Positions 1-64,000 of a stretch of DNA of 64,000 nucleotides are shown piece by piece; within the stretch, counting starts at the first letter, position 1, and each line of letters opens with the position of its first letter. This DNA is from Haliotis rubra (Eukaryota). The stretch is from positions 1,426,001-1,490,000 of the forward strand of contig NW_025765403.1 of the NCBI RefSeq assembly GCF_003918875.1, read 5' to 3'. A model generated the notes under the pieces. That model searched no databases, had not been told where the DNA came from, and saw only the letters and a list, made by a program, of their open reading frames with translations. Made by a program: the position numbers and the translations under genes.

Positions 1-240
1 AACAGGTTTCGTCAAATGGGTTTGACCATCCCTACCTACTCCTCCAAACACACAAAGCTCCAGTACTCATGTTTATTATATGCTCATGTAGACTTAAGAT
101 AGGTATACAGGGGTGCAATGCGGATGACGAGGTCAAATTCCGTATTGCAGCCCAGGTTCCGTATTGAACCCCTACCGCTACGCTATGATTTGTTTTAATA
201 AGTAACAGATAAAAATGCAAGATAAGAGGGTATATAATTA

Positions 241-385
241 ATATAGAACGTCATACTAGTGTATTTGGATGTTTTGTATTGAACGAGAAGAGGTCATGAG
301 AGCATGGGAGTTGCTTCTCTGACATCTTCTCGTTCAATGCAAAGCATCCAAATGCACCAGTATGACGTCATGGGAGTTCTATATA
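241..385. repeat. Long imperfect palindrome, probably part of a non-autonomous DNA element
   Basis: ATATAGAACGTCATACTAGTGTATTTGGATGTTTTGTATTGAACGAGAAGAGGTCA is mirrored by TGACATCTTCTCGTTCAATGCAAAGCATCCAAATGCACCAGTATGACGT...TTCTATAT. Confidence 0.6.
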
Positions 386-939
386 TTTATTAAATCCTCA
401 TTGCATTCAGTGCTCAGTCACTCTAAACCCTTTTTTAATATATTCCAGTGGATGGACATGATGCATCATGAAAATAGCAATTTCATGTAGCATTGAATCC
501 AAACGTGATTCATTTTACAAAAGGTTTTGCTCTGTTTATGAGTCCTATGGTGTTTATGTTTTGAACATGTCAACAAAACCCACCATCCGTAAAATACCCG
601 TATGTAACAGCATGATTTTCAATTTCGGCGTGTAGTGTCACAGAATACACAATTCACATGCAATGCAATGCAATTCCTATATGCGTTTCTTTTTTGGGAG
701 AGTATATTTACTTCTTATTAACATGATGCGGCTATAAAGAGCAGATTTGTTCGTCGTTAATATCTTTTTAAGAAGGTAATCTCGAGACGTTGTGCTTTTG
801 TGTATATATTTTGACTGGTTTGCTTCAAAATAATTGATTTCCTCGTTTAAGAATTTAAATATCGCCTCATACGGATGGTTTTACTTGGATTTGGATATCA
901 ATCACGAAACTGGATATGTTCGACACAAAAATTGGTATA

Positions 940-1158
940 CAGTCGAGCACCGTTGTGTCGAACTCTGATAACTCGATATCTCGGTTGTCTCGAAATAACA
1001 ACTCGGTCCCGGCAAAATCGTTCATAATTTATCAGTTTAGCGTTTTGTTTTCTTTCATAGTGATATGTGATGATATGCCCTGGTCGGATGTCTCGACGTT
1101 CGGATAACTCGACATTTTTTCTTGGTCCCATGAATATCGAGACAACGGTGCTCGACTG
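940..1158. mobile_element. MITE, Tc1/mariner-pogo type
   Basis: TIRs CAGTCGAGCACCGTTGT(G/C)TCGA at 940 and reverse complement ending 1158; TA on both flanks. Confidence 0.8.
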
Positions 1159-1893
1159 TAGATGATAGACCAACACAGACATTACGGCGAACATAGATAA
1201 GAGAGAAGCGCATCCCATTGTTTTAAAGCATAACAAGTTAACTGACACATAAGTCTTGTTAATAATGATTTTAGACGGGTTTACAACTATTTTGTTTCAT
1301 TTAAGTGAGTAATTTCGTTAATAAACGTAAACTACACCTCGAATTAAGAGCAGTGGTATCCACCCCTTTCCGTAAAGGCTTAAATCCATCACTAAAAAAT
1401 ATGTATCCACGCATATGCATAGACTACACTCCCGTCCTTTTGGTGAAAATATTGTACAACAACTCAACCTAACAGATCGAAAATAAGGCGTACGGACTTG
1501 CCTCCCTTACATAGCTTGTCACTGCACTTGCGATGCTGAAAAGAATGGCATGTATTTCTCCTCCACCCTCAATCTACCTGTAGCCCCATTGCCATTAACA
1601 GTTCACACCCCAACATACACGCAAATGCATACGCCTACGCACATATCTGTGTTGTTCACTCCCCGACTCGGGTACTGTTCTTCTCTCTCTCTAGTTCAGG
1701 TAAGCATACATGGGTATTACGAAACTACCACTCTGATATGTAATTCGATAAACTCGTTACCACATCATGTGATTGAGATAGCCAACATTTTTTCACAAGG
1801 CTGTCTGTTCAATCTGGTTTCAACGAAACTGTGATAAAACCCCACCTCTCCATTGCCAGCATCACGGCTATTTATAGACGGTCACGTAACCTT

Positions 1894-2236
1894 GGGAAAT
1901 CCCAGGTACGGTCGATACGCTGAGTGAAATTCAATAGGCGCCCTTCACCGACACGGTCCTTGGTGACATGACAATACGTCTCCATGTATCTCTATGCTAT
2001 GAAGCATGTGATAGCACTTGCTGTAATCGCTCATAGGTCTTATCGCAAACAAAAACGAAAGCGAAAATAGAGTGATTTGGCTGAAATTCTGATGACGTCA
2101 CAGCTCTAATACAGTTCCTGGAAAGCCCGTGTGGTCGTCACTTGTATATACAAGGGGGTGTTGTGTGTCACTGATCAGTTCTTGGAACTCTAGAATGAGA
2201 TCTGGCAGAACTTAGAGGTCCCGTCAAAGGCCGATG
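1894..2236 (+). promoter_or_regulatory. Putative immune-inducible promoter and non-coding first exon of ZNFX1-1
   Basis: kB site GGGAAATCCC 1894-1903; IRF-E GAAAGCGAAA 2057-2066; CRE TGACGTCA 2093-2100; GAS TTCCTGGAA 2115-2123; TATA-like TATATAC 2145; Inr TCAGTT 2175-2180 about 32 nt downstream; donor ATG|GTAAGT 2236/2237. Motif inference only. Confidence 0.55.
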
Positions 2237-2658
2237 GTAAGTACAGTAAGCTTGAAGCTACCTATACCCACTAGCTTGTCCCTCTGATCACCGAAACCCG
2301 ACTCAGCCGTGTTGGTTCGACCTGATATGCAGGAATGTGTGTATATGTGTTTCATTATTGACGAATAATTATTGTGGCCGTCATTCAATCGTCTGTCGAC
2401 ATGGATACTAGTTTGACAATATATGTGAAGGTTGTAAGCGGGAGATGTTATGAGCAGTAAACACGGTTCATTGGTAGAGAGCCCATACATTTTTCCGCAA
2501 ATGCTCCAGGAAAAAAAATATTTGCTGTGTTTTACATCGTTCGAAAATTGTGTTTAATTTGATTATCTATCAGATGAGTACCATTTTCACTTTGAGATAC
2601 TGTGAGATATCAGACGATATCTATAAGGTACGATCTTCTAAACGAAAGGGGCGGTAGG

Positions 2659-5600
2659 GTGAGATTCAGGCATACTGTATACATGCCACATGGTGAGATT
2701 CATGCATACTGTAAATATGCCACATGGCGAGATTCATGCATACTGTATGCATGCCACATGGTGAGATTCATGCATACTGTATACATGCCACATGGTGAGA
2801 TTCATGGCATACTCTATACATGCCACATGGTGAGATTCATGCATACTGTATACATGCCACATGGTGAGATTCATGCATACTGTATGCATGCCACATGGTG
2901 AGATTCATGCATACTGTATACATGCCACATGGTGAGATTCAGGCATACTGTATACATACCACATGGTGAGATTCATGCATACTGTATGCATGAAAGATGG
3001 TGATAATCATGCATGCTGTATACATGCCACATTGTGATATTCAGCCATACTGTATACATTCCACATGGTGAGATTGATCTATGCAGTATATATGTCACAT
3101 GGTGAGATTCAGACATACAGTATACATGCCACATGGTGAGATTCTGGCATACTGCATACATGCACGATGGTGATATAACTGCATATTGTATACATGCCAC
3201 ATGGTGATATTCATGCATATTGTATAAAATGCCACATGGTGAGATTCATGCATACTGTATACATGCCACATGGTGAGATTCATGCATACTGTATAATTAT
3301 GCCACATGGTGAGATTCATGACATACTGTATACATGCTACATGGTGAGATTCATGCATACTTTATACTGTAGATTCATGCATACAACATGGTGAGATTCA
3401 GGCATACTGTATGCATGGCACATGGTGAGATTCATGCATACTGTATACATGCCACATGGTGAGATTCATGTATACTGTATACATGCCACATGGTGATTCA
3501 TTCATGAATGGTGAGCTGTATACATTCATGCCACATGGTGATATTCATCCATATTGTATACATACCATATGGTGAGATTCATGCATACTGTATACATGCT
3601 ACATTGTGAGATTCATGCATACAGTATGCCACCTGGCGAGATTCATGCCATGTATGTATGGTGAGATACTGTATGGCACATAGCAATATGCAGATTCATG
3701 CATACTGTATACATGCCACATGGTATGCCACACGGTGATATTCATGCATAAAGTATACATGCCACATGGTGAGATTCAGGCATACTGTATACATGCCACA
3801 TTGTGACATTCATGCAATCTGTATACATGCTACATGGTGATATTCATCCATATTGTATACATACTTTAATGTGAGATTCATGCATAATTTATACATGCCA
3901 CATGGTGAGATTCAGGCATACTGTATACATGCCACATGGTGAGATTCAGGCATACTTTATACATTCAACATGGTGATATTCATGCATACTGTATACATGC
4001 CACATGGTGAGATTCATGCATACTGCTGACATGCCACATGGTGATATTCAGGCATACAGTATGTATGCCACATTGTGACATTCATGCGTACTGTATACAT
4101 GCCACATGGTGAGATTCATCCCTATTGTATACCTGCCACATAATGTGATTCATGCATACTGTATCCATGCCACATAGTGAGATTCATCCATATTGTATAC
4201 ATACCACGTGGTGAGATTCATGCATACTGTATGCATGAAAGATGGTGATATACTGCATACTGTATACATGCCACATTGTGAATATTCAGGCATACTGTAT
4301 ACATGCCACATGGTGAGATTCATCAATATTGTATACATGCCACATGGTGAGATTCAGGCATACTATATACATGCCACATGGTGAGATTCATGCTTACTCT
4401 ATATATGCCACATGGTGAGATTCATGCATACAGTATACATGCCCATTCATGAGATTTATCTATACTGTATATATGCCACATGGTAAGATTCATGCATGCT
4501 GTATACATGCCACATGGTGAGATTCATGCATACTGTATACATGCCACCTGGTGATATTCATGCATACTGTATGCATGCCAGATGGTGAGATTCATGCATA
4601 CTGTATACATGCCACATGGTGAGATTCATGTATACTGTATATATGTCACATGGTGAGATTCATGCATACTGTATACATGCCACATGGTGAGATTCATGCA
4701 TACTGCATGCATGCACGATGGTGATATAACTGCATACTGTATACATGCCACATGGTGATATTCATGCATATTGTATAAAATGCCACATGGTGAGATTCAT
4801 GCATTCTGTGTGCTTGCCACATGGTGAGATTCATGCAAACTGTATATATACATTATGCCATACTTGGTGGTGATTATGGCATACATACTCTATACTGTAT
4901 ATGCCACATGGTGAGATTCATGTCATACTGTATGCATGCAACATGGTGAGATTCATGCATACTGTATACATGCCACATGGTGAGATTCATGCATACTGTA
5001 TACATGCCACATGGTGAGATTCATGCATACTGTATGCATGCCACATGGTGAGATTCATGCATACTGTATACATGCCACATGGTGAGATTCATCCATATTG
5101 TATACATGCCATATGGTGAGATTCATGCATACTGTATACATGCTACATGGTGAGATTCATGCATACTGTATACATGCCACCTGGTGATATTCATGCATAC
5201 TGTATGTATGGCACATGGTGAGATTCAGGCATACTGTATACATGCCACATTGTGACATTCATGCATACTGTATACATGCCACATGGTTAGATTCATACAT
5301 ACTGTATGCATCCCTCATGGTGAGATTCATGGATACTGAATACATCCCACATGGTGAGATTCATTCATACTGTATACATGCCACATGGTGAGATTCATGC
5401 ATACTGTATACATGCCACATGGTGAGTTCATGCATACCGTATATATGCCACACGTTGATATTCATCGATACTGTATACATGCCAGAAGGTGAGATTCAGG
5501 CATACCGTATACATGCCACATTGTGACATTCATGCAATCTGTATACATGCCACATGGTGAGATTCAGGCATACTTTATACATGCAACATGGTGATATTCA

Positions 5601-6528
5601 TGCATACTGTATACATGCCACATTGTGATATTCATGCATGTTGTATACATGCCACATGGTGAGATTCATGCATGCTGTATATATGCCAGATGGTGATATT
5701 ATGCATACTGTATACATGCCACATAGTGAGATTCATCTATATTGTATACATACCACGTGGTGAGATTCAGGCATACTGTATACATTCAACATGGTGATAT
5801 GCATGCATACTGTATGTATGCAACATTGTGATATTCAGGCATACTGCATGCATGCCACATGGTAATATTCCTGCATGCTGTATATATGCCACATGGTGAT
5901 ATTCAGGCATACAGTATACATGCCACATGGTGATATTCATGCATGCTGTATACATGCCATCTGGTGATATTCATGCCTACTGCGTTCATGCTACGTGGTG
6001 AGATTCATGCAAACTGTATACATGCCATATGGTGAGATTCATGCATACTCTATACATGCCACATGGTGATATTCAGGCATAATGTATGCATGAAAGATGG
6101 TGATATACATGCATACTGTATACATGCCACATTGTGATATTCAGGCATACTGTATACATTCCACATGGTGAGATTGATCTATGCTGAATACATGCCACAT
6201 GGTGAGATTCATGCATAAAGTATACATGCCACATGGTGAGATTCATCCATGTTGTATGCAGACCGTATGGTGAGATTAAGGAATACTGTATACATGCCAC
6301 ATGGTGAGATTCAGGCATACTGCATGCATGCAAGATGGTGATATAACTGCATACTGTATACATGCCACATTGTGATATTCATGCATATTGTATAAATACC
6401 ACATGTTGAGATTTATGCATGCCGTATATATGCCACATGGTGAGATTTAGGCATGCAGTATACATGCCACATGGTAAGATTCAGGCATGCTTTATACATG
6501 CCACATGGTAAGATTCATGCATACTGTT
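2659..6528. repeat. 34-bp tandem satellite, roughly 110 copies
   Basis: Unit GGTGAGATTCATGCATACTGTATACATGCCACAT repeated head-to-tail with point variants; explains the HGEIHAYC/MWHVYS pseudo-ORFs. Confidence 0.95.
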
Positions 6529-7043
6529 ACATGGTATGTGGTCCATTGGCAACATGTATGTTTCACAGTATGTAGTACATAGACAGTATCTATATATGTA
6601 TAATAGTATGTGGTACATAAACAGTATGTATGTATCACAGTATGTGGTACATAGACATTATGTATGTTTAATAGTATATGGTACATAGACAGGATATATG
6701 TATAAGAGTATGTGGGACGTAGACAGTATGTATGTATCATGTTATGTTGTACATGTACAGTGTGTATGGACCACGGTATGTGGTACATAGACAGTATATA
6801 TGTATAACAATATGCGGTACATAGACTGTATGTATCATGGTATGTGGTACACAAACAGTATTAATGTTTAAAAGTATGTGGTACATAGACAGTATATATC
6901 TAACATTATGTGGTACATAGACTGTATGTATCATGGTATGTGGTACACAGACAGATAGATAGATAGTATCACGGTATGTGGTACATGGACAGTATATATT
7001 ATAACAGAATGCGGCACATAGATAGTATGAATCTTTAAAAGTA
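6529..7043. repeat. Second, more degenerate minisatellite (AGTATGTGGTACATAGACAGTAT... units) running into the gap
   Basis: Repeated GTATGTGGTACATAGACAG cores. Confidence 0.8.
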
Positions 7044-7203
7044 NNNNNNNNNNNNNNNNNNNNNNNNNNNNNNNNNNNNNNNNNNNNNNNNNNNNNNNNN
7101 NNNNNNNNNNNNNNNNNNNNNNNNNNNNNNNNNNNNNNNNNNNNNNNNNNNNNNNNNNNNNNNNNNNNNNNNNNNNNNNNNNNNNNNNNNNNNNNNNNNN
7201 NNN
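7044..7203. other. Assembly gap (N run)
   Basis: 160 N. Confidence 1.
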
Positions 7204-7915
7204 CATAGACAGTTTTCATGTATTACACTATTGATATGAATATCTACAACTGTTATGCAATGCCTTTAACTACCAGTACACCACTAGCCTATTTATAGAG
7301 ATTGTTTCTGCAACGGGACTTGACGACGAGATAAACACCTATCAGCCGCGTCAGCACAGTCACTGGAACTGCTATATAATAGGGAGTGACGAACGGTGAA
7401 TACTGGTTATAATCCTTTGTCTGAGGGAATATTTGCCTGTGCTCCTCTCGTTTAAGTGTACATTTTAAATTCACCGACATATTATCTGTTATACCACACG
7501 TGTGTGCGCTATGAATATGGTTGATAATTTATCAGTGTTTCATGAAGGAACTACACTGATTGTGACAGAATCTTTTCTGAAAAAAATCCTTCCATTTTTT
7601 TTAAATATGACGGATATAATGGATAGTGGAATAACACATAACCTTGCATGTTCATGAATATGAGTTATTTGAAAAAAAATATGTTGATAACACGGTTAAT
7701 GTAAAGGTTGTTTCGTACTATAAGAAACTCCGATAAAACCGGAACTGCTTACACCACATGCAACAGTAATGCCATAGAACCAGGAAGTTGGAACACCTGC
7801 TTTATGCCTATAGAACCATGTATACCTTATATTAATTATAGATATACATGTAATTGTATTTTTAACCGAAACGTTTTGCTATTTTAGATCACACAACACA
7901 TCTGGCTTCTTTACC

Positions 7916-10900
7916 ATGGACAACGATGATGACCACGTCCATAGGTGGGATGTTATTTCAAGTTTATCTTGATTAAGATGATCTTCTCAAATATTATTCG
8001 AAGTATTCATGTTGTCAAATGAATTCATTTGATATATTTTCTGTTGGTTTTAAGGTACCTTAACATTCTAAACTATAGACATTTTCTTGTAAGCAACATG
8101 ATCTTGATGTAGAAGTAATGCAAAGTATAAATGAATTATCGCGTCACTGGATTTATTAATCCAGATGCTGTCAGTGGATTGTATAGTAGGTCCCCCAAGT
8201 GTTGACGCTACCTCCATATGGTGCTGGTATTCAACAGTTCGGGTTGGGGCAACAAAAATTACTTGAATTATTATGCAGATTTTGTAAGGGCCTGGTATCT
8301 CCCATATGTCATTTCTTTTCGATGATAACGAAGACACACTTTTCTTAGACGTCACTTTAAATAACGCCGTTTGATCCATATTCTCAGTGGTTGTGTCATG
8401 TTGAGTCATCTCTGCCATTACAGACCTGATTACGGACAAGATCAAGGTGATGGGAGAGGACGAGGTCGAATGAGAGGTCGAGGTCGATGGGGTCACGGAC
8501 GAGGCTTTAGAGGTGCCGGAGGATGGGGAAGAGGTGGTGGACGAAACGAAGACGAACACAATTTGGATCATGGAAGGTTTGGAGGGAGAGGGCGAGGAGA
8601 ACACAGAGGTAGGGGCGAAGGACACTGGGGAAGAGGTGCTGATCGCGCAGAGGAAGAAGGAAGAGGTCACAATGACGGTGATGGTGCCAGAGGAGGCCGA
8701 GGACAAGGGTTCCGAGGAAGAGGTGGAAGAGGGGGAGGTCATTACCTTGATTACAGGCAATTGCAAGAACTGCGGTCAAAGGATCCATCTACAATTGTTA
8801 TGACACTTGGCCAGGAATCAGGTCTCGGCTCACTCCTCAAACGACACAATCTTTCATCTCATATGATGTATGCGATTGTAGGTGCCCTTGCACAGGCATG
8901 TTTATGTAAATCTGCTCAGACTAACCTTATTGAACTCTTGCTCACTGTTCAGCGGTCAAAATTTTACGACCATGTCCCTGATGTTTTGAACGACATCAGA
9001 AACAGACCAAATGAAAATCCCAGAGAAAAGAGGCAGTTCATCAAAGACTTGATATCAGTTATGAAGGAACTGGCTACCAGACTGCCACATTCATACATTC
9101 ATGTTCTTGGAGTGAAGAGCTTCCTGGAAATGATCCTGCCTGAACTTGAACTAAAGTCTGATATCGTAGATGAAGAGATGCTTCAACACCTGAAGCAGCT
9201 GCAGGATATGCAAACGCCAACTGTTGACAGGACGACAAAAGAAGAAGGTGGGGATGAGAAAAAGGAGTATACTGATGGGACACCACCTAGTGATTTCAGA
9301 GATATGTCCATATTTCCAAATGTCGAGGACATTCACCCTGAGGAGAAACCTTTTCTTCGCAAGAACATAGATGTTGGTAGATACAATGACCTTCATCATT
9401 ACTTGGACGTCCAGTTCCGTTTGTTGAGGGAAGATTTTGTCTACCCTTTGAGGAACGGCATTGCAGAGTATCAAGCTGCCAATGTTCCAGGAGAGAAAGG
9501 TCAGAGACTGAAAGACATACGGGTCTATCATGATGTCCAGATCGTGCGGACAGTGTGCTCAGATGGTGGACTTCTCCACAGAATCATGTTTGACATGAGC
9601 AAGCTTCGCAAAATCAGATGGGAAAATTCTAAGCGACTGATATATGGATCGTTGGTCTGCTTGTCACATGACAATTTTGAAACCCTTCTCTTTGCTACTG
9701 TTTCTGATAGAGATCCAAAGAAACTTCAGGATGGTATACTTGATGTATTACTTGAAAATGATGAAGATCTTGATGACATCCTTTCCCTGGATACCCGTTT
9801 TGTAATGGTAGAGACATCAGCTTACTTTGAGGCCTACAGACATGTCTTGAGAGGTCTGCAGATGCTCCGTGATGGTGATCTTCCATTTGAAGAGTACATT
9901 GTCGAATGTGAGAGTGAGGTGAAGTCACCTCAATACCTCCGGGGTTTAAGGACTGTCAAATATGACCTGCGCCCACTTGTGGATGAAAAAACTGTTCTAA
10001 GGGAAGACACTGCTTTGAGACTGCAGAAAAGGGAGGTGAGCTACGACTTTAGTCGCGAATCACAGATTGCCAACAACATTGAAATACTGAATCATTTGGA
10101 TTGGCCGTCTGCCATCCAACTGCATCTTGATCCGTCACAGTACAAAGCCTTAAAAACAGCCCTCACCAAAGAGTTCGTCATTATGCAAGGACCACCTGGT
10201 ACAGGGAAAACGTATGTTGGTTTAAAGATTGTGAAGGCCCTGTTACACAACACAAAGACCTGGAATGCAAACAACAGATCACCAATGCTCATCGTTTGCT
10301 ACACAAACCATGCACTAGACCAGTTTCTTGAAGGAATAATATCCTTCTACAGAGGAAGTATCATCAGAGTAGGAGGAAGGATCAAAAGTGAGCAACTGGA
10401 GGATTACTCACTCAAAGCACAGAGACAAAGGGCACGAAAATTGCACGGTTCCAGAGATATGAGAAATACTGGACGGATGAGATGGGAAATTCGTAACAGT
10501 ATGATGACCCTGAAGCTTGAGATTGAAAAGATTGGTCAGCAAATAGAAGCAGCCGAGAGGGAGATATTACATGAAGATGTGTTGCGACCATTCATGGGTG
10601 AAAGCTATGATGATATGGTGATGGCGATGAATATGATGCTAATGCAGATGCAGGAAGCAAATGGCCATGTGCCACCACCAACCCCTGTCATGGTAGAGTG
10701 GTTGGGCATTGGTGCGTTTGGCGAAATGGTGAACCCAGCTGAGCAACCGCAACCAGGGGAAGACATTGAAAATGAGGACGAGGATGGTGGACTGATAGAT
10801 GTTCAGGAAGAAGCAGATCTCTTGCAAGAGCAGAGACAGATGCATGACATGGACGATGGTGACATGGAGGAAAGTGAACTTGACAAGCTTCAGAGAATGA

Positions 10901-13900
10901 TTGAGCATCTTCAGTATGAACGAGGTGGATATGTTGCCTTTGATGTGACAAATTTGGACAGGAACCCGAAGGAACAAGAAGATGCAATGCAGTTCCAGTT
11001 ACAGCCTGAAGCCCGAAGACGTCTTAAAAGACGTATTTTGAAAAGATTGAGATCCACACAAAGGATGACATCAGCAGAGGCTAATCGTGTCCGGGATCCT
11101 TGGGCACTCCAAATGAATGATAGATGGAAATTGTACAGATTCTGGGTACACTGTCTCTGTGAAAGACTGCAACGTGACATATCAACAAAGGAGGCTAGAT
11201 ACAAAGCAGTGGTAACTCAGTACAAAGAGTCACAGATGATTGAAGACAAACAGATCATGGAGACTGCAACAGTGATAGGGATGACAACAACAGGGGCAGC
11301 CCGCTATCAACAGGTGCTGTCGGAGATTGGCCCCAAAGTCATAGTTGTTGAAGAAGCTGCAGAAGTTCTTGAGGGACACATCATCACAACTCTGAGCAAG
11401 AAATGTGAACATCTGATACTTATCGGAGATCATAAGCAGCTGAAGCCAAACCCTACTGTATACAAACTTGCAAAGCAATTCAAGTTAGATCTGTCTTTAT
11501 TTGAGAGAATGATCAACAATGGCATGCACTGTGACACGCTGGCTCTTCAGCATAGAATGCGCCCTGAAATTGCCAGGTTAATGAAGCCAATCTACCCCAA
11601 GCTTGAAAATCATTCCTCTGTCCTCAATTATGAGAAGATCAAGGGGATATCTGACAACATGTTCTTCATCAACCATGGATATCAAGAAGAACATGACATT
11701 GAACGTGTCAGTCACGCCAATGAGTTTGAAGCTAGATATGTCGTAGCACTGTGTGAATATCTGATGAAACAGGGATATGAAAGATCACAAATCACAATTC
11801 TCACAACCTACTCAGGACAGCTACTGAAACTGAAGAAGATGATGCCAAAGCAGATTTTCCAGGGAGTCAGATTGACAGTGGTGGACAACTACCAAGGAGA
11901 GGAGAATGACATAATCCTTCTGTCACTCGTGCGAAGCAATGCTGAAGGAAGCGTTGGATTCCTGAAAATTGAAAACCGTGTCTGTGTGGCACTTTCACGG
12001 GCTAAGAAAGGATTATATGTCATCGGGAACTTTGATCTCCTTGCCCAAGAAAGTCAGCTGTGGAGGGAAATAAAGAAAGATTTGCAGATTAACAACCAGA
12101 TAGGAACAACCTTGAACCTATATTGTCAGAATCACCCGCGGGACACGGGCATTGCTGCAAAGAAACCGGAAGACTTCGGGAAAGCTCCTGAAGGTGGTTG
12201 CATGAAGCAGTGCACCTTCAGACTGGAATGTGGACATGTCTGTTCTCGACTTTGCCATCCTTATGACCCCAACCACGAAGAATACAAATGCAATAAACCC
12301 TGTCCAAAATCTATATGCCAGAACAATCACCCATGTCCACGATTGTGCTATCAGCAGTGTGAGAAATGCGAAGTGCCAGTCGAAAAGGTGATACCTCGTT
12401 GTGGACACAAACAGCTTGTCCCCTGTTGCATGAATCCCAGGAAATACGAATGTCAAGCTAAATGTGATAAGGTCTTGAAGTGTGGACACCCATGTGGAAA
12501 CCCATGTGGAATTGAGCATCAGTGCAAACAGATGGTGAAGAAGACGTGGAGATGTGGACACACAAGTGATGTTGAATGCATGAGGAAAGACTCGGCTGTC
12601 TGCAAGGCAAAATGTTCAACAATGCTGGAATGTGGACATACGTGTGCTGGCAACTGTCACGACTGTCATGAAGGAAGGCTGCACGTATCATGCCGTAAGA
12701 ACTGCAAGAGGATCCTTGTCTGTGGACACGAATGTAAGGACATGTGCAGCAACTGTCCCCCATGCAGAAATGTTTGTGAGAACCGATGTCCGCACAGCAA
12801 ATGTTACAAAATATGCGGCGAGATTTGTGTACCATGTAATGAGCCCTGTGAGTGGAAATGTCTGCACCATGCATGCACCAAGAAATGCAGAGAGCCATGT
12901 AATAGACCTCCGTGTGACGAACCCTGCCTGAACGTCCTTCGCTGTGGTCACCAATGCATCGGACTATGTGGTGAGCCTTGTCCACGTCTGTGCAGAGTGT
13001 GCAATCACGATGAAGTCACATCAATCTTGTTTGGCACAGAGGATGAGCCAGATGCAAGATTTGTTGAGCTTGAGGACTGTGGTCATATTGTGGAAGTATC
13101 TGCCATGGACAGGCTCATGCAAATGGATCCTGAAAATGATGCTATTCAGTTGAAAACATGCCCTCACTGCAAGACGCAGATTCGACGGAACACCAGATAT
13201 GGATCTCTGATCAAGAAAATGCTGAAGGATATAGACACAGTGAAAAAACGTTATATTGGAAAGATGACAGAATACGTGTTCTGAAAGCTAAACTTGAAGC
13301 TGAAGCCAACAGGGAAGTTGACCCACAAGAACGGAATGAAAAACTGGATATGCTGAAAAAGGGTTATGTCAACACTGAAGTTGGTCTTAATGCTATTGAG
13401 AATCAATTTCGTTTCTTGAAACGTGCGTCCAAATTATTTGATTCCTATGAAAAGCTTGCAGAGGACTGCAAAGAAGCCGTTCTACGTCCCGTTCTCAGGG
13501 ATGCCATTTCCAGCATGAAGGAGCTGGAGCAATTCCGAAAATGGCTCATGGGGACACGATCATCCCTCAGTGATCAGGATGTCTCAGATGCCCAGGATGA
13601 AGTTGACAGGAATAAGGCTATCATCAGGCTCTTAAAGGTAGAGAGAATTATAGCCATCAGAAACCCTGAAATGCCAGAGGCTTTGAAAAAGAACTCCAAG
13701 CTCTACAGGGGACTTTGAAATATGGCAAAAGGTTTACCAAACAACGGCAAGAAAGAGTGAAGAATATCTTCGAAATTCTAAAGAAGCATGTTCCAGAATC
13801 TGGTCTTGGTATATCTGAAGAAGAAAGGGTGGAAATAGTGAAAGCAATGGCACTCACAAAGGGACATTGGTTTAAATGTCCTAATGGTAATATATTTTTC

Positions 13901-14544
13901 GTAATGTTCTCATTTACCCATCTTTAAATGCACTTTTAGACTTTAGTTAAATTCCTTATGTTTCGATGCTAAATTTACATACGATCGTCCTGGTTCGGCC
14001 TTCACTGTCTTAGTTAATAATTTCTATAAATCACTGTTATTTGTTCAAAACCTGAAGTTATCATTTGAAAACAACCATTTCAAGAAAATAATTGTTGTTG
14101 ACAGACAGTTACTTCATATACTTTTGACAATTTTATTCACCTAAAAATGGGATATTTTAGATGAATCTCTAGTCTTGAAGTAAAGCATTTGGATGTAGGA
14201 TATTGTGTTTGGGGTCCAGCCACATCATGGCACAGGACAACAGATCTGGGTTCCAGAAATTGCCATTGAACTCGAGAATTGACAAGCGAACACTCCAAGT
14301 TCTATTCCACAATCTGATTCCTTAAGTAACTTAGTTACTTTCGATTTCAGGGCATGTCTATGCAATCGGAGAATGTGGTGGAGCAACCATGGTGTCGAAG
14401 TGTCCAGAATGTAACGCTACAATCGGTGGTACCGGGCACAGACTGAGAGGCGACAACGCCCTTGCACCAGAGATGGACGGAGCTGCGTTTGCAGCATGGT
14501 CAGAGCAGGCCAATCTTGGGAACTATAACCTGGATATGCTGTGA
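7916..14544 (+). CDS. ZNFX1: ZNFX1 paralog 1, NFX1-type zinc finger RNA helicase / RZ E3 ligase with N-terminal RGG tract, ~1895 aa after indel correction
   Basis: Exons 7916-7944 (MDNDDDHVH, phase 2), 8424-13886 (phase 1), 14351-14544. Motifs QGPPGTGKT, CYTNHALDQF, VEEAAE, IGDHKQL, SLFER, QHRMRP, VDNYQGEE, RVCVALSRAK; CGH-x-C NF-X1 repeats; ELEDCGH...CPHC RING-like finger; HWFKCPNG|HVYAIGECGG...CPEC...IGGTGH RZ finger. Two 1-nt deletions in A-runs (~13260, ~13686) join ORFs 8371, 13158 and 13715. Confidence 0.93.
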
Positions 14545-15996
14545 CCATCTGTGTCGGTCTTTGGACTGGAAACCACATCATGTACTGTTGATATAGGAAG
14601 TGGGATATCCATAGCGATCGACATATCCATCCATACTTCAACCCAGCTGACGAAAGTAAAGGGTTAAGGATAAGGCAACATGCTAATGCTTCTTTGAATT
14701 TACAAGTACAATATTGTCTTTCTCCGCTGTGGTGTAGACAACCTCACAGTATCGTAATTGTATTGAGTGATTCTGTGAAACAGAAATTGTAAATTATTTT
14801 CCCTAAATATGGACCTTTTATGTTGAAAACATAAACCAAAGTGTGTAATTGAAGACTGTGTGTGCTAGATATCAGCAAAATATAAAACAGCGTATTTTGC
14901 AAACTTTGATTGGTGAAAAAAAATGAATATAACCTGTTAATTGAATGCATAAAATGATGTCATTTGTAAACAGCTAAGATATCATAAGATTTGTAGTTCC
15001 TACATTGCAAAGTCTAATAACTCACTGTTTAACACAGAATGGCGATATACACAAATTTCATATTTTTGAGTGAATTGCAATTACCGGGACATCCTAGTTT
15101 TTACTTAAAGTGGATTACAGCTGACTACTCGTGAATGACTTGCAAATTAAGATTGATGGGGTTCACATTGTCTGCAATACTAAATCACGAAGTTATCTGT
15201 TAGTATAGAACCTCGTATGACTAGATATATGTTGCTGGTTGCCTTCACATGGCAATGTATCTTGGATTAACATTACTTTAATATAGTGTTATATATCCGT
15301 CATGGACAAACACCAGGATTATGAGTAATGTTTTTGAACATGTAAAGAAAGTTTTATCCATGGCTTTTTTTGTGGAAGCGGTGGAAGACTGTGGGGGATG
15401 GGGGTTTATTTTGAATATTGATACGCGTTAAGTATACTAAAATGTGTGTGTGTGTGTGTGAGTGAGAGAGAGAGAGAGAGAGTGTGTGTGTGTGTGTGAA
15501 TTTGAAGTTTTGTCGCAGAAATCTTTTTTAGAGTGGACACCTCTGTTATTCGTTAAAATGATTGATCAGCTTTATTTGTGCCTTCACAATAAATACTTAC
15601 TATTCACTTACTATTCGACTGCTGTTTTAAGTTGTTTCCTATTTATCAAGTACGATTGATGATCACTAGTCAACAAATCACATGGAGAGGGAAAGTCACT
15701 CCTCGTGTCTTACCCTCATGTTGACTGAAGCGGAGCTTGGGTTATATTCTAACCAAAATTCCGACTTTTGTGTGATCGGGGAACACCTCTTGGTATGAAT
15801 CACATTTAATGAACAAAAAAACGTTCGCATCTATTAAAACGCGAGTGTTGGGGAATGAGTTCGCCTGGCAAGAGGTCTGACCATACCAACCCACACACAA
15901 CACAACACCTGAGTAAATAAACGTGGAGTTTATTACAACGCAGTCACTGAACGATATGTTTCATAGTCAGGCAATAACAGAATGATTTACAATATA

Positions 15997-16189
15997 TACT
16001 ACCCATCAAAAGTTTAGACTCACTTAAAGCACTCACTATATGTTATGTATATGTATGTGGTTACATCGAAGATGAATTTCTCCACCAACTTGGGGGAACC
16101 AACTGAAAACCTTATGCAGATGAATTGCACAAGGATGATGCTTCATGGCTACATTTACACTAGTGAGTCTAAACTTTTGATGGGTAGTA
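15997..16189. mobile_element. MITE, Tc1-like
   Basis: TIR TACTACCCATCAAAAGTTTAGACTCACT and its reverse complement AGTGAGTCTAAACTTTTGATGGGTAGTA; TA on both flanks. Confidence 0.8.
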
Positions 16190-16395
16190 TATTATTACAG
16201 CATGTTCACAATGCAGTCATCTGTCAAAGAACATGAACATCATGTGTACATTTGTTACACATACTACCTTAATCACGATACACATTCAATAGTATACAAC
16301 GTAATAAAATTGTTCAATACTCTACACCTCACCCCAGCGGGTGTTCATACAATCTACAAAACAGCAACGTATTCACTACATAATACAATACATAG

Positions 16396-16783
16396 AGAAT
16401 CTCACCCAAGTGTCTTCTGATATCAATTATATCAACACGAGTTGATAAAGTTACAAATATCCGAGGCTTGCCGAGGATATTTTTACTTTTATCAATGAGT
16501 GTTGATATATTTGATATCAGAAGACACGAGGGTGAGATTCTATTTATCATCCAAAATCACTCTTCATTAATTGTCAATGAAAATGTACATCTCTGAACAT
16601 GGTACTGCCATTAGACTTGCAGTGCAGCGATGTCATAGCATTGTGACGTCATCAAGTACATGACGTCATAGCATTGTCAGGGCATTGTACAAAATCTACT
16701 GTCAAAACGATATCTCCTAGGAGATATCGTTTGATCTCACACAAGCGATATCTCCTGTGGAACACAGTTTTGGATGATAAATA
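16396..16783. mobile_element. Palindromic non-autonomous element
   Basis: ~146-bp hairpin 16396-16541 centred on GAGGCTTGCCGAG; second inverted pair TATTTATCATCCAAAA (16541) / TTTTGGATGATAAATA (16768-16783). Confidence 0.6.
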
Positions 16784-17669
16784 AAATATTCGACACACTC
16801 GATAGTCTTGAGAGCATGTCATTTAGTTGGTCCAAACATCGATGACCTGTCGCGAGTATGCCACGAAGGTATATGTGGCACGGGATTTGACCACGTGATA
16901 GAAACATATGCTATAGATAAATACAATGCCACTTATCAGGGTGACCCTCGGCAGTTTTAAGATAATGAAACGTTGACAAGTAGTCTGTAACAATTCAAGT
17001 TTTCAAAAACACATATCGTTATAAAATATTGGTGAAACGTTGTCCAGTTTTTCCGTGTTAATGCATCCATGAAAATGCAATGAGACTTTGCATTATGGAG
17101 CTACATCAGAATCACCGATACCCTGAGAAGGATATCAATGTATGCTTGTTTTGATTACACAGCGGTATTATATACTTCCATATTGCGGCAGTATTCAGCG
17201 ATGACATGATTGTCCAAATGAAGTACATGCAGCTCTTTTTTCATAATTGTTCTGGAATTAATATAAAACAGACCATAGGATTCTTGTTAAAAGCATCCAG
17301 TCAGCTTCGATCCATCCTCAAAAAACAGTCCCGTCTAATATAATAAGAATACACAAACACACACACACATATATATACATACACATATATACATATATTG
17401 ATAGATCTATTTTTTCTATGCATACAATATGTATATAATTGTGATGCATAATATAATTATAGGGACCGCAAAAAGCGTATTTAATTACATATCCAGTTAA
17501 CCTGATTATATAGACACGCACGCGCAGACAGACACACACACACACACAGACAGATGAACAGATCTCAGGGCAATGTGATAAGACCACATCTAATTTTCCA
17601 TATTACGACAATTGACACATGTTGTCATTTGAACGAGGAACTGTGACCAGCAAATGCATCCATCAATCT

Positions 17670-17749
17670 ATATGTGTGCGTGCGTGCGTGCGTGCATATG
17701 TGCGTGCATATGTATGTATGTATGTATCCGTGTGTGTGTACATGTATAC

Positions 17750-17798
<49 letters not shown>

Positions 17799-18128
17799 CA
17801 AAAGGAAATATATATGTATCGGCTGTTACCTCATAAGGCTATATATATATATTGGCTGTTACCTCATAAAGATATATATATCGGCTGTTACCTCATAAGG
17901 ATATATATATATATCGGCTGTTACCACATAAAGATATAGATATATATACATGTATATATCGGCTGTTACCTCATAAGGATATATATATATATATATAGGC
18001 TGTTACCTCATAAGAATATATACAGTATATATATATCGGCTGTTACCTCATAAGGATATATATATATATATATATATACCGGCTTATTCATCATAAAGAT
18101 ATATATATATATATCGGCTGTTACCTCA
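17670..18128. repeat. Microsatellites plus a minisatellite (ATCGGCTGTTACCTCATAAGG with variable (AT)n spacers)
   Basis: Direct reading; about 9 copies of the core. Confidence 0.9.
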
Positions 18129-18957
18129 TCATGGCTTGGCTTGCTGGCGAAACCACACGATGTACGTTTGAACCTATCAAATGTGATAGTAGGACTACTT
18201 GGAAATGAATCCGAAACTAGAACAGTCACAGCGGTGATATGTAACCTGTAGGTTGGTTCGAAGTATGTGAGGTGAGTGTTACATACGCTATCCCTACATA
18301 TCTGGTCGGGGTAACAACGATGTCACTGTCAGGCCAATATTTACATATCTTATCAACATTGTGATTCCTGATTATTACAGTATTTATGTGTAACACATTT
18401 GCAAGTGAAGTGCAATACGAACTGATATATGTATGACATGTCATAATTATAATCATGGTCATAGGTTGTCGATGAAAAAACATAACCGTGCTTCATTGTC
18501 TTAGGGCTGTGAAAAACTATAATATCGTGTCAGAAGTATTTGGTTAATCTAGCTATTTAGAATAACAGTGCAACACGCATATTAAGGTAGTAATCTCGCA
18601 GATTTGCTATGTAGGTGACGAAACGTACTTGTAACTATGTATCCGTAGGTCGCTTGAATAAAGTGATGTTCATTCCTCAAACTGTAAATTATCTTGGGTA
18701 TCGTAATCGATAGAAGCTAGACTTAACACAACTTAATTGTGGGTGACTGTAATAATAGTAATGGACACCCTGTTATTCGTAATATCGTCTGTTCGCAAAT
18801 AGTCGGTTTTCTTGTATGTAATAGTAACAGTAGCCTGAGTCGTGTAATATTCTTCCCGAAACTAACTCCGAATGTCAATGGAGCATATTTAGTAGCAGGG
18901 CCAAGGTCCAGTGTTGATAAAACTGTGTGATATTTACTCTTGTAGCAAGCACAAACA

Positions 18958-19122
18958 AGTGATTGAGTTTAGTTTTGTGCCGCTTTTAGCTCTATTCAAG
19001 CAATATCATGGTGAGGGACACCAGAAATGCGTTTCCCACATTGTTCTCAAATGGGAAATCGAACCCGTGTCTTCGGCGTGACGAGCTAACACTCTAACCA
19101 CAAGGCTACTCCACCACCGCCC
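18958..19122 (-). mobile_element. tRNA-derived SINE, family A
   Basis: Reverse complement of the GGGCGGTGG...TAGCC..GTGGTT...GGTTCGATTCCC...GATATTGCTGGAAT...AAACTAAACTCA element also at 44674 and 50467. Confidence 0.8.
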
Positions 19123-19619
19123 AGTAAGCACGAGAAAAGCAACGTATATTCAAATATCAACTCATGCCACGTCTGTAATAGTTTCACAACATAATACAAA
19201 TGGTCAGTTTAGCCACTTTACCAGCACACATATGACAGGTTATAACCACGATATGTTTAGTCATTTTTGGGAATGAGAGTTTGTAATGATCTGAATTCGT
19301 TTGAATGACTAATACATCAAAGGACAATCGACAGCTCTATGGCCTTGACATTGGTATCGATGAGGAAAATACCATTGCATTCAACAGCTATTACCTACAG
19401 TTGTTTGTGCAGCTTTATTGCACACACACTGCACACTGCACACAGTCAGTATACTTCAGGACACATACGCATAACATTACCGTGTTGGGAGACTGCCAAG
19501 GACTATAAATAGGCGCAACGTTAGCAACGGATCGATTGCTGACAAAGGCGTCCTCTGCTGACATTTAACAGTCCCAGCATGAAGCGAATGCCTTATACAG
19601 AGTTCGGCGAATAGAGGTA

Positions 19620-19628
19620 GGGATTTCC
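19620..19628 (+). promoter_or_regulatory. NF-kB-like site upstream of ZNFX1-2
   Basis: GGGATTTCC followed by ATGAAACT (IRF half-site), ~390 nt before the acceptor at 20010/20011; single motif. Confidence 0.3.
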
Positions 19629-20079
19629 ATGAAACTGATTCGGGTAGTCAAGTATTCCGAGCGTTACAGTATACACACTGATATACTGGACGTTTGGAAA
19701 ATCAGTTGAGTGACATGCAGTAGCACCTTGTATCGTTCAAAGATATTTCACGCATCAAACCCACACGTATGACCTGCTGAACAGAGTGGAACTCGGGTAT
19801 TCAGGTGTTTACATTACAGCTGTGGGATCATGTGACCTCTTTACATAACACCATTCGTCAAGGGTGTGTTCATAAACATAAGCGATACGTATGAAGTAGA
19901 CAATGAACGAGAAGGCAAAACGACCTGCTCTCGTATAACCACTGAACTATGTGACGATATATTATACTCACAGTGCCCTCTGGTTCAAATAATGCGTTGA
20001 TATCTTTCAGGTTATTGAGCGTCATGGCGGTGCTGCTGGGCTACTAGTGTTAGGCATTAGACTTCACAAAACGGTCAAA

Positions 20080-23000
20080 ATGGAGGAGTTCCCACCACTG
20101 ATGCCTGAAGCCAGGGCTGGAAAGAAGACCAGAGGTAAAGAGGAAAAGATGAAAGAACAGCCTACACCTGCACTTGGTAAACCTTGTTTGAAAGATCTGG
20201 CAAGCTTTCTGGAACAGAGGGAAACAACCGGCAGAGATGAACAGCTTTCAGATGACGAATGTGACAGCACAAGAACACAGAGCCCCATTTCTATCAGTTT
20301 ACCACCCTTATCAACAGTTCAACAGGATATGCATGGAACTGGAACGAAGGCTACAACGTCAAAACCATTGATAAAAGGAAAACAGAAAAAGAGAAAGTTT
20401 GTTTCTTTAGACTTTAACCTTCCATCAGCTAATTCAGAAACTCATCATGGAATGTATGGGAGCAATCTTCATGGAGCCCAGGGGCGTGAAACAGCCATCA
20501 GAGATTCCTTGAGGTCTCCCGCAAATGTGAAGCCAGATTATGAGATTGAAGATGACGCTGCAACACCCAAATTAGAATACCTTGATGACTCCAACACGGT
20601 GGCGAAAAGTGTGATGCAGAAATTGGAAAAGCAAAATCAGAGTTCAAATCTGTGCTATAATCATACCAGCACAATCCACATGATCGAAAACCCCTCCATG
20701 AGTGACCAAGGCGATGTGGGGAGAAGTCTGGCATATAACCCAGGCCTTCAACAAGGAGGACCATGTGCAGGCAAAAGGTATGACTGTAATACCAACACAA
20801 TCTCAACTGTCGAGGCAACACGTGTCTCTGAAACACACGTCCTTGTGGATAAACTGACAGAAGACAAAAAAAGCAACAAACCTTCAAAGAAGGGGAAGAA
20901 GCACAAGACACACATGGTGCCTGCTCCTGTTGAGATACTGGGATTTAAAACAAAGAATCCCAGTCGGAACACAAAAAGCGACAAAGGGAGTACAATTTCC
21001 AAAGCTTTAGACATTAAGATCTCAACGCCTAAACGTCCAGCACAACGAAAGACTCAAAGGCGAGTCATTCCCACTATCCAGCCTGATGACACGGACAGTT
21101 CAGATGAACCGGTGGAGCGAGACTATAAATGGATTCATAAAAAACTCACCGATAGAACGATTTCTTTGTCCCTCTTGATGTCTTTACAAAGTCAGCCATC
21201 CCCTTTAATAGCACTGACTCTTGCCAGGAATGTTGATCTGGATGATCTGTTGAATGATGAAGCATCTGACATAGAAGACTGTCTTCTACTTTTGTCTCTG
21301 ATTTCCAGAGGATGTGAGTGTCAAGTTGTGCCAAAGACTGGATTGCAAATCCTTACAAAGATGACAGTGTTTGTCTCAAAACATTTACGCTCCCTAACTA
21401 CACGACTCGCAGAAAGAGTGCAAACAATTGAGTCATTGACAATTCAAAACTTTTTCAGAGATATGGTGACAATATTGAAAGAGATGGTACACAGAGTGAA
21501 GGACACTGGTACTGATCCAACAGCAATACCCACTCTAATTCTTATTGCTGCAGCTAAACAGTTGACAATTCCTGAAGAGTCACTACAGGCGATCCTCCTT
21601 GATCTGAGGTCATTGAGAGACGCGAGATTCAAAGTATGTGAAGATACTTTCTTGCATAAGGATGACAATTTCCGTCAAATAAAGCTCATGCCCACAAATG
21701 ATGACATAAATCCCGCCATGAAACCACTCCTGAAGAAAAACAAGGTAGTCGGCAAATACACAGACGTTGATGAATATTTAGATGTTCAGTACAGGCTACT
21801 CAGGGAAGACTTCATTCAGCCTTTACGAGAAGGGGTTTCAGAGTATCAAGACCTATTGGCCATGAAGGACAGAAGAGCAACACGTCTGTATCAGAATGTA
21901 CTAGTCAGGCGCTTCTTCTGCTCAGAAGATGGAATCGTATACCGATTACAATTTGATGTAAGCAAACTTTCACATGTTGACTGGGGTAATACAAAGAGAC
22001 TCATGTATGGATCAATGGTATGCATCTCATCTGACAACTTCCAGACAGTACGGTTTGCAATAATTAGTGATAGAAAGCCTGAGAAACTTCAACAAGGGAG
22101 AATTGATATCAAGTTTGATAATAAAGTCAAACTTGATCCAGGAACGAAGTTTACAATGGTGGAAACGCCAGCTCTGTTTGTTGCATATCGACATGTGCTG
22201 ATCGGAATTCAGCAGATAGAGAGTAACAAACTTCCAATGTCTGAATACTTTGTGGAATGTCGTGCAACACTGGCACCTCCAGAGTATTTGACCAAAGATG
22301 ACGCCATCAGCTATGATATGAGTGGTCTTGCAAAGACGTCAGAAGACGTCAGCAGAGCTTCATTCAAGTCTGTATGTGTACACCAGGAAGTGGAATGGCC
22401 TATTGCTAGCGATCTTGAAATGGACGAATCCCAGTTCAATGCGTTCCATACAGCTCTTACTAAGGAACTTGCCATCATTCAAGGGCCTCCTGGAACCGGC
22501 AAGACCTATGTTGGTCTGAAGATTGTGAAAGCCTTGATGCAAAACAGACATGCATGGAACCCTGATAACTCGAGACCATTACTGGTTGTTTGCTACACCA
22601 ATCATGCACTCGATCAGTTCTTGGAAGGAATTTTGACATTTTTCAAAGCGAAGGTTCTCAGAGTGGGTGGGCGATCAAAAAGTGAAATACTGGTTAACCA
22701 TAACCTCAATCGCAAAAGATCTGAGCTGTTCAGGCGTAAAGCCCTCCTAGATGAAGACATCAGTGAAATTCTGGAAATCCGACATGAATTGAAGGACGAC
22801 TTCCTTGTGTGCCAAAGGGAGATAGAGGAGTATGGACAACAAGTTGATGCAACAACAGAAGGAGTCCTTCATGAAGACTATTTAAGGCCCTTTATGAAGC
22901 AGCATTTTAGGAAGATTACCAAAACATTCGGTAAGAAGGACCGTTTTTCTGCCCTCCTGGAATGGCTGGATATTAAAGGAATAGGCAAAGAGGTCTCAAC

Positions 23001-26000
23001 GCGCCCCACTCATACAGCAGCAGCCAAGGCAAGCGTAGAGAAGGATGACGTTGGGCAGGTTGATGAACACGAAGAAGAGGATGAGACAGAAAAGGAAAGG
23101 AAGCTTGATGACATTGATGAATACCTGCAATTACAAACAAGAAATTTATCCATGTATAGGAATCAGTGTCTAGCTGTTAGTCTTCATGACTGTGATTTGA
23201 CAGATGACAAGTGGAAAACTAAACACAAAACGGCTATGAAAAGGGATAGCAGACAAACACTGAAAACACGTTTGAGAAAGGAACTTTTGTCCCACGCAAA
23301 AATGGAAACGCATGAAGCATCCAGCGTGGATGATGCAAGTGCTCTGACAATAGCTGACCGATGGCGATTGTATAGGTACTGGGTTGACCAGTTTTGCCAA
23401 AAGATGCACCACCTGATGGGACCTCTGAAGACAGTATGTCAGAATGCTGCTGATAGGTACAAAGAAGCAAATGCTTTGGTCGACAAATACGTCTTTGAAC
23501 ATTCCTCGGTGATTGGCTTAACTACAACGGGGGCAGCGAGGTATCAGAACCTGCTTACAGATATACAGCCACCGGTTGTAATTGTGGAAGAAGCTGCTGA
23601 AGTATTGGAAGGACATATCATTACATCCCTTAGTCCAGGGTGCCAGCACCTCATCCTGATCGGTGACCACAAACAACTTAGGCCAAATCCAAACGTGTAT
23701 GCACTAGCCAGGAGATATAACTTAGATCTGTCTCTATTTGAACGGATGATCAACAATGGTTTACATTGTGATTGTCTGGAACTGCAGCACAGAATGAGAC
23801 CCTCCATCTCCAAGGTATTAAGGCACATCTATGACAAGTTGAAGGATCATGAATCTGTGTTTGGATATGAGGATGTCCTTGGAGTTTCAGAGAACATTTA
23901 CTTCATTAATCACTCTGTTCAGGAATCAGAAAACAAGGAACTCATGAGTCATCTGAATGACTTTGAAGCACAGTACATCTCGAAACTGTGCCAGTATTTA
24001 CTGAAACAGGGTTACAGTCACAGACAAATTACAGTCCTGTCAACATATTCTGCTCAGGTATCACACTTGAGGTCAATGATGAAAGAAGAGAGACAAGAAG
24101 GTCTACTGATAACAGCTGTTGACAATTACCAGGGAGAAGAAAATGATATCATTCTTCTGTCCTTAGTACGCAGCAACCAAGAAGAAAAGATTGGGTTTTT
24201 GAAGACCGACAACAGAATATGTGTCGCCCTATCAAGGGCAAAGATAGGACTATATGTTATTGGGAATTTTGATTTACTATGTCGGCACAGTGAAACTTGG
24301 AAAAATATCACCCAAGACCTTAAAGATTCAAATCAATTTGGACCAGGTTTGAAACTCTACTGCCAGAGCCATCCGAGTGCAGAGGGCATTGTTGTCACTG
24401 ACCCAAAAATGTTTCAATTGGTCCCTGAGGGTGGATGCATGAAGCAGTGCCATTATGTATTGGACTGTGGACATAGCTGTACTCTGAAATGTCATGCATA
24501 TGACCCAAATCATGTGTTGTTTTCCTGCAAGAAACAATGTCAGAAGCAGATTTGCAAACTTGGTCATCCATGCCCAGCTACTTGCTCAGAGGAATGCCCT
24601 CCCTGTGAGTTCCCAGTCGTCAAAACTATTCCTAAATGTCAGCATACACTGGAGATACCATGCAGCGTGGATCCGGAGTTGCACGTTTGTCCCAATGCGT
24701 GTGACAAAATGTTAGAATGTGGCCATAAATGTGGAAATCTGTGTGGGTATGAACACATCTGCTATGAGACTGTTTCCAAAACATGGCCATGTGGTCACAC
24801 AGGAGAGGTACTGTGTACAGAGCAGGATCAGGCGCCTTGTCTTGTGGGATGTAATGCAATACTGCAATGTGGACATTCATGCGAAGCATTATGTTATGAA
24901 TGCAACGAAGGACGGCTTCATATGCCCTGCAAACGGAAGTGTGACAAGATTCTTTTTGCGGCCATGCATGCAGAGCCTCTTGTTCGAAATGTCCCCCCTG
25001 TACATTTGACTGTGAGAAAGCTTGCTCTCATGGAAAATGCCAGGATCCCTGTGGCCAGAAATGTCAGGAATGTGACAAACCATGTAAATGGGCTTGTGCA
25101 CATTTCAAATGCACACAAATGTGTGGAGACATTTGCGATAGAGATCGCTGTGACAAACGTTGTCGGCGAAAGCTCGAATGTAAACACACCTGTATTGGTC
25201 TTTGTGGAGAAACCTGCCCACGCCTCTGTAGAATATGCCACAAAGATGATGTTTCACCCTTTCTTACTGAGTCAGAAGACATTTCAACAGCCAGGTTTAT
25301 TCTCCTTGAAAACTGTGGACACATTGTCGAGGTACATTCTTTGGACAGAATAATGGAGAAATGCAAAGCCAGCAAACAAATACAACTTCCAAGCTGCCCA
25401 TGGTGTAACACTCTTATAAGACGTAATGCCAGGTATGGGGCTCTACTAAATCAGATACACAAACAAATAGAAATAGAAAAGGCTGCCCTGGGTGAGATGA
25501 CAACAGAAAGGCTCACAACCCTAAAGATGGTGTTGCATACTGACATAGATGGTCTTGAATGTCAAGCTGATGTATGTGAACTGATAGCAGGTGCTGGAGA
25601 AGATGAATCTCGCCTGGTGGCAGTTAAAAACCAGAAGACATTTCTCATTGGAATGGAGAACTTGAAGGCACGAATATGTGAACAAGGAGAGGTGGATGAT
25701 CAAGGAGGAATTTGGCAGGAGATCGCGAATTTTGAGCAGTGGCTGAAAATCCAGCGAGATGCCTTTACTGAGCAGGAAATCTCAGACGCTCGGAACGAAT
25801 TCCAAAGGATTACCATTTGTGTGTTTTTACATGACTTGTTATCACACGAAACAAAAGATGGGTTGCTACCCTCGGCCATGGCACTGCTGCAAAAGGTTAG
25901 GGCTGTCATCAAGGCGAAGAAAAAAATTACTGAAGATGAATATCAGCTCGTTACTGAATTGAAGAATGAGGTTTGCAACCTTTTCCCTGATAGTGAGATG

Positions 26001-26874
26001 TTTTATGGAAATGACTCGAAAGGAAAGCTGCCTGTCTGGAGACACCTGAAAGCGGCACTAAGACATTGGTTCAGGTGCCCAGTCTGTGAGTATACGACGG
26101 TTGATAATAATTACTCAAAGTAAGAATGCAAGCATGCATAACCGTTAATTAACTTACGGAACATTTATGCAGGTTTATGCAAGTAGACACACAGTCTAAC
26201 GAATTAATTTATGCTTTATTAGAACACATATCTGGCACTTTTCTTGTTTTTGAGAATACTTTCAAGTGATCGTGTGCTTTGTAAATATCTGGTTATGTTT
26301 CGACTGTATTCCTAACTAACGAGTGTCTTCACTGAGTGGCACTTTAGAAGGTGGGAAGTACAAAAATGAAGTTATCCATAAGTTTGAATAATATGAAGAT
26401 ATAGATTTTGAACTTGAAAGGTAAATGTTGAGGGAACTATCGTGTTGCGGGACTCAGCCATGTACTATTGTGGCGAGAATTCCGAACGCATTTTTACCAT
26501 CCTCCACCCCTCGTATGAAAAGGTTGTATGTAACCTGTTGTAGCCGATGACCACGTCTACTATGCTGAAGACGGCGAGGTGGAAGACGAATGTTATATGT
26601 GCGTTCGGGACAGAGCTTCAATGGAACACAAGACATGTGAAGGTAGATATTCATCTGTGTCTGAGTATTTAAGTTGTATTTTCGCTTTGAAAGCTATGTA
26701 AGATTAATTTTAATTGATTAAGATTAAGAGTGAAGTTAGCCAAATTGGTTGAACTTCCTTTTCTATTCTTATAATTATGTGGTTATCATAGACAGCCTGG
26801 CCTTTACGATAATTAACATCACCGGGTGTTTGATTTTATTTTCAGACTCAAAGGACTCAAGGGTAGATGTCTGA
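20080..26874 (+). CDS. ZNFX1: ZNFX1 paralog 2 with ~350-aa disordered N-terminal arm and degenerate RZ finger, ~2045-2055 aa
   Basis: Acceptor TTTCAG 20010; ATG 20080 (MEEFPPL); large exon to donor T|GTGAGT 26085/26086; all SF1 motifs intact; one 1-nt deletion in T-run 24953-24957 restores ILFCGHAC and joins ORF 25119. Next exon from 26544 (TGTTGTAG|, phase 1) reads SDDHVYYAEDGEVEDECYMCVRDRASMEH, then either TAA at 26699-26701 or a splice 26642>26846 ending DSKDSRVDV* at 26874 (3' end uncertain). Confidence 0.88.
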
Positions 26875-27159
26875 ATCCAACGGAAATGTATGGATCGCCA
26901 ATCGTGAACAGTACTGTTGGTTGTACTCGTCCATCAGGAATATGTATCAACATGGACATTATGTATTTGAGGAATATAACAACTTGTATACATATAGTTG
27001 CATACACGTCTGGAAGACGAGTATATCGTGTTCATGATGTGATCGTTCACTACACAGACCTACGTTGTGTCACTTGGATGTCCTTGGAGTTTGAATCGGG
27101 GAGTGTTTTGTGTCCCTCAGATTGAATGATTGTTTTTGTTTAACGATGCACTCAACCAT

Positions 27160-27395
27160 ATTGGTTTGGTTGTTGTTTTACGACGCATTTGGCAATGTTC
27201 CAGCTATATGGTGGAGGTCTGTAAATTATCCAGTCTGGACCAGGCAATCCAGTGATCAACAGCATGAACCTCGTTCTACGATACGATGGCATGTGTCAAT
27301 CAAGTCAGCGAGCCTGACCTCCCGATCCGGTTAGTCGCCGCTTACGACAAGCATGGGTTATGAAGACGAATTCTAACCCGGATCATGACGGGTCT
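27160..27395 (-). mobile_element. SINE-like repeat, family B
   Basis: CCAGCTATATGG...GTCTGGACCAG..AATCCAGTGATCAACAGCATG...GTTAGTCGCC..TTACGACAAGCATGGGTTA shared with 32133, 51328, 62930; 3' tail similar to family A. Confidence 0.8.
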
Positions 27396-38600: not shown

Positions 38601-40080
38601 GGCATGCCAAATGCACTTCAACCTGTGGAGACATGTGCAACAAGAAAAAGTGCAATGATATATGTAGGAAGAAACTAAAATGTCGTCACCCTTGCATTGG
38701 ACTTTGCGATGCCCCGTGTCCAAGCGTATGCAAAAATGCAACCCAGAGGAAATACCGAAAGGTCTGGACGTCTTTGGAACTGAAATCTCCGGGAACACCA
38801 GGTTCATTCAACTGGAAGACTGCTCTCACATATTTGACGTGAAAGGCATGGATGAATATATGGAAGGACACTCAGGAGAAGATGAGAAAACAGTTGTCCA
38901 ACTTAAAACATGCCCAAGCTGCCAGACCCCAATTAGACGGAACCAGCGTTATGTGAACATTATAAAAGGGACTCTTTCAGACATTGAAAAGGCCAAACTG
39001 AAAGTCAGTCGAAATGGACGAAGAGTGAAGGAGTTGGAACAATTAATTTTTTCGATGCAAAGCAGATTTCAAGGCTCAGACAGGGGGGTCGTAAAACGAC
39101 TGACAACAGGCAGCCTTGTTCCGTCGGAGGGTCGCTTGTCGGCACAGGTCAATCAGTTGCGAATCATGGAGAGAGTAGTTCGCCTTGAGAAACTTGTAAG
39201 ATCAGATGCCGCCAAGTACAGCCCTGATCTGTATGACCAAGTTCTAAGAGCCATACATACCTTCAAGGAATGGCTTGTAATTCCGAGGTCTTGTTTTGGG
39301 CAGCAGGAGAGGCAGGATAGTGATGACGAGATGAAACGCCTATCTATGAGCCGTTTTCTCATTACCGCATCCCAGTTGGTTGACTCAGCAGGGAAGGGAA
39401 CTAGTGCTGACATGAATATGCGGCTTCAAGATATCATTCGACGCCTAGCGTCGTCAGAGAAGCACGAATCAGTTCTGCCTGACGCCAAACTATTGGTGGA
39501 AGAAGTCAAGGGTCATGTATCAGAATCCAAGACTGGAGCATGTGATGAAGAGAGGGTCGTGTTTCTAGAAGCGACTGGTCTGAAGCAGGGCCACTGGTAC
39601 AAGTGCAAAGAAGGTAGGTATATTGTATGTTTTGTATGTTTGTATTATGTGTAATAATAAGCCACATGTGCTTACTTTTCTTGCTTGTATTGGAGTATGT
39701 CTAATGGTAATACTTATACATCGTCTGACCAGTGCTATCAGAGTCTTTAGTGGACTGTAGATTGTAATTGCACAATGATAAATCTAAGCAAGTTTTAAAC
39801 TATCGGACAAGAGTGGAAATTGGTTGCATTATCCATTGTATAGACATTAAGTACTGTGTGTTACGTTTCCTCAGGTCATGTCTATGCTATCGGTGAATGT
39901 GTCAGACCTTACGAGGAGGTCACGTGTCCCGAGTGTGGAGGATCTATAGGAGAGGCTGCCCAAAGTCTGACAGAGGACAATGCCTTCGCTCCCGAGATGT
40001 ACGATGATGAGGACCTGCCGTGGTCTGAGGAGAGTGACCATGAGCTTGCACTAAAGCTAGACAAGGAACTTAATGGATAA
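32684..40080 (+). CDS. ZNFX1: ZNFX1 paralog 3 with two N-terminal RHIM-like motifs and a TRADD-N-like domain, ~2150 aa after indel correction
   Basis: Phase-consistent exons 32684-33200 (ph1), 33487-34134 (ph1), 40-nt micro-exon 34307-34346 (ph2), 34571-39613 (ph1), 39875-40080, all GT-AG. Helicase motifs intact. Frameshifts at ~35840-35875 (+1), A-run 36285-36290 (+1) and A-run 38732-38736 (-1) join ORFs 34458, 35812, 36278 and 38680. Confidence 0.87.
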
Positions 40081-40135
40081 ATTCGTAAGGTTTTATTCAA
40101 CAACATCACATTATTTTACATACAAGGTTAAATCG

Positions 40136-42465
40136 ACCTATACACTCACTAACAAACCATGTCACCTATACACTCACTAACAACATTATCACCTATACAC
40201 TCACTAACAAACCATATCACCAATACAATCACTAACAAACCACATCTTCAACAGACTCACTAACAAACCATATCACCAATAGGGGTGTCGCGATACGCGA
40301 ATGTATCGATGCATCGATACTTTTTTACTGACGATACGATACGCGATACATGCTTCCGTGTATCGATTCCTATTTTAAAACTTTATCGATTAAAATTTGT
40401 ATGCTATATCCATCTCTTTCGAAGTCTTGATAGTAAAATTATACGAGATCGCTCCGATAAATAGATGTAGCTAGCTGTACTTAAAAAATAGGTTGGAAAC
40501 TAACAGCTTTTGTGATTGGCTAGACTATTTTGATGGACCAATCAGCGAGCGCGTACATTGCCTGTAAGGTAATGCTATGAAAAGGCGCGAAAATTATGTA
40601 TCGCGATACGTATCGTATCGTGACCTTAAAATCGTGATACGTATCGTATCGTGAGATTGGTGTATCGTGACACCCCTGATCACCAATACACTCACTAACA
40701 AACCATATCACCTATACACTCACTAACAAACCATGTCACCTTTACTCACTAACAAACCATATCACTAATATGCTCACGAACAACATTATCACCTATACAC
40801 TCACCAACAAACTATATCACCTATACCCACTAACAAACCATATCACCAATACACTCACTAACAAACCATATCACCAGTACACTCACTAACAAACCATATC
40901 ACCCATACACTCACTAACAAACCATGTCACCTTTACTCACTAACAAACAATATCACTAATATGCTCACGAACAACATTATCACCTATACACTCACCAACA
41001 AACTATATCACCTATACCCACTAACAAACCATATCACCAATACACTCACTAACAAATCATATCACCAGTACACTCACTAACAAACCATATCACCAGTACA
41101 CTCACTAACACACCATGTCATCTGTACACTCACTAACAAACCATATCACCAATAGACTCACTAACAAACCATGTCACCTATGCACTCACTAACAAACCAT
41201 ATCACTAATAGACTCACTAACAAATCATATCACCTGTGCACTCACTAACAAACCATGTTACCTATACTCGCTAGCAAACCATATCACCAATACACTCACT
41301 AACAAATCATATCACCCATACACTCACTAACAAACCATATCACCAATAAACTCACTAACAAACCATATCACCTATACATTCACTAACAACATTATCACCA
41401 ATACACTCACTAACAAACTATATCACCTATACACTCACTAACAGCATTATCATCTATACACTCACTAACAAACCATATCACCAATACACTCACTAACAAA
41501 CCCTATCACCACCCGCTATATCACCAATACACTCACTAACAAACCATATCACCAATACACTCACTAACAAACCATATCACCAATATCAAACGATATCACC
41601 ATACACTCACTAACAAACCATATATCACTAACAATACACTCACTAACAAACGATATCACCAATACACTCACTAACAGCATAACAAACCATGTCACCTACT
41701 ACACCCATATCATATACAACTAACCAAACCATATCACCAATACACTCACTAACAAACCATATCACCAATACACTCACTAACAAACGATATCACCAATACA
41801 CTCACTAACAAACCATATCACCAATACACTCACTAACAAACCCAATACGCTCACTAACAAACGATATCACCAATACACTCACTAACAAACGATATCACCA
41901 ATACCTCATAACAAACCATACCATCACTAACAAACGATATCACCAATACATTATCACCTATACGCTCACTAACAAACGATATCACCAATACACTCACTAA
42001 CAAACGATATCACCAATACACTCACTAACAAACCATATCACCAATATCACCAATCACTAACAAACACCAATATCCAACATATCACCAATACACTCACTAA
42101 CAAACCGATATCACCAATACACTCACTAACAAACCATATCACCAATACACTCACTAACAAACCATATCACCAATACACTCACTAACAAACCATATCACCA
42201 ATACACTCACTAACAAACCATATCACCAATACACTCACTAACAAACGATATCACCAATACACTCACTAACAAACCATATCACCAATACACTCACTAACAA
42301 ACCATATCACCAATACACTCACTAACAAACCCTATCACCAATACACTCACTAACAAACGATATCACCAATACACTCACTAACAAACCATATCACCAATAC
42401 ACTCACTAACAAACCATATCACCAATAGACTCACTAACAAACCATATCACCTATACACTCACAAA
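40136..42465. repeat. 28-bp tandem satellite starting ~55 nt after the ZNFX1-3 stop
   Basis: Unit CCAATACACTCACTAACAAACCATATCA. Confidence 0.95.
40280..40678. mobile_element. hAT-type MITE inserted in the satellite
   Basis: TIRs TAGGGGTGTCGCGATAC / GTATCGTGACACCCCTG; 8-bp TSD ATCACCAA at 40272-40279 and 40679-40686; subterminal CGATAC repeats. Confidence 0.88.
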
Positions 42466-42679
42466 CTTTACCACATACGCTCATTCAAAGACACAATCAT
42501 CAATACACTCATTCACCTATCAATCCCCAATGCGTTTGACACAAGCCCACACTCACATTACCTTTTAAACACCAATGCATTCTGTCACAATTTTCTCTCT
42601 TCTACCAGCACTCCTACACACACGAGCGCGCACACACACAAGCACAGACACACGCAGATGCACTTATATGCATTAATTG

Positions 42680-43205
42680 TGTCACAAGCCCCACCAGCCA
42701 CTCACATATACTATGAAGCACCAAATGCATTACGTCACTAGCCCCACCACTCATTCACATATCCCATCAAGCACCAGTGCATTGTGTCACAAGCCCCATC
42801 ACTCTAAGATGCTAATAAACACCAATGCATTGTGTCACAAGCCCCACCACTCTCTCACAGATACCATTAAGCACCAATGCACTGTGTCACAAGCCACACC
42901 ATTGATACCATTAAGCACAAACCATTGTGTCACAAGCCACACCATTCATCTAAAGATACCATTAAGCACCAATGCATTGTGTCACAAGCCACACTATTCA
43001 CACAAAGATACCATTAAGCACCAATGCATTGTGTCACAAGCCACACTATTCACACAAAGATACCATTAAGCACCAATGCATTGTGTCACAAGCCACACTA
43101 TTCACACAAAGATACCATTAAGCACAAACCATTGTGTCACAAGCCACACCATTCACACAAAGATACCATTAAGCACCAATGCATTGTGTCACAAGCCCCA
43201 CCACT
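42680..43205. repeat. ~52-bp tandem repeat
   Basis: GCACCAATGCATTGTGTCACAAGCCACACTATTCACACAAAGATACCATTAA units. Confidence 0.9.
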
Positions 43206-43497
43206 CACTCCCTCGCGCAAGCATCAACCTATCAACGTTAAACACTAACAATAATTCACGTTCATGTAATCCACCTTCAAAAACACTGCGTGTATTCCGT
43301 TCACAGTCGCCATTGATGCTTTAATTATTAAACAGCATTTTCATTTGCATAACATTTTAATTTCTCATTGCAGCCCTTGTTCAGGATCACATTCATGAAA
43401 ACAGAATCCCCCAATGATCATGCCAGCAGCACAGTTACGCCCGACCCCGCTGCTGAGTGCATGTTTGTTATGGACAGAGAGTCTATATTCCTGAGGG

Positions 43498-43858
43498 AAA
43501 ACATGTGTCTCTCAAATCCTTCAACACGTGATGTTATGAAGGCAACGCGAAGGTTCCAGATGCCTTCTTACGTGCTAACCTTGACCGTCTAACATGTCAG
43601 ATGTTGGACTAACGCTTAAAACAGGTGTCTCTCAAATCCTTCAACACGTGATGTTATCAAGGCAACGCGAAGGTTCCAGTTGCCTTCTTACGTGCTAACC
43701 TTGACCGTCTAACATGTCACATGTTGGACTAACGCTTAAAACAGGTGTCTCTCAAATCCTTCAACACGTGATGTTATCAAGGCAACGCGAAGGTTCCAGT
43801 TGCCTTCTTACGTGCTAACCTTGACCGTCTAACATGTCAGATGTTGGACTAACGCTTA
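43498..43858. repeat. Three near-identical 120-bp tandem copies
   Basis: Sequence at 43501, 43621 and 43741 aligns with only a few substitutions. Confidence 0.95.
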
Positions 43859-43973
43859 CTATGATTACATTTCATACATCTAATCTGATGTTGTCGTGTA
43901 CTCTATAACGTCTTCTAAGAAATATTTATGTAAATTATGAGTGTATTGTGTTTATTTTCTTATTTTTCACACA

Positions 43974-44016
<43 letters not shown>

Positions 44017-44673
44017 GGATATTTATATAGCGCACATATCCAGGCAAACAGTGCATGCTCAAGGCGCTGGTATTTATAGTAACTGTTATCACGTTGTTAT
44101 TATTCATATTGTGCTTTACAGGGAACAGGGGCCACAAACATGTTTAAAGTGTAAAACTGCTTGATAGTTGGATGAAGTTGAACTCCATCTCAGAGCTATT
44201 TAAATGGTGAAAATTTGAATGTACAAATATTCTCACGTTAGCATTCCAAATGTATCAGACTGTTCGTGTAATCATGTTGTAGTGAAATGCCTTGTTAGTT
44301 TTCAACTTGTACAGGATTAAAGGAAAAGAAAACCCGAAGTATGACTTTTCTTTCCTCAATATTCACTAAATCATTACCAAGAACTACCCGCTGTGGCTTA
44401 TTATGCCCCAGGAGTTGATCTTATTTTGATCTCATACTTGCAATATACTCAGTCCTATATGTTTCAAATATAGAACAAAACACAAACCTGAATATTGTCA
44501 CCAGAAGGACCGCCGTGGTTGAACTGAAGGTGCTACTTCAGACTGCATGATGGTAGGGATGAAACATGTCGAAAATATTTAGCGTTCTGTTTAAGTTTTA
44601 ATTTGGGCGCGAGTGCTCAACATATACAGACTCGTGCCAGTTATATTCGGACACTTGACGTAGTTTCCATAGA

Positions 44674-44846
44674 GGGGCGGTGGGGTAGCCTAGTGGTTAA
44701 AGCGTTCGCTCGTCACGCCCAAGGCCCGGGTTCGATCCCCACATGGGTACAATTTGTGAAGCCCATTTCTGGTGTCCCCCGCCGTGATATTGCTGGAATA
44801 TTGCTAAAAACGGCGAAAAACCATACTCAGTCAGTCAGTCAGTCAG
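44674..44846 (+). mobile_element. tRNA-derived SINE, family A, full length with TSD
   Basis: A box TAGCCTAGTGG, B box GGTTCGATCCC, (TCAG)n tail; TSD TTTCCATAGA on both sides. Confidence 0.9.
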
Positions 44847-45030
44847 TTTCCATAGACTTCCATGTTAATTTAGTGTAGCAAAAATAATTTTCATGATATT
44901 AATTTTCGAAGATTCATGTCAGATTTTGCACATTTGTGAGGAATCATCTTACCTACAAACACATGATTTTTGTTTAATTTTCCGTTGCTTAATTATCGAA
45001 TGGAAACAATTTAATCAACATATATATGTA

Positions 45031-45442
45031 CACTAAACGCCAAAAGGAACGTTACCCTCCTGCCTTAGTGACCGAGGTACCTATCTTCAGCTGGCGTTGT
45101 GATTCCACATGTGAAATGGATGCAAATACCGCATGAATATTGCTTTGTTTTGGCGATTGATATTGCTATGTGTACACAGAAAGTGGAAAAATGTTACTTT
45201 GCAAGCAAAAATGTTAACAAAGCTAATTTTAGATGTCCCTGAACACCTTTTCACAATACCAAAGACACGTTTTACTTGTTTTCACTAATGCAAATCAGCA
45301 GAAAAGATTTGAGAATTCCTTTTAATGATTTGCATAAAGCTGTGTTGTTAAGCTTTCTTGTAAACTAATACCTTCTAACATATCTTTGATAGTTTTTCAG
45401 TAATTCATAAAGGTAGGAGGGTAACGTTTCTTTTGGCGTGTA
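45031..45442. mobile_element. MITE, Tc1-like
   Basis: ACGCCAAAAGGAACGTTACCCTCCT at left and AGGAGGGTAACGTTTCTTTTGGCGT at right. Confidence 0.7.
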
Positions 45443-45699
45443 CGCCTTTAACATGGCCTATGGGATTGTGGAACCTTACGTAAGTTGATAAATGTGATGT
45501 CATTAGTTAACTAGTAGTCGGAAAGTTGAGCTGAAATTATGTGCGCAGGGCAGAAATGATTTCACATTTGCCTGTCAAAATTTACAAAGATCCATCCTAA
45601 GCTCTCTTCATGATAATTATTTATGCTACACTGAAATAACAAGTAAATCTATGAAGATTACGTCAAGTGTCCGAATATAACGGGCACGAATCTGTATAT

Positions 45700-46295
45700 G
45701 AAGTATGCATAGGCACAATCATACATATTCCTGTGTGTGCACACATACATATACATATAATGCATGCATGCACATATACATACAATCATACAATGCATGC
45801 ACACGTATATACCATACATACATGCACAATACAAACACACATACAAAGCATGCATGCATAGAAACACACACTATGCATGCTTACAAACATACCAGGAATT
45901 CATGCACGTACACATATACACATAACATGCAATCATGCATCCATACATACATGCACACATACCATGCATTCATGCGCACATACATGCATATACCATGCAT
46001 GCATACATACATCTACGCACACCATGAATTCATGCCTGCATACATACATATACAAAAATAATGCATGCATGTACACATACGTACACACATACAATGCATG
46101 CATGCACGCATACATGCACATACACATACCATGCATGCATGCACATATACTGTGCATATGTGCGATCATACAGACACATATGCCATGCATGCATGCACAC
46201 ATACGTACACACATACCATGGATGCACAACACATACACAATACAATACAATACAATGCATCCATCCATCCATCCATCCATCCATCCATACAGACA
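45700..46295. repeat. Low-complexity (CATA/CATG/CA)n and (CATC)n
   Basis: Direct reading. Confidence 0.85.
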
Positions 46296-46443
46296 TGCTT
46301 ACTTACTGTTTACACATAACAATATCAATCGCCAAAACGTAGCAATATTCAAGCAGTATTTGCATCAATTTCACGTGTAGAATGATTCTATAGGGTATAA
46401 AGAGAAACTAGAATTCATGATATGATACACAAGTACAAGAAAT

Positions 46444-46555
46444 ATGCCACGATTAACAGCTGAAGAGAGAGAAAGAGCCATTGGGATGGTGCAGATGGGG
46501 TCGACATGCAATGCCGCTGCCAACGCCCCTCGGATACCACCATATCACGGTTATA
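46444..46555 (+). mobile_element. Tc1/mariner transposase N-terminal HTH fragment, cut by assembly gap 46556-46714
   Basis: MPRLTAEERERAIGMVQMGSTCNAAA resembles the start of invertebrate Tc1-like transposases. Confidence 0.55.
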
Positions 46556-46994
46556 NNNNNNNNNNNNNNNNNNNNNNNNNNNNNNNNNNNNNNNNNNNNN
46601 NNNNNNNNNNNNNNNNNNNNNNNNNNNNNNNNNNNNNNNNNNNNNNNNNNNNNNNNNNNNNNNNNNNNNNNNNNNNNNNNNNNNNNNNNNNNNNNNNNNN
46701 NNNNNNNNNNNNNNCATTTAAAGTAACCTGATCTGCATCTCAAAATCTGGAATGAGAGTTTGTGCAGCGTTCATAATACCATCAGATCTTAGGATAAGAT
46801 AATTCAAGATTCAAGAAAAATACAACTTTGCAAACATCTTGCACAATCCAAATAACTGATTCCTTTCTATAACATCAGATAAAAACTTGGTATTTCTTTT
46901 GGGACATGATTGCCTACTGACACATCGATCTCATCACGTCCGTCGAGGCTGGAAAGAGTGCATCAATCTTACATTGTAGCTCTCACAAGTTTCC

Positions 46995-47115
46995 AGCAAC
47001 ATCATGGCGGGGGACCCCAGAAATCGGCTTCACGCATTGTACCCATGTGGGGAATCGAACCAGGGCCTTCAGCGTGACGAGCGGACGCTTATAACCATTA
47101 GGCTACCGCGCGTCC
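46995..47115 (-). mobile_element. SINE family A, partial
   Basis: CATTGTACCCATGTGGGGAATCGAAC...GTGACGAGCG.ACGCTT...GGCTACC. Confidence 0.8.
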
Positions 47116-48737
47116 CATTTTGAAAATGAATGGTTTCAGAATAAAATAAGATGACTGAGGGGAAACTTTCATAGTTTCAGAGGGCTTTCATCCAAATAAA
47201 GTCTCTCGCATATAATAAGTCAGAGTGTAGCGCCGCAAGGTTAAGGCCAATGTTGCTTGAGACCAATGCTAACTTCTTCACGAGTATATCCTGTAATTAG
47301 ACGTATACTGATGTGTTGTACATGTAAATAATACCAAGGTTTTAAGTCGAGTTGAAAAGTTGAATGTGAAGATATTTTTCGGACCTATGTTATGCAGAGG
47401 GCACCCACACACAAGCATAGCACTTTCACACCTAGTCTCTCGTACAGACCCTGAAGCAAACATATCAAGAAAGCCCACGCAAGTCTAGAAAATGTGGCAA
47501 GTCTAGATTTCCGCAGCTTCAAGCTGAAAATGAAGAAAGTCTCAGGGCTCCTTTTCATTATATATTTTTTTTTTTACTATGAACTTTTTTCAGTAAAATA
47601 TGTTCATTTCAGAGACTAGTTGTTAGTCTATTTCACACCCAGAACTATATTTTGGTAAAATCAATCGAAGATGTTTGCAAACCAGCTCAGGGGAGGCAAC
47701 TCTTGCCAGTAGATGAGTTTGGGAGATTTCGTGTAAGATTATGTTTCAAAATGCACATCCCCATAAATAAAACTAACCACGTTTTTAAATACTGTTGTAT
47801 ATATTAACATAATCCCTTATGCTGAATGTGACCAAGTATTTTCAGGCGGGTGACATTTTGAAAGGAACCATACTCGGGAAAAGAACTGGTTAGGCTAGTC
47901 ATTAATGTATTTCTCCTGCTCTGAAGCCAACTGTACACAGATAAACATGTAACAGCTGTTGAAAGCGTAATTAAAACAGTTTTATATAAATGCATAGGAA
48001 AACATTTGGTTTTGTGTAACTATATGATTAGGCGTCACACACACGTACCTAAACGTACGTTAACGTACGACTAATAATATGTAGCTTAAACATACATTGT
48101 TGCATAATAAATACCTATAAGCATTTGATAATATGCACTAAAGTTAAAACCTGCCCTGTATACTAGCATAAGTTTAGTATTTTTTCAATTTACAGGTTCA
48201 AATTTATGTTTTTAATATCATAGGTCAGTAGAATTCACATTGCTTTGTCATGACTAAATGTGGAGGTAAAAAAAACAGAAATGGGATCAAATTGGATCAG
48301 TCACATACCATCTACGTATCAGAATCTGAGAAGAAGCTTACCCTGCTAGGGATGCTACATGTATATTACAGGCAGTGTAGAATTACCGGATATATTTTCA
48401 AATAACGGCATCTGTTATACACAGTATTTATTGTCCCGTTGTTTAGAAATTCTCAGTCCCCGTGTCCGTCACGGTCGAGGGAACCGGTGCTCCCCACCTG
48501 GCACCAAGACATCGTGATTAGATTTTTGGCACCAAACATTAATCGCACTGGATCAGTGCACATTTAAGCAAAAGTTTTAGGATACTTTGAAAAAAACATT
48601 ATTTGGGATTTAAATTAATCATTACAATACCATAAACATCTTTACACGCCCACAATCAAAACAAACATTAAAATGAAAGTACAAAAAGATGTTGGAATCA
48701 GAAATAGACGTCATATGTTAAAATAAATGCAATGTTC

Positions 48738-48885
48738 TGACTCAATGCACAGCTCATGCAACTTACACGAGTCACCAATGAAATTCCTAGTTTCGGTTTC
48801 TGTTCGGGGAAATCCCTACTGTTCCGAGAAGAGATCATTGGAGCCATATATGGCGCTCGACAATGGCGACGGAAGAGCACACGCA
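48738..48885 (+). promoter_or_regulatory. Putative interferon-type inducible promoter of ZNFX1-4
   Basis: AP-1 TGACTCA 48738-48744; ISRE AGTTTCGGTTTC 48789-48800; kB GGGAAATCCC 48807-48816; GAS TTCCGAGAA 48822-48830; CCATATATGG 48844-48853; donor CA|GTAAGT 48885/48886. Confidence 0.6.
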
Positions 48886-50048
48886 GTAAGTTCCGACTGT
48901 TCATTCCGTCTTGGCAAAGGTCGTATGTCGTTTCGATAATGATATATATCTTTGTCGTGCAAAGAACTCACTTCAGAGATCCCAACTTCATGCCATTTGT
49001 GATGTAGAAATGTTTCGTCATGCGTATTAGAATGTATGTGAGGTGTATGTGAGCAGTTGACAGAATGTGTGCCTTGAGACTGATATGTATTTGTTCAGTA
49101 TTGGGTGATATGTCATGTTGAATGTTGTCCAAATATAGAAACCAGCAATGCGTCAAGTCGGGTATATGCTAATGTGGTTAGAATATATTACTGCGCAATA
49201 CGTTTTCATATTTCTATCATGGATAGCTGGAAAGGCGTGGTGATTGGTTGTGGTGTGATTGTTAGCTTTAATCATCTTCGAAATAGTAATTGTTATTGGC
49301 CGTCCGCTCAAGAAGACATGTTGATATCCGTCAAAGTGAAGTGTTTCGGAAAAGAGTGGTGCATTGTCAAGGGAGTTAACTCGTGTGGCGCTGTTTTCAG
49401 TGAAACCGATATCACTGTGACGGGAACGCATTCATGTCAGTTACACGTTCGAGACTTGCTCCTGATTCGGTTAATTGATATATTTCTATATACTTACTTG
49501 TTTGTATTTGGATCATGGAAAGGTTGATTTGCTCAACAATGTCAGTATGTATGTGTTTATTACTGTGTTCAGTGTTACAGGTATTTGCCATTTATTTGAT
49601 ATGCTGATACATGTATTTGCCGTTTAATTGACACCATGATACAGGTATCTTTTCATCAAATGTCACTCTTATTTACACACTAGTCATCCCGCTTGTTCAT
49701 TATTACTTTACAGCATTTCAAAGTGATTTGTCAAACGATATCCATCAGTAGAATAAAGTTACCTGCATTATGATTGAATCTCCCGTTAGCATCCAAGTTA
49801 GAACAAGTTAGATTTGTCTTCATCTACCCTCCCTTGTAAGTGTCGGTGACGACATCAGGTGTTAGGCTTGTTGGGCCACATGGAGATGATTTCGATATCA
49901 GACAGAGAGAAGGTTTATTTAGGCCATGGGCCCGGTTACCAAATTTGTGTATGATTGCACAGTCGTGGGTATTTGTGGATGTACATATATAGTTTGATAT
50001 ACAATAATTTAACAGAGAAATGAGGGATGGTAACCCAAGAGTAAATAA

Positions 50049-50447
50049 TTACAGCATATTCATTGTACTTTCAATTTTAAAGATATTATAAACACATTTA
50101 GCACTACTAATCAATAGTTGTACATTATTTGTTTGTAACATGTTCTCAAACTTTATCATACTTGGTCTGGCAATGACATGCTTTGGTAGATAACGATTTC
50201 TTATACTTAAATATTTTGGACAAATAAGCAAGATGTGGTATTCATCTTCAAAATCGTTCCCACAAATTGGACACAGGAGATCGTGTAATGGTGTTTTAGG
50301 TGTAGTCCGTCTGCCCTTTACAATCATCAGTGTATGTGAACTCGATCTGAACCGTGTAAGAGCAATTCTATATTTCCTTATATCAATATGTACTAGATAC
50401 TTTTCAAAATTTAAACAATCTTTAATTTGCAAATATATATCCCTCAA
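50049..50447 (-). mobile_element. 3' fragment of a non-LTR retrotransposon ORF2 (CR1/L2-like C-terminus)
   Basis: IALTRFRSSSHTL...KGR...CPICGNDFEDEYHILLICPKY...RNRYL is the typical post-RT Cys/His segment. Confidence 0.75.
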
Positions 50448-50466
50448 TGTGAATTGTTTCGGAAAG

Positions 50467-50635
50467 GGGGCGGTGGGGTAGCCTAGTGGTTAAAGCGTTC
50501 GCTTGTCACGCCGAAGGCCCGGGTTCGATTCCCCACATGGGTACAATTTGTGAAGCCCATTTCTGGTGTCCCCCGCCGTGATATTGCTGGAATATTGCTA
50601 AAAACGGCGTAAAACCTTACTCAGTCAGTCAGTCA
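50467..50635 (+). mobile_element. SINE family A, full length with TSD
   Basis: Near-identical to the 44674 copy; TSD GTTTCGGAAAG at 50456-50466 and 50636-50646. Confidence 0.9.
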
Positions 50636-50862
50636 GTTTCGGAAAGTGTGTGGCAATGTCAAGGGAGATAACTCGTGTGGCTCTGTTTTCAGTGAAGCCG
50701 ATATCTCTGTGTCGGGAACGTATCCATGTCAGTCACATGTTCGAAACTGGCAGCTGATTCGGTTAATTGATATATTTTTATGTACTTACTTTTTGCCCAA
50801 CAATGTCATTATGTCATACTACTCTAGGCTGGATTCTTTGCATTTGTACTCAACGAGAATAT

Positions 50863-51035
50863 GCTTCACATGTAACTTCTGTTACAGCTTCACACATGTA
50901 ACTTCTGTTTCACATGTAACACATGTAACTTCTGTTACATGTAACCTCTGTTACAGCTTCCTTCTAAGCTTCACATGTAACCAGCAGCTTCACATGTAAC
51001 CTCTGTTACAACCTCACATGGAACTTCTGTTACAG
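50863..51035. repeat. ~24-bp minisatellite CTTCACATGTAACTTCTGTTACAG
   Basis: About 7 degenerate copies; the last ends at the predicted splice acceptor 51035/51036. Confidence 0.8.
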
Positions 51036-51070
51036 CCTATAAAGACCAAGTGAAGACGGATCCCTAAACT

Positions 51071-54000
51071 ATGGACGAAGAAAGCGCGGACGAGCAAGCA
51101 CTGCCAAGGAGGAGGTAACTATGACAACCCAGACAAGCGTGACATACAAATATACATGTACACAGAAACGGTATTTCTGAGGTTATAAATAATTATTATA
51201 TTAGTATTATTACACAAGAAGAATATATGTTTAGCTGCTGTAACAGTGATTATATGATACAAGTATTGGCCGTATATTTGAAACTTGCCTGATTAAACAA
51301 CTATCTCAAGAAATATCCTTTCTCATAGTGAGTGAGTAAGTAAGTGAGTTTAGTTTTACGCCGCACTCAGCAATATTCCAGCTATATGGCGGTGGTCTGT
51401 AAATAATCGAGTCTGGACCGGACAATCCAGTGATCAACAGCATGAGCATCGATGTGCTAATTTGGGAACCGATGACATGTGTCAACAAAGTCAGTAAGCC
51501 TGACCACCCGATCCCGTTAGTCGCCTCTTACAACATTACAGAATAATATAGTATGAAAGTAACTAATATAGCTGCATAAAGCATCAAAAGGTATCTACTC
51601 AAATTAGGAAATACCTAAGAAATGTAAGGTTTATTATATTTACATATATATTGTTATACAAAGCCACTCGTACAACATCCAGTTCGGAAATACATGTATT
51701 TAGACAAAAACACAAAGCGAGATTGTTCACAACCGTAATACTTCTTTTGCAATGTTTACAGAGGTGGCACTAGTGGACGTGCGGGTAGGGGAAGAGAAAG
51801 AAGGCAAAATACACCAAGGGGTCCCTCAAGGATTACAGCTGGTACACTAAGAGACATGAAATCTCAGGATCCTGCTGAAGTACTCACCCGGCTGAGCAGA
51901 CCCAACAGTGGACTGATGGAGTTTCTGAAGCAGCAGGATCTCAGCGTCGATGGAACCAAATTAGCCCTAGCCGCACTAAGTAAGGCCTGTCTGTGTGAAT
52001 CAATGCCCGAGGGATTGAATACGATGATCATGACCGTCCTCCTCACACCATTTTTAGAATCTACTTTACTTCGTCTCCTCACTCAGCTGATTATGGAACC
52101 ACGTGGCGACAATGGTGTGGTCAGAGACTGTTTGCCACTTATGAAGGAGATGCTGAGTAAAATGCCAACAGAAGGTTGGGGCAAAGTTCAGACGATTGCT
52201 GTCTTAGTGCAGAGCCTATGGGAGAAAGGTGGCATGAAAGACGAAGATCTCAATAAAAACATGCTTGAAGTTTCCGACCTCCTCCTGAAGTCTAAACCCC
52301 CTCCTCCGACACCAGCAGAAGGAGCAACAGGTGGCCCAGGTGTCAATGCACAGAATGAAAACCAACCACCGCCTGAGAACTTTCGTGAACTACCAATTAT
52401 TCCTCGGAAAGATGAATTGGATGGGACAACGGAAGTTTTTCTTCTCCCAAATAAAGTGGAAGGTCCTTTTAGGGACCTTGAACATTATCTTGAATGCCAG
52501 TTTCGTCTTTTCCGAGCAGATGTAATCATACCACTGAAACAAAATATTGTCGACTTTCAAACTGTTTCTGAAAACACGTCAGTTGGATACAGGATCTACA
52601 CAGATGTTCAGATTATCAGACCTGTTTGCACACACAATGGTCTTGGGTACAGGCTTGCCTTTGATACCAAACCGCTACGACGTGTTAACTGGGATGCAAC
52701 AAGGAGGCTGTTATTTGGGTCACTACTTTGCTTGTCCTCAGACAATTTCAAAGATAACATTTTCTTTGCCACAGTTGATCAAAGGGAGAAGGAAAACCTA
52801 AAGAATGGACTTGTTGATGTGCAGTTCATCTCCCAGTATGATGAGGTGGCACGGATAACTCGGGACGAAAGGTTTGCAATGGTGGAGTCTCCTGCCTACT
52901 TTGAATCCTACAGATATATACTAGAGGGAATGAAAGATCTCACAGACAGAAACTTTCCATTCCAGCGGTACATTGTCGAGTGTCAAAATGATGTTCAGAA
53001 ACCGCGGTACTTGCGGGAACAACAACATGCTCTGTATGACTTGCGACCTCTTCTGGATGACGATCACAAAATAACAGATTTAGCGGACACTGCTAGTTCA
53101 GATAGGGCTTTTCCAGCAGGATCAGATATAGCAAAGGATGTGAATGTTGACGACATTTCAACTTGGCCAATGCCAGATTTTCTACATCTCAACGTCTCCC
53201 AGCATACAGCTTTGAAAAATGCCTTAATGAGAGAATTTGTTCTCATACAAGGACCTCCAGGTACAGGCAAGACATACCTTGGAATCAAAATCATGAAGAC
53301 TCTGCTCCATAACTCACAAGTGTGGCTTCAAGGACAGGACAATCTGCCAATTCTTGTTGTATGCTATACCAACCATGCATTGGATCAGTTCTTAGAAGGG
53401 ATTTTGAAGTTTTTCAAAGGTAGACTCATACGCGTTGGTGCTCGAAGTAAGAGTGAAACCATGCAAGAATATTCCTTGAAGAATGCTAGGCAGAGAGTAA
53501 GAGATCTTAGATCCCTGCCTATGACTGTTCATGCAGGGAAACTGGAGACTCTAAGAGCAATGGAGAGCCTGAAGGCAGAAATTCATACCACAGCAGCCAA
53601 ACTTGAAGTGGCAGAGAGAGAAATTTTGCATGAACGTTGTTTGAAAGGCTTTATGACAGAAGCCATAGCAAGCTGCTTCACTGTTGGGAATGACTATGAA
53701 ACTTGCCAGATAGCTGTTTGGTTAGGGATCAAGAAGCGATTGTTTGATATTGAAGATAGGGGTGAGTATCTTCAACACGAACTGGAAGAGCGGAAGTTGG
53801 CAGATGAAGGGGAGGAAGAAGAGTATGAAGAAGAAGAAGAGATGATTAATATCGAAGTAAATCACAGCCAGAGAAGGTTAGAGGAAGACTTGATTGATTC
53901 AGATGATGAATATGACTTCGATGATGTACTTACCAAAGCACAATCATTAGATGCTGATATTCAGCATGTTCGCAGGGAATGCATAGGGTTAAACATAACT

Positions 54001-57000
54001 AACCTCGATGCTTCCACAGTTACAATGTTCATGTCAAAACAACAGAAGAAAATCCAGGAGGACAAACAGAGGCAGAAGAGATCCCTGAAAGTCAGTCTCC
54101 GCGCGAAACTGCGTTCAACTGACAGAATGACATCACGCGAAGCTGTGAATGTACATAACATCTGGAGACTGCACCTAAAAGACAGGTGGAGGTTGTACAG
54201 ATATTGGGTGGATGTGCTTTGTCGACAGGCCAAAGGTGAAATCAGAGACAAAGAAGGTGATTACAGGCGTCTGACTACACAATACAAAGAGGTCTTAATG
54301 CAAGAGGACAGAACCATCCTTCAGAGCTGCTCCATCATAGGGATGACAACAACAGGTGCAGCAAGATACCAGAGGGTTCTGAACGAAATTGGTCCCAAGA
54401 TTATTGTTGTAGAAGAAGCAGCTGAAGTGCTTGAGGCTCATGTTATAGGCACTCTCAGTCGGCGATGTCAACATCTAATTCTCATTGGCGATCACTTACA
54501 GCTCAGGCCAAATCCAACTGTTCACAAGCTTGCAAAGAGGTACAACCTGGAAATATCCCTGTTTGAGAGGATGGTGAACTCTGGTATTCCACATGATACA
54601 CTTCTTTGGCAACACAGAATGCGCCCTGAAATAGCGGACGTTGTTCGGCCACTCTATAAGGATCTGAAAGATGACGAGTGTGTTAAGAAGTATGACAATG
54701 TGAAGGGTATTGCACACAATGTGTACTTCATCGAACATCAGCACCCACATGAATATGATGAAGAGACAAAAAGCTTTATGAATGAATATGAAGCTCAATA
54801 TTTAATAGGTCTCTGCAAATACCTTTTTAAGCAAGGTTATCATGCGGAGCAAATTACAATATTGACAACATATTCCGCCCAAATGCATTGCTTAAAGAAT
54901 AGGATGCCAAAATCACAGTTTGAAGGGGTGAGAGTTGTTTCTGTTGACAGCTATCAAGGAGAAGAGAATGATATTGTACTTTTGTCTCTTGTCCGCAGTG
55001 GAGATGAAACGAAAATTGGGTTCTTGAAAGAAAACAACAGGGTATGTGTTGCACTCTCAAGGGCCAAGAAAGGACTGTATGTTATTGGAAATTTCAATCA
55101 CATCACTACATACAGCCCACTGCTAAAGGACATTGCAGCAAATGCATCTGCGAAAAGATGCCTCGGCCCTGCTCTGCAGCTGTCGTGTCAAAATCACCCT
55201 GGTGATATGGGAGTTGGAGTATGTGATCCAAGTGATTTTGAAAGAGTCCCTGAAGGAGGCTGTACCAAACCATGTCTTTTCCGACTTTTGTGTGGTCATG
55301 TGTGTCCACGAATGTGTCACGTGATTGATGCAGAGCACAAATCCATCCTCTGTTCAAAGCCATGTAAACGACAATGTCAGAAATGTAAAAGTTACCACTG
55401 TGACCTCCCTTGTTACAAGCCGTGCAGACCCTGCCCTGTACTCGTGCAGAAAACCCTACCAAGGTGTGGACACGCTCAAATGATTCCTTGTGAAACGGAC
55501 GAGGGGAACTTCCAATGTCAGGAAACTTGTAGGGAGAGCCTACCATGTGGCCATGAATGCCAGGGCAAATGTGGACAGCCTCATCCGCCATGTACTATAC
55601 CAGTTGAAGTCTCCAAGCCATGTGCTCATACCATAGCTGTTGCTTGCAGTGATCGAGATACAGCTGCCTGCAATCATGAGTGTGGTGAAATTCTCAGCTG
55701 CGGTGATCCATGCAAGGGTAAGTGTGGTACATGTCACCAAGGGCGTCTGCATCAGCCTTGTCCTTCGGAATGTAAACGAATCCTCATTTGTGGACACGAG
55801 TGTCAGTCGTCTTGCAGTAACTGCCCACCGTGTACCAGGAGGTGCGAGAACAGATGCAACCACAGCAAATGTCCCAGGAAATGTGGAGATCCTTGTGCTT
55901 CCTGTAAGGAGCAATGCCAGTGGAAATGTCGCCACTTCAAATGCAGCATGCCGTGTGGGGATGAATGTGACAGACCTCGATGCAATGATTGGTGCAGGAA
56001 TAAACTACCATGTGGTCATTACTGCATTGGCGTTTGTGGTGAACCATGTCCAAAGCTGTGCCGAGAATGTGACAAGGAGAAAATGCCTGATGTGTTCCTC
56101 GGAAGAGAAGATGAGCCAAAGGCCAGATTTATTGAACTGGAAGACTGCAAACACATTTTTGAAGTCAGAGATTTGGATTTGTTCATGGACGGACCATCTG
56201 AAGACGAGGACAAGACATTAGTTAAACTGAAGGAATGTCCTAGATGTCTCACACCAATCAGAAGGAATCTCAGATATGGCAACGTCATTAAGCAGGCACT
56301 GTCATGTATTGAGAAAGCAAAGAGGAAGGTTATTGGCGATAACAAGAATGTGAAGGAGCTCAGAGACTCTATTGACAGGATGAAAAATCGGCTTCGTCCA
56401 GATGACTTGGGTCCTGTGAATGACCTCTTAAAATCTTTTTCGGTTCATTCAGTGACTATCCTGTCAACCCAAGATCGACAGATCCGTATCGTTAAGCAAA
56501 TATCCTGCATTGAAAGGACAGTGAAGGAGAGTCTCGGAAAATTCAAACAAGCTGGTAGTGAAACGTATGGAACTTTATTAAAGTGTCTGAAAGACTTCAA
56601 AGCTTGGGCCCTTCTTCCAAGGTCCTGTTTCAGCAAACAGGAGGTTCAGGATGCACAGAGGGAACTTGAGCGCTTGAGTCTGCTGAAGTACCTTATAGAC
56701 GCAAGGGAATGGATAGATCTTGATAAGAAGGACGTTGCTGTACGGATTATGAGGAACTTGGTAGCGACGATCAGGAGGCTCGAATGTCCCGCAAAAATAG
56801 AGGATGGCAAAATGGAGGATGCAAAGAAAATGAAGGAGGATGTAAAGGAGTTTGTGCCAGGGTCAGGCATCGGAGTGACGGATGAGGAACGACTGATGAT
56901 TGTAGAAGTTATGGGACTCAACAGAGGACAATGGTACAAGTGTAAGAGAGGTGAGTTGGTGCATTGGTAAGTTTTGTTTGGTTTTACTTTAAGGGTTTGA

Positions 57001-57506
57001 AATATATCTTAAGTTTTCACCAGCTAGTGTGACACTATATTAAGATTTGCAGACTGGTGTTATAAATCACATTTGAATCTTAACTAAGATAAATATTCGT
57101 CGAGACACCTGCCTGCAGCTTTGAGCCCTTTAGCTGCAATGGGGGGCAGTGTTTATGATTCGAATCCCATATGCGCCGAACTTAGAATAATTATTTTGTC
57201 CATTGTTATAACAAGTGTTCATGCATTTCATCGTGATTGTAATGGATAATTAACTTGACTGTATTGCTGACATATTTAATAGTTGTTTTATGTTTTTACC
57301 CAGGTCATGTCTATGCTATCGGTGAATGTGGAAGAGCATACGAGGAGGCCACGTGTCCCGAGTGTGGAGGATCTATAGGAGGGGCTGCTCATAGACTAAC
57401 AGAGGACAATGCCTGGGCTCCTGAGATGGACGATGCAGAGGACCCGCCGTGGTCTGAGGAGAGAGACTATATGCTTGCTCTGCAGCTTCAGTTTGGTGGC
57501 CGCTGA
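51071..57506 (+). CDS. ZNFX1: ZNFX1 paralog 4, uninterrupted, 1811 aa, intact RZ finger and MIU-like tail
   Basis: Exons 51071-51114 (MDEESADEQALPRR, ph2), 51762-56950 (ph1), 57304-57506, total 5436 nt in frame. All SF1 motifs, NF-X1 repeats, ELEDCKH...CPRC, QWYKCKRG|HVYAIGECG...CPEC...IGGAAH. Confidence 0.95.
51328..51532 (-). mobile_element. SINE-like repeat, family B (intronic)
   Basis: Homologous to other family B copies. Confidence 0.8.
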
Positions 57507-58981
57507 TCGCGATGTGCACGACATACGACTGCACCTGCATACACTGACGCCCCTGGCTGTTTGGATACAGTGCTTTCTTGTTTCACATTGACGTCAATAC
57601 CGACATAAGACTCTCCGGTGTGTTGTGGAGAGAAATCGAAACTGTCTTCAAGCATTACTGTTATTGCCAGTATGTAAATATGGATCAACATTATTACAGG
57701 ATAATTATCTTATCCTGTAATGAAACTAGTTTGTTTGACAAGTAGTCACCACAATACCTTTACCAACCACTTGTATTCGATGCATTTCAACTGTGATGTT
57801 GAACATCGAGGAATGTATTTTACATGGCTTTTGGAATTGTGTTAAAATAATTCATTTTCAACTTTGTTGAGTTTTCTGATAAGCCACTCGTCATGTATTT
57901 CATTCATTTTTTACATATAGCATAGCAAGCTGTTATTCTAGTTAGTGTTGCTTGTCTTCCCAAGATTGTTTTGTTTTTAATTTCATGTGGCTTTTTCCAT
58001 TTTATTGATTGATATTTTCTTGCTATATTGATATAGCAGCAGTAGATAATATTGCCATGTCAATTCTTCAAACGTTATTAACTCAAGTTTTATTAATTTT
58101 GTGAATAGCGGTTGATAACGGTTGGTCAGGTCACGCTTACCCTTCTCCCCTTCACGAAATGGAATCTGTCTTTGAGGATAGTCTGTGAATTCTATTGTAC
58201 TCACTGTATGTTTATATCTACATGTATTTTGTTTTGATCACACGACTGTGTTATTTGATGAATACTGTATATGTAATAACCTTCTATGGTTAACAAACAA
58301 ATGTTGCTTTAAGTAGGACTAGATAAGTGTTGTGAACAGTTTTGAACATCAGAAAAACCAATATTGATAGGATACAGACAACATGTCTGACAATCCTCCG
58401 TGCTATCTATGTCGTTGAGTCAGTTTTTTTAGAACGATTCCCGTGACACCCAAATGTTCATACTGGCGAGTATGTTAATTTTTCAGTTGATGATTATCTC
58501 CCTTTGTTCACTCAACACATGAAACGGATATGTTCAATGTGACTCTTTACTTTGATAATCATGTTTTGGTAAAATAATTGGTTTGTGAGCGAGACACTCA
58601 TTATTTTAATTTTTATAATACATTAGCCGTGTTGCCGTTTCAATTAAGATATCTATAATGCATTTTTTATAACTTTTGTGGTTTTATTGGTACACTTACC
58701 CAACTGACTTTTATTCCCACAATGCCTAACAGGGTCAGTATTCTGAATGTTGTGTGTGTAAATAAGAATTTGACAGTATTATTACATTTTAATTATTCAT
58801 TGTCAGATAGTAAAAAGAAAACAACATTTTTGTAGTATTCTGTGTTGTGCAACTTTATTACTTTATGGAGGAAGTATATATGTTTGTTTTGTCCTCCTTT
58901 ACATGCAATCATTCTCCAAATTTTCGGAAATTTTAGCTCACCTGGCCGATTTTTAGTAAGGAAATATCTCGATTAGTTTTG

Positions 58982-59128
58982 AGGGCGGTAGGGTAGCCTA
59001 GTAGTAAGGCGTTCGCTCGTCACGCCGAAGACCCGTGTTCGATTCTCCACATGGGCACAATGTGTGATAATGTCCCCCGCAGTGATATTGCTGGAATATT
59101 GCTAAAAACGACGTAAGACTAAACTCAT
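58982..59128 (+). mobile_element. SINE family A
   Basis: GGGCGGTAGGGTAGCCTAGT...GTTCGATTC...GATATTGCTGGAATATTGCTAAAA. Confidence 0.8.
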
Positions 59129-59718
59129 TTGATATTAAAAGACACTCGGGGTGTGTGTGTGTGGTGTGTGTCTGTGTGGGGGCGGGTGGTTCTCAATATG
59201 TTAAGAACAGTAGTGATTCGGTACATACATTTTCACAAAATACTTTCTATGGTGACAATCGGAAAGGAAACCCTTGAATACACTTCGGAATATTATGGTT
59301 TCTGAGGAGAAAATGTTCAGGTGAGCTAAACGTCAGGTGAGATTATCTTTCTTGCTCATATTTCCTGATAAAGGCACACACGTCAACTGGTGTATACCTG
59401 TAATTATATGTGGGCACACATTTGTAAGATCACCCTAAAATATGAATATTGTTGTCGAAGGTATGGTCTTTTGTGATGATGACACTCCTCTTATCTGGAA
59501 CTCCGGATAACTCGATATGGTCAGTATGATTTTGACTGAACGAGGTTGTAGAGTTCGATTGGGTTCAAAACATGTCCTATTTACCAGCTCGTTTCTTAAG
59601 AGAGCGTTAGTTTGATGTGATGTAAAATGCATGCATTATTAAATATCAGTCAAAATAAAGGTTTTTAACCAAACAACTAGTCGGTTTCATTGGTGTTCAG
59701 AGTCCTAAGTCAGTAAGA

Positions 59719-59992
59719 CAGTCTCCGTGGTGAAGTGGTTAGAGCGTCCTCCCGGAGAGCGGAAGGTCGCGGGTTCGATTCCCGACTGCCTCATACCAAA
59801 AGACTTTAACATATGGTACTTGTTAGTCCCTGCCCGGCGCTCGGCAGTAATGGGTTCAACAAGGACTGGTCGGCTCGGAGTCAGTATAATGTGTCTGAGT
59901 GGGGTATACATGCTCAACTGCGGCAGGGTATCTCAGTGAGATAGCACTATAAAACCAGCTTCAGTCTGAGCTAGTACAAGCAGCTACACATA
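59719..59992 (+). mobile_element. tRNA-derived SINE, third family
   Basis: tRNA-like head GTGGTGAAGTGGTTAGAGCG...GGGTTCGATTCCCG followed by a non-tRNA body (GGACTGGTCGGCTCGGAGTCAGTATAATGTG...AGCACTATAAAA). Confidence 0.7.
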
Positions 59993-60489
59993 CACCCGCA
60001 TAAACGTCGTCATATAAGCGATTATGCTTAAAGGTCACATGCAACCAAAAAATCAAACATAATTAAAACACAACTATCACTTATTCATGACATATAACAT
60101 ACATTGCTGATTATGAAAAAACATATAAACAAAATTATAATCGTACAATTGCAAATCAAAAGTGCAATATTTTGTACTTGGGTTTACTTCCCTCGAAACG
60201 AAGCATCCTGGATACCGAATCCAGTTAGAGCGGGTGGGTGTGCACTCAAGTGTAACGGCTGGTTCATTTGCCGGGGTGTTCTCTTTTTGCCGGCACGTTT
60301 TGTTTAGTGATTAAAATTACTGGACAGTATTAATCCTTCCAACAATGGGGATTAAAGCTATAGTCTGTAGCAGAAATGCAAGTATGCTGGCACTTGTATC
60401 ACAAGTATGCCGGCACATTTTGTATGCCGGCAATATGAGTCATTTGAAAATATGGTGACATCTTAAAGTTTACAAATATTCCATGTAAC

Positions 60490-61010
60490 ATCAGCAAATA
60501 CATAAATATGCGTTAAAATAAATATTTATGTGTAAATATACAAAAATGAATTATCTGACATATATCATGAAATTTTAAATCAGCAAATACATAAATAAGC
60601 GTTAGAAATAAATATTTATGTGCACATATACAAATATACAAAATAAATTATCTGAAACATATCATGTAATTTTAAATCAGCAAATACATAAATAAGCGTT
60701 AGAAATAAATATTTATGTGCACATATACAAATATACAAAATAAATTATCTGAAACATATCATGTAATTTTAAATCAGCAAATACATAAATAAGCGTTAGA
60801 AATAAATATTTATGTGCACATATACAAATTTACAAAATGAATTATCTGACATATGTCATGAAGTTTTAAATCAACAAATACATAAAATATTTATGGCACA
60901 TATACATAAATAAGCGTTAGAAATAATGTGCAAATATTTATGTCATGAAGTTTTAAATCAACAAATACATAAATAAATGGCACACCAGAAATAAATATTT
61001 ATGTGCATAA
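60490..61010. repeat. ~97-bp AT-rich tandem repeat
   Basis: AAATCAGCAAATACATAAATAAGCGTTAG recurs at 60577, 60674 and 60771, with degenerate flanking copies. Confidence 0.85.
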
Positions 61011-61475
61011 ATACATACATTCACAATCCCACCAGAATACACCCATTTGCCGATGCCCTCATTGTGTGTGTGTGTATAGAGAGATGCAATCAACAGACAT
61101 CATAACATGTCAAGTATCACACCTGCCTGTCTGTGTAATTACATAATGTGACAGAGACCGAACTCGGGCCATAAATCAATGCGTTTTGTTTATGGTGTAT
61201 AGCCTGATAGGTGTTAAGTTCAAATTGCATGTGGTCAGTGGGTTACGGCCCGGGAAAGCGAAATCTGGACTAAACCTCCTCAATTTAAGTGTGGCTTTCG
61301 CGGGAACGGCAAAGCTACAGTAAACACTGAATTTAGCGTTCACGGGACTCTCAATACACAAGAAAAACAAAGAAATGTGAGTCGTTTGATACCGTAGTCA
61401 TGGTAGAAATTCAATAAATAAATAACCATAAATGTTTGAGCCACAGGCTGTTCACCGGTAAGTCATATTGATGGA

Positions 61476-62050
61476 TCAGGTCAACGACGTGATCAGTGAA
61501 GTCCAGGACAGCAAACAGTAGACGAACTGGAACATGTGGCCTTGATACTCAGCATGCAGTGTGTAGATCTGCTCGAACAACCGGGGAGCTGAGGAGAAGG
61601 TGCCGTCGCCATACACTGTATCTGCTGTACACAGGCGCTCATTGTTCTTGTCTGTCGTGAAGATGATGATGTTGTCGTCGATTCGATGGAGGAAGGGTTC
61701 TCCTGCTTCGGCCAAGGTCCAGAGCCCCTCAAGCTGAATCTCACGTCCGGTGACAGGGAGTCGAGGAATGGTTTTGTGCCGTTGTCTGTAGAGAATGGTC
61801 TTGAGTGATGAGAAGGAAGGTATTTCCTTTAGCAGGTCGTCTGGAACAACAGTCAAATAAGTCAAACAACAAACAAATTTAAGTCAAACAATTTTTAGTC
61901 AAATTCGGATATACATTTAATATTATAATAATTCATGATAATATTTTTCTTACCTGCCAGACCTATTGAAGGATGCCATTCTAGGTAATCACTGACGCTT
62001 TGCATCCGGTGACTACACAGCTCCAATACTTCTTTTCTCGGAGGGGTTTC
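61476..62050 (-). mobile_element. Mutator/MULE transposase fragment
   Basis: IPSFSSLKTILYRQR...IPRLP...IIIFTT...LCTADTVYGDGTF...LFEQIYTLH...VYCLL is the N-terminal part of a MULE DDE domain; truncated; possible intron ~61852-61953. Confidence 0.75.
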
Positions 62051-62552
62051 CTTCACCTATACTTAAACTTGTCATAGATCAAGTGCTGAAACTTGAAACA
62101 ACTGAAACTTCATCTCAGTTAAGAGGCTCACAGGTCGAGTATTGGGGTCGCGCGCTAATCTGATGTAAAGCTGGTACAACTGAGGTGATAGAGTGAAGAC
62201 ATAGACGGAAAGATGGTACAACTGAGTTGATAGAGTGAAGACATAGACGGAAAGATGGTACAACTGAGTTGATAGAGTGACGACTAGTCTGTCTCACAGT
62301 CCCTGAACCACATTAATTTCCCTACTGCCAAGCCCTCTCTGCAGTGCTAAAGCCCTAAATAAAGCAAGTCTAGATTTCCTCAGGTTTTATAAATGGGCTT
62401 GATTTGTTACTATCAAAATTATATATATTCAGAGACTAAGCCTTAGTCTATCATGTTCCATTATCAGGCTGATGAAGTAGCCTGGAAGGTTGATTTACCA
62501 ACTTCTGTTCAACATGGTATCGTTTCGCATTCTTCTGGAAATCTCATCCGTA

Positions 62553-63165
62553 AAGAGGAGACTAACGGGATCCTGTGGTCAGACTCGCTGAATAGCGTAC
62601 ACGTAACTCTGTACCCGTGAAGACCCGGGTTAGAATTGGTCTTCAGTAACCCATGCTTGTCGAAGAGGCGACTAACATGATCGGGTGATCAGACTTGCTG
62701 AATAGCGTACATGTAACTCTGTACCCGCGAAGACCCGGGTTAGAATTGGTCTTCAGTAACCCATGCTTATCGTAAGAGGAGACTAACAGGATCGGGTGGT
62801 CAGGCTCGCTGATATGGTTGATACATGTCATTGTATCCCAGTTGCCTAGACCGATGATCGTGCTGTTGATCACTAGATTGTCTGGTCCTGGCCGCTGCCA
62901 TATAGCTGGGATATTGCTGCATGCTCAAGCGTGAGTGCGTGAGTGAGTTTAGTTATATTTCAGCTATGTGGCGGCGGTCTGTAAATAATCGAGTCTGGAC
63001 CGGACAATCCAGTGATCAACAGCATGAGCATCGACCTGCGCAATTGGGAACCGATGACTTGTGTCAACCAAGTCAGCGAGCCTGAACACCCGATCCCGTT
63101 AGTCGCCTCTTACGACAAGCATGGGTTACTGAAGATCAATATTCTAACCCGGACCTTCACTGGTG
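62553..63165. mobile_element. Family B SINE cluster: tandem partial + copies (62553-62925) facing a - copy (62930-63165)
   Basis: ACCCG.GAAGACCCGGGTTAGAATTGGTCTTCAGTAACCCATGCTT.TCG twice on +, and its reverse complement at 63100-63160. Confidence 0.8.
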
Positions 63166-63602
63166 CGGTGCTAAGCTTCAAGCCAAGTGGCACCATGTGT
63201 AAATGGCAATGAAACTGACGACATGGACGGCTTTATTGCGGCTGCATGTTCCATATTGCAACATCTGCCATCGTGACCGTTCGATTCTGATTTTCATCGA
63301 TCAAGTATCAATCTGTATTGTTTCAACAAGCCTTGATGGTGCCATTGTACCCACTTCTTTTTGAATTCCAGCAGTTTCCTGACTATATCCGAAGAATGTA
63401 TAGTCATACGACGGTGATTGACCAACATTTTACCAATGTTATTAGGGTGACTAGGATGGTATATGAATTTATATTGATCGGTGTTTTGACTCTGAGAGAA
63501 TAAGCAACGATAGATACGGTAAAGAATTTATATGATCAGTCAGATCACACAGAAAACATGATCCGAAAAAGCCTTCCAATTGCATTGTGAAAACTTTAGA
63601 GA

Positions 63603-63763
63603 TGGAGGGGTAGCCCAGTGGTTAAAGCGTTCGCTCATTAGACCAAAGACCGGATTCGATTCCTCATATGGGTACAGTGTGCACGTGTGAAGCCCATTTA
63701 TGGTGTCCCCGTGATATTGCTGGAATATTGCTATATGCGGCGTAAAATTAAACTCACTCACTC
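63603..63763 (+). mobile_element. SINE family A
   Basis: GGGGTAGCCCAGTGGTTAAAGCGTTCGCTC...GATATTGCTGGAATATTGCT...AAACTCACTCACTC. Confidence 0.8.
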
Positions 63764-64000
63764 TTTCACAGCATTATGAAGATGTGGTCCAGATATACTT
63801 CTGTACAAGGACCATACGATTGACACACATAATCTTTTACAAATTGAAAACAAGCCTCTTGAAACAAGCATGAATGCACATAAAAACAAGGTCTGCAATT
63901 TAGATCTGTGTCCTCTCTCAGTTTGCAGGTTGTACATTCGGCAATGTTTTGTTCATGCACACGAGTGAGTGACTATAGCTTTACGTCACTTTTCGCTATA

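What the first reader, a model, noticed from the sequence alone, without database searches (positions are those of the whole stretch)
7916..57506. Four-gene ZNFX1 array with swapped N-terminal modules and partitioned E3 catalysis: a candidate sensor/helper antiviral system
Seen: four same-strand ZNFX1 paralogs keep all helicase motifs and the RING-like finger but carry four unrelated N-termini (RGG, basic disordered arm, RHIM-like plus TRADD-N-like, short RG). The two with large novel N-termini (2 and 3) are exactly the two with a damaged RZ catalytic dyad, while 1 and 4 are intact. Known: ZNFX1 is an interferon-induced RNA helicase and RZ-type E3 ligase that oligomerises on RNA and is single-copy in mammals. 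Inference: 2 and 3 act as localising or signalling adaptors that co-assemble with catalytically active 1 and 4, like paired NLRs with integrated domains.
Basis: partly seen in the sequence, partly recalled or inferred. Interest (0 to 1): 0.88.

Follow-up and report, generated by a model that had tools for sequence, protein, structure and literature searches.

The report
Abalone ZNFX1 antiviral-helicase gene array
This stretch of blacklip abalone DNA holds four neighbouring copies of the antiviral RNA-helicase/ubiquitin-ligase gene ZNFX1, which have been kept across abalone species with different front ends and, in two copies, an altered catalytic finger; the idea that they work as sensor/helper pairs is untested, and three of the four copies are out of frame in this draft assembly.

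Summary
The window is Haliotis rubra contig QXJH01000146.1:1426001-1490000. It holds four same-strand ZNFX1 paralogs: g1 7916-14544, g2 20080-26701, g3 32684-40080 and g4 51071-57506. All four keep the helicase motifs and the zinc ligands of the Miz-like finger.

The RZ observation holds. In g1 and g4 all six key residues are present. g2 lacks the nucleophile Cys, as do its orthologs. g3 has Gln at the general-base His.

- Only g4 is open throughout. g1, g2 and g3 carry 2, 1 and 3 single-base indels, all absent from H. asinina and H. rufescens.
- A fifth paralog lies about 22-26 kb upstream of the window.
- The g3 His loss is not genus-wide: Cys in H. asinina, His in H. rufescens and H. cracherodii.

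The indels are probably assembly errors. The assembly is Nanopore-based, RefSeq calls g1 a LOW QUALITY PROTEIN, and there are no stops and no relaxed constraint.

The array is conserved, with dN/dS of 0.13-0.24. "RHIM-like" is plausible for g3: two conserved motifs that also occur in a small Haliotis protein. "TRADD-N-like" is unsupported.

The N gap at 46556-46714 is intergenic. Sensor/helper co-assembly remains speculation.

The parts
7916..14544 (+). g1, the canonical-type ZNFX1 paralog (RefSeq XP_046560628.1, 'LOW QUALITY PROTEIN', 1893 aa). Exons: 7916-7944, 8424-13886, 14351-14544. RGG-rich N-terminus. RZ complete. Two single-base deletions in the C-terminal coiled-coil part of the big exon.
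20080..26701 (+). g2. Exons: big exon 20080-26085, last exon 26544-26701. About 365-aa basic disordered N-terminal arm. RZ lacks the nucleophile Cys. The position of human F1575 in the Miz-like domain is Thr. One single-base deletion in the Zn-finger stalk, so the annotated product (P0121, 1757 aa) ends early.
32684..40080 (+). g3. Five coding exons: 32684-33200, 33487-34134, 34307-34346, 34571-39613, 39875-40080. All GT/AG splice sites are kept. Three single-base indels (two insertions, one deletion) in the big exon. No H. rubra protein for this gene is on record.
32738..32767 (+). g3 RHIM-like motif 1 (I-M-V-G-x-x-N-T-L-N), conserved in four Haliotis species.
33074..33103 (+). g3 RHIM-like motif 2 (T/V-M-V-G-x-x-N-T-L-N), conserved in four Haliotis species.
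33594..33827 (+). Core of the g3 N-terminal alpha/beta domain. It is shared only with the small Haliotis proteins P0253 and P0254. There is no Pfam, PDB or fold match.
39875..40080 (+). g3 last exon, the second half of the RZ finger. The nucleophile Cys and the CxxC are kept. The general-base His is replaced by Gln.
51071..57506 (+). g4 (RefSeq XP_046560632.1, 1811 aa). Exons: 51071-51114, 51762-56950, 57304-57506. The only copy with an unbroken frame. Short RG N-terminus. RZ complete. The position of human F1575 is Leu.
46556..46714 (.). Assembly gap in the g3-g4 spacer. It is intergenic. Continuity across it is not established.
7044..7203 (.). Second assembly gap, 0.7 kb upstream of the g1 start codon, at the end of a 34-bp minisatellite.

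Best explanation
This is a conserved tandem array of ZNFX1-family genes in abalone, built from old gastropod ZNFX1 lineages that have diverged in function. The genes encode RNA helicases that are also ubiquitin ligases.

SHOWN
- Every copy keeps the armadillo region, the SF1 helicase core, the NFX1 zinc-finger stalk and the Miz-like finger.
- The copies differ in their N-terminal tails and in the RZ finger.
- g1 is the canonical type, with an RGG tail and a full RZ. g4 is a compact version of the same architecture.
- g2 has been kept by purifying selection without an RZ nucleophile.
- g3 gained an N-terminal module: two RHIM-like motifs plus a Haliotis-specific domain.

INFERRED MECHANISM
- All four bind RNA and polymerise as human ZNFX1 does.
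- g1 and g4 pass ubiquitin from an E2 bound to the Miz-like domain to the RZ Cys.
- g2 works without that relay, as a scaffold or regulator, or in a one-step RING-like mode. C. elegans ZNFX-1, which lacks an RZ, is a precedent.
- g3 adds a homotypic-motif output through its N-terminal module.

The six frame breaks in g1-g3 are most likely leftover Nanopore assembly errors rather than gene death.
For: IDENTITY AND SYNTENY
- The window maps to the H. rubra record; g1 and g4 are RefSeq proteins.
- The order g1-g2-g3-(X)-g4 on one strand is seen in H. rufescens, and g2-g3 adjacency in H. asinina.
- Orthologs of all four genes exist in H. asinina, H. rufescens and H. cracherodii.

CONSTRAINT
- dN/dS between H. 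asinina and H. rufescens is 0.13 (g1), 0.23 (g2; helicase 0.14), 0.24 (g3) and 0.13 (g4), at dS about 0.6-0.7.

PHYLOGENY
- g1 groups with g0 and with one gene set of other gastropods.
- g3 and g4 are sisters (100% bootstrap) inside a second gastropod clade (100%).
- g2 sits on a long separate branch.

DOMAINS
- Domain and motif checks.

FRAME BREAKS ARE PROBABLY ARTEFACTS
- All six are 1 nt long and unique to this assembly.
- Five of six sit in or next to runs of 4 or more identical bases, which hold only about 5% of coding bases.
- There are no stop codons in the ortholog frame.
- Substitutions specific to the H. rubra branch give N/S ratios of 0.48-0.62, like the intact H. asinina genes.
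- All g3 splice sites are kept.
- The upstream paralog g0 is also out of frame for about 340 nt.
- The assembly is Nanopore wtdbg/DBG2OLC with two Racon rounds and one Pilon round (PMC6774278).
- RefSeq labels g1 'LOW QUALITY PROTEIN'.
Against: - No reads or transcripts of H. rubra were available, so the frame breaks could be real, at least in one haplotype.
- In g2 and g3c the orthologs do not have a pure homopolymer at the site. An error model there needs an extra substitution.
- All functional statements about g2 and g3 rest on residue identity and on analogy with human ZNFX1. There are no expression or activity data for any abalone copy.
Confidence: 0.6

Rival explanations
1. g2 and g3 are adaptor or sensor subunits that co-polymerise with g1 or g4 and borrow their RZ catalysis, like paired NLRs with integrated domains.
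For: - The RZ-dead state of g2 is conserved and the gene is under purifying selection.
- g3 carries an integrated module that also exists in stand-alone proteins.
- Human ZNFX1 polymerises and autoubiquitylates in trans, and the preprint's authors propose that Miz and RZ domains of different protomers may cooperate.
- g3 and g4 are close sisters, with 47% identity in the armadillo region.
Against: - The armadillo homodimer domain is only 20-34% identical between g2 and the others, and between g1 and g3/g4.
- The RZ of g3 is intact in H. rufescens and H. cracherodii.
- The arrangement is same-strand tandem with 5-11 kb spacers, not divergent pairs.
- C. elegans ZNFX-1 has no RZ at all, so an RZ-less copy need not depend on a helper.
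- There are no co-expression or interaction data.
Confidence: 0.2
2. At least some of g1, g2 and g3 are genuinely disrupted in H. rubra, either as recent unitary pseudogenes or as segregating null alleles of a fast-turnover immune gene cluster.
For: - Six frame-breaking indels are present in the deposited sequence.
- No H. rubra protein for g3 is on record, and g2 is annotated only as a truncated 1757-aa product.
- Three of the sites are not simple homopolymer length changes relative to the orthologs.
- Immune gene arrays often carry presence/absence and null variation (general knowledge).
Against: - There are no stops and no large lesions, and the splice sites are intact.
- The N/S ratio on the H. 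rubra branch is not raised, even downstream of the breaks.
- Break density is even across five paralogs, about 0.3 per kb, as expected of random assembly error.
- The assembly was lightly polished.
Confidence: 0.25
3. g2 is a regulator or decoy rather than a signalling partner. It would be an E3-inactive copy that competes for RNA or for viral antagonists, or caps ZNFX1 polymers and so damps the response.
For: - g2 lacks the RZ nucleophile, and Thr replaces the Phe whose Ala mutant in human ZNFX1 (F1575A) is defective in E2 binding. Both changes are conserved in its orthologs.
- g2 sits on a long branch.
- Its disordered arm evolves fast, at dN/dS 0.54.
Against: - This rests purely on residue-level inference.
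- The ATPase motifs are fully conserved, which argues for an active helicase rather than a passive decoy.
Confidence: 0.1

Closest known systems
Human ZNFX1 (SF1 RNA helicase with a bi-catalytic Miz + RZ E3 module; bioRxiv 10.1101/2025.10.14.682297)
   Same: g1 and g4 share its whole architecture. This includes the armadillo region, the ZNFX1 domain, helicase motifs with EEAAE as motif II, the NFX1 Zn stalk, the Miz-like zinc ligands, the Ub-binding helix Ile, and all six RZ residues. g1 is 43-44% identical to vertebrate ZNFX1.
   Different: The abalone genes are multi-copy and arrayed. g2 lacks the RZ nucleophile and has Thr at the F1575 position. g3 has Gln at H1881 and Phe at I1835, plus an added N-terminal module. 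g4 has Leu at F1575.
C. elegans ZNFX-1
   Same: It is a ZNFX1 family member that lacks the RZ domain, as stated in the preprint. This makes it a precedent for g2.
   Different: g2 keeps a recognisable, conserved RZ remnant (zinc ligands, no nucleophile) rather than having none. No sequence comparison with the worm protein was made here.
RHIM and cryptic-RHIM amyloid adaptors (RIPK1/RIPK3/ZBP1/TRIF; Drosophila IMD/PGRP-LC/LE), as defined in PMC13506858
   Same: Short conserved hydrophobic-x-hydrophobic-Gly cores followed by x-x-Asn sit in an otherwise disordered tail, present twice in g3. The small protein P0254 carries a Gln-containing variant (A-Q-V-G-x-G-N-x-M) ahead of the same domain.
   Different: The canonical tetrad has Gln at position 2, where g3 has Met. 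There is no Pfam RHIM match. Amyloid formation is untested.
Paired plant NLRs with integrated domains, and fungal NLR/amyloid-motif/HeLo-type effector systems
   Same: A sensor-type NTPase carries an extra N-terminal module that is shared with separate small proteins. Family members with unequal catalytic equipment are encoded side by side.
   Different: The protein family is different (SF1 helicase/E3, not STAND NTPase). The genes are in same-strand tandem rather than head-to-head. The small proteins P0253 and P0254 are encoded on other chromosomes. No interaction evidence exists. This is analogy only.

Membership tests
ZNFX1 family | ZNFX1 domain (PF25396) followed by an SF1 UPF1-like helicase (AAA_11 + AAA_12) | tested here: met
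   All four genes match, at E from 1e-13 to 1e-42. In g3 the matches are spread over three frame pieces.
ZNFX1 family | Helicase motifs I, II, III, V and VI intact | tested here: met
   GPPGTGKT, EEAAE, GDHxQL, YQGEEND and VALSRAK are present in g1-g4, identical in type to vertebrate ZNFX1.
ZNFX1 family | NFX1-type zinc-finger stalk and Miz-like finger with its zinc ligands | tested here: met
   The paralogs are 47-54% identical to one another in the stalk and 40-54% in the Miz-like region. The CxxC, CxH and CPxC ligands align in all four. The position of the E2-binding Phe (human F1575) is F in g1 and g3, L in g4 and T in g2.
RZ-type E3 finger (RNF213/ZNFX1) | Zinc ligands C-x3-H...C-x2-C plus the catalytic Cys and His (human C1860/H1881) | tested here: met
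   This row is for g1 and g4: all six residues are present with human spacing. Pfam PF20173 is recorded for their RefSeq products.
RZ-type E3 finger (RNF213/ZNFX1) | The same six residues in g2 and g3 | tested here: not met
   g2 has no nucleophile Cys and C-x5-H spacing. The His position is not conserved and its orthologs have no PF20173 hit. g3 keeps the Cys but has Gln at the His position (Cys in H. asinina, His in H. rufescens and H. cracherodii).
RHIM | An 18-20-residue segment with core tetrad (V/I)-Q-(V/I/L/C)-G (PMC13506858) | tested here: not met
   The g3 tetrads are I-M-V-G and T/V-M-V/F/I-G. There is no Pfam RHIM hit at E up to 10. The relaxed pattern nevertheless occurs only in g3 orthologs and P0254 among 487,508 residues scanned.
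RHIM | Forms amyloid and mediates homotypic signalling | not testable with these tools
   No experimental or reliable predictive test was available.
TRADD-N domain | Sequence match to the family profile (Pfam TRADD_N) or to solved TRADD chains | tested here: not met
   No Pfam hit at E up to 10. There was no TRADD hit in the PDB sequence searches, with either the single sequence or the profile. phmmer over 1.84 billion representatives found only two Haliotis proteins and one low-complexity hit.
TRADD-N domain | Fold match | tested here: inconclusive
   The AF2 model from four sequences has mean pLDDT 49. Foldseek against the PDB gave nothing below E 0.1 and no TRADD chain among the 50 best matches listed.
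Paired sensor/helper immune receptors | Physical hetero-association and genetic interdependence of neighbouring paralogs | not testable with these tools
   Only indirect data exist: the armadillo dimer domain is 20-34% identical between lineages and 47% between g3 and g4.
Unitary pseudogene | Stops, lost splice sites and relaxed constraint on the lineage | tested here: not met
   There are no stops in the ortholog frame. N/S on the H. rubra branch is 0.48-0.62, against 0.54-0.72 for intact H. asinina g2 and g3. Splice sites are kept. Only single-base indels are present.

The most novel reading that the evidence does not exclude
g3 may be an RNA-sensing ZNFX1 that signals by templated, RHIM-like homotypic assembly. 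On this reading, polymerisation on RNA would cluster its two N-terminal motifs and the adjacent domain. The cluster would then recruit small Haliotis proteins of the P0254 type. These carry the same motif-plus-domain module, followed by a Gly/Ala-rich hydrophobic segment that may insert into membranes. The result would be a helicase-to-amyloid-to-membrane executioner pathway in a mollusc, comparable in logic to ZBP1-RIPK3-MLKL or to fungal NLR/HeLo systems.
Probability: 0.12. Interest if true: 0.85.

Novelty: new variant of a known kind. Interest (0 to 1): 0.5.

Why it matters
ZNFX1 is single-copy in mammals (general knowledge, not tested here). Its two-step Miz-to-RZ ubiquitin relay and its polymerisation have only just been described. 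Abalone offer a natural dissection of that machine:
- a canonical copy (g1);
- a compact copy (g4);
- a copy kept at dN/dS 0.23 (dS about 0.6 between H. asinina and H. rufescens) without the RZ nucleophile (g2);
- a copy that gained a RHIM-like module (g3).

If the paralogs are expressed, they indicate which parts of ZNFX1 can be lost or replaced while the gene stays useful. g3 would also link an RNA helicase to motif-driven signalling in an invertebrate without interferon.

For abalone aquaculture, where herpesvirus disease matters, the array is a candidate antiviral locus.

The practical lesson is that this H. rubra draft carries about one frame-breaking indel per 3-4 kb here, so apparent pseudogenes in it need read-level checking.

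Tried and rejected
- Pfam at E up to 10 on the g3 N-terminal exons, the g2 arm, the g1 RGG tail, P0253 and P0254: no RHIM, TRADD_N, Death or other domain. NCBIfam gave nothing either.
- PDB sequence searches with the g3 domain and with its profile: no TRADD. The only results were weak hits (E 0.03-1) of the hydrophobic part of P0253/P0254 to the fusion-peptide region of pneumovirus F proteins. I treat these as compositional; nothing was fetched.
- phmmer of the g3 domain against 1.84 billion representatives: three hits, two of them real.
I dropped that row and sent it nowhere else. The run with four rows gave pLDDT 49, so the Foldseek result is uninformative.
- Intergenic ORFs (42677-50999, 61476-61865, 898-1248): no Pfam family. 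ORFs at 30352-31318 and 45650-46380 are translated simple repeats.
- Search for the downstream MFS gene in 57.5-64 kb, as an independent control for assembly errors: not found in the window.
- Rejected: that the frame changes are short introns. The paralog and ortholog alignments run through them with only 1 nt difference.
- Rejected: that the gap hides the extra paralog X of H. rufescens. X is sister to H. rufescens g4, a lineage-specific duplicate. This rests on inference only, and the gap was not filled.
- The paper by Blasi et al. 2022 on metazoan ZNFX1 could not be read.
Full report
**Source and gene models.** The best hits of the large ORFs are Haliotis proteins. g1 is 100% identical to RefSeq XP_046560628.1 of Haliotis rubra. 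Its gene lies on GCA_003918875.1 contig QXJH01000146.1 at 1433916-1440544. The window is therefore 1426001-1490000 of that contig.

Exon bounds come from the RefSeq products of H. rubra (g1 P0127, g2 P0121, g4 P0244), from orthologs (g2 P0122/P0123, g3 P0005/P0004/P0246) and from direct reading of splice sites:

| Gene | Coding exons |
|---|---|
| g1 | 7916-7944, 8424-13886, 14351-14544 |
| g2 | 20080-26085, 26544-26701 |
| g3 | 32684-33200, 33487-34134, 34307-34346, 34571-39613, 39875-40080 |
| g4 | 51071-51114, 51762-56950, 57304-57506 |

All four share a phase-1 intron at the same place inside the RZ finger, between the first Cys and the His. I searched exon by exon and frame piece by frame piece, always by reference. 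I built no joined or frame-corrected sequence, so the joined step was left out.

**The gap.** The N run at 46556-46714 lies in the g3-g4 spacer, 6.5 kb after the g3 stop and 4.4 kb before the g4 ATG. tblastn with all paralogs and orthologs finds no ZNFX1 homology between 40080 and 51071. A 37-codon ORF enters the gap from the left out of a CA-rich simple repeat, and the right flank stops within five codons. Nothing coding can be shown to cross the gap, and it does not affect any of the four frames.

The gap does leave the g3-g4 join unverified. Synteny supports the order and strand: H. rufescens has g3, X and g4 on one strand, and H. asinina has g3 with g4 65 kb further on. I did not look up the missing letters. 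A second N run (7044-7203) lies 0.7 kb upstream of g1.

**Reading frames.** Only g4 is open throughout. Nucleotide alignment to the H. asinina and H. rufescens genes shows two single-base deletions in g1, one in g2, and two single-base insertions plus one deletion in g3. The orthologs run in one frame at all these places. Every other indel in these exons is a multiple of three.

The breaks are not introns, because the alignments continue across them with only 1 nt of difference. The evidence on their origin is as follows:
- Five of six lie in or beside runs of four or more identical bases, which hold about 5% of coding bases.
- No stop codon appears when the window is read in the ortholog frame.
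- Substitutions assigned by parsimony to the H. rubra branch give N/S of 0.62 (g3), 0.48 (g2), 0.47 (g4) and 0.50 (g1, 3' part). On the H. asinina branch the values are 0.72, 0.54, 0.30 and 0.41. There is no rise downstream of the breaks.
- The upstream paralog g0 is also out of frame for about 340 nt in this assembly.
- The assembly is Nanopore wtdbg/DBG2OLC with two Racon rounds and one Pilon round (PMC6774278).
- RefSeq labels g1 'LOW QUALITY PROTEIN'. From my own knowledge, that label marks models corrected against the genome sequence.

I judge assembly error about three times as likely as real disruption, but no reads were available to settle it.

**Conserved core.** Pfam finds ZNFX1, AAA_11 and AAA_12 in all four. 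Motifs I, II (EEAAE, as in vertebrates), III, V and VI are intact. The Miz-like finger keeps its zinc ligands. The position of human F1575, whose Ala mutant is defective in E2 binding, is Phe in g1 and g3, Leu in g4, and Thr in g2 and its orthologs.

**RZ finger.** The preprint gives C1849, H1853, C1869 and C1872 as zinc ligands, C1860 and H1881 as nucleophile and general base, and I1835 on the ubiquitin-binding helix. I checked the numbering on the 1918-aa Pongo protein P0204.

| Gene | RZ state |
|---|---|
| g1, g4 | All residues present, with human spacing. |
| g3 | Cys kept. Gln at the His position and Phe at the Ile position. Its ortholog has Cys at the His position in H. asinina, and His in H. 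rufescens and H. cracherodii. In the latter two species the exon is almost identical to g4's, which suggests gene conversion. |
| g2 | No nucleophile, two extra residues between the first Cys and the His, a diverged helix and a variable tail. All of this is shared by its orthologs and by the C-terminus of X. |

It is genus-wide for g2 and lineage-specific for g3.

**N-termini.**
- g1 has about 115 aa with 35 RG/GR dipeptides, conserved in composition in three species.
- g4 has about 45 aa with a short RG stretch. Vertebrate ZNFX1 N-termini are also Arg-rich, so g1 and g4 look like variants of the ancestral tail.
- g2 has about 365 aa that are basic and rich in K, S, T and P, starting at the same Met in all orthologs. 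This arm has dN/dS 0.54.
- g3 exon 1 is acidic and disordered-looking. It contains two conserved copies of a motif, (I/V)-M-(V/F/I)-G-x-x-N-T-(L/I)-N.
- g3 exon 2 encodes a conserved domain of about 110 aa with dN/dS 0.23.

A relaxed pattern for the g3 motif occurs nine times in 487,508 residues of fetched proteins. All nine are in g3 orthologs or in P0254. P0254 is a 400-aa uncharacterised H. cracherodii protein that starts with a Gln-containing variant of the motif, followed by the same domain. P0253, from H. rufescens, has the domain alone. Both then carry a Gly/Ala-rich hydrophobic stretch of about 40 residues.

The canonical RHIM tetrad is (V/I)-Q-(V/I/L/C)-G (PMC13506858). g3 has Met where that tetrad has Gln, and there is no Pfam RHIM hit. 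'RHIM-like' is therefore a fair description, but membership is not shown. TRADD-N has no support from Pfam, from PDB sequences, from a profile or from the low-confidence fold.

**Evolution.** An NJ tree (1615 columns, 100 bootstraps) puts g1 with g0 and one gene set of other gastropods. It puts g3 and g4 as sisters (100%) inside a second gastropod clade (100%), and g2 on a long separate branch. X of H. rufescens is sister to H. rufescens g4.

dN/dS between H. asinina and H. rufescens is 0.13 (g1, 3' part), 0.23 (g2), 0.24 (g3) and 0.13 (g4), at dS 0.6-0.7. All four are long-lived constrained genes. g2 and g3 change about twice as fast as g1 and g4.

By domain, the armadillo region and the coiled-coil linker are the most diverged structured parts: the armadillo region is 20-34% identical between lineages and 47% between g3 and g4.

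**Interpretation.** The best-supported reading is functional divergence within a conserved array. g1 and g4 are complete ZNFX1 machines. g2 is an RZ-dead helicase, possibly also altered in E2 binding, kept for another role. g3 is a copy with an added homotypic-motif module.

It has no direct support here. It is weakened by the divergence of the dimerisation domain and by the intact RZ of g3 in two species.

Multi-copy ZNFX1 in molluscs is not new. Three genes are reported in Aplysia (PMC9334734), and that paper cites a metazoan survey by Blasi et al. 2022 that I could not read. [quoted passage not shown] As far as I could search, what is new is the residue-level partition of the E3 module and the N-terminal module of g3.

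- P0204 (orang-utan) served only for residue numbering.
I removed the row and did not send it elsewhere.
- In my private reasoning I briefly recalled from memory short RHIM-core fragments of mammalian RIP kinases and the start of a mammalian ZNFX1. The RHIM definition used is the one quoted from PMC13506858.
- Weak PDB hits to viral fusion proteins were not followed, and nothing viral was fetched.

Noticed in passing
window 2658-7033: A 34-bp minisatellite of about 128 copies (70-80% matches) runs up to the N gap at 7044-7203, just upstream of g1.
   Followed up: no
window 40136-43858: Downstream of g3 lie a 28-bp minisatellite (40679-42466, about 65 copies) and 52-, 120- and 199-bp repeats, with strongly negative GC skew.
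   Followed up: no
window 33834-34032: A 102-bp in-frame tandem duplication (2.0 copies, 96% identical) sits in g3 exon 2. It adds 34 aa after the domain and is absent from H. asinina, H. rufescens and H. cracherodii.
   Followed up: partly
L008:10001-16156 (H. rubra contig, 22-26 kb upstream of the window): A fifth same-strand ZNFX1 paralog, g0 (P0155, annotated as 1317 aa). Against the 1880-aa and 1859-aa orthologs it is out of frame for about 340 nt and then returns to frame.
   Followed up: partly
L007:2-1624 (H. rufescens) and P0003/P0252: H. rufescens and H. cracherodii have an extra array member, X (2230 and 2231 aa). It has a g4-like body followed by a g2-like, RZ-dead C-terminal module, with the junction inside one continuous exon. 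This suggests module shuffling within the array.
   Followed up: partly
P0004/P0246 C-termini against window 57304-57506: The RZ exon of g3 in H. rufescens and H. cracherodii is closer to g4's RZ (84% identity to window g4) than to window g3 (75%). Gene conversion between g3 and g4 in that lineage is likely.
   Followed up: no
P0253 residues about 147-190; P0254 residues about 225-268: A Gly/Ala-rich hydrophobic stretch of about 40 residues lies in the small proteins that share the g3 domain. A profile gave weak, sub-threshold hits (E 0.03-1) to the fusion-peptide region of pneumovirus F proteins, probably for compositional reasons.
   Followed up: no
window 30352-31320 and 45650-46380: CA-rich 12-bp and irregular simple repeats give long spurious ORFs in several frames on both strands.
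   Followed up: yes
window 46444-46554: A 37-codon ORF starting with ATG runs into the assembly gap. It looked to me like the start of a transposase helix-turn-helix, but this was not tested.
   Followed up: no

What the first reader, a model, noticed from the sequence alone, without database searches (positions are those of the whole stretch)
26060..26701. Hidden terminal exon of ZNFX1-2 encodes an RZ finger lacking the catalytic cysteine
Seen: absent from the ORF track, a phase-1 exon from 26544 gives HWFRCPV-S-DDHVYYAEDGEVEDECYMCVRDRASMEH. The zinc ligands (C, H, CxxC) and the His nine residues after CxxC are kept, but the IGECG loop is replaced by YAEDG. Known: in RNF213/ZNFX1 RZ fingers the Cys of GECG is the transthiolation nucleophile and the downstream His is the catalytic base. 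Inference: a folded but catalytically dead pseudo-RZ.
Basis: partly seen in the sequence, partly recalled or inferred. Interest (0 to 1): 0.7.

Follow-up and report, generated by a model that had tools for sequence, protein, structure and literature searches.

The report
Abalone ZNFX1 paralog with cysteine-less RZ finger
One of four tandem ZNFX1 antiviral-helicase genes in this abalone window ends in a small spliced exon that is a diverged remnant of the RZ ubiquitin-ligase finger: it keeps the zinc-binding residues but has lost the catalytic cysteine, a variant kept across abalone species and probably ordinary paralog specialisation.

Summary
The window is Haliotis (most likely H. rubra) and carries four tandem ZNFX1-like genes. 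All four have a phase-1 intron three codons after the first RZ cysteine. In gene 2, splicing 26085/26544 gives ...HWFRCPV-S-DDHVYYAEDGEVEDECYMC.... A second junction, 26642/26846, adds nine codons, so the exon is penultimate, not terminal. RefSeq models of the syntenic orthologs in H. rufescens, H. cracherodii and H. asinina use the same first junction. No GECG exon exists downstream.

The tail fails Pfam ZnF_RZ-type. It is still RZ-derived: hhalign gives 97% probability and a custom HMM gives 17.6 bits. Alignment shows two extra residues before the zinc His and deletion of the nucleophile 'CGG'. The four zinc ligands are invariant in six tails from four species. The 'retained' base His is specific to H. 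rubra.

Helicase, zinc-finger stalk and Miz-like RING are strongly conserved (dN/dS 0.12-0.25). The RZ keeps only 9 of 31 family-invariant positions. The best reading is a functional helicase that cannot do RZ transthiolation.

Caveats: the assembly has a 1-nt frameshift at 24955, probably a homopolymer error, and folding and zinc binding are unproven. Cysteine-less RZ tails recur in other invertebrate paralogs.

The parts
20080..26085 (+). Large coding exon of ZNFX1-like gene 2. It holds the N-terminal region, the ZNFX1 domain, the SF1 helicase, the NFX1-type zinc-finger stalk, the Miz-like RING, a helical linker and the first half of the RZ-like domain.
   Evidence: ORFs 20047-25353 and 25119-26123. 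Pfam hits: ZNFX1 PF25396 (7.6e-31), AAA_11, AAA_12. It is 90% identical to the H. asinina ortholog and 85% to the H. rufescens ortholog. The start MEEFPPL matches the orthologs.
24953..24957 (+). T5 run where the reading frame shifts by one base (frame 1 to frame 0).
   Evidence: The orthologs read CTTATTTGC and the window reads CTTTTTGC. This is the only indel against H. asinina that is not a multiple of three. Similar 1-nt losses in A-runs break g1 (about 13240) and g3 (about 38735), so it is probably an assembly error.
25947..26085 (+). First half of the RZ-like domain: a helix corresponding to the ubiquitin-binding helix, then HWFRCPV with the first zinc-ligand Cys at 26076-26078.
   Evidence: W and C are invariant across 51 aligned tails.
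26086..26543 (+). Intron 1, phase 1, GTGAGT...TTGTAG.
   Evidence: It sits at the same codon and phase as in g1, g3 and g4. The splice sites are conserved in L001 and L002, while the intron body is 57-74% identical with many indels.
26544..26642 (+). The hidden exon: (S)DDHVYYAEDGEVEDECYMCVRDRASMEHKTCE. Putative zinc ligands are His 26552-26554, Cys 26591-26593 and Cys 26600-26602. There is no Cys in the loop between them. The non-conserved His is at 26627-26629.
26643..26845 (+). Intron 2, phase 1, GTAGAT...TTTCAG. If it is retained, the ORF runs on to the TAA at 26699-26701.
   Evidence: The donor is conserved in three species. The read-through part has indels against both orthologs.
26846..26874 (+). 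Terminal mini-exon: (D)SKDSRVDV plus a TGA stop at 26872-26874.
   Evidence: It matches the ...DSKDTDKDC end of the H. rufescens and H. cracherodii RefSeq models. The stop is at the aligned position.
14351..14544 (+). Comparator: canonical RZ terminal exon of gene 1 (GHVYAIGECGG...CPEC...IGGTGH).
   Evidence: Pfam PF20173 E 2.1e-15. It equals the C-terminus of the H. rubra RefSeq protein P0004.
39875..40080 (+). Comparator: RZ terminal exon of gene 3. The nucleophile Cys is kept (GECV) but the base His is replaced by Gln (IGEAAQ).
   Evidence: (PF20173 E 1.9e-10).
57304..57506 (+). Comparator: canonical RZ terminal exon of gene 4.
   Evidence: PF20173 E 6.4e-15.

Best explanation
Gene 2 of a four-gene tandem ZNFX1-like array in Haliotis ends in a three-exon tail: 20080-26085, 26544-26642 and 26846-26874.

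Its last roughly 90 residues are a derived RZ finger. The upstream helix, the HWFxC motif and four putative zinc ligands (Cys, His, CxxC) are retained. Two residues have been inserted before the His ligand. The three-residue 'CGG' that carries the transthiolation nucleophile (human ZNFX1 C1860) has been deleted, and the loop has become strongly acidic.

Without that cysteine the domain cannot accept ubiquitin from E2~Ub as a thioester. This step is inferred from the established mechanism. Consistent with lost catalysis, the general-base His is not conserved among orthologs.

The rest of the protein (SF1 helicase, zinc-finger stalk, Miz-like RING) is under strong purifying selection. The protein is therefore most likely a working RNA helicase that retains at most the one-step, RING-like (Miz/Z-RING) ubiquitin-ligase mode. 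This resembles human ZNFX1 C1860A/S in vitro, or C. elegans ZNFX-1, which lacks an RZ. This step is also inferred.

The small zinc knuckle is probably kept for a structural or regulatory role.
For: Exon and splice evidence:
- Same intron position and phase in all four paralogs.
- Conserved splice sites, and an exon B without indels against H. rufescens set among indel-rich introns.
- Identical junctions in the RefSeq orthologs P0003, P0122, P0002 and P0121, which are syntenic between a g1-like and a g3/g4-like gene.
- No other RZ-like exon downstream of gene 2 (tblastn and motif scan).

RZ ancestry:
- hhalign of the variant tails against 46 canonical tails gives probability 97% and E 8.6e-11.
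- A custom HMM scores the window's spliced tail at 17.6 bits (E 1.8e-7 at Z=1), against 155, 90 and 120 bits for g1, g3 and g4.
- The alignments place C, H and CxxC on the zinc-ligand columns and a gap on the nucleophile.

Constraint:
- The four ligands are invariant in six tails from four species and two gene lineages.
- dN/dS is 0.12 for the helicase, 0.14 for the zinc fingers, 0.25 for Miz plus linker, and 0.16-0.28 for exon B.
- Family near-invariant positions kept: helicase 219/239, zinc fingers 88/94, Miz-like 17/22, RZ 9/31.
- The C-terminal module was duplicated onto a g4-like gene in H. rufescens and H. cracherodii and stayed open.

Mechanistic background.
Against: - Pfam ZnF_RZ-type gives no hit for the exon or for whole ortholog tails.
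- The AlphaFold2 model is only mid-confidence (mean pLDDT 69, against 83.5 for the canonical g1 tail). It replaces the second hairpin by a helix.
- Foldseek finds nothing significant.
- Ligand spacing is altered, so zinc binding is not assured.
- The main exon has a 1-nt frameshift in this assembly.
- No H. rubra RefSeq protein for this gene surfaced in the search.
- No transcript data could be consulted.
- The near-invariant 'FG' of the Miz-like region, likely at or near the E2-binding F1575, reads 'LT' in this lineage. The Miz-only activity is therefore also unproven.
- dN/dS on 26-32 codons has little power.
Confidence: 0.7

Rival explanations
1. In H. rubra the gene is a recently dead pseudogene. 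The 1-nt deletion at 24955 is real, so the C-terminal 370 residues, including the RZ remnant, are not made in this species.
For: The frameshift is present in the window. The only database protein from this locus is the frame-1 ORF that runs into out-of-frame sequence (P0001). No H. rubra RefSeq protein for it was seen, whereas g1's was (P0004).
Against: It is the only frame-breaking indel in 6 kb against H. asinina. The downstream 1.1 kb stays open with all cysteines in place. Two neighbouring genes show the same kind of single-base loss in homopolymers, and g1 is tagged LOW QUALITY PROTEIN by NCBI. Orthologs are intact in three species.
Confidence: 0.15
2. The tail is an RZ relic that no longer folds or binds zinc. 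It would be an acidic, largely disordered C-terminal extension, and the C/H/CxxC pattern a leftover.
For: No Pfam match. Ligand spacing is changed and only 9 of 31 family-invariant RZ positions are kept. pLDDT is 58-74 across the finger. H. asinina truncates the tail right after CxxC+9.
Against: The four ligands, plus W, Y and the DDH motif, are invariant in six sequences, while about 40% of the other tail positions vary. Exon B has no indel against H. rufescens, and dN/dS is about 0.2. A hairpin across the first two ligands is still predicted.
Confidence: 0.25
3. The active site has moved. Another cysteine acts as ubiquitin acceptor, so the domain would still be a transthiolating E3. One candidate is the Cys 12 residues after CxxC (EHKTCE in H. 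rubra, DIC/NGC in other copies). Another is the extra Cys in H. asinina CQVC or in the HIYCAED of P0065.
For: A Cys at CxxC+12 is present in the H. rubra, H. rufescens and H. cracherodii copies and in the P0065/P0123 lineage. In H. rubra it sits three residues after a His.
Against: H. asinina has a stop before it. The neighbouring His is unique to H. rubra. The alternative cysteines are each lineage-specific. There is no precedent in the RZ literature that was read.
Confidence: 0.05
4. The exon is a chance open frame in an intron, and the protein really ends by read-through at ...CPVCEYTTVDNNYSK* (stop at 26121-26123).
For: The read-through frame is open for 12 codons and creates a CPVC motif. 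No transcript data were available.
Against: The conserved GTGAGT donor sits at the family-wide intron position. The exon is conserved in three other species while the introns are not. Gnomon models splice here.
Confidence: 0.02

Closest known systems
RZ domain of human ZNFX1 (zinc ligands C1849/H1853/C1869/C1872, nucleophile C1860, base H1881)
   Same: Same place in the same kind of protein, after the SF1 helicase, NFX1 zinc-finger stalk, Miz-like RING and helical linker. It has the HWFxC motif, the His-x-Tyr motif and the CxxC. The family-wide phase-1 intron is shared. Profile-profile homology is 97% (literature).
   Different: No cysteine at the nucleophile position (the 'CGG' is deleted). 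Two extra residues lie between the first Cys and the His. The IGG..H strand is replaced. The base His is not conserved in orthologs. The tail fails Pfam PF20173.
RZ finger of RNF213 (mouse C4462/H4483, human C4516/H4537)
   Same: A single-zinc C-H-C-C finger with catalytic residues on adjacent loops. It is the founding member of the fold from which this tail derives.
   Different: RNF213 depends wholly on the RZ cysteine and has a dynein-like AAA core and a C-terminal E2-binding domain. The abalone tail lacks the cysteine and sits on a helicase.
C. elegans ZNFX-1 and human ZNFX1 C1860A/S mutants
   Same: These are ZNFX1 proteins without RZ transthiolation that are thought, or shown in vitro, to keep ubiquitin-ligase activity through the Miz/Z-RING domain. 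This is the functional state proposed for gene 2.
   Different: C. elegans has lost the whole RZ, and the human mutants are artificial. Here a zinc-ligand-bearing remnant is conserved within a genus, next to paralogs that have a complete RZ.
Other cysteine-less RZ tails of invertebrate ZNFX1 paralogs
   Same: These tails keep the zinc ligands but lack the nucleophile. They include Haliotis P0006/7/19/42/73/75/99, Gigantopelta P0020/22/104, Asterias P0098/118 and amphioxus P0108/66. Loss of the cysteine is therefore recurrent.
   Different: Most keep the canonical C-x3-H spacing and score 14-90 bits on the custom HMM, or reach sub-threshold Pfam hits. The gene-2 type is among the most diverged, and its module was found only in Haliotis.

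Membership tests
RZ-type zinc finger (Pfam PF20173, RNF213/ZNFX1 finger) | Match to the curated family profile above the gathering score (27 bits) | tested here: not met
   No hit at E up to 1-10 for the exon or for the whole spliced tails of orthologs P0003, P0002, P0065 and P0123. The terminal exons of g1, g3 and g4 score 56.5, 40.6 and 55 bits.
RZ-type zinc finger (Pfam PF20173, RNF213/ZNFX1 finger) | Detectable homology to canonical RZ domains by more sensitive profile methods | tested here: met
   hhalign A2 against A1 gives probability 97% and E 8.6e-11 over 67 columns. A custom HMM of 46 canonical tails scores the window's spliced tail at 17.6 bits, E 1.8e-7 at Z=1.
RZ-type zinc finger (Pfam PF20173, RNF213/ZNFX1 finger) | Four zinc ligands Cys, His, Cys-x2-Cys | tested here: met
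   The ligands are present and invariant in six variant tails, and they align to the ligand columns of 46 canonical tails. Actual zinc binding cannot be tested here.
RZ-type zinc finger (Pfam PF20173, RNF213/ZNFX1 finger) | Canonical ligand spacing C-x3-H-x15-C-x2-C | tested here: not met
   The window has C-x5-H-x12-C-x2-C.
RZ-type zinc finger (Pfam PF20173, RNF213/ZNFX1 finger) | Nucleophile cysteine in the loop between the His ligand and CxxC (ZNFX1 C1860, RNF213 C4516) | tested here: not met
   There is no Cys between His 26552-26554 and Cys 26591-26593. The alignment shows a gap over 'CGG'.
RZ-type zinc finger (Pfam PF20173, RNF213/ZNFX1 finger) | General-base histidine nine residues after CxxC (ZNFX1 H1881) | tested here: inconclusive
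   The His is present in the window (26627-26629). It is Gly in H. rufescens and H. cracherodii. In H. asinina the frame is shifted there (the aligned residue reads Asp, with a stop two codons on). It is absent in P0065/P0123.
RZ-type zinc finger (Pfam PF20173, RNF213/ZNFX1 finger) | E2~Ub transthiolation activity (probe labelling, autoubiquitination) | not testable with these tools
   This needs biochemistry.
ZNFX1 / NFX1-type zinc finger-containing protein 1 (whole gene) | ZNFX1 domain plus SF1 helicase core | tested here: met
   PF25396 at 7.6e-31, AAA_11 at 1.6e-28, AAA_12 at 4e-42. 219 of 239 family near-invariant positions are kept.
ZNFX1 / NFX1-type zinc finger-containing protein 1 (whole gene) | NFX1-type zinc-finger stalk and Miz-like (Z-RING) domain | tested here: met
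   88 of 94 stalk positions and 17 of 22 Miz-like positions are kept, including C.H...CP.C and IRRN.RYG. The 'FG' motif reads 'LT'. Exact mapping of human F1575 was not resolved.
ZNFX1 / NFX1-type zinc finger-containing protein 1 (whole gene) | Uninterrupted reading frame | tested here: inconclusive
   There is one 1-nt frameshift in a T5 run at 24953-24957. Similar homopolymer losses in g1 and g3 point to assembly error.

The most novel reading that the evidence does not exclude
Loss of the RZ nucleophile may not be decay but a recurrent, selected split of labour in expanded invertebrate ZNFX1 families.

Some paralogs, like g1 and g4 here, keep the two-step Miz-to-RZ relay. Others, like g2 and several further Haliotis, Gigantopelta, starfish and amphioxus paralogs, would be natural 'Miz-only' ligases or non-catalytic partners. 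They keep a zinc knuckle for ubiquitin or partner binding, and could co-assemble with the active paralogs.

The tandem array in this window (canonical, Cys-less, His-less, canonical) would then be a natural separation-of-function series for the bifurcated E3 mechanism described for human ZNFX1 in 2025.
Probability: 0.3. Interest if true: 0.55.

Novelty: new variant of a known kind. Interest (0 to 1): 0.35.

Why it matters
ZNFX1 was shown only in 2025 to be a dual-mode E3 ligase, in which the RZ cysteine and the Miz/Z-RING domain each contribute. The ZNFX1 and RNF213 papers read here describe the RZ cysteine as conserved across orthologues and mention only C. elegans as lacking the domain. I found no report of natural cysteine-less RZ variants, though the literature search was limited to these papers and two keyword searches.

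A genus-wide paralog that is under purifying selection and keeps the zinc ligands but deletes the nucleophile sits beside canonical copies. Similar losses occur in other invertebrate expansions. Together these give natural variants for asking what each E3 arm does, and what a non-catalytic RZ knuckle is for.

For annotation, the window shows that RZ exons are routinely missed or read through at a conserved phase-1 intron. It also shows that the H. rubra assembly carries homopolymer frameshifts in these genes. Otherwise this is ordinary divergence of an immune-gene family.

Tried and rejected
- Pfam on the exon alone and on whole ortholog tails gave no RZ hit. It therefore cannot be filed as a PF20173 member.
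- tblastn of the three canonical RZ exons against the window did not find the g2 exon, nor any extra RZ exon. The 'another GECG terminal exon' idea is rejected.
- I searched for short protein fragments carrying the spliced C-terminus, as a stand-in for transcript evidence. None scored at E 1e-10 or better.
- A search with the ortholog's C-terminal module found only Haliotis clusters plus weak canonical vertebrate hits.
- Foldseek of the AlphaFold2 model against the PDB gave nothing at E 0.001 or better.
- Literature searches for abalone or mollusc ZNFX1 found nothing relevant. Four paper calls failed on term length.
- Exact mapping of human F1575 onto the abalone Miz-like region got only to within 2-3 residues, using bird ZNFX1 offsets. 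Q1623 maps to the residue after CP.C.
- A first full-length MAFFT run timed out and was repeated with faster settings.
- The costly search of representative proteins was not used.
- The N runs (7044-7203 and 46556-46714) were left as they are.

Full report
**What is in the window.** The composition and ORF map show four large + strand genes, each with a huge first exon:
- g1: 8371-14544
- g2: 20047-26874
- g3: about 34458-40080
- g4: 51856-57506

A protein search with the g2 main ORF returns NFX1-type zinc finger-containing protein 1-like (ZNFX1) proteins. The window's own ORF and an H. rubra RefSeq protein for g1 (P0004) lie on a contig of the same length, so the window is abalone, most likely Haliotis rubra. 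The g2 main ORF has the ZNFX1 domain and the AAA_11/AAA_12 SF1 helicase.

**Checking the observation.**
- The big exon ends ...HWFRCPV with a T left over, followed by GTGAGT.
- After TTGTAG at 26543, CC completes a Ser codon.
- The frame then gives DDHVYYAEDGEVEDECYMCVRDRASMEHKTCE.

All four genes in the window have an intron at the same place and phase, inside the codon three residues after the first RZ cysteine. Many database gene models of this family stop by reading through exactly there (HWFKCPxG followed by junk). The intron is therefore old and family-wide.

In g1, g3 and g4 the next exon is a canonical RZ second half (GHVYAIGEC...CPEC...IGG..H). It matches Pfam ZnF_RZ-type at 2e-15, 2e-10 and 6e-15. 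The g2 exon gives no Pfam hit.

**Orthologs.** The two closest database proteins are 90% and 85% identical over the core. They are RefSeq models from H. asinina (P0002, 2032 aa) and H. rufescens (P0003, 2038 aa). H. cracherodii (P0122) and a second H. asinina copy (P0121) fall in the same clusters. All end with the same spliced peptide as g2.

Their loci are syntenic. In H. rufescens the gene lies between a g1-like gene and a g3/g4-like gene.

The three-species DNA alignment shows:
- a conserved GTGAGT donor and AG acceptor;
- an exon B with no indel against H. rufescens, 75% and 90% identical, against 57% and 74% in the ungapped part of intron 1, which also has more than 100 gapped positions;
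- a conserved second donor (G|GTAGAT at 26643).

The H. rufescens and H. cracherodii models splice on to a nine-codon mini-exon (...DSKDTDKDC). The window has the counterpart at 26846-26874 (DSKDSRVDV, then a stop at the aligned position). The 'hidden terminal exon' is therefore really the penultimate coding exon. The TAA at 26699-26701 applies only if intron 2 is retained, and that stretch has indels against both orthologs.

H. asinina carries a 5-nt deletion near the end of exon B, and its protein stops at ...RALLEDM.

**Is there another RZ exon?** tblastn with the three canonical exons, plus motif scans of all six frames, find RZ-like sequence only at 14353, 39877 and 57306. Each of these belongs to its own gene. 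Nothing lies between 26.1 and 34 kb.

**Is the tail an RZ finger?**
- By the curated profile it is not. Whole ortholog tails also fail PF20173, while other degenerate Haliotis tails reach 16-26 bits.
- By ancestry it is. A profile of five variant tails aligns to a profile of 46 canonical tails with 97% probability and E 8.6e-11.
- A custom HMM of the canonical tails scores the window's own spliced tail at 17.6 bits (E 1.8e-7 for one sequence). The same HMM gives 155, 90 and 120 bits for g1, g3 and g4.
- MAFFT, hhalign and hmmsearch agree on the anatomy. W, the first Cys, the His, the Tyr and the CxxC fall on the canonical columns. Two residues are inserted between Cys and His. The 'CGG' holding the nucleophile is a gap.

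According to the papers read, human ZNFX1 uses C1849/H1853/C1869/C1872 for zinc, C1860 as the transthiolation nucleophile and H1881 as the general base. The corresponding residues in mouse RNF213 are C4462 and H4483.

In H. rufescens and H. cracherodii it is Gly. In H. asinina the frame is shifted there, so the aligned residue reads Asp, with a stop two codons on. It is absent in a second gene lineage. It is not a conserved feature.

**Constraint.** Pairwise Nei-Gojobori estimates against the two orthologs:

| Region | dN/dS |
|---|---|
| Helicase | 0.12 |
| Zinc-finger stalk | 0.14 |
| Miz-like region plus linker (downstream of the frameshift) | 0.25 |
| Exon B (26-32 codons only) | 0.16-0.28 |

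Positions that are at least 90% conserved in 46 canonical ZNFX1 proteins, and how many the g2 lineage keeps:

| Region | Kept |
|---|---|
| Helicase | 219/239 |
| Zinc-finger stalk | 88/94 |
| Miz-like domain | 17/22 |
| Linker | 5/5 |
| RZ | 9/31 |

The four putative zinc ligands are invariant in six tails. These include P0065 and P0123, an H. rufescens and H. cracherodii paralog. Its first roughly 1700 residues are g4-like (about 80-90% identical to the window's g4). Its last roughly 480 residues are g2-like. That module was therefore duplicated and kept open.

**Structure.** AlphaFold2 on the H. asinina tail, the closest available to the window, used 51 aligned tails. It gives mean pLDDT 69, with a hairpin across the first two ligands followed by a helix starting at CxxC. 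The canonical g1 tail gives pLDDT 83.5 with two hairpins. Foldseek against the PDB finds nothing significant. Folding is plausible but not shown.

**The frameshift.** The g2 main exon changes frame at a T5 run at 24953-24957. The orthologs have one more base there (CTTATTTGC against CTTTTTGC). This is the only non-triplet indel against H. asinina in 6 kb.

g1 (about 13240) and g3 (about 38735) are broken by single-base losses in A runs, and NCBI tags g1 as LOW QUALITY PROTEIN. An assembly error is the likelier cause. A very recent pseudogenisation in H. rubra cannot be excluded.

**Mechanism.** Shown:
- the exon, its splice structure and its RZ ancestry;
- the absence of the nucleophile;
- conservation of the ligands and of the rest of the protein.

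Inferred:
- The domain cannot form the E3~Ub thioester.
- The protein still works as an RNA helicase.
- Any ligase activity would run through the Miz/Z-RING arm. In human ZNFX1 this arm is active in vitro without C1860, and it is presumed to be the only arm in C. elegans ZNFX-1.

The Miz-like region keeps its zinc site and the IRRN.RYG motif. It has 'LT' where the family has a near-invariant 'FG', close to where human F1575 maps. Even that activity therefore needs testing. The variant loop and tail are strongly acidic, as seen directly in the sequence.

**How unusual is it?** Among the tails recovered, 50 have the full C-H-C-C-C-H pattern and 7 vary only at the base. About 20 keep zinc ligands but lack the nucleophile. 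These include three other Haliotis paralog groups, Gigantopelta, Asterias and amphioxus proteins. In this very window g3 keeps the Cys but has Gln for the base His.

The g2-type module itself was found only in Haliotis, within the reach of the word-based search. The papers read call the cysteine conserved across orthologues and mention only C. elegans as lacking an RZ. No paper on abalone ZNFX1 tails was found.

**Verdict.** The tail is a conserved, RZ-derived, cysteine-less remnant, not a Pfam-level RZ member. The 'retained' His is incidental. Folding and loss of activity remain predictions. It is a new variant of a known kind, of moderate interest mainly to people working on ZNFX1 and RNF213 ligase mechanisms and on invertebrate immune-gene expansions.

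The N runs were not filled. No step had to be referred.

Noticed in passing
window 34458-40080 (g3); RZ exon 39875-40080: The third ZNFX1-like gene has several frame breaks. One is a 1-nt loss in an A5 run near 38735. Its RZ exon keeps the nucleophile Cys (GECV) but has Gln in place of the general-base His (IGEAAQ). It still matches PF20173 (E 1.9e-10).
   Followed up: partly
window about 13240 (g1), 24953-24957 (g2), about 38735 (g3): All three frame breaks that were examined are single-base losses inside A or T homopolymers in otherwise conserved coding sequence. This suggests systematic homopolymer compression in this assembly rather than real mutations.
   Followed up: partly
L002 16338-16560 (H. 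asinina, intron before the RZ-like exon): The 44-bp stretch containing the 3' splice acceptor (…GGTTGTATGTACCCTGTTGTAG…) is tandemly repeated about five times in H. asinina. This gives several candidate acceptors. It is single-copy in the window and in H. rufescens.
   Followed up: no
P0065 (H. rufescens) and P0123 (H. cracherodii): These are a mosaic paralog. Residues 1 to about 1700 are about 80-90% identical to the window's g4. The last roughly 480 residues (Miz-like, linker, Cys-less RZ tail) are about 85-90% identical to the g2 ortholog. This looks like recombination within the tandem array. No such gene is in this window.
   Followed up: partly
window 40136-43210 and 43498-43858: There are large minisatellite arrays just downstream of g3: a 28-nt unit in about 65 copies, a 52-nt unit in about 10 copies and a 120-nt unit in 3 copies. 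They have extreme C-over-G skew and account for the GC-skew trough at 40-44 kb.
   Followed up: no
window 30496-30944: A 12-nt (ACATACACGCAG) microsatellite of about 32 copies explains the cluster of overlapping ORFs on both strands at 30.3-31.3 kb.
   Followed up: no
window 27175-27354: A roughly 180-bp segment downstream of g2 matches at least five other places, on both strands, in the H. asinina locus at 75-83% identity. It is a dispersed repeat (SINE- or MITE-like).
   Followed up: no
window 7044-7203 and 46556-46714: Two runs of N (160 and 159 bases).
   Followed up: no
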